64,000 nucleotides of DNA from Lytechinus pictus (GCF_037042905.1 NC_087252.1:11780001-11844000); one strand, 5' to 3'. Positions 1 to 64,000 are shown, numbered from the stretch's first letter. The notes: generated by a model not told the origin, from the letters alone. Made by a program: numbers and translations.

Positions 1-291
1 CTGTTGAAGCCACTATTGTCACCGTGCTGCTATTCCCTGCGCTGTTCTCTGCCCACAGTGTCAACCGGTACCAGGTGAAAGGATTCAGTCCGTTAAGTCT
101 GAAAGATGACTTTGTCAAGTTGGTGAAAACACCACACTCGTCTTCCTTTGCCTTTGTGTCGTTGGTACAGTATTCCAAATTGAACGTCTGTTGAAACCCA
201 CCATCGAACCCTGGTCGCCAGGCAACGAAGAGAGTTGAAGATGTCGTCTGGTTTTGGTGGACGATGAGCTGAGAAGGTGGATCTGGGATGG
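1..291 (-). CDS. Complete fibronectin type III exon, the only intact copy in the window
   Basis: cag|CC ATC CCA: AIPDPPSQLIVHQNQTTSSTLFVAWRPGFDGGFQQTFNLEYC...FRLNGLNPFTWYRLTLWAENSAGNS. FN3 hallmarks W, Y and LxPxTxY present. Confidence 0.88.
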
Positions 292-3200
292 CTGTATGGA
301 TTTACAAGGACTTGGTGTTAACGGTTGTGGGACAATAAGACAATAGTGTAAAGCAATCATTAACTACGCTAGGAAAGTACAGCAATATCACATTTCGGTT
401 ACAAAGGATTCATTCCTCTAAGACATTTGGGGAAGGGGAGAATCATGGTTGATTAATGAAAATGTGCCTCGGCCTGATATCACAAGATTTACCAGAATAT
501 AAGAGGACCATCGTCTCGCTATCGTTCCCAATCGTCGTCTCAGCAAAACATGTATAGTTCCCATCGTCTTCTGACGAAATATTAGAAATGATCAGAACAC
601 TCGTAGTCAAGGTCTTTTCTTGTGATGGACTTTGGTGGATCTGATGACGGGCGCTGTTGTTGAGTTCTGTACCATTCCAGCGCCAGGATATCGAGGCTGT
701 TGGTATACTATCTGATCTACATGTGAGGATGGCATTAATGCTCTTACGATCATTGAATAATCGACAGAGATTTTCAAAAGGACCCTGTTACCAGGGACGC
801 CAATCGGCCGCTCACTACTGAACCCAAGTCCAACACGTTCCACTCTTGGTTTTTTACCTCATACTTTATTATGACTTTCTTATCCTTAATTTGGTCTACC
901 AGGTTTTATTCAATAGCATGCCAAAGCGAAGATTAATGTTTGCGATCGTACTTACTAAATATATTTACCCATTTAGCCTATACGAAATGGGTAACTGTAT
1001 CGAGTAGATTGTAGTTAAACATCCGTTTGCTTAATCTATTGGGTGTACTTAACGATTTCATTACCTTCATGACTTTTTATATTTCTCTGCATGATCTGTT
1101 TGATTTTTTAACTTTAATGTCTAATATGTATACTAATATTTTTATTTTAAATTTTTGAATAATGAATACATATTGAAATAAAATGGAATATAATTTTGCA
1201 AATATTCCTCACATCTGTATTCGTTTGACGTGTTTATGCAACCTGTCACCATTGACTCACTCCCGTCCCTTGCGTCGTTGTTATGACTTGGTTTCTGAAA
1301 CAAGAAATACTTTTCCCTTTACAAAGGGTTGGGATAAGTCATACACCACATTGCTTTTAATCGGAGTGGGCTAGAACAGAAGGATACATTCTTGTCAACT
1401 TACACAAATTAAATATGATGACATCACTGTCTTTTCCAAGTGACGTTCCGGCCTCACAGACGTATTCTCCTTCATTTAAGTCGTCTGGATTCGTTATCAT
1501 CAGCGTACTTGTTCTAAGTGTTTCACTTCCTGGTCGGTCAAATTGATTGATTGTGACATCGGAAGCATTCTCCAATCTTGATCCATTGAAGAACCAGTGG
1601 ATGGAACTTGCTTTTGGTCTAGCATCTACCTGGCAGGAGAATATTACAGCGATGTCGCCAGCATCATCTGAAGTTCGACGCATCGATAGGTCCGCAATTG
1701 TTGGAGGATCTGTACATTAAATGTAATACATATACGACGTAAGATGTAGAACACCGAACGGTGTGGAATGAACGAAGACAAAGGATCTGAGCTTCATGCT
1801 TCGAAACTTATGATGACTGGTGTTAAATGACAATTTTTCATCTTGACTCAAGTTCATTTAGTTTAAAAGACAAAGAAAAGGGGTAAAATAAACATTTTCA
1901 TTATATGTAATGTCAGTGAATGTTCTGACTTATCTAGTGCTACTTGAAATTGAAGGATAAACAATATCAAGCTCACAATGAATTTAATAACCCATTGTTT
2001 TACTTTATTCACATTGTAGGTGAATAAAATACTCAATCTATTTTTGTCTAAAAAACAACAACAAAAGCACGAACAAACACATCAATTAGGCCAGTATATA
2101 TATATACCCTTATCATGAAACGAATCACAACGATAATGTTGAATAAAATATCATGTTCTACACGTTTTGTATAATTAATTGAAAATCAAATAAAAAAATC
2201 ATGTAAAGGAATAAAATTTGCTATTGATATGCTGGTAACTGAGACTAAATATCTATCTTGTTCCGACTAAATTAATTATTGTTTAAAAGACAATACCAAC
2301 TTACATGTGACGTTGATCGTTATCCGTATGCTCCTAGACCAACCACCCGGGGTTTCATGATGATGTACATTACAGACAAGATATCGACCATGGTCTTTCT
2401 TCCTTGGAGTGAACGTGAGCACACTTCGTGCCATAACTCCATAGTTGTCATTTGCGTTTTCTACTGTCAATGATCCGTTGGTCAGATCAGTCATTCCTAG
2501 ATTCCATTGAAATACAGGAGCTGGGTACCCGTTGTTGGCGACACACGTGACTGATGTGGCAATGCCGTCTTGTAAGTCAGAAGTATTGAGTATTTCTGGA
2601 GGGTCTGGAGGACCTTTATAATAAAATCATCCAGTGGGCATGACAACTATTAACGAAAGAACTTCCCCGTGTTATTCAAGTTTATTTGCATCAAAAGTGA
2701 ATTTAGTTTGAGTTTTTTTTTGTGTGTGTAAGCGCCTATTTTTAAGTTGTCTCACTGGGAATGGGGGTGGGGGTCACTAGTGACAGTTAAAGTTAATTGC
2801 ATTAGAAAATACTGGAGAGGTGTTGCTTGTGATGGGAAGAATCATAATATGACCAATATCAAAGCAAACGGTTGCTAATTGGGTCCCGGTATGAAACAAC
2901 CGTCACTGTGGTTGGTTTAGCGAGACAACGACTAACAGGCCGCGAATAAAACTAAGAATCCAGTGACCGGGTAATAATAATTGTGAAGCGCTTTGAACAG
3001 TCATAGGTTGACAAACCGCTATTTAAAAGTTAAAATATTATTATGTCGAGATTGATCGCCCGTACAATGGTAAGAGATTTTGTTCTTTTATATAGCAATT
3101 TCGTTATTAATGAACTCACCATTGACGAAGAGTCTCACTTGTTCAGAAAGTGGCATTTGCCCGGCAGGTGCCAAGCATCGCAGAATCTTGTAATGATCAA

Positions 3201-6200
3201 TTCTTCTTGGCACTTTCTGCAACGTACTCTCCGCATTACTTAATGTTACGTCCATCTTATTGGCGGTGATGGAATATGAAATATTATCCGATATCCTCCT
3301 ATCTCCCAATTTCCAGGTAATCACACCAGAAGGACGAAACCCTACGTATTTGCATGTTATGCTTACAGGAACATTTTCGAAAACGACGAGAGACTTGTTT
3401 CCCGTCTGGTTTGTTATGGCCAGAGAAGATGTAAGCTGTAGTTCTCTTGGCAGGACTAGAATATAAAAACATGGAAAACCTTTGAAAGTAAATGTTTTAG
3501 AACTCATACGTCCATGACTGCATTTTTTTGGTAATAGGAATGTACTTTTGAGTCAGATAGTCACATGATCAATGACCAAGAACGGTTCACAGACCTTTCC
3601 CAAATGGGGACAATTCTCTCCATGAAACTGAGAATGCCGAAATTCATTCGGCTCCTCTGGCACGTCTAGAGATCTAGAGGACTACTTTTCATAGACCTAT
3701 TCATTTTCATATTATGCATCTACTTAACCTTTTATCTGTCCATCCTCAGTGTGTCAAGAATAGCCTTTGTCCAATATCATGCATGCGCACCCTTGGTGTG
3801 CACCTGGATAAGCGAAAAAGTTCATTCCATGTCGGGTTGTAAAAATACCTTGAATAGGATTCCAGAATCTATTGTATTGCCTGCGAATAAGGGGAAACAC
3901 TGACATACGCCTCAGTCATCGTGACAACATAATACAACAATTAAACTATAGCAAGAATAAGGAAAATTTGTAATACCGAGTATTTGCTTTCAAATAGTAA
4001 AGAATGGAATGTCGTCAATGTTACGTGATGGATTGACTTGTAATCTAATGTGACATAATAAAAGTACCTTGAATGTAAAGACGGATGGCTGATTCAAGAA
4101 CATTCTGAAGCTTGCGATGAGATGCCTGACAACGAAGTAATTTGTTATGATCATCTTTAGAAGGGATGATGGTTGCTCTCCTGCGAGAAACGTAGCTATC
4201 ACCATCAACAACATTGATCAGATCCATGACCTGGATACGTTCAACATCGGTTCGCCATTCGATAAGAGCCGGTGGGCGTGCCCCTCGTACTGTGCATGTG
4301 ACGTTGTGCTGTTTGCCGGCTGTCATTAAAATGTAGGAGTCGTCTAGATATTCGACTCTACTCCCACTATCGGTGATGGTAACCGCACGGGGTTTTACTA
4401 GAAGTCAAACATGTTTTTTTGGAAGGGAAACAAGATTCATTGATTGATTTGATTTGTAATAGCATTTTTAAATATACGTATTAGAATATTTAATTGAACT
4501 CTTCACTACTGGGTATTTTACAGGACTATATAATTAAGAATTTCTGGGTGTGTCTCTTGATTCGAACGACAAGACAGATACACACTGTAAATTCTGATTG
4601 TCTGAACCTATTCATGGCTTGTGTTTTAATGTTTTTTTTTAGTTTTTGTTGTTGCTTATTTGCATTTAGTGTTATACCCTTCTTATGTCAACAATTCCGT
4701 GTCAACTTAAAATGTGTTATACTTATAGATTCTGCTAGTACCACTACAATTCATTTGAAACACATAATTTCCGTAGTGAAAATGCTAAGAGATTGTTCAA
4801 TCAAATGATTTAAATTTTTAATTTCATAATCATAGGGCAATGATGATCTATCCTTGAAGTTATTTGAAATAGTAATTTTTCGAAGTGAAGAGAATTTGAC
4901 ATCTATCGCAGTGGATTGTTTGTAACCGGTTATCATTTTGTTAGAACTTAAACTTTCCCTTTAATCATAGGCACCAGCTTTATTTTCTTACCTGGACTTA
5001 GTACTGTTAATGTCGTATCAGAAAAATAGACTTTATTAGTGGCAAATACTGTACATGCATATTTTCCATTGTCTAACGTAGTCAAATTGATTATTGTAAG
5101 CGATGTGCTGTGGTCATCTAACATGAACCTGTACTTTGCTGGATTAGGCTCAGTATATTCACAATGGTTTGTAGTTTTGTCACAGTGTCCATATACAACA
5201 AGAGTTTCCCCATGTTCCCAGTGAACTCTCTTATCATCATGAAGAGATGAGAAGTTGCACATAATTGTATAATTTTCTCCGATAACAGGCATGTCAGAAA
5301 TCGCTTGAATTAATACTGTAGAACGAGCTGAAGAACCTGCCAAAATGAAAAAGAAGGGTGGCGAAAAAGGCACTCCAGTAAATTGAGGGGGGTTACAGAC
5401 CTTCCCTGAATATTAAATCAGTATTTTTTTTTCAATTCTGCATGATTGATATTGATTTTTTTTATTTTTTGCTTTTCAATTTGAGGTCTTTTTATTAGCC
5501 ACTTTTATCACGAGAGTTCTCGGTCACTTCTTTGTCCTCTAGCATTAAAGTGAAGTTCACAGATGTTGACTAGAGGTTGCATTGTAATCTCCGAGAAACG
5601 AAATTAGATTTGCATTAACAAAATTAAAATCAGTTTTATTTATATCCTTCTATGAACGAAGATTACTTTAGGCCTATATCTTTTCCCTAGTCCATTCTTG
5701 AAACGTTAGTCGTACAGCTTAAAAGATAGGATCTTCTTCCTCCTTTGACGAAAATGATGACATGTGTCAAGATTTATTGCAAGTAATATCATTTAGATGT
5801 TCTCTTTTGTAGCACCCCGTCATTAGATTAAGATCAATAAATTTGGCAAGTAAAATTATCATCATAAATAATATTATATTTGTATCTTTACAAGTACGCA
5901 TCTGCTACTTGTATTTGATTTTTTTTTACCTATGTAATATAACCTCTAGGCCATATTTCTGTTCTATTATAAGTTTTCTAAAATAATAAGGATTCGTTTG
6001 AAATTTGGAAAATGCTTTTAGGCACGTTGATATTCGACTTTCATCCCTTTCAGAATAGCGGTACTAAAGCAATACATTTTGAAGACAATAGTATTTTTGG
6101 CTATAGCAAAAAAAAAAAAAAAAGACACCAGTCATTAGCCATCTATAGGTGAGATTAAATTAACTAACATAACTTTGTTTTTGTTGATATTCGACTTTCA

Positions 6201-6636
6201 TCCCTTCAGAATAGCGCACTGAAGCAATACAGTTTGACGATAGTATTTTGGCTATTACCCAAAGTCCCCCAGTCATTTAGCCATCTGTAGGTGAAACGAA
6301 CTCAAGTAAAACAAAAGTATAAAAAAGCTTAAATATAGGTCTATGATAACCATGTATATACAATTAGTCACGATCAATTCTAAATATTAAACGTTTGTTA
6401 TAATATGAGTCTTTTTTTGTAACTCCTCTGCTCACGTCCGTCTGAAATTCAAGCGTCAGCGCTTTACAGTGCAATTCAATAATGAAACATTTTGTCTTCT
6501 TATAGTGTTGGCAGGTGATTATTTCTTTACATGAATCATATTATTCTTTCAGAATATTTGTTACCTAATCAAAAGTTTAACCCTTACCTTTCACAATTAA
6601 GGTGAAGGCGAGCCACCCAAGAACGAAATACTCCAT
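1..6636 (-). CDS. Cassette C11: leader + V + A + B + C + D + complete FN3, continuing beyond the left edge (nephrin/Sidestep-like IgSF receptor)
   Basis: Leader 6636-6588 (MEYFVLGWLAFTLIVK), V 5336-4992, A 4397-4068, B 3455-3120, C 2613-2305, D 1709-1404, FN3 291-1. All open, phase 1. Confidence 0.88.
493..766 (-). pseudogene. Second I-set Ig exon with its 5' end and acceptor replaced
   Basis: Open frame AILTCRSDSIPTASISWRWNG...EDDGNYTCFAET with an intact donor at 493, paralogous to 26996-26694. Homology stops at about 766; the nearby AG (exon start 784) gives phase 0. Confidence 0.65.
6026..6295. repeat. Local direct duplication (2 copies, about 157-bp period)
   Basis: GTTGATATTCGACTTTCATCCCTT...AGCCATCT.TAGGTGA at 6026 and 6183. 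Confidence 0.8.
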
Positions 6637-8743
6637 TCTTTGTCGATTTGATAACATTTTTTAATACGATAGTACACCAGCGGCCAGTTAAAATTGTTAT
6701 AATGACAATTTCGAAGAACAGTTGAAAGCTACCGAAATCCTGAGTGGTTGATGGTAATGTTTTATAGAAATTTGGCATTTGTTATCATAACAAGACTTTC
6801 TGTAACGGGAAAGAGACGATGGACTGTAGACTATCATCAGCATCATCAGAAGATATTGAATCCGGTACAGATGGTTCTCATTGGTTAATTATTTGATTAT
6901 ATCGAGTGATACAAATAGAAAAATTAACGTCTAGTTGACCGTCGCATCCAGCTTAACATTACTAGTAAGAATATAATGTTTAACCACATTCCCTTACAGG
7001 TTCACGTGTGGAAATACATTTTTTTCCATCAAAAGGTTTTACGAAAGGCTCTTGAGTTTGTTCGAGAAGCTTGAAGAGCATTTTTCTCTCGCTCTAGTCT
7101 ATTAAGTGTATGCGAATCATACGAGGCAAGTTTGATTGATCACCTGTATATGGTTCATCGTCCCAGTCATTGTCAGTTGTAGGTTACGTCGTGCTAGTTG
7201 TGAACCTTCTCTGATTCTGATTCCAAAGAGAGTTTTCGCTCCGTAACATATGGGGATTCAAGAATGCAGTAAGTGTATTGAAATTGTCCGTCAAATGACA
7301 GATAACAGTTGTGAGGACTTTGTCGAGAAATTGTGAACTGGAACAGCACTTTTGTCATATTAAAGTTTCAGAGCTGACGAAAAATGCGAATTTGTCGTTA
7401 GTCCAGAGTCAAGGACTAAACTGCTGTTTTGATTCAATAATTTTCGACAATGACCTCTCAGCTGTTCATGTTGCTTGACGGGCATTTTCAATACATTAAC
7501 CGTGTTCTTGAATCAGCCCTATGTCGCTGTGCTAAAACTCCCTAGCTAGAGATCTGCATCAAGATTCTTTAATATTGGCAAGAAATTACATTATGAAGAC
7601 ACGGAAAGGTCAATTTGCCACTTCTAGATCCACATAACACATACTCCTACTGGATACCATCATTTGGCTACCAACATTCACCAGCAACTGATCCACAGCT
7701 TTTCATGTTGCCAAATTTCCCTCATTCGTACAAGTAGAATAATATACAAAATAGTATTATCAATATATGATCGTTATTGTTCTCATCTTAAGTTCTTAAG
7801 AGTCCGAGTGAAAGATCGCTCTGGTCCGGAACCACATGTCATGTGTTTCCTTATTAAGAAGTCTATTGAAATGCACCCCAAAACATGCCAAACTGCCACA
7901 GAAGAAGAGGAAGGAGAAAATTCAATGTTTGTCATGGATACAAAATATTGTTTCCTTTACTTATAATCGAAAGTGATAATCGACAGCGGCGAATGCTAAA
8001 TGATTTGTCTGTGCTTTTGTTATTCAAGGAAATGTGTTTCCTTTTCTATTTTCTTTTTACCCAAGTTTGGTATTGTAATGCATGAAGCATGTTTTTATTC
8101 ACAAACAAAAAAAGTTGAATTAAAAAGACATAGAATGTATCATGTATTTCACATTTATTGTTACACTGTACATTATACACATAAATATTTCACATGAATT
8201 ATCGTGTATTAAAAGCGAACTAAAAACCAAAACACATGAAATGAGATCCCTCCAGAAAATGATAAGGCTGCTTATTCTTCAATGGGTACCAAATTGTCAT
8301 TATTCATATCATGTCTACAGTAACTACAGTAACTATACTTTTGGTTCACTAGGTTGATGAATAAAGAACATGATCTAATTCAACGATAAAAGTAACGATA
8401 AAAGAACAGACACATATGAAAAAATTAATAAAGATAATTATGTAAACGTGTAAAGGGCTTAATGAAATTATAATTCCAAGCGCTTTATACACTGTAATTA
8501 TTATCACCCCGGTCAACGGATTCTGGCAAGCCCGCACACAAATCAGTTTTCCACTCCCTGGGGAGCATTCCATCGAGAGTTCAACGACTGAGTTGTTATA
8601 ATATAGGCCTGTGTACATGTACACAATGGAACAATCAACAAACATCCCCAGAATGAAGATGAATCACTCTTCTAGAACAGACACATTACTATTATCCAAC
8701 ATACTCTTAAGTGTGGCACTGATTTTAGTTTCAACTATATTAA

Positions 8744-9329
8744 AGGAGAATGAAACTCTTGGAGCAAGTTAGCTTTTGTGAAAGCAGAAAAATCAAAGAA
8801 TAAGATCAACAAAAGTTTGAGTAAAATAGGACTAGCAATAGAAGAGTTATGAGCATTTGAATGTCGAGATCACTAATGCTATGGCGATCCTCCTATTGGC
8901 AATGCGACCAAGATCTATGATGTCACAGATGAACAACTCTCCCCTTTTGGACACTGAAAATATACCCCAAAACATCTCTTTTTGCTCATTCTAATCATAT
9001 GACAAACGATTCATCAATGATATAATGTTGTAAAACCTCTGTACTTGTCCTCTAATATAAAGAGAACACTTCACCTTGTGATAGACTCTATAAAAGTGAG
9101 AATATAAGTGAAATAAGTACTAAAGTAATGAGGGAGTTGTACGTGTGTGACATCACAGATCTTGATCGCATTGCCAATGGGAGGATCTACATGGCATTAG
9201 CGATCTCGACATTCAAATGCTCATAACTTTCTTATTATTCATTCAATCTTCCTCAAACTTTCAACAATATGTTTCTTTGATTTTTCTCTTTGATATGGAT
9301 TCAGCTGGTTTCAAAGGTTTCATTCTCCT
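8744..9329. mobile_element. Non-autonomous DNA transposon (MITE), TTAA TSD, Kolobok-like
   Basis: TTAA|AGGAGAATGAAAC...GTTTCATTCTCCT|TTAA, with long internal inverted arms (about 8847-8930 versus 9145-9228). Confidence 0.8.
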
Positions 9330-9855
9330 TTAATAGTGTTTAAAAAGAAAATCGGCATTACTCCTGTTTCTAAGATAGCATGCTCGATCTGTAATGAAAA
9401 TCATGAGTAAAAAAAAAGGAACGACTGGGATTCGAACCTGCCATCTACTGCTTTCCGGGCAGTGGCTGAAGTTCATAGGAAACATTTTGATTTAAGGGGT
9501 TTAAAGGTATCCAAGCCCTCTGTGATTTGTCGATGTATACCGTTACGTACTTTTCTTACCAGGGGTTACGTCACACACTCAAAAGGTTTTATTCTTCCAG
9601 TGTGAGTTCTGCCTCATGATTCCGCTTTGGTCATACTTGAAATACATATAGTGCGTCCCAGAGTAAAAAAAAACGAAAAAAAAAAAAAACGATTGAGGGT
9701 GTTATCATAACCTAATAACAAATACATTACAAGTGACCTATCATTGTATAGCCAATCTCCTCTAGAAGAAAAGTCACCCAAAACTCACTTGGCTGCCGGT
9801 ATTCGAGTTTCAAAAAGAAAGTCGGAAGTCAGAACGTTTAATATCTACCCTTTAA

Positions 9856-10424
9856 AGGAAACCAAAACCCAAGGGAAGAAACAATCCTATTGGAGATAGT
9901 AAAAGGAGAGGAACAATTTAAAACAATTTTCATCAAAACTGGTTATAAAATAAGTAAGTTATAGACGTTTAAGAAGTCTTGTTGTACTTTCTATGGGGAT
10001 CCTCAAATTGGTAAACATTCCTCAAAATGCCTATTTTGTGGACAACTCTCTATTTGTACACAAATTTTCCTCATTATCTTTCAAATTGCCTCTTTCCTCC
10101 CTCTGACCATAACATGTCATGGGAAAATATAATTCTAACCACATGCATGTATGTCAAGGTCAGGAGATGATGCGAAGTATGTGAAAATTAAAGGGGAAAG
10201 TCTGAAAATTTGTTTACAAAACAAATGGAGAGTTGTCCACAAAATCAACAATTTTGTAAGCATGTTTGCCAGTTTGAGGATCCCCACAGAAAGTACAACA
10301 AGACTTTTCAAACTTCCACAACTCGCTCATTCAATAACCAATTTTGATGTAATAAGTTTTACATTGCTCCCCTCGTGTTATTCTTTCTGATAAGATTGAT
10401 TCCCTCTTATATTTTGGTTTCCTT
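9856..10424. mobile_element. MITE with TTAA flanks (Kolobok-like), nested
   Basis: TTAA|AGGAAACCAAAA...TTTTGGTTTCCT(T)|TTAA, plus internal inverted arms. Confidence 0.7.
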
Positions 10425-10622
10425 TTAATGTGATAACTCAATCTAGGTAATTGATGAAGAAATGCGAGAGTTTTGTTTCTTGAAAATAGTGTTTGAATTT
10501 CAATGATTTTAATAAAAGAAGATGCTTTACAGGCTTGTTGTCGGACTTATTCAAACACTCCATTTTGTTGACGATCAGCCATGTATAATGCCTTTTTTTT
10601 ATTGATGCGAATGCCCTCTAGG

Positions 10623-10933
10623 CAGGGGCGGATCCAGGATTTGCCAAGGGGGGGGGGGGCGAAATATTCACGAGGAAAATTTGACAATAAGCACAAAAAG
10701 GTGTTTAAATTTCAAAATTTAAGGTAATTTCTTCAACGAAAACAAATTACAAGCAAGCAAAACAACAACGAGGTTTTACCCAAAATTTAAGGTCATTTCG
10801 TCCACGAAAAATATTGACAAAAAAGGTCCTTCGCTTTCAAGGGGGGGGGGGGGGGGGCACACTAGTGTTGGAAAGGCATATTTACATTACAAAGGTGGGG
10901 CACGGGCCAGCTGTGCCCCCGGATCCATCAGTG
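10623..10933. mobile_element. G-run MITE with CAGGGGCGGATCC-type termini
   Basis: Terminal GGCGGATCC/GGATCC repeats and poly-G tracts. Related copies or ends at 13376, 21791-22057, about 35945 and about 62209. Confidence 0.6.
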
Positions 10934-13631
10934 ACTGTAGGCAAACCGTGAAAACACATTTTCTAATGAAATTACGGAATTGCAATCATTGTTTTAAAAG
11001 GTCAGAACTTTGTAATTCCTTGTTCATTAATAATGTATCATGAAAGAACATATATTGAACTCCTTAGACAATGAATTTTCCTTTCAAACTCAGATACTGC
11101 TGTCAAGTTTTGCTCAATCATGTGTGAAAGAAAAATCATATACATGTAGGTTACATCATATGAAAAAAAAAGAAATTCTAAGCTTTGAGATAATGGGTCA
11201 TTTGTTTATCATATTTGTGAATAAGTTATGGTAATTCATCAATAATTCTCGGTTCCGTTATTCTGAGACACACTGTTTATTAACTGTAGTATCATGAATC
11301 GGTTTGGGGGAAATTAACTTATAATGAATATTTCTATATTCTTATGTTCTGTGTAGTTTATTTATCCATGATAAAGAGACCTGCACCTTTCACAATCCAT
11401 CATGGATATGAGTCGTGTCAGTAATATTTGTGTAAGAGAGATAGGCTTGGCGATTATGCTTGTTTGATGGAAAATCTTTCGCCCGACAGGTATTGCCAAA
11501 ACTATGCAACGAAATAAATGGTTAGAATCTAATAGAAAGAATAGCTGATGGATACTGGTAATTACTGTCGGAAAGTTTTGTAACGACCATTAAATCTTTT
11601 TACATATTGGGCGGTCTCAAAAGCAAATTAAGATACAAGTAGTGAAACTGAATGAAGTTTCCCATGGAGACTTCAAAACCCAAACGCCTATCAAAAATGC
11701 AATTACACGGCAGGAGAAAAAGAGTATTAACGTTCTGTGTAGCTCTGACGATATTAATTAATCGCTAGTAACATCTTTATAATGAAATAAGATTAGTATT
11801 CCTACAGGGTTTCTCGTTTAAGTCTTTCATATTTCCTTATTGAGCGTTAGTTAAGGTTCTTCTGATATTGAATTTGCTCTACATCGCACACGCGGAATTT
11901 TTCTGTTTCATTTATTGAGGACGTCGGACTTTTTTTTCGAGTCGGTCATCTTCGGATTTTAGCAACATTCGCAAACGCGATAAAACTAGAAAGTTAATAT
12001 ACAAAAATGTATGTATATCCTATGACAGGGTGAAGGATGCATTCTTCAGAAAACTAAAGACTCGTGAATGTTAATGTCAAGCATATGGGAACAGTACTTG
12101 AAAAACAAAGCCCTGTCCAGTCGTAAGCAATCATTACAAAGCAGACGGCTGTCGTATAAAACGTGCAAGAAACACATTTCCTGTGTATTTATTTAGAGTG
12201 GATAGCATAGCCATTATCGTAGGAATCATCACCAAGGTCCATCCGTCATCTTGATTTTCTTCTAGCTGACGATTAATGATGACACAAACTGAAACTGTTT
12301 CTTGCAACCATCCTATAAGATCCATCATTCATCATTCCATCATTCTAATCAGAACGGATTCTATCCTCTGATATTACAGAGTATATTACGTCTCTTCTCC
12401 TCTCGAATCATAGATCTACTACCGGACGTCACGTTGAAAAATGACTCTGTGAACAGATTCGGAACTTCAGTGTGCTTCCATTTCACATCGTTGAACGGCA
12501 GGATCACCATCACAGATCTACATTTCCTTCCACCGTCACTGCCGCACAAATCAAATAAGTAAGACAAAATCCTTCTTTTTCTTACCCATTCCGTGTTTCC
12601 AAATAATGATTATCAAGTATTTTGTCCAGTGTCATGAAATCCCAGTAAACATACCCCCATGACACATAATGAGCGCTTGCTATGTCCTCGCAGATGTTGC
12701 TAAAATGGGAAAGAATTTGATAGACCTCTGTGCGAATGTGTTTTGAATATCACACGGACACGATCTAAGTCTGATATGAATAGAGTCTTATTGCGGGCGG
12801 ATCGATACAGAAAGGGCTACACACAGATCAGACATAATCGAAGACCGCTTATTAGCAACTCGGAATTTATCGCGTAATTATCGTTAAATAACGCATAAGT
12901 ATACGTCTGAATGGTTACATTCCAGTAAATTGCATTACATTGTTATTGTACAGAAATTAATGGTATCCTTGAAATACTGGATAAAATGCATGTAGGTATT
13001 TTGATAGTTGAGGTTGCGACTATGCAATGCGTCCCAAACGAAAGCGGAGTATTATCATACTTTGTCATAGCCAAATCACAAATATGATAGACTATTAACA
13101 ATGAACTATCAATCTACCCTTTTATATGGTAATACTGTAAGGATTATTCATTTAACGTATAGGTGAAGATAATCTGAGGAAAAACTACCTACTAGTCTTT
13201 TAGCGGACGAAGTCTGAATATGAAAAAGAAAATCACATTTCGTAAAAGTTCAATATCTGCTCTTTTAATATGAAACCTCAATTAAATAAGATAGTCAAGG
13301 AATAACAAATGGAGTATCATTTTCCTTAAACTAATGCTTGAATTTTGATAACTTCACCCAACTTACGGATCGCCCACTGGCGGATCCAGAGGGAGGGGGG
13401 GGGGGGGGCACCGCCGGCTCGTAACACAACATCTTTCATTAACGGTGTGATATCTACGGTAAGTAATCAGAGAAAGCACTCTTTTTTATTGTTAAAACGT
13501 AAGCGTGAAGAAGAAACGGAGCTTTGGTATTCGTTGGTCAATTTCTTTGATTGGGGTATCGAATTAAAGAGCAGATATTGAACTCAATGTATTTACATCA
13601 ATGATTTTGGTAGGCCATTGCACTTTTGAAT

Positions 13632-13800
13632 GGTGACACGACATTTTCTCCGGCTACAATTGCTCCGGACTTTATATATAGGGTTGCCGTGGGTTCTATG
13701 TTAGGATTAGGTTTAGGATAGGGTATCCTGTTCAATCTGCGGGTGATATTGGTCATTCCATTTGTGTAGAATATCACAGCGGAGCAAATGTCGTGAAACC
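13632..13800. mobile_element. Short MITE with a degenerate TTAGGG-rich core
   Basis: GGTGACACGACATTTTCTCCG...CGGAGCAAATGTCGTGAAACC flanked by AT. A related copy spans about 21735-22204. Confidence 0.6.
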
Positions 13801-13970
13801 ATTATGGATATGTATGGTCGCGCATGGGTAGCATAGTATATGACGAGCTGGGATAAGCCTGAGCAAAAATCACCCACCACAGCATTTTCCATTTCACTTG
13901 GAACAGTTAAAGACCTCCTTTACTTGGAATAAAGATATAGATTGTTTCCTAGCAGCCAGGGTATGCATAT

Positions 13971-14239
13971 TCATCTTCTGATTCCGTTGTGGTCTACTTT
14001 AAAAGAGGTAGTGGTTGCTACCCTGGTAGATAAGTACATTTCACCTTCGATAACATTGATCTGATCCATGACCTGGATACATTCAACATCGGTGCGCCAT
14101 TCAATGAGAGCCCGTGGACGTGCTCCTCGTACTGTGCATGTTAAGTCACGTGGTTGACCTGTCGTCATGGTCACATAGGAGTTGTCTTGATATCCCTCCA
14201 GAGACCGATCATCATGAATGGTTATGCTACGTGGTGGGG
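13971..14239 (-). pseudogene. Truncated A-type Ig exon of cassette C10
   Basis: TCTVRGARPRALIEWRTDVE is near-identical to the A exons of C9 and C11. Stops (TGA 13973-13971) before the second Cys; no donor. Confidence 0.72.
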
Positions 14240-15038
14240 CTAAATGAGGAAACATATGAGGGCAGTCTATTATACATAGGCTTTAATGCAGCCAGGAAAT
14301 ATTTTAAGACTATTTTCTAAACATTGCCTTTCTGAAATAGTATGTTTGCAACTTGGATAAATGTTTGGAGACTATTTTCTAAATGCTGTTTTTTTAAATA
14401 GTATGTAAACTTGAAAACCCTTCAAGCCTAGTTCTTATCCAGTCTTAAAAAGGTAAATATGAATTTCTTTCAAAGGACAATATATAAAAAAAAAAAATCT
14501 TGTATCAATTTCCTTGTCTCGATATTGTCATTATGTTTTTAAAGTGAACTTGATATAAACCACTTTGAAAGATATTTATGTTCCAGATTCCAAAATATTG
14601 AAAATAATTCCTTGTTTGGCATAACCTTACAACAACATAATTATAAATGATTGTCCAATTAAAGAAGAAAAAATAAAAATAAGTGACAGCGTTGGTCGTT
14701 TGATAATTATCGTGTGAACCTAAAAGTAAAACGAGAATCAAATTCGTTGGTAACTGCTGCATTTTTATTACATTTTAAAAGGGTATGGTATACCGGTTTT
14801 CATGGGTAGTAACTACCCACAAAGCAAATATAAAATAAGACTATCTTATTTGAACATACTCAAAGGGAAATCAAAATAACATAAATCTGGCTGTTGGATA
14901 ATATAAATAATGGATAAATTAAAAGAGTATGACTGGATATTTTTTTTTTTTTACTGTATAGGCCAGGTTATTTGAGAGTTAAATTATTGTGATATGATAT
15001 TCCTTAAAACACAAACGATATTTTTGAAAAGTGCTTAC

Positions 15039-15389
15039 TTCTTGCAAACACTTCAAGCTGAACCGCTGCTTTTTCAAAGTAACCTATACCGGTGAACTGG
15101 CACTGGTATTTGTCAGTATCATCCACTGTCAAATCCCTGATCGTCAAGTTAAAATGTTGACTATCCATCGTAAATATGAACTTTAAGGGATTAGAATTCC
15201 TTCGTTCACAATCCGGCACACTGCTAGAGCATTCCACAGAAACCAGTGTTCCTATGTCTCTTCTCCTCCATGCGATTCGAAACCGGCTGAGCTGGTACGA
15301 GTAGACACAAGTAAGTTGAATACTATATCCGATGGTAGGGATGTCATCGTTGGCGATCGAGGCGTTGAATTCCCCGAAGCTACAGGTAC
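15039..15389 (-). CDS. Cassette C10 V-Ig exon
   Basis: Open 351-nt phase 1-1 exon (PTIGYSIQLTC...AW...DTDKYQC). Candidate leader donor at 16071 (...SEIVVYLLSIS G|gtgag) but no in-frame ATG found. Confidence 0.78.
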
Positions 15390-16221
15390 CTACCAAAGGA
15401 TAATACTGGTTTACAACAATTCACATGATTATTATAAAATTAATACTTCAGATGCCTACACTGCATGATTATTATTTTTTATTTCTCAAAGATTTAATGG
15501 CGAGTCACATTTTCTCCTTATAAACACTTAAGACGTGTCATTTAGACCCATTTTGGGCCAAGTGTTTGAGTGTGACTCACTTATTATTTACTTAGTAATT
15601 GTTACGGCTTACTTTTTAAACTATTTGATGATTATTTTGTCATTTCGAATCTATTAATAAAGGCCTAAATATTTATTCATTTATTCATCAAACAAGTGTA
15701 CACATAGTTACCTAAAATAAATATAGCATTTCCGATTTTAATGCAGCATTAAAGAGCGCTGACACCTTGTTCACGGGCATTTGGCAATGGCTGGGGATAA
15801 ACTGACTTTCACGCGTCTAGTGAGGCGCCTTAGACCACTCACCAAAGGCATACTACACTAGCACACACATCTTCACGCACCGATGCCTCTACATACATAC
15901 CTACAATGTAATACTAGATTGGAAGTAAATAATCATTCTACCTACCATTACAATACACCAAAATTGAGAAGAGGAATCCTTTCAAAGTACCGAATATCAT
16001 TATTGATGTTGATTTTGTAAAAAATGACCGTGACCTCTTTACTTGAAGAAAATGTGTTATCCTAGCTCACCAGAAATCGACAAAAGATACACAACGATTT
16101 CTGAATACCATGACAAAATAAATTCGCGATCCCCTCGTTTAACCGGAAAGCATCAAAGGCATGAAACTAAAACAATATGCTGATACTTGTCACTTCAAAA
16201 GAGGGATGTGATTCGTGCCAT

Positions 16222-16239
16222 GCCAAAAGAGGGCGCCAC
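16222..16239 (+). promoter_or_regulatory. CTCF-like motif upstream of the C10 candidate leader
   Basis: gCCAaaAGAGGGCGCcac, the closest match to the CCASYAGRKGGCRS core among these sites. Confidence 0.5.
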
Positions 16240-16879
16240 TTTGCTTTCAAACCAAAAACTGTTTGCGACGACACAAAAGTGACAAAACCATAAGTGTTTT
16301 AGAGTATTTTCAAACAAGAACTATGACAGTAACGGATGATTTGGTATTTTTCTCATGAGATCGTTAGTTTCGTGTAGACCGTATCAATGGTTACCCGACA
16401 AGATGACTTAATTGATTGCATTTTGCGCGAAAGCTGCAGGTCTAAATATTGTAGGGTAATTTAAAACAATAGCCATCTGAAAGAAATCAAAAATATACTA
16501 GGAGCAGTTTTCATAAATGCCATTATTCTAGGTATACTAAATACGTCGTATCACTATGTCGACACTTTCAGTGACTTCGTCCCTATTTAGTCTTAGTACC
16601 TGCCATGATGATAGCGGGCGCCTCTATATTTTGAAATAATATTGTCCCATTTTCTACGACACCTAGCTCTAAATTTGAGTAGGCCTACCCTTTAGAAAAA
16701 TGTATATTTTTTTATCATGATCTCGCTGTCTTTTCATCCGGATATTGAGGATAGTTTTGATCGCATGTTCGATTTTATGATGTTTCTATTTTGACTAGAC
16801 AGACAACTATATTGCTCCTTTACCTTTCTGAAATAAATATGCAGATGGATAATGTTGCTTGGAGAACCATTTTCAGTTC

Positions 16880-17245
16880 CCGATGGAAAAGGGATGATGG
16901 TTGCTACCCTGTGAGATACGTAGCGTTGGCCTTCAACAACATTGATTTGATTCATGACATGGATAGTTCAACATCGGTGTTCCATTCAATAAGAGCCGGT
17001 TGACGTGCCCCTTGTACAGTGCATGTTATGTCTTGTGGGTCACCCGTCGTCATGGTAATGTAAGAGTTTTCATGGTATCCTCCATGAGACTGAATATCGC
17101 TGATGATTACGTCACTAGGTGGAGCTTTAAAAAATAGAATTAGTGAAAAAAACAAAATAGATATCTTACCTGGATATAATACTTCTAATGCCAAAGTCGA
17201 TGATTTTCGTCCATTGTGATTCAGTACAGTGCATGTGTAATTTCC
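16880..17245 (-). pseudogene. Duplicated 3' end of the C9 V exon (17245-17170) plus frameshifted, truncated A exon (17124-~16880)
   Basis: 17170-17245 is near-identical to 18250-18325, including the donor. The A exon has a 1-nt deletion versus the paralog at 4397-4068 (VE-RIQ becomes VELSMS*) and loses homology after TIIP. Confidence 0.75.
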
Positions 17246-17440
17246 GGATAGTGCTGTATCAACTTATATCGTCGGACAGGTTATCAGAATCTGACAACTT
17301 ACCTTCATAATGTTCATTGTAAATATTACAAATTGAAAGTAGAAAAAAATCAATTGAACTATGATTGGCGAAACAGTAATTGTCTGAGTGTGGTAACTAT
17401 CGGATTAAATTCCTCCTTGTTCTTTAATGAAATTCTTTGG

Positions 17441-17752
17441 AGGGCGTATTCTAAAGTCGGGTTTAACTTAGACCATGGTCTAACTCTGTGCTAAAATTAT
17501 GGAGAGCCAAAGGTTTCAAAATTTTGTTTGCAGTGAATGCTTCTCATGTTTACTGTGCTCTTTACGATTTTTTTTAATGGCGAAGAAAACTGTCATACAT
17601 ATCCTTCCCAGGCATTTAATAATGTTTAAGGAGTCAAGTGAGCTGATACATTGAACTTCTACTGTTTTAGATTTAAGTAACAACTAGCTTTCCATAGTTA
17701 AACCACAAATTAAACCAGAGTTCAAATTAAACCCGACTTCAGAATACGGGCC
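17441..17752. mobile_element. MITE with PIF/Harbinger-like termini
   Basis: GGGCGTATTCTAAAGTCGGGTTTAA...TTAAACCCGACTTCAGAATACGGGCC inverted termini. Confidence 0.7.
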
Positions 17753-18249
17753 ATTATGTTTATCCTCGACTGTAAATCTGGAACAAGAATTATGATAAAG
17801 AGTGGCTGCCCAGGATGCATTAGACGATATTTCATCTCCTGCTTGTTCCAGGGCTTCCTCCCGACTTATTTTCAGATCGAACATAAAATCTTATTTACTG
17901 GGTGGAAGATAATAATGTGATATATAAAAACGCATTAAAACGCATGCAACAAATATCGTTATTTGCTATTGTTATTTGACGATTGATGAACTGAATACAA
18001 TCTGCAATAGATCATTTGCACACCAAAGGGTGACTGAAAATGTTACAGAATTTGTTTTCATGCGTTTCCCGGCACCCATAGACAGCATCGAAACCTCTTG
18101 TCTCTTAATAACGTTTTTCGGCATCCTTGCAATACATATATGATTTATGGAATTGGCATTCTTTACCAGGATAAGATTACACACAGTCTCTGTATCACGG
18201 CAAAAATGAGTTTCAGGAATAGTCTGAAATAACAAAATATATATCTTAC

Positions 18250-19714
18250 CTGGATGTAATACTTCTAATGCCAAAGTCGATGAATTGCGTCCACTGTGAT
18301 TCAGTACAGTGCATGTGTAATTTCCATTATCGTCAGTATTCAGATTGTTTATTATAAGGAACGTCCTTTGGTCATCCCCTATCAATTTAAATTTTGGTTG
18401 TTTTGCTGTCAAGTATTGAGTTTTGTTGTTTCCCTCATCAAAGGTAGCAATGATGTTCCCTTGGTCATGTGACCATTTTATCACGCTACCTGGTAATGGA
18501 GTCCAATAGCTGCACGTCATTGTGAAATCCTCTCCCATGATGGGTAAGTTAACCGGTGGTTGTAGTGCCACTGTTAATTCCGCCAAGCAATCTAAAGAGA
18601 TCAAAATGAAATGAAAATGTCAGAAAGCATAATATTTCTACTATCACTTTTTTCCACTTATCACACAAGTATTTTTTTACCTATTCTACTACTTCTGCTG
18701 CAGTTTATTTTAATTTGGTGATAATTATTAGGATATACTCGTTGACAAAAACAAAGAATTGTGACAAAAAATCTTTAATGGGTGTTTCTGGAGCCCTTGG
18801 TACGAAAGATCAACATTGGAGCTTTTTATCAACAAATTTCATTGAATTTAATCCTTAATTTTCCAATCTACATGTATGTAAAAATTACCGTTAGAACGTA
18901 ACAAAAGGGATTTTACAATTTTTCACAGCTCCTTTTGCTCCATTTCATTGTAATTAATGACGGACCATAATATGCCAATTTATAAAAAACACATTGTGAC
19001 ACTGTAGCAAATTGAACACAAAATATAATCGCAGTAACACAAAAATTGGATAATTTGATGTTGAAAAAATTAAAAAATCTTTGGAGATTCTGTGATTTTT
19101 GGTTCACTCCGATAAATCTTATACATTCTTTAGTGATGTCTTTTTCTTCTTTCCTGGTAAATAAATTTTACTGTATTAAATCCTTACTTTTCAAATCTGC
19201 ATGTAGAAATTAACGTTTGAACGTGAAAAAAAAGGGGTTACAACTTTTGATAGCACGATTTGCTCCATTGCATTGTAATTTGTGACGCACCATAACTTGC
19301 CAAATTATTATTAAAAAATCATTGTGACACTGTAGCAAATTCAACACAATATATAATCGCAGTAACACAACAATGGGATAATTTAATGAAAAAAAAAGTC
19401 TTTGGAAACTGTGATTTTTGGTTCACTTCGATAAGTTTTATACATTAATTAGTAATGTCTTGGTTCTTTCCTGGAAACACGGATTGTCGCTTCATCTTTT
19501 GTTTGTGGTAAGAAAATTAATCCTCGATAAAAGAATAAAATTGGGAAAAAAGGATAACATAGGTGCGGAAGAAAAAAATAAAGGAGCTATAATATATGCC
19601 CTTAATATTATCATGGAAGCTGTAAATGAAACAAATAAATCGTTTGAAATAATTGTTACACTTACCTTTGCCAAATAATAACAATAAGACCAAATAAAGA
19701 TAACGAGAGGCCAT
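18250..19714 (-). CDS. Cassette C9: leader + V-Ig exon (downstream A exon is a pseudoexon)
   Basis: Leader 19714-19666 (MASRYLYLVLLLLFGK, GTAAGT donor). V 18591-18250 (PIMGEDFTMTC...KW...DNGNYTC), phase 1. Confidence 0.8.
18900..19475. repeat. Intronic direct duplication (2 copies, about 325-bp period)
   Basis: CATTGTGACACTGTAGCAAATT...ATAATCGCAGTAACACAA...TGTGATTTTTGGTTCACT repeated at about 18990 and 19320. Confidence 0.8.
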
Positions 19715-20761
19715 TCTCTGGGAGTAACATGTAAAGTTGAAGTGACTATCGGTTAAAAAGTCTCGACTTGACGAAATGGGTGTTACTAAACTTATAATTC
19801 AAAAGACAATGGATAAACAAAATTGGTTCCCGACGTGTTCCAATTCTGACGAATGTGCCTATGCGATACAAATGATAATATGATCGTTTAAATATATAAT
19901 TCCTCTAGATTGAAAGGTCACATATTCATGTGAAACGTCATGTTTGTTTCTCAACGACAGAGTGTGCTGTTTGATAAAAGCAAAACTGGCTTCATGATTT
20001 CTTGCTTGATAATTCCATTGTTTAGTTTTATCATGGACATTTACATCTAGTCCTTATTTTTATTGTGAAGGCAAATAATTGTTCCAAAATGTCTGACACG
20101 AGGCAAACATTGCTTAATAAATACTTTCTATTAATGTTATAAATTTTCTTCGAATCAATGACAATAATTCAACTATCAAAGTCGGTATGTCTTCACACGT
20201 ATATAGTAGTAACAGTAATTTTCCTGGGAAGCGGGGTAGTCGGGCTGCAGAAGCACCCCTAATATTTTCGTGGGGGTGTTGCGTGTGTTATTCTCCAAAA
20301 CTTTTCTTCCTTGTCAAATTTCTCGCGACAAAATGACCTTCATTTTGTAGTGTAATGTTTTGTGCTTGCCAAATGAAATCAGCACCCCCTGTAAAAAAAA
20401 ATAGTTTCTAGGGTCCCGGTAAAGGTCTACTTACATACAACACTAAGGACTCAAATCTTGAAAACGTGTTAGACTGTTGGATAATTATTCAGTGGATATG
20501 AAGTACTTGAAAACTAGACAATATCCGTCACTTAATCTTAAAGAAAGCCTGAAAAGATATGATACCTTGAAATAAGGTTACTGTAATTAACTGCTCTTAC
20601 TACTAATATCGAAGGAATATTTGTTTTGGTTCAAGTTGACCAAACCACCACTTTAGAAAAAGCTTCCGATTGTCAATGAAAAGGACTGCTTTGGGTATTA
20701 GAGTGATTGTGGTATTCCTACTATAGATCAGATGGCAATAGCCAAATTCTTCGATTCTGAA

Positions 20762-21283
20762 CCCGGGGGGGGGGGGCACTCAGTATATAGGGCATAGTGG
20801 GTATGTGCCGCGGAGGGGACCCCATTTTTACACTCAAAATTCCGTTCCGAGGCATAGCATTTTTGTCTTACTGAGAAAAAGAACAAAGAAAGCCGGTCCA
20901 GAGCATAGCATTTCCTTCTTCTCGAGAAAAAAAGAAGAAAAAAAATCCGCTCCAGGGCTTCGCATATTTTCCGTTACGCCGTTCCAGTCGCAATTTTGGT
21001 GAAAAGCGGTCGCAGCTCGCTGTCCGACCATGATTGCCTCTGCGCTAGCGCGCCCGTCAGTCGTGCCGCCGGGCTAACTGCATGTACGTTCCATAGGGAT
21101 GCATATGCACTCGCACGCAGGCGACCCGTTCCAAGGACCCCCGTTTTCACAAACATTTGTAGTTCCGAAGCCCGTTCCGAGGACCCTCCTTTTTACAATG
21201 AGCCCGCTCCAAGGCCTCCGTTTTTTGTCTCTCCCGCGGCACACCCCTACCACTTTTTTGGTCGAATGCCCCCCCCCCCCGGG
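20762..21283. mobile_element. GC-rich MITE with 8(-9)-bp TSD
   Basis: (G)ATTCTGAA|CCCGGGGG...CCCCCGGG|ATTCTGAA. Confidence 0.8.
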
Positions 21284-21697
21284 ATTCTGAAAACAAGGAA
21301 CAAGTCGTTTACACTCGGGAAACGGAGCAGCACCGTGACGAATTTTCAATAACCCAATTAAAACTGTTGAAAGTGCAGTCCTTGTGAGGCCAGTTGCATG
21401 ATAGTTAATATTAGTGTTATATTTGCAATTTAATGGTAACTCCCAATGTTAAAATGTATGGTTCAATTACAGGACGATGACAATGATTTAATATCGTAAC
21501 GTTAGTCAGCTCTAGAGGGCGGACGGATTTGGATATCATTATAGGCAATTCTAATCACGACGTTAGTTTTCCTCCAACATAAATAAGTAGGTAGAAGTAT
21601 TTCTAAATTCAGTGTGTGATTATTTGTAAGAATTTAATGTATTAGCTATGCCCATATGAAGCGAAAAACAACTTGCACTAATCAACCATTTTTTTTT

Positions 21698-21730
21698 CAT
21701 GTTTAGCCGATACCCGGTGATCGCATTTAA
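21698..21730 (-). pseudogene. Remaining piece of the C8 FN3 exon on the far side of nested MITEs
   Basis: Translates as LNAITGYRLNM versus LNPFTWYRLTL in the intact FN3 exon. Confidence 0.5.
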
Positions 21731-21734
21731 TGTT

Positions 21735-22204
21735 GTAACACACACTTGATCCGGGCATTATTTCTTCTAAGATATTGGTTTATTGGTAGGCACTGGAGGA
21801 TCCGGGGGGGGGGGGGGGGGGGGATGGGGGGCACAGCCGGCCCGTGCCCCTTTTAGACTCACAATCAAATTTATATGCTGTACTAACACTACTGTGGTCC
21901 CCTTTTGAAAGTGAGGACTTTTTTGGCCTTTTCAAATTGTTTCGTGGACGAAATGAACTTAAAATTTGGGTTAAAACTTTTTTGGGGGGCTTGTCAAATG
22001 TTCATCAGAGCGGGAAAATGTGCCACTCCCTTTTGGAAAATCCTGGATCCGCCCCTGTTTTTAGGGTTGCAATAGGGTTGTTTGTTAGGTTTAGGGTTCG
22101 GTTTATGATAGGGTATTTGTAAAATCCAGGCTTGATGTTGATCATTTAATTAGTGTGTGGAATTAACAGCAGAATAATTGTCGCTAGAGCAAATTTATTG
22201 AACT
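21735..22204. mobile_element. TTAGGG-core MITE with a nested G-run MITE (21791-22057), interrupting the C8 FN3 exon
   Basis: Similar to 13632-13800 and 10623-10933; FN3 codons resume on the other side. Confidence 0.55.
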
Positions 22205-22206
22205 TT

Positions 22207-25128
22207 TTATTCGTCTAGTTCAGAGGATGTCTCTGTAAAGTTGGTGACAACACCACACTCTCCCTTCTTTACTAGTGTATTGTTTGGACAGTATTCCAGA
22301 TTGAACGTCTGTTGATACCTTCCATCGAACCCTGGTTGCCAGGCAACGAAGAGAGTTGAAGATGTCGTCTGGTTTTGGTCGATGAAGAGCAGGGGAAGTC
22401 GATCTGAGATATCTATAATGTACAAAGGGGTTGGGGGGGGGGGGGTAATTGATAACTATATCATTATATATCACAATTGCCTTTTCTTTTTTGAGTAAAT
22501 ATATAAAAAAAATCAGCTGAGGGAACATTGTGGATGACAAGGCAACGGCATAAAGTAATGAGGTGATACACTAATGAGTGGATACTCACAAGAAAAGTTC
22601 AAAGTCGCAGTGGCATTACCAAGAACGGTAATCACGTGACATTCATATTTCCCGGAATGCATTCGTTGAACATCATTGATGATAAGGCGACTAGTTGAAA
22701 CCGTTTTCCTCTGAACCCTGTCAAGGACAACAAACTGACCTGTGCTGTTGATTATGATCAGCTGGTTGTGGTACCAAGAAAAGTCAATGCTTTTTGGGTT
22801 TGCATCTGATGTACATTCGAATTCGACACTGGTCATGTTGGAAACCGCCTCATCGTTATCAAGGAGTCGAAGAGAAATGATTGGTGGATCTGTGTTGTAA
22901 ATATAAAAGAGTTAGACAGAAATTAAAGGCATATAAAACGTATGAGCTTAACATCATGACGCTTTTAAAGATCAAAGTATGTCAGTAAAATCAAGATAGC
23001 AAAGGCGGGAGCGTGATACTTCTAGATTGATGTGTTTAGAATTCATGAACAATTTGTAAAATTTTTGATTGCCAAACTGTTGCATTTAGGTCTTTTAATC
23101 TATGGGGGTTTTAAAGCCTAATTGAACGAATACATACTCGTATATTGCATTAGATGATCCTTTGCCGTCAAATAAAAACAATAGTATCAATTTTCAGGGT
23201 AGTGAACAGGTTATTTCTCACGTGTAACTTACATACGATATTGAGGACCCTGGTATCGTTCTGCGAAGAAACAACGGGAGCCGCCGACGGTTGGACTACT
23301 TGACAGATAAGCTCTTTCCCATGGTCATATATTGATGGTGTGTAAATAAGAGTACTGGTAGCCTTCCATCGTCCATTCTCATTCCTTTCCGTCCGAATAG
23401 ATGAATTCATCGTGAGGTTTCTTGATTCCACGTACCAATAGATGACTGGAGATGGGTATCCATTGTTTGAAGTACAGTTTATTTTGGTTTCTTCACCAGC
23501 TCTCAGATTGTTGAGCATAATTTTTGGAGTGTCAGGTTGTTCTTTATGCGTTTGTAAAAACAAAAACAAAAACATACATTTGCCAAGTATTAGGGAGGCT
23601 AAACATAAATTATTAGATGTGGGGAACCGTGTATTTATTAATCTCTTAAGAGAAACAAATGTCTAATCAACAAAGACTAAATTTTCAACATGACTCGGAT
23701 ACTTCAATCGCTATCACCTGACAGCGGAACCACTACCGGACAACTCTCTGTGATGAAGCCCATATCTGGCAAATGACAGGTTGTTCCGGAACCTCATTGG
23801 GGCCAAGGCGTCCTCTGGAAAGATGTCTTCTAATTTATATACAATATCCGTATGAGTTGTACAGTTACAGGCTAATACTTACCAGGCATTATTTCTTTCA
23901 GGTTCAAGGTATTTGATCTTATGTTGTCCACAATGCATTGATAGTCTCCTCGGTGACTCATACTCCATTTGCTGATTGTCAATTCAGCGGATGATTCGTC
24001 CGTCTGCCATGTCATCTTTCCGGACTGTGAATTCCAATTTTTGCAATCTCCATCGTTGAAGCATATTTTAGATGCTAAACTTGTCACGTTGTCTTTTGTG
24101 ATCAATATATCAGCATGCTGATTCGAAGGCATAAAATTACAGAGGAGATGAATGTCTTCACCAATACTCGGAACTAAAACGTCAGTCGATAGATTAACAC
24201 TGGTAACTGCGTAGCATACTGAAAAAGGCCAAATATTACATGAACTAAATATATTGTACAATCCAAGTCATAAAGGATACTATGAATAAATTTAGATTGG
24301 TTTGTAACATTGTAATCTTCACAATGTTTCCTGGGAAAATGTTACCGAAAAGCAAACCAAGGCACTATATCTGCTTATGCTTTATAAGTTGATACAATTT
24401 TAAGGAAATAACGTACCGAATATTTTGATCGATACAGTTGTGCTCAATAGTTAGTGAATCCCACCCACTCCTTCATTCTGAGTGTTAACTGTAGACGACA
24501 ACAACAACACTACAATGTTCTGCGAACCCAGAACAACAAAGTTTATTACTTGTAATATTTTTCACCTGAATTCAAACGTAAATATGTAAAGCATAACGGA
24601 ATTTAGAACACTTTAAATATTGTTTTTTTTTCCGGTGGGGCTCACTAACTTTTGACCACCACTGTACGTGGGGAGTGGATAATTTTGTTCATGCTATGAT
24701 TACGATATTCTGTTTTTTCACTACTAGTATACTTTAATTTCATTACGAACATGTAATACACAATACTGATTGATAGTACAAGTAATGAAACTACCAGCTA
24801 CGCAATTGAGAGGGGAAATTGCAATTGCCAACGGAGAATCAGAGCACTGGCGCTAAATTCAAAATATTTATTTGAACTAGACATAATGAATGTCTTTGTT
24901 GAAAAGAGAAAGCCTGTTAGAAAATTTTTTATATATTCCATAAGGTAACATTACAAACAATACGCCCATTCATGTGTATCAGTTAAAATCTAGTTGCCTG
25001 ACACCACAAACCGATGAATAAGCAGGATGAAAATTCAACTCTTTTTAAGATGTTCAAAAGTCATTTACTTTTAGCTTACCTTCCTTCGTTAACAGAAGAT
25101 CAAACCATATCAAAATTACAGCTGCCAT
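22207..25128 (-). CDS. Cassette C8: leader + divergent V + C + D + two-thirds-length FN3 stub
   Basis: Leader 25128-25080 (MAAVILIWFDLLLTKE), V 24218-23883, C 23541-23233, D 22889-22590, FN3 stub 22412-22207 (...TSSTLFVAWQPGFDGRYQQTFNLEYC...SELDE*). Confidence 0.8.
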
Positions 25129-26693
25129 TTGTAGAAGAGAAATGTTATACGAAAACGGTTACAATCATCTTGCATCGAGTGCTTTTTATTCCAGTTCAAG
25201 AAGGAATGAACGATTAATTCACAGAGCAATGAAGGGCATGGCAGATGACGAGATTCTTATAGTGGAATGAATTGAAAAAAAAATCCAAAATCGAAAGTAC
25301 GGAGAGAGAGATAAGTTTCACCTTATTCAATGTTAAACATGACTTCATCTTGCTCTATTGTGAGGCCTGCTTTTGATGCGTTGTTTATAAACGGACACGC
25401 GCGGTTTAGATCTTAAGTACGGGGACAACAGAACGATGTGCGTTTAATAGAAAGTGCTCAGTGTGGGTATAGAATATGGCGTCACGTGTCCAAATAAGAG
25501 TACAATTTCAAGACTACACATTTCTTTAATATAATGAGTGAATGGACATTTGTATTTTGCAGGATGATGGAAGCTCTAAATTATCTTTTAATGATCCCAT
25601 TTGGTCGATGGTATTCATATTCCATACGAGGTTAATACAGTGCTCTGAAATTTAACGTGCCGTAATCTGAAGTCAGAGATGTTCTTAGGTCCATCTGATA
25701 CGCTGGATAACAAACAAATTTTTGAGTTTGTCAACCCATTACCCCGCATATATTGAAACTTATTCGTGCAATTCAGATTTTATTAATTAATTGCTTTGCA
25801 TAAGCCCTAATATATAAGTGCTACAAATTTTCGGTAAGCCCCCCCCCCCCACCCCCTCTTGTCACCATCCATCCAATATGCTTATCCATTTCTTTTACGT
25901 CTCCTTTCCGAACTTGTAATTCAATGGCCATTGAAGATAAGTGACAAGGATGGAATTTTAAGAGTTGAATGTAATACAGATCTTGGGAATGTTTTTGAAT
26001 TTATGGACCATTAGCAACTTTAACAGAATATCATTGCAACATGTTCAAGTAATTACAATATTGATATTATTAAAAAAAAGCAAATGATAAACTATGATAA
26101 AGGTTTAATTACATTTCAAATGAGCAATAAAGTCGGAAACATGAATACTGAAATTACCAATTGTGCTCAATAAGATAAAACATTTCTATATATACTATAA
26201 AAATAGTATTATCTGTTTACGATCTTTCATTTTAAAAGAATAACATGTAGCTCACGAGTCGGTCTTCTTTGAGAGTGTGTTTTAGACAGAATTAATTTCA
26301 GATAGCTTCCAGTAGTTTGCGAACTGTCAAATTAATTCATTTATTTGGTCAACCATTTCATCTTGCCATTTTAATATCGATATTTGGAGCGGGAACGACA
26401 GAGGAAAAATTATAATACAGATAACGTGATGGTTTCCCGCGGTCAGAAAGGTGCAATTACGAAAATGCAACTCGTTCTCGTACTACTAATGTAATGTTTA
26501 GGTCTCAAGGGAGACGTCTTTGATATTCATACTTTCACAAGGCATGACTTCATTCTGCATAGTTGGGGCAAACTATGGAGTTCTATAGGTACATATATGA
26601 TTATCTATCAGCTTTAAATGACTCTTTTAGATTAAAATAAATTTAATAGACAACGACAGGCAAACAAAGTATAATGTAAATGAAAGATTTTAC

Positions 26694-29600
26694 TAGAATA
26701 TGAAAAAAATTGAGTTTCAGAATCTTCCCCAAGCATCGTCTCAGCAAAACATGTATAGTAGCCATCGTCTTGTGCAGAAATTTTTGAAATGATCAGAACA
26801 CTCGAAGTCAAGGTATCTTCTTCTGTAAGACCCTGATGAATCTGACGACGGGTGCTATTGTTGAGTTGCTTTCCATTACAGAACCAGGTTATCGAGGCCA
26901 CAGGTCTACTATCTGATGTACACGTGAGCAAGGCATCCACGCTATCTCCATCAACAGGTACCCGACGAACAGAATGGTCCACAATGACTGGAGAATCTAG
27001 ATGAATATAATAAGAGTGGACAAATCTACATAAGAATAATTGAGACATTAAAAATACATGTTATTTCAAGTAAGCGCCAGACTAAACGAACCAGTATCTT
27101 TTTAAATAATGGTTGTTAATGAAAGAGTAATGAATGCCATCTGGTTATAGAGATGATATAAAGTAAAGGAGATAATAAAAGAATAGGGATTCAAGGAAAT
27201 GTTTTGGGGAAAACTGATCTGCTTGTAATACGCTTGAAGCGCTAATTGCTGCGAAATCAAAGATGGTCAATACTCTCGATCGTTACAAGAAACATATTAT
27301 TACCCTTCGTCCGTTTGGAGCATGCTCAGAGTATTCATCAATTTTTGAGGACATGATGAATATCTTGTGAAAGTTCTCGTGAAATCGAGTTAGAGATCTT
27401 AATGTTGCAATGCGTTAAGTTAGAAGACATCAAGAAATTCTTGTGTTTTTTTACAGTTCGATAAAAATGAATAAATATAAAGGGCTTACAAAGAACACGA
27501 AGAATACTAATAACACTCCAAGCCTTTATCGATGGTCTATCCTGGTGGACACCTTGATGAACTTCGCAGACAAGTCGTTGTCCGTGTTCGTGTCTCGTTG
27601 GTGTTATAGCTAGCACACTTCTAGCATCAACCCGATGATTTTTGTTCCTAGAAGATATGCTGTCTGAATCCTTAGTGATGTTCTTTGTGTCAAGAAACCA
27701 CTGGAAAGTTGGTGTAGGGTAGCCATTGTTTGATGTGCAAGTTATATTTGATGATATTCCATCGAAGATTTCTTCTGTTCCACTGAAGTAGGGAGGATCA
27801 GGCGGTCCTAAGAATTATCACATAAGCCTATATTAATTTGTGGCATGGTAGCTTATGACAATTCAATCTACACGTAGGAGAGACACATACTACATCTATC
27901 ACACTTCTAAATGTATCTAAATGTAAGATGATTGTGTTTCCCATCTCATGGCTAGGTTTTAGACAAGGAAACGTTTCGAATATCTTAATTGATTTTCATG
28001 TGTGAGTTTTCATCATAATTTCGATTACCCGATCTGTGTACATAAATGAATTTATACAAAATAAAATTGTCGCTGTAAGTTCATGGTGTGTTATAAATCG
28101 GACAAGACTTGTCGAATTTACCGATACAATAATTAATTTAGATGAACATTACAAAATGACATCCTTGAGATTTATTTATTCTATGTACTACAGAATGAAT
28201 TATTTTCACTGATCTTATCGATCTAATATCAAATTCGGGATGGAGCAACGATCTGGTATTGATGCACTCAACGGAAATATGCTCACCATAAACCGTAATC
28301 TTCACTCCTACTTGACGTTGGCTACTGCCAGCAATGGCCATGCATCGAAGAACCTGTCTGTGATGCCTCCTCTTCGGAATCAACTCCAGAATAGACTCAG
28401 TGTCATGCAGTCCATGTTCTACCTCGTTCTTGCTAAACCTTGATGTTGAATTTATAGTGTGATTATTTGAACCAATGAACCAGTACATAAGAGCGTGAGG
28501 GCGTGATCCTACACTTTTACAAGTGAATGATGTTGACGAATCTTCAAAGACAACATAACTTCTTGAGCCTTCTTTGCTGATAGTTATTCCATTAATTGCA
28601 GTTAGAAATAAATCAGTTGGCGATACTATAACATAAAAGAAACAAATTTATGACTTAAACATGACTGAAAAAAGAGAAGAAACGGAAAATATTTCTTGAA
28701 AGTGTTTTTATTTCATGAACTAAGTACAGATACACGTGATTTACCATTTTATTTGAAATTTAAAAAGTGAATGCAAATGTTGCATATTTGAATAAACATC
28801 TTCAGAATCTTCAGTACACATATATAGCCCAACTCATGCAGCTTATGACAAAAGGGTGTACCTTTAAAACATATAGGGAGTTCTACGATATCAGTAGGCC
28901 TACTTACCTTGAACTTCTAGGATGATAGACAATTGTAGTTCATGGGCCAGCTCCTGATGCAAAGCCACACAACGTAACATCTTTCCATCATCGTCTTTGG
29001 CTGGATTTAACACAACCTCTTTATAAGATGTGTAGACGTTACCGTGAATGAAGCAGTACTGATCTTGCTGCTGAGCTTGTACTTCCTCAGGAACTTGCCA
29101 TTCTAGCTCTGCAGGACTTCTAGCGCTTTGGATTGAGCATGTCAGGTAGTTGGTCCTCCCATAGGTGACGGCTACTGATGCTCCATTCGTGTATCTTTGA
29201 CTGGACCGATCGGTGATTGATAGCAATCTTGTTATGGCTTAAAGGTAGAAAATGTATATCGCATTTATTTTTACAGGTACAATGGCCTTATATTTCTTTG
29301 TTGTATTTTTTCGTGATCACTTTATCTTATTGTCATTTGATTCGTTCTATCTTTATTTGCTATTTGTCCCTATGTGCTGTATTTTATCAGCGCATCGTTG
29401 GTAGCGCAAGTGGGTCATTATAGTTCCAGGAATAAAGGTTATCTTTCTCGTCTCTAGCTGCCAACCGATGCGCTCCTTTATGCTATAAAACGCACTTGTA
29501 TAGTCTCTATCATTTCAATTTCATCACTTGTAAAAATTTCATTTGTATAATGTAAACATCCGTTCTCGAAAGTGCCAAATAATATTTTTAAGGAATAAAA

Positions 29601-30030
29601 GAATATAATACTAATGGCTTGCATTACCTGGTAATTGTATATTCAAATGAATTCGACTTAGCCCTGTGTGGTAGTCCGTGCTTACAAAACACTGATAAAC
29701 ACCGCTGTCATTCAGTGTTAATGTCATAATAGTAAGATTCCCGCTGGAAGAATCCGCTATCAAACTGTACTTGCTGTTGTCTGAAACTTCGTGCCTATTG
29801 TGGCATCCATACCCCTGACATTTTTTATCAGTTGCCAGAATATCACCATTCCCGTTTCTCCAATTTAGTAATCGAGTTTGGTATGAAGGTTCGTATGTGC
29901 AGACAAGAGTAACATCATCTCCAATGACTGGATCGACTTGCGAGTTCTGAATACGAGTAGATACACTCATTTCGTACGTCTTAGACACAAAGAAACTAAA
30001 AAACAGCAATATGCAAAGCCAGCAATCCAT
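26694..30030 (-). CDS. Cassette C7: fused signal peptide+V exon, A, B, C, D
   Basis: L+V 30030-29628 (MDCWLCILLFFSFFVSKTYE...LVC...NW...DSGVYQC), A 29237-28908, B 28625-28287, C 27807-27490, D 26996-26694. Possible short terminal exon 26323-26298 (IRKLLEAI*), uncertain. Confidence 0.85.
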
Positions 30031-30753
30031 ATTGTTATTCCTTCTCACAGTCATGTGAACCGAGAGTAGAACAGTAGTCATCATGCCAATCGCTAGGGGA
30101 TCTAAACAGAACATGAGTGACAGAGTAAGTAGACGGTTTACAATCATGGTAAAATAAGAGATTGCAACAATTACTCATTCCCATTTATCATTCACATAAG
30201 AAATGAAAACGAAAGTCCGTGATTTCTCTCAAGGACATAAGTGGATTGAATTGTTATGGGGTCGTTTACAAAATAAATTACTCTGAGTACGCGTCCTGCA
30301 CAATTTAAAGGTGTAGAGACAACGTCAGATTGTCCAACCTTTAATTGCCTCCGACCCATGTACCTACTATATCGATTGGAATGATTTTCTTTTTAAAACC
30401 TTATCTGATTTTTTAATGACCAGGGGCTTAGGGTTGATATTGTTGAGCCAGGGGAATGGGGAGACTTTACCTCTTGGATTACACCCCCCGTCTGTGACGA
30501 AAATTATTATGGAATCGCCTTGATTCATTCTTTTTCGAAAGAAGGTGAAGCGTCAAGTAAATTTGGGGGAAATGCCCATTTGTATTTGGAGTTTGGACAA
30601 AGAACGATCTATACAAAAGTGTTAAGAATGAAAATTAAATCTAAAGTGAAATAATTCTTTATAATGAGGATCAATACATATGAAGTATATTTTAGTAATA
30701 TACACATACTGACGAAATTGCATTGTATAAGTTCCTTCCATTTGAAGAAAGGT

Positions 30754-33700
30754 TTAGCTCTGCTTATGTTTTAATATTGAAAGTATTATTTCGTATAGGC
30801 CATGTAGGTTGAATGCAGATACGGACTCAGTTTCTCGACAGTGCCAATCTAAAATCTTGTATGACAAATTAAAATTATCCCTAATTTTCTGTGCAACGAA
30901 AAGAGTTGAAGACGTCGCCTGGTTCTGGTCGACGATGAGCCGAGAAGCTGAATCAGGGATGGCTGGATTTTAGCGTAGGGATGACGAGACATGCACGATG
31001 AAACTATTTATTATTTATTCATACTAATTTATACCATTAATTTAGGAATCAAATATGTTTGCAAATATCATGCCACAAATATTGAGTAAATTGAATGTTA
31101 TTATTTGGGAGCTGTCAATTACTTTCAATATGACGATAATAACAAAATAGACATGATAGAGAAACTTAACCAAAGAGCCACATTCACATAAATCGAAGAA
31201 AGATTATTGTTCTCCTTACCGTAAGATGTTGAGTTTAAGACCGTAGTTCCCGATCCATATGTTGAATTAGCTATACATTTGAAGTCACAAGAATCTTCAG
31301 AAAGGGGGTATTTAATTGCTAGTTCGCTTGAAGTCACTGTTTCACAATGTGCTACAGTTTTGTAGAGCGTCATATTTCGGCGACTACATAGCTCTGTTCC
31401 ATTACAGAGCCACTGAAAGATGAAAGCAGGAGGGTTGGCATCTGATGTACATTTCAATACAAAAGCAACATGTACACCACTCAAGGTAAGTCGTCGAGAA
31501 GTAATGGATACAATCGGGCTGTCTAGAAAAGAGGAATACATTTTGAAAATAATGAGTGGCTTTATACTGTATTTCGAGCATTGCTGTAGATGATAAGATA
31601 CCAATGTACAATTCTTAAAGGTGAATAACATTAAAGACTCTAACTAATCGTCATCCATCCAACCTCTTTTAAAAGTGAAAACCCCCACAATATTATTGAA
31701 TACAAATGCAACAGACATTAAAACATGAAATATAAGCAATCCAGGTCAGTGCTCCTTTATGTTTTTTTTCCGGATATAAATACTCACACGATATGTTTAG
31801 AACCATGCTATCATTCACTGAGCGACCCAAGGTTTTTCCAGGTTGAACTGCTTTGCAAAGAAGACTTTTCCCATGGCCAAACCTCCTTGGTATGAAGATC
31901 AGGGTGCTTACAGTATCGTATCGATCAGCAGAATTCAATGATGACTTAAGCGATGAATTATCTGTCAGGTTTTTTGATCCAATGTACCAATGAATGAGAG
32001 GAACTGGGTAGCCATTATATGTTCTGCATGTTACATTTGTTTCCATACCATCGTGCAGATCCATCGGAATGGTGATATTAGTGTCATCTGGTAGGCCTTG
32101 GGAAAATAAAGAACAATTGTTTAATGTCAAGCATTATGGGAAATGATACCGTTTAGGTGCAGAACATATTTATCACCTAACTTTTCAATTGTCGGCATGA
32201 AAAATGAAGTTCTTATATGCTCAAATGAGGTAAATAGACGGCATTGATTTGATAACCCTCTTGGTAGATTTGATTTTGTAGTTCATGAATTTCATATATT
32301 AAGTAGACACACTCTGCTTCTTAGTTGATAACTTTGACGAGAAGCGTCCATGTATCATTGCAACGTCAAATAATATATACGTTTTATATGAGTGTGATAC
32401 TCACCGTAAACCCTTAATTTTGAAAGATTTTGGCCAACAACCTCGCTGTCCATGAATGCATAACATTGAATGTACTTTCCGTGGTCAGTTTTCGTCGGGC
32501 GTATTTTGATGGTAGTCTCAGTGTCGAACAACTTCTCATCGAAGAGATTTGGAGTCTTTGAATAATTTTTTATTGGCATAATGCCAGAGTCACCCAGAAG
32601 ATCCAATGCTAGCTCAACTGCTGGGAAAGATCCAATACTTTTACACGTGATCGATGTCGGTGAATCTTCTTGGACGTACATCTCGTATGACTGAGACTGG
32701 TTAATTCCAGTTGGGAAGAGTAACACATTCATAGGCCAAACTACAAAATAGAAAAAAGGAAAGTTGACTGAAAGAGAAGAAAAAGGCTGACGAGGAAGAG
32801 AAGTGATAGGTGTCGGGGGGAGGAGGGGTTGCTATTTTTATAAATCATATATATCGAGTAGAAACGATTATGTTGGGACCAAATTCCACATGAGGTGAAG
32901 TAGTGATCGATCATTTGAAATAGGCAGAAAAGCGTTAGTAACAGAAATATATATATATGTCTACAATGACTTCAATTCATGTAAAGCCAAAATTCAGTGT
33001 CTTGTTGACCTAGATAATGGTAATACTTTTACCTTGTCAAAAACTAACATAATAACTTGATGCGGGTGATCATATAGAACCTTACATCTCTAATAGTCTT
33101 CCTAATAATATACCTTGAAAATTCAGATTGATTGAGCACTGAAGGTCATCTTGTATTTCTGGATGTGATGCGATGCAGCTAAGAATCTTTCCTTGGTCGT
33201 TCCTGGAGGGTATGATTGTAAACGCTTTCTGAGAGATGTAAGATCCGTCTCGAATGACATCCGCCTGATCCTGAGCAATAACGGTTATATCATCTGGTAT
33301 ACGCCATTCCAGTTTCGCTGGAGGCTTTGCCCGCGATGCTTCGCATGTGATGTTATATGGCCCTCCAGCTATTACTGGTACATGCGTGACAGAAAAGTTG
33401 TTACAGAAGAATCTGTTTCCTTTTCCAGTAGTAATAAATATTCTATTTGGTGGAGCTGATGATAAAAAAGAAAAGATGAATTGATTGTTTATCGCTTTGT
33501 CTTACAGTCTTTTGAAAATTTCTCGTCTCCCTACGAAATTTTCCGCGATATAAAGTGATTAAGATTTATGTATATATTTTTTTAGATTTCCTTGACAAAA
33601 GTTCCAGGGTAAATGTTTTGTTTTCAGTTTATAAGAAAAGGGAAAGCATTATGTCGGTACGATATATTTCTACCGTTTATTTAAGCTGTGCCCATATATA

Positions 33701-34910
33701 TTAATGTATCGTAATGTCTGTCGTTTTACAAACCATTCCACAAAGATATTCATATATATACTACGATCCTGGAGAAACAATGCTAAAGAAATGTATGTCG
33801 TGTAACATATAGAGCTTACATGCCACCTAAGCAATAAGAAATATACCTGGTGGTGACGCTCTCACTTGCCTGCTGGATGTTGGATATTTTATGAAACCAA
33901 TTTTCTCCTAGATGAGACCATGGATTTGTTTTTAATGTTTAATAAGGCATAATTTAACACAACATGCCACAGATCAATTTTATTCTGAGATATTTCGAAC
34001 ACCGTCATTTTCTATTTATGGATCTTATGTTTTAATAAATATACCTGGTGTTAACGGTCTCACTTGTATGCTTGATGATCCTGGTTGCTCGTTTCCATCT
34101 GTGCTGCTTAATGAACAATGGTACGCACCGCCATCATATTCATTAAGACGTTTAATTGTCAACTTTCCGGTAGAATTATCGGCTATAAAGCTGAATTTTG
34201 TTGTTGATGGAACATAATGCCATGTGCAGGGCAAATTCCTCCGACAGTAATGAGAGGCCAATAGGTGGTTGTTGCCCTTGGTCCACTCCACTCGCCGATA
34301 TCTGGTTTCAGGTGTGAAGGAACAGACCAGAGTAAATTCTTCCCCGATGACCGGAAGCGAGTTGTCTGTCTGGATAGACACTTGAAATGCATAGTTTCCT
34401 GTATGGGTTAAATTAAACATGATTTAAGGGGAATATCCACTGAGATGGTTAACGCAAGATGTGTTTTGTAATTTCTGCCCTTTGAAGGATTGAGGGAAAT
34501 CATAACAAGGCGACACAAATCTCGGACTCATTCAACATACCGTCGTCACCAGTGTTGGTTATACTGATGGTGTATATACTGATACTGTCTTTTCTAGAAA
34601 TAATTATATCGCAGCTATTCATCCACGTTAATATTGATGAATGCAACGTCTAGATATCTGAAATCGAAACGATTGGGCAATGAGATCTTTTATATATTCT
34701 CCATGCTGAGACAGTCTGTCACTTGTTTGAGATAGTTGAAATAATGCAACTTCAATTCCAATTATAATTCCCTCAAAACACAACAATATCATATTTTCAA
34801 AATTAAACTAGACACATACATACACATTTATATATAATATATTTACCAATTGTTGAAGTGACAATACCAAGAAACACGAAGATGATTTCTCCACGAATAC
34901 CCAGCATCAT
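30754..34910 (-). CDS. Cassette C6: leader + V + A + B + C + D + decayed FN3 stub
   Basis: Leader 34910-34847 (MMLGIRGEIIFVFLGIVTSTI), V 34398-34045, A 33455-33114, B 32740-32405, C 32096-31788, D 31522-31220, FN3 stub 30962-30754. Confidence 0.87.
33847..33880 (-). pseudogene. Orphan V-exon 3' end (G strand + donor)
   Basis: AGCAGGCAAGTGAGAGCGTCACCACCAG|gtatat resembles the C6 V end AGCATACAAGTGAGACCGTTAACACCAG|gtatat 200 bp upstream. Confidence 0.6.
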
Positions 34911-35144
34911 TCAGCATTTACAGCTATCGACACAAAATGGCAAGTACATGCAGTGAATGTTGGGCTGATTAAGAGTGACGTAAAAGATACATATAACGGG
35001 ATAAAATATGTTAACCGACATTTAGCTTTGGAGTGTCGGTCTGTGATTTATTACATTACAGTCCCTCTTGTATCCAATAGCGAATAGGTTTCAAAACCCT
35101 GACATTAATTACTCGACAGATTAGTTGGCAAGGTAAATTTGTTA

Positions 35145-35162
35145 AACAATAGCTGGCGCTAT
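35145..35162 (+). promoter_or_regulatory. CTCF-like CGCT motif upstream of C6
   Basis: aacaatAGCTGGCGCTat, about 240 bp upstream of the ATG. Confidence 0.45.
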
Positions 35163-35946
35163 TTCTTCCAGCGGTTATGGTAAACTACTTACTGTAACAT
35201 AATTGGCTGTTGAGGCAATGGACGCATCGCCGTCATTCTGACGTCATCATGCCGGGGGTAATATTTTGCATATGTCTGTGGGACGCTCGTTAGGTTTATT
35301 CCACCCAAGCAGATTAAGGTGCATAACAGGACTGTGCTGAACATGGTCATTTGATGTTATTTTTGCCGCGCAATTAAAGCTATTTAGTACCACTCATGAC
35401 CCATGGTCATGCATTTCCTACACAGGACGCGTTCAAGGCATTGTGCATGTATAGGGAAAAGAAGAAAAGGGTACTGTTTTCCACAATGGAAAAGCCAGAA
35501 AGGCACCTTTGATGCCGCACATTGTGAACTCGCCTAAAGGATCGTGCACCGTGCGGAATCTTCTCCCAGGAAACCGCGCGCGCATTGCATTTCCACCCAA
35601 GCCCTCGGTAATGGGTTAACTGCGGGTTGATTAATCAGAAAGTACTGCCGAGCGGCGCACATATTTTTGCACTTCACCGGCGCCATCAAAGACAATGTTG
35701 AAAAAGGGGTAAAGTCTTTGCTGGGGGATAGTCTTTCCTTTACTGTTGCTAATATTATATCAGTGTATAATTTTTTAAGCGGCGCCTTTTCTTTTCTTTT
35801 CTTTCCTTTATTTTTATTTATAAGCGGCGCCTTTTCTTTCTGTTACTTTTCTTTTATTTTTTCTGAGCGGCGGTTTCGGCGCCGCTCAAATATTAGGGGG
35901 GGGGGGGGGGGCGTGCACCTCCTATGCCCCCCTGGATCCGCCACTG

Positions 35947-36847
35947 TCCAATGTATTCATCTTCCAAAGAAAAAATTAAATAAATTGAAATGGGTAACGC
36001 TACAAGAAAACAGAAGTGACAACATTGCTATTATTTAAGATAATGACAGGACAGGCACCTACATATTTAATTGAAAGATTTTCATTTCATAGGCATACAT
36101 ATAATACACGGTCAGGTCCACTAACTTTAAATACCCCCCAAGCAAAAACCGAATCTGGTAAGAAAACTTTTACGTTCAGGGGGGGGGGGGGGTTATTGCT
36201 GGAACTCACTACCAATTCAAATGCAACAATGTAATACCACTACCAGTTTCAAAAGGGCTTTGTCTAATTTAAGGAAATTAATCACAAAGGGATAGGTTGG
36301 TGGAGGGGGGGGGGGGGGTATCTCGCCTTATAGTGGGGACTTTTTTATGTTTTACATGATTTTTCACCCATTATACCTGTATGTGTTATATCGTAGGTAT
36401 GAGACTTAATGATGACGGGTGTTTGGAAGGGTGTATGGTGTGTATCTGTTTGTGTGTAAGGGTGAGTGTGCAGTGTTGTTATACAGAGTTTTTTTCTCAG
36501 TAATTCAAATTAATTCATTTATAATTATGCATCTGAGTAATATTTCACCCTATAATAATGTTATATTTTCTGTATTATGCATTCATAATGAAAATATTCT
36601 GTATATTTTCAACTTAACATTATATTATAATTCGTAATAATTTGTATAAACTTACCTGCTTTGTATTATCACCTGGTAATAATTACGATTATTATGTTTG
36701 ATGTGTTATTCATGTATACTAAGATTGGGTGCCTTTTACTTTGTACATTTTATTCATGGCACGGCCCCAATGCAAATCAGACTATGTATCTGTTTGGATT
36801 TTTTACCGTGTGAAAATAAATTTATCTATCTATCTATCTATCTATCT
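35947..36847 (+). mobile_element. LINE (L2/CR1-type) 3' fragment
   Basis: Translates as LLFKIMTGQAPTYL...HTYNTRSG...PQAKTESGKKTFTFRG...WNSLP, typical of the ORF2 C-terminus. Ends with AATAAA and a (TCTA)n tail. Absent from paralogous upstream regions. Confidence 0.72.
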
Positions 36848-37616
36848 AATGTGTATCATGTGTATTATATCTTTGCGCAGAGCTTTACCTATTTACCTAC
36901 CAAAATTTCACTGCTAGAATCAAACTCTTGAACAAACATTAATAAAAAATCAAAAACACCCATTCATTTAGTTCACATCTACCGTAGATCAGATGTATAT
37001 GAGGGTAATGTACTACATGTAAAATAGGTTATATGTTATTGAAAGCCATTAGTTCATTAATAAGGAACTGTTTTAATTATAATTCATTTTCATCTTATCA
37101 TACTCTTTTAAAAGTGTAAAGACGTGATAGCATCTCTTCGCCTCTTACGTTACGCAAGGTGCGTTCCGGAACATGGCAGACCACTCGAAGGCGCAGGTCA
37201 CTGATGCCGAAATACGTAAGGAAAAAATATAAGAAAATAAAGTATGAAAAAGTATAGGAGGTATTCCGAAAGAATGTCAGCTTTCCGTTTATTAGACTGA
37301 ACTATAACGACTGCGATGATAAATGATTTCTAAGCCTTTCCAAAACAAAAACCGAGCTTAGGGTGAAAATAATCTTAATGGAAAACAAGGAATGCGACGA
37401 TCAATAGACATCAGGAAAGATTAAGCTTATTTTAGATTAATTGAAAAAATTGAAAGCAAAAGTAAAAACAAAATGTATTCTACAATTAGGACCGCAAACC
37501 AAAAGTTGTGGAAGGAAATAAACAGTGACAGTGACATCTGTCCCTATTAAAAATGGACAGTGACTAAGTTCAAAGGCTTGCCGATTAAACTCTTTGTGGA
37601 GCTTAAATTTGTCTTT

Positions 37617-38418
37617 GGCCGTGTTTATGCTTCCACTTTTCAGGCCAGAATCAGCGTTTCCAAACGTGATTAGTCCAAAACACGGTTGCGTCCATGCTTA
37701 CTTTCATTTAAACGCTGTTTCAAAACGCCGATCGTAAACTCACAAAAAGGTGCGTTTGTAAACGTCGTTTGACCAGAATCAGGCTTTCTGGGGAAGTATA
37801 AACAGAACCACGATCGTAAACGTGTTTCCGGTGAGATGAAAATCCGCGGGCAAACACAGTCGCATTGCTCCATGGTCATCTCATCTCCCTTGTTTTGCAG
37901 GTGTAGTAATATATATTACTAGTATTACTCTTCCAATTATTTTGTCATCGCGATGAACGTTGAGGGATTTACACACAAAAAACCTGGAACATGGGTTATA
38001 ATTGACATCGCCAGATGCCCCAGTAGCATAAACAAATATATATTTTATTATTTTGTATACTTGATATTCGTTATGTTTTCTTACTATTATCCTCAACATG
38101 GTGGAAATTATATGGTTATATCAAGAAGCTCCATGCAATGTCTAAAATATCGGAAATTGTTCGATGTTTATATAACAGTCGACGTACCTTCCCCATAAAA
38201 CACTCGGAAAAAAAAAACTTTCGAAAAAGGGCGCACCCAATTTGACCTCGCTTTCCTGCTCAACGAAATTTACGATGCGAAGCCAGCTGGAGATCGTGAT
38301 TTCGCCTTTGAAAAGTTAAGCATAAACAGCACTCCCAGAACCACGTTTACGATCTGCGTTTTGAATCGACGTTTGAAAACGCTGATTCTGTCCTCGCAAT
38401 GGAAGCATAAACACACCC
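37617..38418. mobile_element. PIF/Harbinger-like MITE, 3-bp TSD (TTT)
   Basis: TTT|GGCCGTGTTTATGCTTCCA...TGGAAGCATAAACACACCC|TTT. Empty site visible in paralogs near 45730 and 50920. Confidence 0.8.
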
Positions 38419-41400
38419 TTTGTTCTTTGATAACGAATATGGTTGAAGATGTCGTCTGGTTCTGGTCGACGATGAGCCGAGATGGTGGATCCGGGTTGGC
38501 TGGATATTATCATAAGGGATAATAATACATGTATCATGGAACGATTTAGTCTCCATTTACTATTTTATACTATTAGATTCTTAATACTTTATACGTATTC
38601 GAATGGTTACATGACACAGAAAGTGCGTCGAGTGAATAATCTTTGAAATAATGATGATAAAAATACATGACACAGTATCATTACTTTAATACAAAAAGCA
38701 GATGCATATGGACACTAAACAAAGGGAAGTGTTCTCCTTACCGTAAATTGTTGAGTTTAAGACTGCAATTCCAGAGCCATAAGTTGAGCTAGCGATGCAT
38801 TCGAACTCACAAGGATCTTCTGACCTGGAGTTTCCAATTGCAAGTTCGCTTGAAGTCACTGTTTCACCCTGTACTACAGTTTTGTAGAGCGTCATGTTAT
38901 TTCGGTGAACAAATAGCTCCGTTCCATTACAGAGCCACTGGAAGGTGAAAGCAGGAGGGTTGGCATCTGATGTACATTTCAATACAAAACCAGCATGTAC
39001 CCCATTCAGGTTTACTCGTCGAAGGGAAATTGATGCAACCGGGGCGTCTAGAACATATAGAGCAAATCGAACAAAGTGACAGTCGCCTTCTTGATCGTTT
39101 GGTCGACTATTTGATATTTACCAAAAAATAAAGACATGGATATTTTAGAGGTTCATTAACAGTTCTATGGCTGATAGTCATCAATCCACCCTTTCTTAAG
39201 TGAAAACAAAATAACTATCAAATAAATATAAAGAAAAGATAGGAATCTCATTATATATTCAATTCAGGTCTATACTACCTTAACATCTGAAAGGTATACT
39301 CACATGATATATTCAGAACCATGCTATCATTCCCTGAGCGACCCAGGATAGTTTCAGGTTGAACTACTTGGCAAATAAGACGTTTTCCATTGTCAAACCT
39401 CTTTGGTAGGAACGTCAGAGTGCTTAAAGCATCATATCGACCAGCTCTATTCAATGAAGAACTCAGCAATGAATAGTCTGTTAGGTTTCTTGATCCAATG
39501 TACCAGTGAATGAGAGGAGCTGGGTAACCATTCGAAGTTCTGCAAGAAATGTTGGCTTCCTTACCGTCGTATAGATCCACTGGGTTAGTCACTACAACAT
39601 CTGGTGACCCTTTGAAAAATGTGTTTTAGATGATAACATTGCTTGTGAAATTGTGCCATTCTTAATTTAAACGTGATTTCCAGCATTTTGTGACAAAAAT
39701 AATCATATTCGATTAACAGACAAAGTCAAATAGATGTCATTTATTCGATGATAACCTCGTGGATACATACAATTTCGTAGTATTGTTTATCAGCGGCCTA
39801 GTATTATTCTCGTTAAGGCTTTTTTTAGAAACTCATTTTGAACGTTCAAGCATCACCAAAATTCTTAAGAACACTGAGATGACGATAATGAAAGAGAATA
39901 CTTACCATAGACCATCAATCTAACCCACACTAGACCGACAACCGTGTCGTCCATTGATGCATAACATTGGATGTACTTTCCATGGAACGTATTCGTCGGG
40001 TATATATTGATGGTAGTCTCAGTGTCGAACAAATTGTTATGAACTACAACACTGGTAGTCGTTGAAAGGTTTGTAATAGGAATAATATCAGTGTCACTAA
40101 TGAGATCCAATGATAGTTCAGTTGCTGGGAAGGATCCAATACTTTTACAAGTGATTGATGTCAGTGAATCTTCTTGAAGGTAAAGGACTGTTGATTGAGA
40201 CTCGTTACGTCCCGTTAAAAAGAGCAGCACACTGGTAGGAAAAACTGAAACGAAATGAAGATATATAAATTGACCATGTAAATCGTACCAAATGTCGAGA
40301 TCAAAATGCGTAGTTTAAAGATGAAAATAGTCATGCTAATTTATTTAAAAACATTTTTCAAAGTACGCAGTATAAAATTGATTGAAGACTTTGGCTTTAA
40401 CTATCAGAGACTCATAAAAACCTATGTTTCATATACCTGATACATACCATGAACAATCAGATTAATTGAGCAGTGGAGGTCATTCTGGAGTTCTGGGTGT
40501 GATGCGATGCAGCTGAGAGTCTTTCCTTGGTCATTCTTGGAGGGAGTAATTGTTATCACTTTCCTTGACTTGTAAAAGTTGGCTTGAATGACATCAGACT
40601 GATCTTGAATTACGGTGGCCATACCTTCTGCTACACGCCATTCCAGTACTGCTGGAGGCCTAGCCCACAATGCTTCACATGTGATGCTATGTTTTTTTCC
40701 GGCCGTTACAGAAATGTTGTTGAAGCAGTAAAGAGTCTTTTTTTCAGCTTTGATAAAGATTCTATTTGGCGAATCTGGTGTAATAGAGAAGAATGAATAC
40801 CTTTTGCGATAGCCATTTTCTTTCTTGAAATGCAATCGCTCAGAAAAATATGAATCTACAGATTGAGATCACTGTTTAGCAATAAAATATCAGTTTTTGC
40901 CCATGAACTGTAGTCTCTTATTGAAGATTGTTTGTAACAAACGTATTAAACATACCGAATATAAACACATTTATTGATGCCCATTTTGTTTCCGAAGTCG
41001 GGGACTTTTTTTCCAACCGAAATTCTATGGATAAACTTGCATACCTTAAAAACATTATCTAAACTATACAAAAAATCTTCTTGAGTTGTTTTACTCTCAA
41101 GAAGGTATTGACGAAAATGTTTCCATTCATTGGATATTGTAGAAATCAATGAATTAATTCAAAGAAAATTACAATTAAATTTGCATTTTTGTAAAAAAGT
41201 TGTATGTGAGAGAAATTGTTTTGTTCATCAAATAAATGTTTAACACTGATGATCCCATTTTTAAGCCAAAATTGTTTATATATAACTTTCCCATCTACGT
41301 CGATCAATGAGTTATTCCGTATTACTTGATTCTTTATATTTAAATCAGAAAAAAATAGGAAAGAATGTTACACGACCCCACGCAATTAAAATTCCTCGAA

Positions 41401-42879
41401 TGAATTGATTTTTATTTGTAATATTTTGTAATATTTATTTGTAATATTTCAAACAATTCTCCCAAAAGGTGACCAAGTTGTATTCACAAAAAACATTTCA
41501 ATTTTCTTTTATTTTCAGTGCTCATAACCCATGCAATTTTACGCCAGATACTACCGAAGGTAAATGTAACATTTTCGATCCACCTTGACTATAGTCTCCA
41601 ATAATTGTCAGACGATTGATTTTATTTAGTTTTTCATTCCAAAAAGAGGAGTAAATGAAAATTCCTTATTCTATTTTATTTGTTATTTACCTGGTGGTAA
41701 TGGACTCAGTTGTTGGACAGCTGAGCCCAGAATCTCAATACCAATTGTACTCATTAATGAGCAGTGGTAATCGCCGCTATCGTTCCTGTCAAGCTCTTTG
41801 ATTGTCAAATTTCCGCTGGAATTATCGGCTAGAAACCTGAATTTTGATGGAGATGGAATAGAATACCGTGAGCAGAGCTGATTCATCCAACATGAATGAG
41901 AGACCAAATGGACGTTGCTGCCCTTGGTCCACTCCACTCGCCGATATCTGGTTTCAGGTGTGAAGGAACAGACCAGAGTGAAATCTTCGCCGATGACTGG
42001 AAGAGAATTTGTCTGGATGGACACTTCGAATGCATGGTGTCCTGTGTGGTTGGAGAAGAATTGGATTTTAGGGAAGAATGGTTATTATGAAATACGTTTT
42101 CAACGTTATCTGAAGGATATCTTAACAGAACGATTTATGTAAATATATTTATGAAACTTCGGATTTACTTAACAAACTGTCGTCGGCGGTGATGGTGGTT
42201 TTGGTGGGCATTCTGTCTTTCCTAGAAAACAAAAATGTATTGATGTTTATCCACGTTTCTGTTGAGGTGTCGTTGTGTAGTGGTTCAGCCACTTGACTCT
42301 TAAAACAAGGGTCATGGGTTCGACTTCCACCCGACACTATTGTCATTCGGAAAGGCTAGGGTTAGGGCTTGTCACGTTTGTCACTTTCCCGAAATGTGTT
42401 TCCGGTAAGATGTGAACGTCCATGTGATTAGATTAGCACGTTTGCACCGATAAACGATTGTCTGGCTAGGATACTACCCAAGGAGTGGGGATGGTGCACT
42501 TTATGTGTCGAACAGTCATGGATCTTACATGACCGGGGTAAAATCAATTAGAAACCAAAGTATGAAGCGCTATATGAATGTAACTATTATTATTATCATT
42601 ATTATTGTTATTATTATTATTAACACATTGTCTCGATAATTTTTGAAAACTGAAACGATACGATAATGAGATCATTTATATTCCTCATGCTGAAAGAGTA
42701 TCTCAATTGTATGCATCTTACATTAAAGTCTAAAACGTACAACATTTCAAATCTTTATGATATCAAATATGCATGTTCCCAATTGAACTTCTTTAAAAGA
42801 GTAAACAAAATTTACCTATTGTTGAAGTGATTACACCAAGAAACACTGAAATAATTTCTCCACGAATGACCAGCATCAT
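38270..42879 (-). CDS. Cassette C5: leader + V + A + B + C + D + FN3 stub reading into a MITE
   Basis: Leader 42879-42816 (MMLVIRGEIISVFLGVITSTI), V 42041-41691, A 40774-40448, B 40244-39906, C 39609-39304, D 39047-38742, FN3 stub from 38499 with in-frame stop at 38272-38270. Confidence 0.87.
42264..42622 (+). mobile_element. tRNA-derived SINE in the C5 leader-V intron
   Basis: A-box TGTGTAGTGG, B-box GGTTCGACTTCC, (TAT)n tail. Absent from the paralogous C6 intron. Confidence 0.75.
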
Positions 42880-43130
42880 CCAGCAATTTAAGTTATGGAC
42901 ACAACAATGACAATTATATGCAGTATACGACGGCTGACTACGAGTGCAAGCCCAGAAAGTGATAATGGGATAAAAATTGTAAACCTACATACATGTATTG
43001 CTTAGGAGCATCGGACTAGGCATTATGAAGGTGTAGCCCCTCTTATATGTAATAGCGAATCGGTTTCATAACTTCGGGATAAATTTATCAAATGACGGTT
43101 TACTATGTAGGTATCATGCTAAATTTGTTA

Positions 43131-43148
43131 AACAAGAGTTGGCGCTCT
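43131..43148 (+). promoter_or_regulatory. CTCF-like CGCT motif upstream of C5
   Basis: aacaagAGTTGGCGCTct, about 260 bp upstream of the ATG. Confidence 0.45.
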
Positions 43149-43834
43149 TTCTATTAGGGATCATGGCAAAATTATTTTGTTGCGTGAAAGAATGATTGGC
43201 TTTAGAGTTAATAGGAGCATTGTGGTCTTTTTGATGAAAGAAATATATTTGAATTTGTTTATGGGACGCTCCTTAAGCTCAAGGCACATAACAGGTAAAT
43301 TCCTCAGGTAGTAAGGTCATTTTGTTGTTGTTTATTTTTTTTCTGCGCAACTTGAGTTATTTCGTACCACACGTGGTAATGTATTTCCTCCACACCTCAG
43401 AAAGCGTATGGCCTTGTGCAGTTATACCCCAAAAGAAAAGGCGAATTTTGTGCTTAGAACCAAAAGCCAGGAAGGCACATTTGATGAAGCACATTGCGAA
43501 CTCGCCAAAATAACCGTGCAGCTTTTCTCAAGAAACTTCCACGCGGACTGCTTTTCCACCCATGCACACAATTAAAAGTATTATTTGTAGTTTATTCTTG
43601 TGGATATCAACACATATTTAGGTATGCCAAATTCAGTGCTAGAATCAAACTCTTCCAAATATAAATCAAGAACACCAGTTCGCTTACTTCATATCTACCT
43701 TAGATCATCTGTATATGTATAGTGCGTTTAAGAGAGCAACATACATGTACAGAAATTGGTGGGGCGCATTTGATAGCCTATAAAGGGACAGGTCTGATTA
43801 TAATTAATTTTTATCTTCTTATACTCTAAATTAA

Positions 43835-44601
43835 CCCTAAATCTCCCGGGGTATTTTGATTCTTGTCATTCCGGGGGGGGGGGGGCATTACGACCCCCCT
43901 TAAGATCTCAGCCGCTGATAGCGCGATCGCAACGAAAATTTGCATGATGGTAGAAAATGACGTAATCTATGCATGTAAATTGGTAAATTTCACTGAATTC
44001 ATATATTTTTATTTTATATGATTTAATTATGCTTATTTATTCATGAAAACATACTTTTTGGCTCTGATTCACTAAATAAAGCTCCTAGAATGCTATTTTG
44101 GTGAAAATATTCTTTATAGCATTCCTAACAATTGTGAATGAAAAAAAATCTGGTACCAAGACCGATTTCTTATGTATTTTATTGTTTTGTTTTATTTCTT
44201 ATGTATTTCTTTGTTTTTTACTTTTTGTGTTTTATTGTATTTTTCGATGGAAATCATTCCAAACGTAATTCTGATCATAAACAAGGCAAAATTAATTAAG
44301 TTTAATCAGTAAAAGTAGAAATAATGATACATTTATGAATTTTGGCTAAATACATAATTTGCATTGGATTTGTACATGAAATCACGTTTATGAGCAATTT
44401 CGGGTCTGACATGCACTTACATAATGTTGCGTAATGTCGTAACCGCGTACCCGGGCGTCACAAATTTGGTCTCAAAATTTGCGCGAGACTTGGAAGTAAA
44501 ATGTCAGCGTGCGGCGAGGTAAAAAAAATTGCGCAGAATATATATCGCGAAAATTGTCGAGGGGGGGGGGGCATTATGCCCCCCCCCCGGGAGAATTAGG
44601 G
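43835..44601. mobile_element. piggyBac-like MITE
   Basis: TTAA|CCCTAAATCTCCCGGGG...CCCGGGAGAATTAGGG|T-TTAA. Empty site at about 37100-37120. Confidence 0.8.
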
Positions 44602-44931
44602 TTTAAAGTGTAGAGACGCGATACAAACTCTTCTATCACGTTAAGCAACGTACGTTTCGGAAAATGACTGACTACTCGAATGAATTGATTAATAATGTCG
44701 AAAAAAAGTAAGCAGTTATTATGCGAAAAAAAACGTACGAGAACGTATAAATAATATTCCAAAAGAATATGAACTCAAGTTTATTAGACTGAAATAGATA
44801 TAACTACGATTTGCCCTACAGACATCATTTTAAAGCCATTCAAAAAAAAACACCGGAGGGTAAACAATCCAACTGGGGAAAAAAGATGTCATGAAACAGG
44901 AAATGTAGACTTACATTTCTTAATGCGTCGA

Positions 44932-45529
44932 TTTTTTATTTTATTTATTTTTTTTTATTTTTTATTTTGTTATTGCCAAGCCTTCCGGAATTTAAATACA
45001 TCTGTTAGCCTTCCTACACAATTATAGCCTTAATTTTCCAGTTACTTTGACCTATAACTACTCACATTGTAACAATATGTAAACCAGTGGTAGACTATGA
45101 ACGAACATCTTTTATTTTTTGATGAGTGTAGTACAAAGCGTCAATGTTTCTCTATGTGCAATACTTAATTTCTTATGATGATAATGTGAATAATAAAAGG
45201 ATAGTAATATGATATTAATAGTAATGATAAAAATATAATAATAAAATCTTAGAGTAATCATGATAATGAATCAAATAATAAATGGATATAGAATGATTGT
45301 ATTACAATGATGATTGATTTCGCAATAACGTATGTATGTATTATTTACCTCAGGCATGTGATTATTTTTTTTTACGTAATTGATTGTGTTTCTAATTCCC
45401 GTTTTTCATTATGTTGTAATTTTTATGTATACTGTGTATTTGATTTTATGTCTAAAAATCTGTAATTCGGCCTTCTGGCCGCGAATGATTTTCTTTGTTC
45501 AAATAAACCATTTCTATTCTATTCTATTC
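44932..45529 (+). mobile_element. AT-rich insertion ending in AATAAA + (ATTCT)n, probable retroelement 3' tail
   Basis: Interrupts AATGCGACGATCAATAGACATCA, which is uninterrupted at about 37390 and 50712. Confidence 0.45.
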
Positions 45530-45757
45530 ACTAGGCATCAAAGAAGATAAAGGCATATTTTAAATCAATTGAAAAAGAAAGAAAGCAAACCAAAGAAAAA
45601 AAAATATTACCATATAAAATAGTGATGGAAGGAAATGAACGATAACAGTGCCATTTTACTCGTTAGAACTGGACATTTATTTAGTTAAAAAAAAAGGTAC
45701 AGATTCGCCTCTTTGTGGAGCTTTAACTTGTGCTAGTTCTTTGATAACGAAGATTGC

Positions 45758-48700
45758 TTAGGATGTTGTCTGGTTCTGGTCGATGATGAGCCGAGAAAGT
45801 GGATCAGGGATGGCTGGATTTTATTGTAAGGGGATAATAGATGCAGAATGAAACTCGCCCCGATTTACTAATATTTACCATTGTGAATAATCGATTATGT
45901 ATGAATAATTGCAGAAGCTGGTGACGCAGAATAGTCGAGCAAATATTTGTGGAAGCGGGCACTAAATCATCGCTTTGCTACAATTATTGGCTGTGAAACA
46001 CAAAGTAAACACGACTCACAACATGGGGATTGAATAGAAACGAAATTTTCTTCTTACCGTATGACGTCGAGTTTAAGACTGCAGTTCCTGAGCCATATGC
46101 GGAAATACCGATGCATCTGAACTCACAATGATCTGCCGAACGGGGCTCTCCAATTGTTAGTTCGGTTGAAGTCACAGTATCACCTTCTATCACAGTGTCG
46201 TTGAACGTTATATTGTCGCAGTCTTGACGTTTTGTACAGTTACAGAGCCACTGAATTGTGGACGCAGGAGGATTGGCATCTGACGTACATTTCAATACAA
46301 AACCGACATGTACCCCTGTCTCGACAAGTCGTCGAGAAGTAATGGATACAATCGGGCCGTCTAGCAAACAGAAAATAATTTTTAGAAATAATGAGTGATT
46401 TTGAAATGCATTTCGAGCAGGGAAATATCATTAACATACTCTCTATCTAGTTGTCATCCACCCACTGTGTTTTTTTAAAGAAAAAGGAAAAACAATATTA
46501 AATCCAAATTCAACTTTCATTAAGACATAATTATAAACAATTCAGGTCTATGCTCCTTTATGTTTTTTTTCCTGTTATAAATACTCACACGATATGTTTA
46601 GAACCATGCTGTCGTTCACTGAACGAAACAAGAATGTTTCAGGTTGAACTGCCTGACAGAGAAGACGTTTTCCATGATCAAACATATTTGGTACGAAGAT
46701 CAGAGTGCTTATAGAATCATATCGATTAGCAGAATTCAATGAAGATTTTAGCGATGAATTATCTGTCAGGTTTCTTGACCCAATGTACCAATGAATGAGA
46801 GGAGCTGGGTATCCATTAGATGTTCTGCATGTTACATTTGTTTCCATACCATCGTGGAGATCGACTGGAATGGTAATATTAGCGTCATCTGGTAGGCCTT
46901 GCATGAGAAGAGAAAGGACAATTATTTCGAGTGAAGCAATATGAATAATAATACTGCTTTGGTGCAGAACATACTTATTATGCAGCGTTTCATAAATCAG
47001 CATGACAAACTAAAGTTCTTTGTTCAGATGAAGTAAAATAGATGGCATTGAGTTAATAACACTGTTCGTAGTTTCAGTTATGAGGTTGTTGAATTTTAGA
47101 AGTTTAGTAGACACACTCTGCTTGCTTAGCTGATTACTTTGACGAGGAGTATCCATGTGTCAATGCACTGTCGGGTGATGTAATTTATAGGAATATTGAC
47201 ATAATATATTATATTTGATTATGATACTCACCGTAAACTACTAATTTGGCAGATTCCACGCCAACAAGTTCTTTTTCCATGAATGCAAAACATTGAATGT
47301 ATTTTCCATGGTCAGTTTTCGTCGGATGTATTTGGATCGTAGTCTCAGTGTCGAACAAATTGTCATCCAAATGACTTGAAGTCTTTGAAGAGTGTGTGAT
47401 GGGAATAATGTCAGAGCCATAAAGAAGAGACACTGGTAGTTCCACTGCTGGGAAGGATCCAATACTTTTACACGTGATTGATGTCGGTAAGTTTTCCTGA
47501 ACGTATATGTCAGTTGACTGAGACTGGGTAATTCCCGTTGTAAAGAGTAACACATTCTTAGGCCAAACTACAAAATAGAAAAAAAAAAACAAGGTGACGG
47601 AAAGCGAAATAGCAAGAAAGCGAGAAAGAGAAAGTATATCGACTAGACATGATTATGATGGGACCAAATATTGCATGAGGCGAAGAAGTGATCGATCATT
47701 TTAACGATGCAAACAAAAAACCCAACAAAGTAACAGAAAAATATATAAATGACGTTAATTCATGTCAAGGCAGTAATCTGCGTCTTGTTGACCTGAAAAG
47801 TGGCAACCTTTGACTCGGGTGAGGACACAGAACGTTACAGGTTAACGTTAAATCTACGTAATAAATACCTTGGATATTCAGGATGGTTGAGCATTGAAGG
47901 TCACTTTCTACTTCAGAATGTGACGCGATGCAGCTAAGAATTTTTCCTTGGTCATTCCTGGAAGGTGTTATCGTTAAAGGTCTCCGAGAGGTGTAAAAGT
48001 TGTCTTGTACGAAATGAGACTGATGTTGAAGAGCAACATCAGTGCCACCTGGTATTCTCCATTTCAGTCCTGCGGGAGGTCTTGCTTGCGTTGCTTCACA
48101 GTTAATGGCATATGGTTCTCCAGCTTTTACCGTTATAGATAAGTTGTTAAAGTAGTAACAACTTGCTCTTCTGTCATTGATAATGATCCTATTTGGTGGA
48201 TCTTGTGACAGAAAAAAATGATAAAAGAGGAAAAGGTATTTTTTCTTACTTACTACCGTGTTTAATTTCTCAACTTCATATAATCTACCCCAGTGCTATC
48301 GGCGGTGGAAGGGGGGGGGGGGTCTTTCAGCTATTTTCATTCCGTGCAGATCTTGCTGCCTGAGGCACAGTACATTAAAATTGTTTAAAACTACAATAAA
48401 AAGTATTACTAAAAATAATTATGAGGGAAATTATTATACTCAATAGAGAAGGGAAAAAAGTAATCTCGTGTGTTTAAGTTAGTTTCAGTGCCCCCTCTTT
48501 CTCCTCATCTGCTTGAAATGAAAAAAAGAGAGTATCTGGTGTGTATCGAATACCCAAAGACACAGACACACACACATACACAATAAGAAGAAAATGATTA
48601 AGAAGTGCCGTATACATAGTACAGTTACATTGTTATTATGAGCGGCATGTTCTATTTTTGGGATGTAACAGAAATCACATGTGTATGTGCATTCATTTAA

Positions 48701-49500
48701 AGGATCAACATACATCGGGATAATGTAATAACCTGCTGGCTAGCTGATCCTGAAATCTCGTTCCCATTTGTCCTGCTTAATGAACAACGGTATTCGCCGT
48801 CATCATTCTCGTCAAGCTTTTTGATTGTTAAATTTCCACCGGCATGATCGGCGAGAAAGCTGTATTTCGATGCGGACCGAACATAATGCATACAGGGGTG
48901 GTTCATCCTACAAGAATGAGAGGCCACTTGGATATTTCCATCATTTGTCCAAATCACTTGCCGATATCTGGTTTCAGGTGTGAAGGAACAGACCAGAGTG
49001 AAATCTTCACCGATTACTGGAAGAGCGTCTGTCTGGATAGACACTTCAAATGCATGGTGTCCTGTAAGGTTGAAGAAAGATGTGATTTTAGGGAACAAAC
49101 TCGTGATATGTTTTACATGGGATACGTTTTTATTGTTATTTGCCATTTGAACAGTGGACGCAAATCTCTGATTTTTTTTAAGAAACCGTCGTCGCCAGTG
49201 ATGGTAATATTGATGGTTAGTCAGTCTTTTCTAGAAATAATTGTATTGCCATTCATGTCAAGATTTTGGAAATTGAAACGATCAGAAACTTAGATCATTT
49301 ATATATTCTCCATGCTGAGACGGCATCAAAGTGGTATGCACGTTTTTTTTTCTAGACCTACAACTTAATAACATTTATCTTCAAGTTCCCAATTGAACTA
49401 CTTTAGAATAGCAAAAAAAGTATACATAAACTTTACCTATTGTTGAAGTGATAATACCAAGAAACACGAACATATTTTCTCCACGAATAACCAACATCAT
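45758..49500 (-). CDS. Cassette C4: leader + V + A + B + C + D + FN3 stub
   Basis: Leader 49500-49437 (MMLVIRGENMFVFLGIITSTI), V 49061-48714, A 48201-47869, B 47567-47232, C 46897-46589, D 46360-46058, FN3 stub 45813-45758 (AIPDPLSRLIIDQNQTTS*). All phase 1 and open. Confidence 0.87.
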
Positions 49501-49748
49501 CCAGCATGTTAAGATATCAACACAATGGCAAGTAGTGTTCAGTACACGGCAGCTGACTACGAGTACAAGCAAAGTGAATGACAACGGGAGAAAATATGTA
49601 AGCTTACAAACATGATGAATATATATTTACTGTATTTGAGTATCGGTCGGTGATGTATGACGTGGTAGGTCCTACTGGTATCTATTACCGAATCAGTTTC
49701 ATAACTATGAAAGAAACAATGTAGCTAGGTATTAAGCTACATTCTTTG

Positions 49749-49766
49749 AACAAAAGCTGGCGCTCT
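49749..49766 (+). promoter_or_regulatory. CTCF-like CGCT motif upstream of C4
   Basis: aacaaaAGCTGGCGCTct, about 255 bp upstream of the ATG. Confidence 0.45.
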
Positions 49767-50944
49767 TACTGCCAGCGATCATGGCAAATTACTTTCTGTA
49801 GAAAAAAATAAATGGCTATGGAGGTAACCGAAGCATTGTGCTCATTTTAATGAAGGTAATAATATATTTTTGCATTCTCTTAAAGAAGGGTGCAAAGCAG
49901 GTGTATTTCTGAAGGAATAGGGTCATTATTTTATTTTATTTTTTTGTGGCCTCGCAACTTAAGCTTTCTTGTACCTTTTATGTTCATGAATTTCATCGAC
50001 AAGGAATGGTATAGATATAAGGACAATTTTTCTACATTATGAAATGCGGGAACGAACATACCATAGCGCACATTTTGAACTCGCCTAAAAGATCACATTT
50101 TCTCAAAAACCTCGTGCACACTGCATTTCCACCCACGTTTCTTGCTATGTGCATTATTTGCATTACATTATTGTGCAGAGCATTATCTATTCACACACCA
50201 TAATTTTACATCTATAATCAAACTTTTCCAAAAATAGATTTAAAAACATACCCCCAAAATTCAAGAACACCATTTCGCTTAGTTCAGATCTACCGTAGAT
50301 CAGCCGTGTATTATCATACTTTAAATATTTTTTTTTTGAAAGCGAATAGTCCATTAATAAGGAACATTACTGTTTGGAATTTATTTTCATCATATCTTAC
50401 TCTTATACAAATTGTAGAAACGTCGATACTCTTATACAAATTGTAGATACGGGATACCATCTCTTCTCCTCTCACATTACTCAACGTACGTTTCTGAAAA
50501 TGACAAACCACTCTAGGACGCAGGTCACTGATGCCGGAAAAAGCAGAGAATATAAAAACAAGTACCTATGATAAAGTATAATAAACTATTCCAAAATAAT
50601 TTGAACTTACATTTATTAGACTGAAATAAATAGACTACGATGATACAGACATCATTATAGGCTGGACACAAGTTGGAAAAAGGTAATGTGAAGCTGAAAC
50701 TTAATTCATTTAATGCGACGATCAGTAGACATCAGAGAACAACATATTTAAGATCAATTGCAAAAGATGAAACATAAGCAAAGTAGATAAGTTTCCTTCT
50801 CAGAATTAGGACCAAATAAAAACGTTACGAAAAGAAATGATGAGTAATATCTGACTAATTGGACAGTGACTAGTTTCGAATGCTTACCGATTCAACCCTT
50901 TGTGGACCTATGACATGTCCTTGTTCTTTTCCAACAAAGATGGT

Positions 50945-53900
50945 TTAAGATGTCGTCTGGTTCTGGTCGACGATGAGCCAAGAAGATGGATCCGGAATAG
51001 CTAAATTTTTAAGGTAGAGAGTTGGGAAAGAATATTTTGCAAACAGAGTTATGGTTACGTACATTACTTGTAGTAATTAATCTTGAAATAATGATTTAAA
51101 GCGGACCTAACTCATTGCATTAAGTATTCCAAGGTGATACTTCACGGAATCCAGAATATGCGTTTTGACTTAGATTATCAATTTCTGAGCTCAATGCTGT
51201 GTAAAGAAGTCCTTTATGGTACATGTATATTAAACTTAAGCAATATAGGAATCTAACTGTAGTTCTTTGTATATGTCATCTACGGCATTACCCTGATGGC
51301 ACAATCTCACGCACATGGATTTAAAAATGCATGATTCAGTAAACATAGAAAAAAAATTAAACCTCTAATACATGTATGAAAAATTATGGTTGAGGGTGTC
51401 TTTAGTGCTTTTAAGATTGTAAACCGTATACATTCAAGAACTGGTCGACCGGTTCGAGAGTTTGATGTAAATGAAATAATTTCAAGATATTACAGATCGT
51501 GTATTCAAGTGTAAAACACCTCTGTAAGTAGTCGCTGAATGCAAAACTAGACATGTACCATTTGCAGTCTTACGAATATTTGTATAACCCTTTGTCACAT
51601 GCTGAATTGTTTTGTCAAAGTTTTGACAGTTTGATAATAATATCAATATATTTGATAACATACTCACATAATACGTTTAGAACCAAGCTGTCATTTATTG
51701 ACTGCATTCGGTGTGTTTGAGATTGAAATGCCCGGCAAATCAGAAGTTTCCCATGGTCGAACCTCGATGGTATAAGTGACAGAATACTCGTAGTGTCATA
51801 GCGATGAGCTGGATTCCCTGAAGTACTCAGCGATGAATTATCTGTCACGTTCATTGATCCGATGTACCAATGAATGAGAGGAGTGGGGTATCCATTAAAA
51901 GCCCTGCAAATTACGTTGGTTTCCAGGCCGTCGTGTAGTTCCTCCGATATTGTCATTTTAATATAATCTGGTAGGCCTTTTCAGACAAAACAAAATATAA
52001 AACCTTTATGAGAATAATACAATTTTACTTGTATGTAATTCATAAATACTTCAATGTCATTTATACTTATCGGCAGGGGGAAGCCTAGATATAACATTAA
52101 TTTCTGATTGAACAAATTAACTATGTTAAAATGACATGGATTGATAACTACGTTGTGGAAGTCGTTTTAATAATATAGGATAGTAGTAGTAACATCTTTC
52201 AGACTTTCTCATTCCAACATTCGTGGTATTACTACGAATATTGCAAGCATAATATGATGGAATTTATCACTTACCAATGACCCATAAAGTGGCTGTAAGT
52301 ATGTCAACAAAGGCCCCGTCCAGAGATATATAGCATTGAATTAAATTCCCATGGTCTGTCTTCTCCGGGTGTATTGTGATGCTACTTTCGGTGTCAAATA
52401 AAGTATCATCCATAATATTACGCGTCTTTGAAAGGTTTCCGTTTATGGGGATACTGGTATCGTTACCAATTAGTGTCCACAATAGTTCAGTCACTGGGAA
52501 TGAGGCAATTGTCTTACAAGTGATTGAAGTCGGTGAATCTTCTTGCACGTTTAGGACTTTTTGCAGCGATTCAATTCCACTTCCAGTTAGAAAGATCATC
52601 ATTCTAGAAGGATGAAGTAGATTTAAAGAGGGAGATAACACTTCTGACTGATAACCAGCAAACTCATTATTATTTCAACATTCATCATTTCATATGGCTG
52701 TATTTTTGTTTTACGCAAAAAAGAAACATCAGAAAATAATACAACATTACTGTGAAGCCTTCATGACCTTCACTCCTGTCTTTGTGTGACGGACGTGTCC
52801 AAGAATGCCCCGCCATATCGATCACACCAATGACCCTGCTACAAATCAAGTGAGCATGGAGAGTTTTTTTTTTTTATCTAATCATGACCGCCGATATTCC
52901 TATTTGATTATTAAATCTTGAACAATCTTGGATAAATTTTATCAATGACAAACTTTAAGCTTGTCCCATACGCCAGCTAGACAAAGCAAAGACTAATGTT
53001 GAAATCTAGATTCTGCTCGTATTTTTTTCATGCATAGCATAGTTTTAATTTCCATATTTTTCTCCGAATGTTAGGCATATACGTTGTGTGATCACACAAG
53101 TCCGAGGTTTATGGCGTTATTATGCGCATGGTGCACGTACTTTTACAAAGTGACCTAAACAGATTCTGCGGAACAAGAGACTCATACAATGAAAGCGTAG
53201 GGGCACCTATTGTTTGGCAGACAAAAGGTGCCCCTCCACTTTCTTTGTCCGAGCCTGATGTTCCACCGTCTCTGGACCTAACCCCCCATGTTCCTCATTA
53301 GATACATAGTATATGAATGCCTACCTGCGATTCACTTTAAAATGATCAATCAAATTGGAAATAATTTTTTTGTTTGTGTTTTAAAAATGATTAACTTTAT
53401 GCTTTAAATTTTTTGGAATTACTGTTATCGTTTACTTCAACGCGCAAGGTTTTGAGCGCCGGTAAAACATTAACATTATGATCTTGATAAATATAAAAAT
53501 CGTGTTAAGGAGATGGGACGAAGTAAAGGACAGTTCGTCAGTGAAGTTATTTGAAATTAAGTATTTATTATAAGACATTGTTACACCGTGACAGTCATTT
53601 TACGAATTATTCAATTGAAAACGTATAACACATTACCATAAGATTTTTTTTTTCAATCCCGACCCATAATATTCATTGTTAAAAGCCCATGTAATGTCCG
53701 AACATACCTGCTATTAATGGCATCACTTGCTTGCTTGCTGATCCAACACTCACTGTCCCGTACGTGCTGCGTAATAAGCAGTGGTATATATATCCATCAT
53801 TTTCGTGAAGCCTTTTAATTGTTAAATTTCCGGTGGAAGTATCGGCTAAAAAGCTGAATTTCGATGACGAACGAATGTCATAAGAGCAGTAATCGTTCTT

Positions 53901-54542
53901 CAAACATGAATGAGATGCTACCTGGATGTTGCTGCCCTTGGTCCAAATTACTCGCCGATATCTAGTTTCAGGTGTGAAGGAACAGACCAGGGTGAAATCT
54001 TGCCCGATGACCGGAAGAGAGTTGTATGTCTGGATAGATACTTCAAATGCACAGTGTCCTGTATTGTTGAAAGAAAACGGGGATTTGAGGGAACAATCCT
54101 TGGAAAATGTCTAACCATAAATGTTTAATACTCCGTGGGCTAACGTTTGGAACAGTTATGTATTCAACTCCCCCATTAAAGGAGAAACTTGTTACAAAAC
54201 TATAAACAATTTATATGGATATATTTTACTTTTACTAGAAAGCATCCTTCGCTGATAAGAGGGATTATTTATTTCTTCTTTTACTAACACCTTTTTTTTA
54301 CATCCACTAACTATAAATGTCCGAATTATACTCCTTAAAAGGCTTACGACAGCCTCTCACAGGTTTGCATGTAATCATCCCCTTTTTCTAAATCGAATTT
54401 AGTAACACACGCATAGTTATAAAGTTCTACGTTCCCACATCGACAGCGGTTTGAAAATTAAAAAAAAATGAACAGATTTACCAAAGTTTGAAATGATAAG
54501 GCCAAGAAACAGGAAAACAATTTCTCCGCGAATGACCATCAT
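50945..54542 (-). CDS. Cassette C3: leader + V-Ig + B + C + FN3 stub (A and D exons absent; B acceptor mutated)
   Basis: Leader 54542-54482 (MMVIRGEIVFLFLGLIISNF), V 54058-53708, B 52616 (or 52640)-52275, C 51976-51668, FN3 stub 51000-50945 (AIPDPSSWLIVDQNQTTS*). Confidence 0.75.
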
Positions 54543-54776
54543 TGTTCAGCCAGTGACACAAACAGTTCCGAGAAATCTTTGAAGTAAATTGCTTGATTAA
54601 GAATAAAACAAGCAATGAGAGATGGAACAATTGTGAAACTAAGAGCCCGTGCATTCTGGAGTATTGGCTGGTGATTAATGACAATGTAGTCATTGTAGTA
54701 TCTAATAGCAAATCGATGTCACGAGCATGAAAGAAATTCATTAGAATGAAAAGGCATATACCATGCCATATTGGTT

Positions 54777-54794
54777 TATAAGAGATGGCGCTCT
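54777..54794 (+). promoter_or_regulatory. CTCF-like CGCT motif upstream of C3
   Basis: tataagAGATGGCGCTct, about 240 bp upstream of the ATG, inside a block conserved in C3-C6. Confidence 0.5.
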
Positions 54795-56059
54795 TTCTGT
54801 CAGGGATCATGGTAAATTACTTTTAGTAAAATAAAACATAGCTTTGGAGGTAATCGAACCATAGTGTTCATTATAATGAAGATAGGTTTTATATTTTTGC
54901 ATTTTATTTATCGGACGCTACTGAGGGTTCTTAGGCAAAACTGAACCTGTAAAACAAATGTACTTTTGCGGGATATAGGTCATCCGTCAAGCGCTAATGC
55001 ATTTGCTTCGCAGCGGCACGGTTGTACCCGTAGTCACAAGTTATTCAAGTCTTAAGCGGACCCTCTCTTAAATACATGGTCTAAATACATATTAAAGAAC
55101 TATACGATTTTATTGAAATAACAATTGATTCTCATGCTGATGAAAACTTTGGTACATGTTGCATTTCCGGAGGTGTATTATGGAACCTCGAATATTTTAT
55201 TTTTTATTCAAAAATACGATGTGAATCTAAAAAAATGATCAGTTACAATTGACTCACGTCTTTCACATTACTGTAGTGTACAAAGCACTGTACATGTATA
55301 GAGCAAAAATAAGCCGAAGAAGCAAGATTTGTATATATGTAAAGAGCAAAAAAAGAAAGAAAAAAAAAATCAGATGCCACACCTGATGGGGCACACTTGG
55401 CGCTCGCCTTTAAGATCGTGCATAATGCGGCACATATCTAAAGAAACCTTCTGCACTGCTTTTCCACCCAACCACTGTGCAGACATACGCCAAAAGAAGA
55501 GGAAACAACAACTGGAGGAAAAGGGTTAATTTCCTGTATTAAGAGCAAAAAAAAAAATAAAAATCATCTTCGATGGTGCACACTGGGCACCCACCTTTTA
55601 TTTTAAGACACCTTGCGCGCACTCATGTATCTATATAGGTTCTTTTTCATATATCCATGCACATCATCACATGTGATCTTACCTGGCCTAATTTTATTGC
55701 TAAAATCAACCTCTTCCAATTCCTAGAAAAGATAAAACCAAAAAAAAAAAAAAAAAATCAAGAACACCAATTCGCTTATTTCATATCTACCATTGATCAA
55801 CTATGTACTACACTTCGTTTAAGACAGTAACACACTATGTTCGAAAAATATGATTTTTTTTTTAAGCAAGTTAGCTCATTAGTCGGGAGAAATATCAGTA
55901 CGTTCATATTTTGTTGATATGTGGCGGTGATGTATTTTGTTTCTCTTGATAATATTGTAACAAACTTTCTTCATTCCAAAGAAGAAAACAGAGCGGGAAT
56001 GTTTTCGCCTTTCTAACTATTCAACAAGGACGAACCAGCAATTAAGTGAATACATTATT

Positions 56060-59000
56060 CTACTGAATCTGATGACAGGTGTTGTTGTTGAGTTCATTAC
56101 CATTAAAGAACCAGTTTATTGAGGCTGTTGGTCTACTATCTGATCTACATGTGAGAATGGAATCAACGCTGTCTTGGGTGCCGAGTTCACGACGAACAGA
56201 GTAGTGCAAAATAATAGGAGGATCTAAAAATTAGAGAAAAAGAAATAGGATTGGTTTCACGAAAGACCGAGAGATCACTTATGTTATTTCAATATCCTTT
56301 CGGATAACACATTTAAAGGTATATACATTTTCAAGTTTTTTTCTGCTATAGTTAAGAGCTATGAATTAAGACGACACGATTATAAATGACAATTTTTCTT
56401 CACATAACGACGCCGTAAGGTTTGATATTGAATTCAATTTGAATTCAGCCTATCTACCGTATACCTTCCTATTAAGAAATAATAAAAAAAAAATGAATAT
56501 TTGAAAAATCTTAATATTTTAGTATTAAAAAAAAGATTGTATCAGTATTTAGGAAATCTGTAAAAAGTGAATCATTGCTTACAACGAATTAAAACGATTT
56601 GTTTAATATTATAAGTTTGATGGAACATTCCTGATTATGGCGATTGGAAATCAAGTATGATTGTAATGTATTCATTAAGCAAAGCAATGCGAAGGTAGAA
56701 TAATGATGATGAATTATTTTCACCACTAAATGATCGAACTGCTATGAAAATTATTTGATCGAAGTTTACGGATAAGACTTACAAAGGACATGAATGACAT
56801 CATTAACACTCTGAGGCTTCATAGATACATCGTTCGGTTGAAAGACCTGACAAACTATAGATCTCCCATGATCATCCTTCTTCTGAGTGAGTGTGAGTAC
56901 ACTTCTTGCATCAAATCGATTATAAGTATTCAAGGAGGACTGTCTTTTAGATTTGTTGGTGACATTATTTGCTTCAAGATACCACTGGAAGGTTGGTTCT
57001 GGGTAACCATTGTTTGCTGTACAAGTTACGTTAGATGACACACCATCCTGTAAGCTTTGTGTTCCATCGAGAATAGGAGGATCGGATGGTCCTGTGATTT
57101 TTTTTTAATAAAGCGAAAAGTGATACGATATCGGTAGCAAAATAATCAAGTGGAATTTGATTAAAGGCTATAGATTGTAGTAAAAAAGAAATCCGAAACC
57201 CTGATACAAAATGATTTGTTAGGGATTCTTACAGTTTAATCTCTATTTTCCAAAAAGCACCAATTATTATCTTTATTGAAAGCGATACGTCCATGTCGCA
57301 GATGTATCAAAACGCCTGGCAACTGCTACCCAATTATCAAATATGATTTTATCACAGGGTTTCCGATAAGTGTTGCCTATTAATGTGCGGTAAATTTGTG
57401 AATTACAGTGTACTTAAGATATGTAGGGATACCTACCATTGACCATTACCATTAACTGTGTTTGACGCTGGTTCATTCCAACAGTGGCCACACACCGAAG
57501 ATATTGATGGTGGTGCTCCCTCTTTGGATTCAGCTGAAGCGAAGACTCTGTATCACGTAAACCTTTATCATTCTGATTTGTTCTAGACGTAGAGGTCGTC
57601 CTTCCGGGATCTCCATCCAACCCAACTGACCATGATATAACTGCTGTCGGCCGAGATCCTACACTTGTGCAGATGAATGGTGTCATTGCGTTTTCAGAGA
57701 TAGTCACGCTTCTTGTTCCAGCCTTGGAGATCGTAATTTTATTAGAAGTTGTAAGCAACAGATCACTAGGCGAAACTACAAATGCCACAAAACAAAATAA
57801 TCGTAAGCACTTAGAATAAAACGCAGTAGAACTGATTTTTTTAAATTTTTTTATTTCCTTCATATTTATAGATGTACATAGAAATAGTCAACCGGATTCA
57901 TTTTTTTTTCTTTGTCCCTCATTTATATTCCTTTCATTCATTTAAATGAATATGTTTCTGCTTTGGTTTCTCCCTATATTTGTTAGATTATTTTAATGCT
58001 AAAAAGTGGTGATTGGCAAAACAGCCTTAGGCAACATGGTAGGTTTAACCTAAAATGTTTCGGCTGAATAGTGCACTTTCTAGTAACATAAAGGTGTATT
58101 GAAGTTTGACTGTACAAACAGTGAAGATCAATGAAATAATATCAACCATTTATGACATCTAGAGGTAAACATTGTGAAGGTGTGCTAATAAAAAATTCCG
58201 AAAAAATCATTTGAAATGGAGAAATGTGTTATAGTTGAACATTGGGTCCTCATCTTCATTTGGATATACACAATGTCAACATTAAATAATATCAAACGCA
58301 AAAGTAAATAATGTGTGTTTGAGACTGTGAGTGGGTGTGCGGTTGTTTATAAAGAAGTAAAGACCTTTAATGTTAAACATACTTACCCTGAACCTCTACA
58401 CGTACGGTTGTATTGAGACTCTGATCTAGTTCCCGATGTAAAGCAACACATGTTAAAATCTTTCCATCGTCATCCCTAGACGGTGTTATTCCAATAATTC
58501 TACAAGATGCGTAGGTATCACCCTTAACAGTATTGAACTGTTCCCCTAGTACGATCGCTACTCCACCAGGATTTTGCCACTCCAGTTCTGGAGGTGGTCT
58601 AGCACCTTGGACTGTACATGTTAGACTGTGGGTTCGTCCAAGTGTAAGGGTTACTGATTCTCCATCAGAGTAGTCAGAGCGGTTGTCTGTAATCAACAGC
58701 GAGCTAGGTTTGACTGAATGTTAAAGGGAATAGGTCATGGAAATGTTAATCTATATGTACAATTTAGTGTTCATTACCGAATAAAATGTCACTTAAGCAG
58801 ATTGTTCTGTAAAAAACATTTTGGTAATCATTTTCATTCGTGATTCAAACTGTACAAATAAAATGATACGCGAGAATCGAAGTGAGCAATAATGATCAGA
58901 TCTTTGATACTATTGTCATACTAATTTATTCTGAACATTGCGATGGTTTGTGAAATATTGCGTTATTAAAGTTCTTTGATTTCTTTTGATCAATACGGAT

Positions 59001-59490
59001 GGACTTATTATTTCTTTGAAACTATTACGCACACTTAAAAATCAAAATCAAATCAATAAAACGAAAATGATGCAAAATATTTACCTGGTGACAGTACCCT
59101 CAGTTCAATCAAACCTGGAAATATATCAGCACTGGTGGCAACCAAGCAACGATATCTGCCGCTGTCAACTACCCCTAGGTAACTTATTGTCAGGTTTCCG
59201 CTCGAAGAATCAGAGACCAAACTGTACTTGGACTCATCTGAAATGTATTTCTTGTGTGTAGGTTCTTTCCCGTCACCTGTATCCCTTGCTATGACCGCGT
59301 TTCTGTTTTCCACATGAAGCCAAGATAAAACACGATGTTCGGATGGGGGCGTAAATGCGCAAACAAGAGTTATATTCTTGCCAACAACCGGGAGAATATC
59401 AGAGTTCTGCAGAAAGGTAGATACGTTCATCCCATGTGTCTTATGAAAGGTAAAGATGACAAAGACCATTATATGAACTGAGAAATTCAT
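56060..59490 (-). CDS. Cassette C2: fused signal peptide+V-Ig exon, C2-set A, B, C, truncated I-set D
   Basis: Exons: L+V 59490-59085 (MNFSVHIMVFVIFTFHKTHG...LVC...SW...DSGRYRC), A 58713-58387, B 57775-57437, C 57091-56783, D 56223-56060 ending in TAG after HQIQ, before the second Cys. Confidence 0.83.
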
Positions 59491-60017
59491 TCTTCGTCCC
59501 GTATTTTAAGTCCAGATTTATTTTCCGATTGTATTAAAACAATATACCACCTATTCAGCTCAATATGTGAAATGAGCAGGAAGCGGTGTTTGCTTTCGAT
59601 CAGCTATAAGCTGCCAAGGTATGGATTGACCTTTTTCAGTCACAGCGAAAATGAAAGCATTTATGCTTCAAGTAAAAGGTAGAATGTGGGATAATTGATT
59701 GCTCCTGCAATTAATCATTTATTTGAGTTCTATTCAAGGTTATTATCTGTAAAGCTTTAATAGGCAAATGCAATAAAGGTACGAATCAACTAATTCTGGC
59801 AAGAGGGCGAATAATTGTTTTTCATTCGATACAATGAGAGCCCTTGTATCAATTGTTTTCCAAATAAGTTTACTTTGTCGTGTATTATCATTAGGAATGT
59901 CCAATGAAAATGATAGCAAAATAATTTTAATTGTAAAACAATTGAAATGGATTGAATTTTTTTTTTTTTTATTGATAAATCAAACATTTGTGCACCCTTA
60001 ACCGGTCTTAATAAATG

Positions 60018-63000
60018 CTACCAGGCAACAAAGAGAGTTGAAGATGTCGTCTGATTTTGGTCTACGAAGAGCCATGATGGTTGATTTGGGATGGCTGAAA
60101 TAAAAGAGGAATATTTTTTTCTCAGGAAAATGGTTGGGATTATGTTGTCATTGAGACAAGTGACAAAATCATATAGGCCTTAAAACACACCCCAATATTG
60201 GGACCAAAGCTAAAAAGAATTCGTTGTCAATGCATGTCGAAATATACATAAATACCTGTGTAATTCTGAAGTGAAAATTATAGTTGCACAATTCTGCAAA
60301 TCTTCATGAAATTTCATTTCACAATTTATTACTAAGGCTTTAACTATTAATACTCACATGATATGTTCAACACCATGCTTGCATTCATTGAGAGTTCCAC
60401 GAGTGTTGTAGGCTGAACTGCCTGACAAAGAAGATGTTTTCTATGGTCAAAGCTATTTGGTATGAAGATCAGAGTGCTTTCAGCATCATATCGATAAGTG
60501 CTGTTGATGGATGTCTTCAGAGTTGAATTGCACGTGATGTTTCTTGACCCGATATACCAGTGGATGAGAGGAGCAGGGTATCCATTGAAAGCTGTGCAGG
60601 TTATTTCGGTTCTTATACTGGCTTGAAGATCCTCTGGGACCGTCAGTTTAACATAATCCGGAATGGCTTGAGGTGAACAAAATAAAGTAGTGAAATGTAA
60701 GATAGGTAGAACTTGGTGTAATAATGCATTTGGTCGGTACCGACGAGCATATCCTCAACTATATTTAACGTACAAATGAACCTATGAGCTTAAATGAAAA
60801 AGCCAACGTGGCCTTTGAAATCTCAGCAAAGGAACTAACAAGCTATTAGTTTTGATGATGTTGAAATATTTGGCAAACAAATTATCAGCCTGTTTTGGGT
60901 TTTAGTTTGTGAAGTATACGTTTGCAATGGAAGAACATATTCAAGATACACCGTAACTCACCGTACACCATCAATCTCGCTACCGCTTGATCAACAAACT
61001 TGCCATCAATATATGCGTTGCATTGAATGTTCTGTCCGTGGTCCTTCTTCCCTGGTAGTATTGTGATGGAAGTCTCAGAGTCAACCACATTATCATCTAA
61101 GACAACACTACGAGTCTTTGTGATGTTTAGAATACTAATGTTGCCAGTAGGAAAACACCATTCTAATTCAGTCGCTGGGAATGATCCAATCGCTTTACAA
61201 GTGACTGAAGTGGTTGACTCTTCTTTAATGTATAGACTTGTAGACGAAGTTCCATGTTCTTGGTGGCCTTTAGCGCGAGGAACCAACAGCAGCATGCTAG
61301 ATGGTAGAACTACAAGATGAAGACAGCGGATTGACATACGAAACTTATTAAATCACCTAAAATCAACTTAAAGCTTTGAAAAATATTCGAGAAACAGAGA
61401 AAAGACATTGAGATGGTCAGTAGGTTTTGATCACCAAAAAAAGCTTACACTTTACATGCTTATTGTTATTTATATTATACCACCAAGCAAAGGACACAGG
61501 CAGAGGATAGTATGGAATATATAATGACATATTCTTTCCTTCCTAGGTAGTACTTACCATGAACATTAAAATGAACAGATATCTGGAGATTTTTTTGAAG
61601 TTTTGGATGTGATGCAGTGCACTTAAGTATCCTTCCTTGGTCATTCCTAGAAGGTTTGATTGTTACAATTTTTTGGGAGATATATAGGTTGTAGTTGTCT
61701 CGTATGGTATTATTCTGATCACGGGATAAATATATTACATCGTAGGGTATATGCCATTGTAGTACTGCAGGAGGCCTTGCCCAGTATGCTTCACATATAA
61801 TGTTAAGTTGCTGTCCAGCTGTTACTGTCATAGTCGTGTTGTGAAAGTAAGGACGGCTCGATCTTTCGTCAATTATACGAATCCTCAAGGGTGGAGCTGT
61901 TGACAGAAAAAATATAAAAAATACATGTAGGCCTATTTGATTTTGACAGGACTTAATTTGAATGGTCTGAAAATAATGAAAGCTTTTTTTGGAAGGAATA
62001 TAATTGTCTAAATTGTGTCGCCATTCTTAGATTAATGACACTAGGGAAATTTATTGTCATTAGCTTAGTATATTCAATTGTCGCCCAGGAAGAACAGTGC
62101 CAAATCTATCGGAGGGGGTTTAGGACGCAGTGCATTGCAGCTCATCGTCTTTGGGCCGCACCAACAGTACTGGTCAAACCCCCCTTGTAAAAAGCTAGAT
62201 CCGCCACTGCAATCCGACCACAAATTCTCCTCTCAATTTTAATATCCCAATATCGTTGTTGCAATTTACTAACCTGGTGAAAATGGCGTTACATGTATGC
62301 TCCCGCTTCCAGGTTTCTCATTTCCGTATGTGCTGCTTAATGAGCAAGTATAATTATCGCTATCATTTTCATCAAGATTTCTAATGGTTAAATTTCCACT
62401 CGAATTATCAGCCGACAAGCTGAACTTCTCTGGGTCAAGATAGGTTGACACAATGCAATCCCTATACGGTAAACATAAATGAGAGGCCACCTCGACAGTG
62501 CCACCCTTGGTCCAGACCACTCGCCGATTTCTTGATTCCGGTGTGAACCAACAGAACATCGTAAAGTCTTCACCGATGACCGGAAGAGACTTGTCTGTCT
62601 GGATAGACACTTCAAATGCATGGTTTCCTGTATGGATGAGACGTAGGATTCGTTGGAGCAAAATCCACGATAAACATGATATATATGAAGTGATGTAATG
62701 ATAAATACGACCTACCCTCTGGCATAGCCAAATGTAAGGATAGACTGATAGGGCAAGATTGGGCACCCAAGTATTTATATTTACGTGTTGGGTCATGGGG
62801 TTCAAATTTAAATTGTGTGGATTATGCCACTAATAATGGGAAAAGGCTTAAACAACTCTACTCTACAAACCTTCGATAATAACCAAATTAGTGCACAATA
62901 TGTTTCCATAGCGCTTCTCCGGGTTGGTTATTCTAGGTCCCTCTTCAATAAATTTATTTTGCAACAAGGATAACAGATTTGTATTTCCTTTTAGCACAAC

Positions 63001-63559
63001 TTACGTTGGGTTGCCTTAGTCATGTGCCTCCTTTTTGGACACGTTTCTGAGGTGATCAGACACCGGTGGATAAATATATTGCATAATAAGAGCGACCTCA
63101 ACTTCTTTATCCCTAATCACTTACACCTAAGTAGATCGATGCTCAGTTTAATTTTTCACATATTCGATAAAGTTCCATGACTATAAGTTCTGGGATTCCA
63201 CGGCAGCACTTGTGTCCTTTCGGCAAGGCGTTCATCTTCATTTGCCACTCATGTGTAGTAAATGGGTACCCGGTAGGAATGAATTCCTTGAATGCTCGAT
63301 GCGCCCGTTCAAGGTAGTCGTTCTAAAGCCGGGTTAATAATATGCAGAGCTTAGAAATATTTGTATTAAGTGCTAAATGATCCATATTATTTTTTTATTA
63401 TTGCTAAGTCTAGGTCTGTTTACATTCTACAATATCTACTTAATACACTCATATATAGGCCTACACCTATGCTACAATAAGTAATTAAGTCTAGGTAAAC
63501 TTACCAAAAGAAATGGCAGGGCTCAGCAATAGATAAATAATTTGAAAAATGACCTCCAT
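60018..63559 (-). CDS. Cassette C1: leader + V-Ig + C2-set A, B, C + truncated FN3 terminal stub (nephrin/Sidestep-like IgSF ectodomain)
   Basis: Exons: leader 63559-63505 (MEVIFQIIYLLLSPAISF), V 62627-62274, A 61896-61558, B 61309-60962, C 60666-60358, FN3 stub 60094-60018 (AIPNQPSWLFVDQNQTTSSTLFVAW*). AG/GT boundaries, phase 1, open frames with Ig C...W...C pattern. No D exon. Confidence 0.85.
63130..63402 (+). mobile_element. Degenerate SINE in the C1 leader-V intron
   Basis: TGTGTCCTTTCGGCAAGGC core, AAATGGGTACCCGG and TAT-rich tail. Related fragments at about 2873-3042 (+) and 8420-8600 (-). Confidence 0.55.
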
Positions 63560-63751
63560 GACTATAGATATCGACAAATATCAAGCTGAGAATATGAGAA
63601 CAAGATACGATCGAGTGCATTATGGTGTTTAAGAATCCATATTGATTTATAGCTCTGTAAACTAGTATTATAGAATCGATACAATAGTGATTCAGTTTCA
63701 CAACACCAATAAGACATCAATTTAAAATGACATTTTGCGTGACTTGATGAA

Positions 63752-63769
63752 TGAATAAGGGGGCGCTCT
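63752..63769 (+). promoter_or_regulatory. CTCF-like CGCT motif upstream of C1
   Basis: tgaataAGGGGGCGCTct, about 200 bp upstream of the leader ATG. Confidence 0.45.
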
Positions 63770-64000
63770 TTGTTGTATGGGTTATTTAAAATGGAAGTCT
63801 TTGCAACCGCTTCAATAAGAACCGGAAATATACTTTGACAAACGATAAGTGGCTTTGGATAAAGTTATTACACTGCTTTAGTGTGTTATATTCAGCAATA
63901 AAGAATCTCACAGATGGAAATAATTTAAGGAATATTGAAATAAAGAAATACAGATCTTTATTTGTTTTTATTACGCCGAGGCTTTTACAAGTGTTCAATA

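Follow-up and report, generated by a model that had tools for sequence, protein, structure and literature searches.

The first ~57 nt of the short FN3 exon remnants described here (hereafter stubs) are the slowest-evolving part of the Ig cassettes in which they lie and are under purifying selection. Moreover, the truncated state of the short stubs is old and inherited, with no repeated independent truncation, and the lesions that an initial annotation had listed are secondary events downstream of this constrained core. We place a probability of roughly 0.6 on the explanation as a whole, namely one old inherited cut whose remaining core would be selected as the last coding exon of anchor-less proteins.

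The sequence under study (the window, 64 kb) is part of a ~600-kb tandem array of nephrin/SYG-2-like Ig genes in Lytechinus pictus, and all of its genes lie on the minus strand. The stretch analysed extended to 264 kb (11.70-11.964 Mb of the window's contig). One copy, C11, is a complete membrane receptor with six Ig domains, FN3, a further extracellular exon, a TM segment and an ITIM/ITSM tail; its hydrophobic segment (IIAIGVIASIGVIIVISLGLMYFYGLM) and its tail exon (motifs LVYISV, TIYASL and YGNY) lie to the left of the window. Most other copies are truncated at the 3′ end: each has its own leader exon, has 3-5 Ig exons and lacks an anchor. An ATG leader exon belongs to every cassette, and in C4, C5 and C6 this exon has an acceptor upstream as well. 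V/I-set and CD80-like C2-set Ig domains of nephrin/SYG-2/Kirre type are present together (Pfam V-set, E = 5e-10; C2-set_2, E = 4e-7 and 1e-13; I-set, E = 5e-13), whereas the FN3 near the membrane, single TM and cytoplasmic tail are found in C11 only and are missing from the stub cassettes. No TM or tail exon lies between any stub and the next cassette, the nearest being those of C11. RefSeq calls the models syg-2-like, nephrin-like and kin of IRRE-like, which are automatic names, and a literature search found no description of the present cluster. Eighteen stubs were found in the 264 kb, and 16 of the 17 type-1 cassettes have one, with further stubs spread over 11.70-12.31 Mb of the contig.

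Table 1. Coordinates of stubs, exons and repeats, counted from the first letter of the window.
Feature	Position	Strand	Remarks
Full FN3 exon of C11 ("exon 291")	1..291	-	Runs off window start; Pfam fn3 E = 5.9e-9
Two dispersed short repeats adjoining C8 stop	21800..22205	.	Genome-wide copies, 3227 first-look candidates
C8 long stub	22207..22412	-	~200 nt of FN3 homology; stop 22209-22207 overlapped by AATAAA
C6 stub, conserved part	30891..30962	-	Frame continues to stop at 30756
C6 first exon	34847..34964	-	Acceptor ..TAATCAG/CC 54 nt upstream of ATG 34910; takes C5 Ig5 donor
MITE-like element directly past C5 stub	37621..38414	.	~795 nt; terminal inverted repeats 37621-37667 and 38369-38414
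C5 stub, conserved part	38428..38499	-	Frame continues to stop at 38272 inside MITE
C5 Ig5 exon	38742..39047	-	Donor after 38742 skips stub; RNA joints 39047/39304 and 42884/38742
C5 Ig4 exon	39304..39609	-	Joined to Ig3 and Ig5 in RNA contigs
C5 first exon	42816..42933	-	C6-type acceptor ..GTAGTCAG/CC; ATG 42879; leader peptide MMLVIRGEIISVFLGVITSTI
C4 stub	45758..45813	-	...LIIDQNQTTS then TAA 45760-45758; AATAAA 76 nt past stop
C3 stub	50945..51000	-	TAG acceptor; ...LIVDQNQTTS then TAA 50947-50945
C1 stub	60018..60094	-	AG acceptor 60096-60095; encodes (A)IPNQPSWLFVDQNQTTSSTLFVAW; TAG 60020-60018

BLASTN with the C1 stub returned seven copies in the window (E-values 1e-7 to 1e-21); the FN3 and stub exon starts are the higher coordinates of the six stubs in Table 1, together with that of the full exon. 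The six stubs, their stops, the MITE past C5 and the repeats past C8 all lie where the initial annotation had put them. Its description of a kept acceptor and first ~18-25 codons also agrees with our data, the splice site and ~57-72 bases being retained in the anchor-less copies of the window. The core spans ~57 nt (18-19 codons, ...PDPPSxLIVDQNQTTS, including an N-x-T sequon), and every stub frame ends in a stop. In C1 the reading ...FVAW is followed directly by TAG, with AATAAA 44 nt past the stop (~45 nt had been given). Two paralogues, s55876 and s241783, have CAA at this site and hence the TAG of C1 arose late, after the stub had been truncated. The TAA after QTTS, noted before in both C3 and C4, is common to s37218, s60740 and two L. 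variegatus stubs (L024:6476, L026:1042) as well. C5 does run into a MITE-like element with terminal inverted repeats, over which RNA contig depth ranges from hundreds to >1000 with loose ends at 38419, and the reported decay of C6 corresponds to a loss of FN3 homology after ~72 nt. The cut at C8 was likewise borne out, in that two dispersed repeats adjoin its stop; no inverted repeats were found adjoining this stub, and the repeat nature of the sequence is given by its genome-wide copies. Residual FN3 homology 3′ of the short stubs did not rise above shuffled controls, which fits a sharp deletion or complete decay alike.

A poly(A) signal is found within 100 nt of the stop in C1, C4, C8 and two other stubs. 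In the remaining stubs such signals are absent or distant (none within 400 nt for C0), and between species the positions of the signals mostly differ. The Ig exons 5′ of the stubs are open in the window, although some are missing altogether (Ig5 from C1, Ig2 and Ig5 from C3, Ig2 and Ig3 from C8). Three further features were considered and set aside. For a Dscam-like docking/selector pairing, BLAST of the window turned up no meaningful match to the reverse complement of the stub, a small hairpin noticed by eye within the core is not backed by compensatory changes in C4, and inspection gave no GPI-anchor signal in the tails, the TAA stubs ending ...QTTS and the other tails having no terminal hydrophobic run.

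The initial annotation held that the FN3 exon had been truncated repeatedly, and for the short stubs this did not survive comparison across copies and species. In a tree of Ig4, all cassettes with short stubs group in a single clade (support 90/90) that takes in two from S. purpuratus, with the full genes and type-2 cassettes outside it. Subgroups of stubs have their post-stub sequence in common. L. variegatus has orthologous stubs, TAA included, and the short stubs of S. purpuratus share their post-stub tail with the C0 group of L. pictus. The L. variegatus orthologue of C6 (L024:12652) differs at 4 of 72 sites. Fresh, species-specific erosion of the 3′ end is limited to the long C8 stub, whose first 75 nt match L. 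variegatus exactly and whose 3′ end differs between the two species; 0 of its first 72 nt differ, compared with 15 of 83 in the next FN3-homologous stretch.

Constraint was compared over six L. variegatus/L. pictus ortholog pairs. Within the first 57 nt of the stub 13 of 342 sites differ, against 277 of 2324 in the flanks (3.8% and 11.9% of sites, p = 9e-7), and the result holds for positions 1-72 (21 of 432, p = 4e-6 against the same flanks). No indels were found in the stub core in these comparisons, and the flanks are rich in them. The non-synonymous rate is lower in the stub than in the Ig exons (pN 0.029 vs 0.069, p = 0.012). The Ig exons themselves have a pN/pS of 0.54 (pooled L. variegatus/L. 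pictus, p = 2e-13) with frames open in both species. It had been proposed that selection keeps the Ig exons and not the membrane-proximal part; the first half of this proposal stands, since the Ig exons are maintained and their pN/pS is not near 1, whilst the second is reversed by the stub.

The stubs could be the neutral debris of young pseudogenes, conserved in appearance through gene conversion from intact FN3 exons or recent duplication, a reading that is largely refuted and that we regard as very improbable: visible decay in some cassettes (two exons are missing from C3, and the AG acceptor of s60740 is gone in L. pictus, yet the stub of the latter is still conserved) and the absence of excess stub conservation in the recent duplicate pairs s152532/s145688 and C8/s24306 favour it, but L. 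variegatus and S. purpuratus have stubs too, stub divergence is 1/3 to 1/4 that of the flanks, the Ig exons do not evolve as a decaying pseudogene would, conversion could have reached all ~200 nt of the C8 stub and only the first ~72 nt are conserved, and orthologues retain private, cassette-specific variants, so that gene conversion is not the cause of stub conservation.

RNA evidence came from two small runs of one study and covers C5 only. Here the stub is skipped, with Ig5 joined to the first exon of C6 (contig of length 449 = 234+118+97), and the resulting frame meets a TAG after 13 codons (tail AQHSLHVLAILCR). No joint from Ig5 to the stub, and none into exon 291, was seen in the RNA contigs on C5, from which rare junctions could escape. 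A protein search with the C5 Ig5 frame gave no match in its length range. The L. variegatus model P0003 likewise skips a C6-type stub and then stops. By contrast, the view of the stubs as terminal exons of secreted isoforms, which the RNA on C5 does not follow, is matched by gene models. RefSeq P0170 is cassette C0, adjoining the window (68895-65587 in window coordinates), and has stub s145688 as its last exon. At least ten further models from three urchin species terminate at stubs, with ends 0-19 residues past the stub motif in P0168, P0188 and P0192 of L. pictus, P0184, P0191, P0164, P0177, P0201/P0039 and P0208 of L. variegatus and P0205 of S. purpuratus. The RefSeq model of C1 (P0183) ends in the intron past Ig3, leaving the stub unused. 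Stub-ended RefSeq models could be homology-driven, an FN3 protein alignment being extended to the first stop without RNA.

In the explanation that we prefer, the stub is the 5′ end of the FN3 exon, which stayed behind as the remainder of the gene disappeared from an ancestral copy before the Lytechinus/Strongylocentrotus split, and all copies made from that truncated ancestor inherited it. Purifying selection keeps its acceptor and first ~57 nt because, we infer, the stub is probably the short last coding exon of secreted proteins, translated in vivo and closing the reading frame of products that have no anchor and would presumably leave the cell. The sequence past the core is free to change, and so stops, frameshifts, MITEs and deletions pile up there and come to resemble different lesions. 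Some cassettes (C5 and the L. variegatus C6 orthologue) skip the stub, their Ig5 donor joining the first exon of the next cassette; a stop then comes within 13-22 codons, leaving the product without a membrane anchor by either route.

A less probable alternative is that the stub acts at the RNA level as a regulatory pseudo-exon (decoy or poison), its acceptor and exonic signals choosing between termination and read-through and its peptide being irrelevant. The skipping of the C5 stub with read-through splicing into C6, repeated in P0003, would suit this, as would model P0156, in which a stub is an internal exon, and the conservation of a few codons beyond the TAA in the C3/C4 group. Moreover, synonymous divergence in the stub is about half that of the flanks or of synonymous sites in Ig exons (pS 0.061 vs 0.126 in the latter), which keeps an RNA-level role in play. 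However, this synonymous slowing is not significant (p = 0.12-0.16), whereas non-synonymous sites are strongly slowed (p = 1.6e-6). Across the 18 stubs variation is lowest at codon position 2 (53 vs 86 and 87), no stub has a frame-breaking indel or stop in its first 18 codons, and conservation does not extend into the flanking introns, in contrast to typical regulated exons.

A switch between secreted and membrane forms inside a single gene, as had also been envisaged, is without support since the cassettes themselves contain no membrane exons. The stub might still be a conserved switch exon between cassettes, whose inclusion would give a single-cassette secreted protein and whose skipping would chain into downstream cassettes and sometimes into the FN3-TM-ITIM exons of C11; we consider this unlikely. 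If true, secreted, multi-cassette and membrane-bound forms would all arise from one array through shared transcription. In a related and similarly unlikely view of its origin, the stub would descend from an alternative 90-nt mini-exon, as in protein P0179, and not from a DNA break, given that the full FN3 exon holds an in-frame, donor-like site 90 nt in (GATG/GTGGGT, at 202/201). Such an origin would account for all stubs ending near one point.

More doubtful again is the reading of the array as variable cassettes that share a constant region, in which stubs would be skipped and the last Ig exon of each cassette joined to exon 291 and so to C11's TM and tail exons. Many leader-bearing cassettes do lie upstream of a single full 3′ region, and read-through across a cassette boundary exists. 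Ig and FN3 exons are both phase 1, so joins from a cassette to exon 291 would be in frame, and in an older L. pictus model (P0176) Ig exons taken from different cassettes are strung together ahead of a full FN3. That model, however, did not map in the 264 kb at >=90% identity. Of the skipping proposed earlier towards a constant region, the skipping itself occurs, but the only boundary-crossing junction seen enters the next first exon and soon stops, and P0003 behaves alike. Furthermore, the first exons of cassettes have acceptors, unlike protocadherin variable exons, each stub frame has a stop of its own, and the block including C11 is duplicated as ordinary genes.

The array resembles several known systems in part. 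As in protocadherin, UGT1A and sDscam loci, a row of similar promoter-proximal variable units precedes a single set of membrane and tail exons; here, though, the units are multi-exon genes with their own stop and with acceptors on their first exons, and the sole cross-unit junction seen ends in a stop, with none seen into constant exons. Unlike the Ig mu-s/mu-m system, there are no downstream membrane exons in the cassette of the stub. Hydractinia Alr is an invertebrate IgSF family in a histocompatibility complex (bioRxiv 10.1101/2022.03.04.482883), and mentions of ITIM and tandem in that preprint suggest tail motifs and a tandem arrangement as in the present array, in a different phylum and with a different domain architecture. 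The likeness to nephrin/SYG-2/Kirre (IRRE) proteins is one of domains (V-set, CD80-like C2-set Ig, membrane-proximal FN3, single TM) and automatic names, whereas the large lineage-specific tandem expansion, ITIM/ITSM-type tails and predicted secreted truncated members set the array apart. Vertebrate immune Ig-receptor clusters contain anchor-less secreted paralogues, such as LILRA3 among the LILR and the soluble members of paired receptors. The urchin array is like LILR/LILRA3 in being a tandem cluster of ITIM membrane receptors and predicted soluble copies without TM and tail exons, with fast ectodomain evolution and with duplication and truncation at the DNA level. It differs in that dozens of copies end in one inherited remnant of a domain exon that is more constrained than the Ig domains.

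To our knowledge sea urchins have no antibodies, and their innate receptor families are greatly expanded. In the array, dozens of anchor-less relatives kept intact by selection accompany an Ig receptor of ITIM type, a layout that one would predict for soluble molecules acting as decoys, opsonins or ligand-competitors of an inhibitory receptor. Its many different lesions read as drift downstream of a single ancient cut. The most constrained piece of each copy is a ~57-nt remnant of a lost domain exon, retained in S. purpuratus and both Lytechinus species, suggesting that the C-terminal end of the protein, or an RNA signal located there, matters.

All genes of interest in the 264-kb region mapped by tblastn (C8:11.700-11.964 Mb of the 812-Mb genome, C8 here being the label of contig NC_087252.1 and not a cassette) lie on the minus strand, as a tandem row of cassettes. 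Each cassette is built from a leader exon followed by one-domain exons, assigned by Pfam to V-set, C2-set_2, Ig, C2-set_2 and Ig_3/I-set. Three copies are full genes that go on to a complete FN3 exon and another extracellular exon; a TM exon was mapped in 3/3 of these and a cytoplasmic-tail exon in cassette C11 only, with the motifs LVYISV, TIYASL and YGNY. The remaining copies end after 3-5 Ig exons. Cassettes C7 to C11 are contained in a ~76-kb block that is duplicated immediately left of the window. Protein identity between the two C11 copies is 96-97% in Ig5, Ig5b and FN3, 83% in Ig4, 65% in Ig2, 50% in Ig3 and 47% in the V domain, a mosaic that points to shuffling of exons, to gene conversion or to strong diversification among the domains at the N-terminal end.

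Most type-1 cassettes end in a stub, the 5′ remnant of an FN3 exon. The stubs in the window were aligned with the full FN3 exon of C11 (exon 291), and in 7/7 copies the alignment covers an AG (or TAG) acceptor and ~70 nt with no gap, after which homology ends except in cassette C8 (~200 nt). The six stubs with their stops, the shared TAA, the element at C5 and the AATAAA and repeats at C8 had been described in the initial annotation, and every detail was correct. Moreover, the observation holds, and it applies to the array as a whole: 18 stubs were found in 264 kb, 16/17 type-1 cassettes carry one, and more matches occur up to C8:12.30 Mb of the contig. In both Lytechinus species one Ig5 exon is followed by a pair of stubs, drawn from different subgroups and spaced 200 nt apart; the AG of the second is gone in L. 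pictus (TAT) and retained in L. variegatus (TAG). Type-2 cassettes (C2, C7), with a signal peptide fused to the V exon and a last Ig of a different kind, are without a stub in L. pictus and alternate with the stub-bearing type in L. pictus, L. variegatus and S. purpuratus, where one retains part of the FN3 exon.

Features of the cassette array (window positions unless a contig or locus is named)
Feature	Position	Strand	Detail
Six stubs, exon starts	60094, 51000, 45813, 38499, 30962, 22412	minus	BLASTN, C1 stub as query
C11 full FN3 exon (exon 291), start	291	minus	BLASTN, C1 stub as query
C1 stub	60020-60018		TAG; AATAAA 44 nt downstream
C3 and C4 stubs			TCA>TAA common to both
C5 stub	37621-37667 and 38369-38414		terminal inverted repeats of the element it runs into
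C6 stub			reading frame drifts on
C8 cassette stub	22209-22207		stop, overlapped by AATAAA; abutted by two dispersed repeats
Paired stubs, L. pictus	-19075 and -19260		big coordinates 60925 and 60740 of contig C8
Paired stubs, L. variegatus	L026:862 and 1042		
Copy of duplicated block	C8:11700001-11762000		loci L004-L010; versus window 1-64000
Type-2 cassette C2	59505-56066		
Type-2 cassette C7	30174-26635		
Type-2 cassette, S. purpuratus	L025:16520		~48 FN3 codons retained
C4 leader exon	~49440-49560		
C5 leader exon	42816-42933		
C6 leader exon	34847-34964		
C7 first exon	30174-29614		
C5 Ig5 donor	38742		
C6-type stub, L. variegatus	L024:12652		
Donor-like site in C11 FN3 exon	195-210		GATG/GTGGGT at 202/201, in frame, 90 nt into exon; next exon at about -1254

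The initial annotation held that the FN3 exon had been truncated repeatedly, by different lesions. For the short stubs this is not borne out by the sequence behind them, the Ig4 tree or orthologous stubs in other urchins. The stubs of C3, C4 and C5 and the individual stubs s37218 and s60740 have a common post-FN3 sequence, and so do those of C1, s55876 and s241783 with C0 and s152532; therefore the truncated end predates the copying of these cassettes. In a tree of Ig4 exons all short-stub cassettes, including two from S. purpuratus, form one clade with support of 90/90, to which the C8-type long-stub clade is sister; full genes and stub-less type-2 cassettes fall outside. At loci L024 and L026 of L. 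variegatus the orthologous stubs are found in preserved order, and the C3/C4 group has its TAA there too; at the S. purpuratus locus L025 the cassette types also alternate and the tail behind the short stubs matches the L. pictus C0 group. Therefore the cut predates the split between Lytechinus and Strongylocentrotus, tens of millions of years ago. The listed lesions came later, past the conserved part. The TAG of C1 stands in place of a CAA that its paralogues still have, the TAA shared by C3 and C4 originated a single time, and the C5 MITE is positioned after the core (the first ~57-72 nt of the stub), with homology to the C3 spacer picking up again behind it. In the C8 cassette the first 75 nt are identical between the two Lytechinus species, FN3 homology extends for ~200 nt in L. 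pictus and for ~141 nt in L. variegatus, and only here is erosion of the stub still under way.

Among paralogues the stub is more similar than either flank in most of 16 pairs. Divergence between species was assessed in six L. variegatus/L. pictus ortholog pairs, in which the core is free of indels. Differences amount to 21/432 (4.9%) in the first 72 nt of the stub, 13/342 (3.8%) in the first 57 nt and 8/90 (8.9%) in nt 57-72, compared with 277/2324 (11.9%) in flanking non-coding sequence (p=4e-6 for the first 72 nt, p=9e-7 for the first 57 nt). Homogenisation by gene conversion does not account for this similarity, because orthologues retain cassette-specific variants; the unusual 5′ end of the C8 cassette is identical in both Lytechinus species. 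The stub of that cassette shows 0/72 differences in the first 72 nt and 15/83 in the next FN3-homologous stretch. Over its first 18 codons the stub has a pN of 0.029 and a pS of 0.061 (pN/pS 0.47), and the neighbouring Ig exons (~2600 codons pooled) 0.069 and 0.126 (pN/pS 0.54; pN < pS, p=2e-13), with frames open in both species. Stub pN falls below both the Ig-exon value (p=0.012) and the flank rate (p=1.6e-6); stub pS is about half that of the comparison sequence, which is not significant. When the 18 stubs of L. pictus are compared, codon position 2 is the least variable (53 vs 86 and 87), and no stub has a stop in its first 18 codons. These results are consistent with purifying selection on a translated segment, to which an RNA-level component may be added. 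A decaying pseudogene is argued against by the pN/pS and open frames of the Ig exons and by a stub slower than its flanks. With the core changing more slowly than flanks and Ig exons, the earlier proposal, in which selection maintains the Ig exons and neglects the membrane-proximal part, is therefore only half correct: the Ig exons are kept and the rest of FN3, the TM exon and the tail are gone, but no other piece of the cassette is as well preserved as the remnant. The stub is an old remnant, inherited and kept by selection.

Gene models give an indication of its use. The L. pictus model P0170 (LOC129267202, 499 aa) corresponds to cassette C0, which lies shortly beyond the right end of the window, and runs from leader through V and three Ig exons to stub s145688, with the C-terminal end ...TTSSTLFVDSQPVFKTKL. 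At least 10 other models end 0-19 residues past the stub motif, in L. pictus (P0168, P0188, P0192), L. variegatus (P0184, P0191, P0164, P0177, P0201/P0039, P0208) and S. purpuratus (P0205), and in one subgroup the stop position is identical in both Lytechinus species (...FIIGK). In P0156 a stub is an internal exon. Protein homology may have shaped these RefSeq models in part, and they are therefore supporting evidence and not proof of stub use.

RNA came from two small runs of one study. Spliced contigs of C5 join Ig3, Ig4 and Ig5 across GT..AG introns, and one contig of 449 nt continues from the C5 Ig5 donor to a first exon followed by a V exon, whose sequence matches C6 with one mismatch. 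The contig's length equals 234 + 118 + 97 nt exactly, given a conserved acceptor (..TAATCAG/CC) 54 nt upstream of the C6 ATG. Therefore the C5 stub was skipped in these runs. The read-through frame meets a TAG after 13 codons (tail AQHSLHVLAILCR). Similarly, the L. variegatus model P0003 skips a C6-type stub and joins Ig5 to an exon ending 4 nt before the next gene's ATG. Whichever route is taken, the predicted product carries a signal peptide, Ig domains and a short tail but lacks an anchor. Taken together, the stub most probably serves secreted paralogues as their final coding exon and is skipped at times, much as had been suggested; the further suggestion of skipping towards a shared constant region is not supported, as the sole cross-unit junction seen enters the C6 first exon and then stops. 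No junction to exon 291 was seen among the C5 contigs of the two runs, although contigs cannot show absence.

A conserved AG acceptor is present in each of the leader exons of C4, C5 and C6, 50-55 nt ahead of that exon's ATG. Transcripts with the C5 Ig5-to-C6 joint are conjoined and look bicistronic, a stop lying shortly ahead of the next ATG. In L. pictus the frame that would be entered from the C6 Ig5 donor appears to continue without a stop across the start codon and V domain of C7, so that a C6-C7 fusion protein may be possible there; the equivalent frame in L. variegatus stops 4 nt before the ATG. Within the C11 FN3 exon is an in-frame donor-like site, GATG/GTGGGT, and P0179 (metaclust source) reads ...FVAWQPGYD-A-LQPESYG..., the first ~30 FN3 residues fused directly to the next extracellular exon, which may represent a natural stub-like isoform of full receptors, as if that donor were used. 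P0163 (metaclust source; closest to L025) is a transcript-like protein in which a type-1 V domain and Ig2 to Ig5 are followed by the last part of the post-FN3 extracellular exon and by the ITIM/ITSM tail, without FN3 or a TM segment; it is an odd isoform tying type-1 Ig domains to the receptor tail.

RefSeq already lists the array's genes, either as uncharacterised models or under automatic names, and a literature search found no description of the array. Each unit of the array has a stop of its own, and the single cross-unit junction observed runs into a stop, which places the array outside the definition of a protocadherin-type locus. The domain set resembles that of nephrin, SYG-2 and Kirre, and the layout recalls vertebrate immune-receptor clusters, in which inhibitory membrane receptors have soluble truncated paralogues as neighbours.
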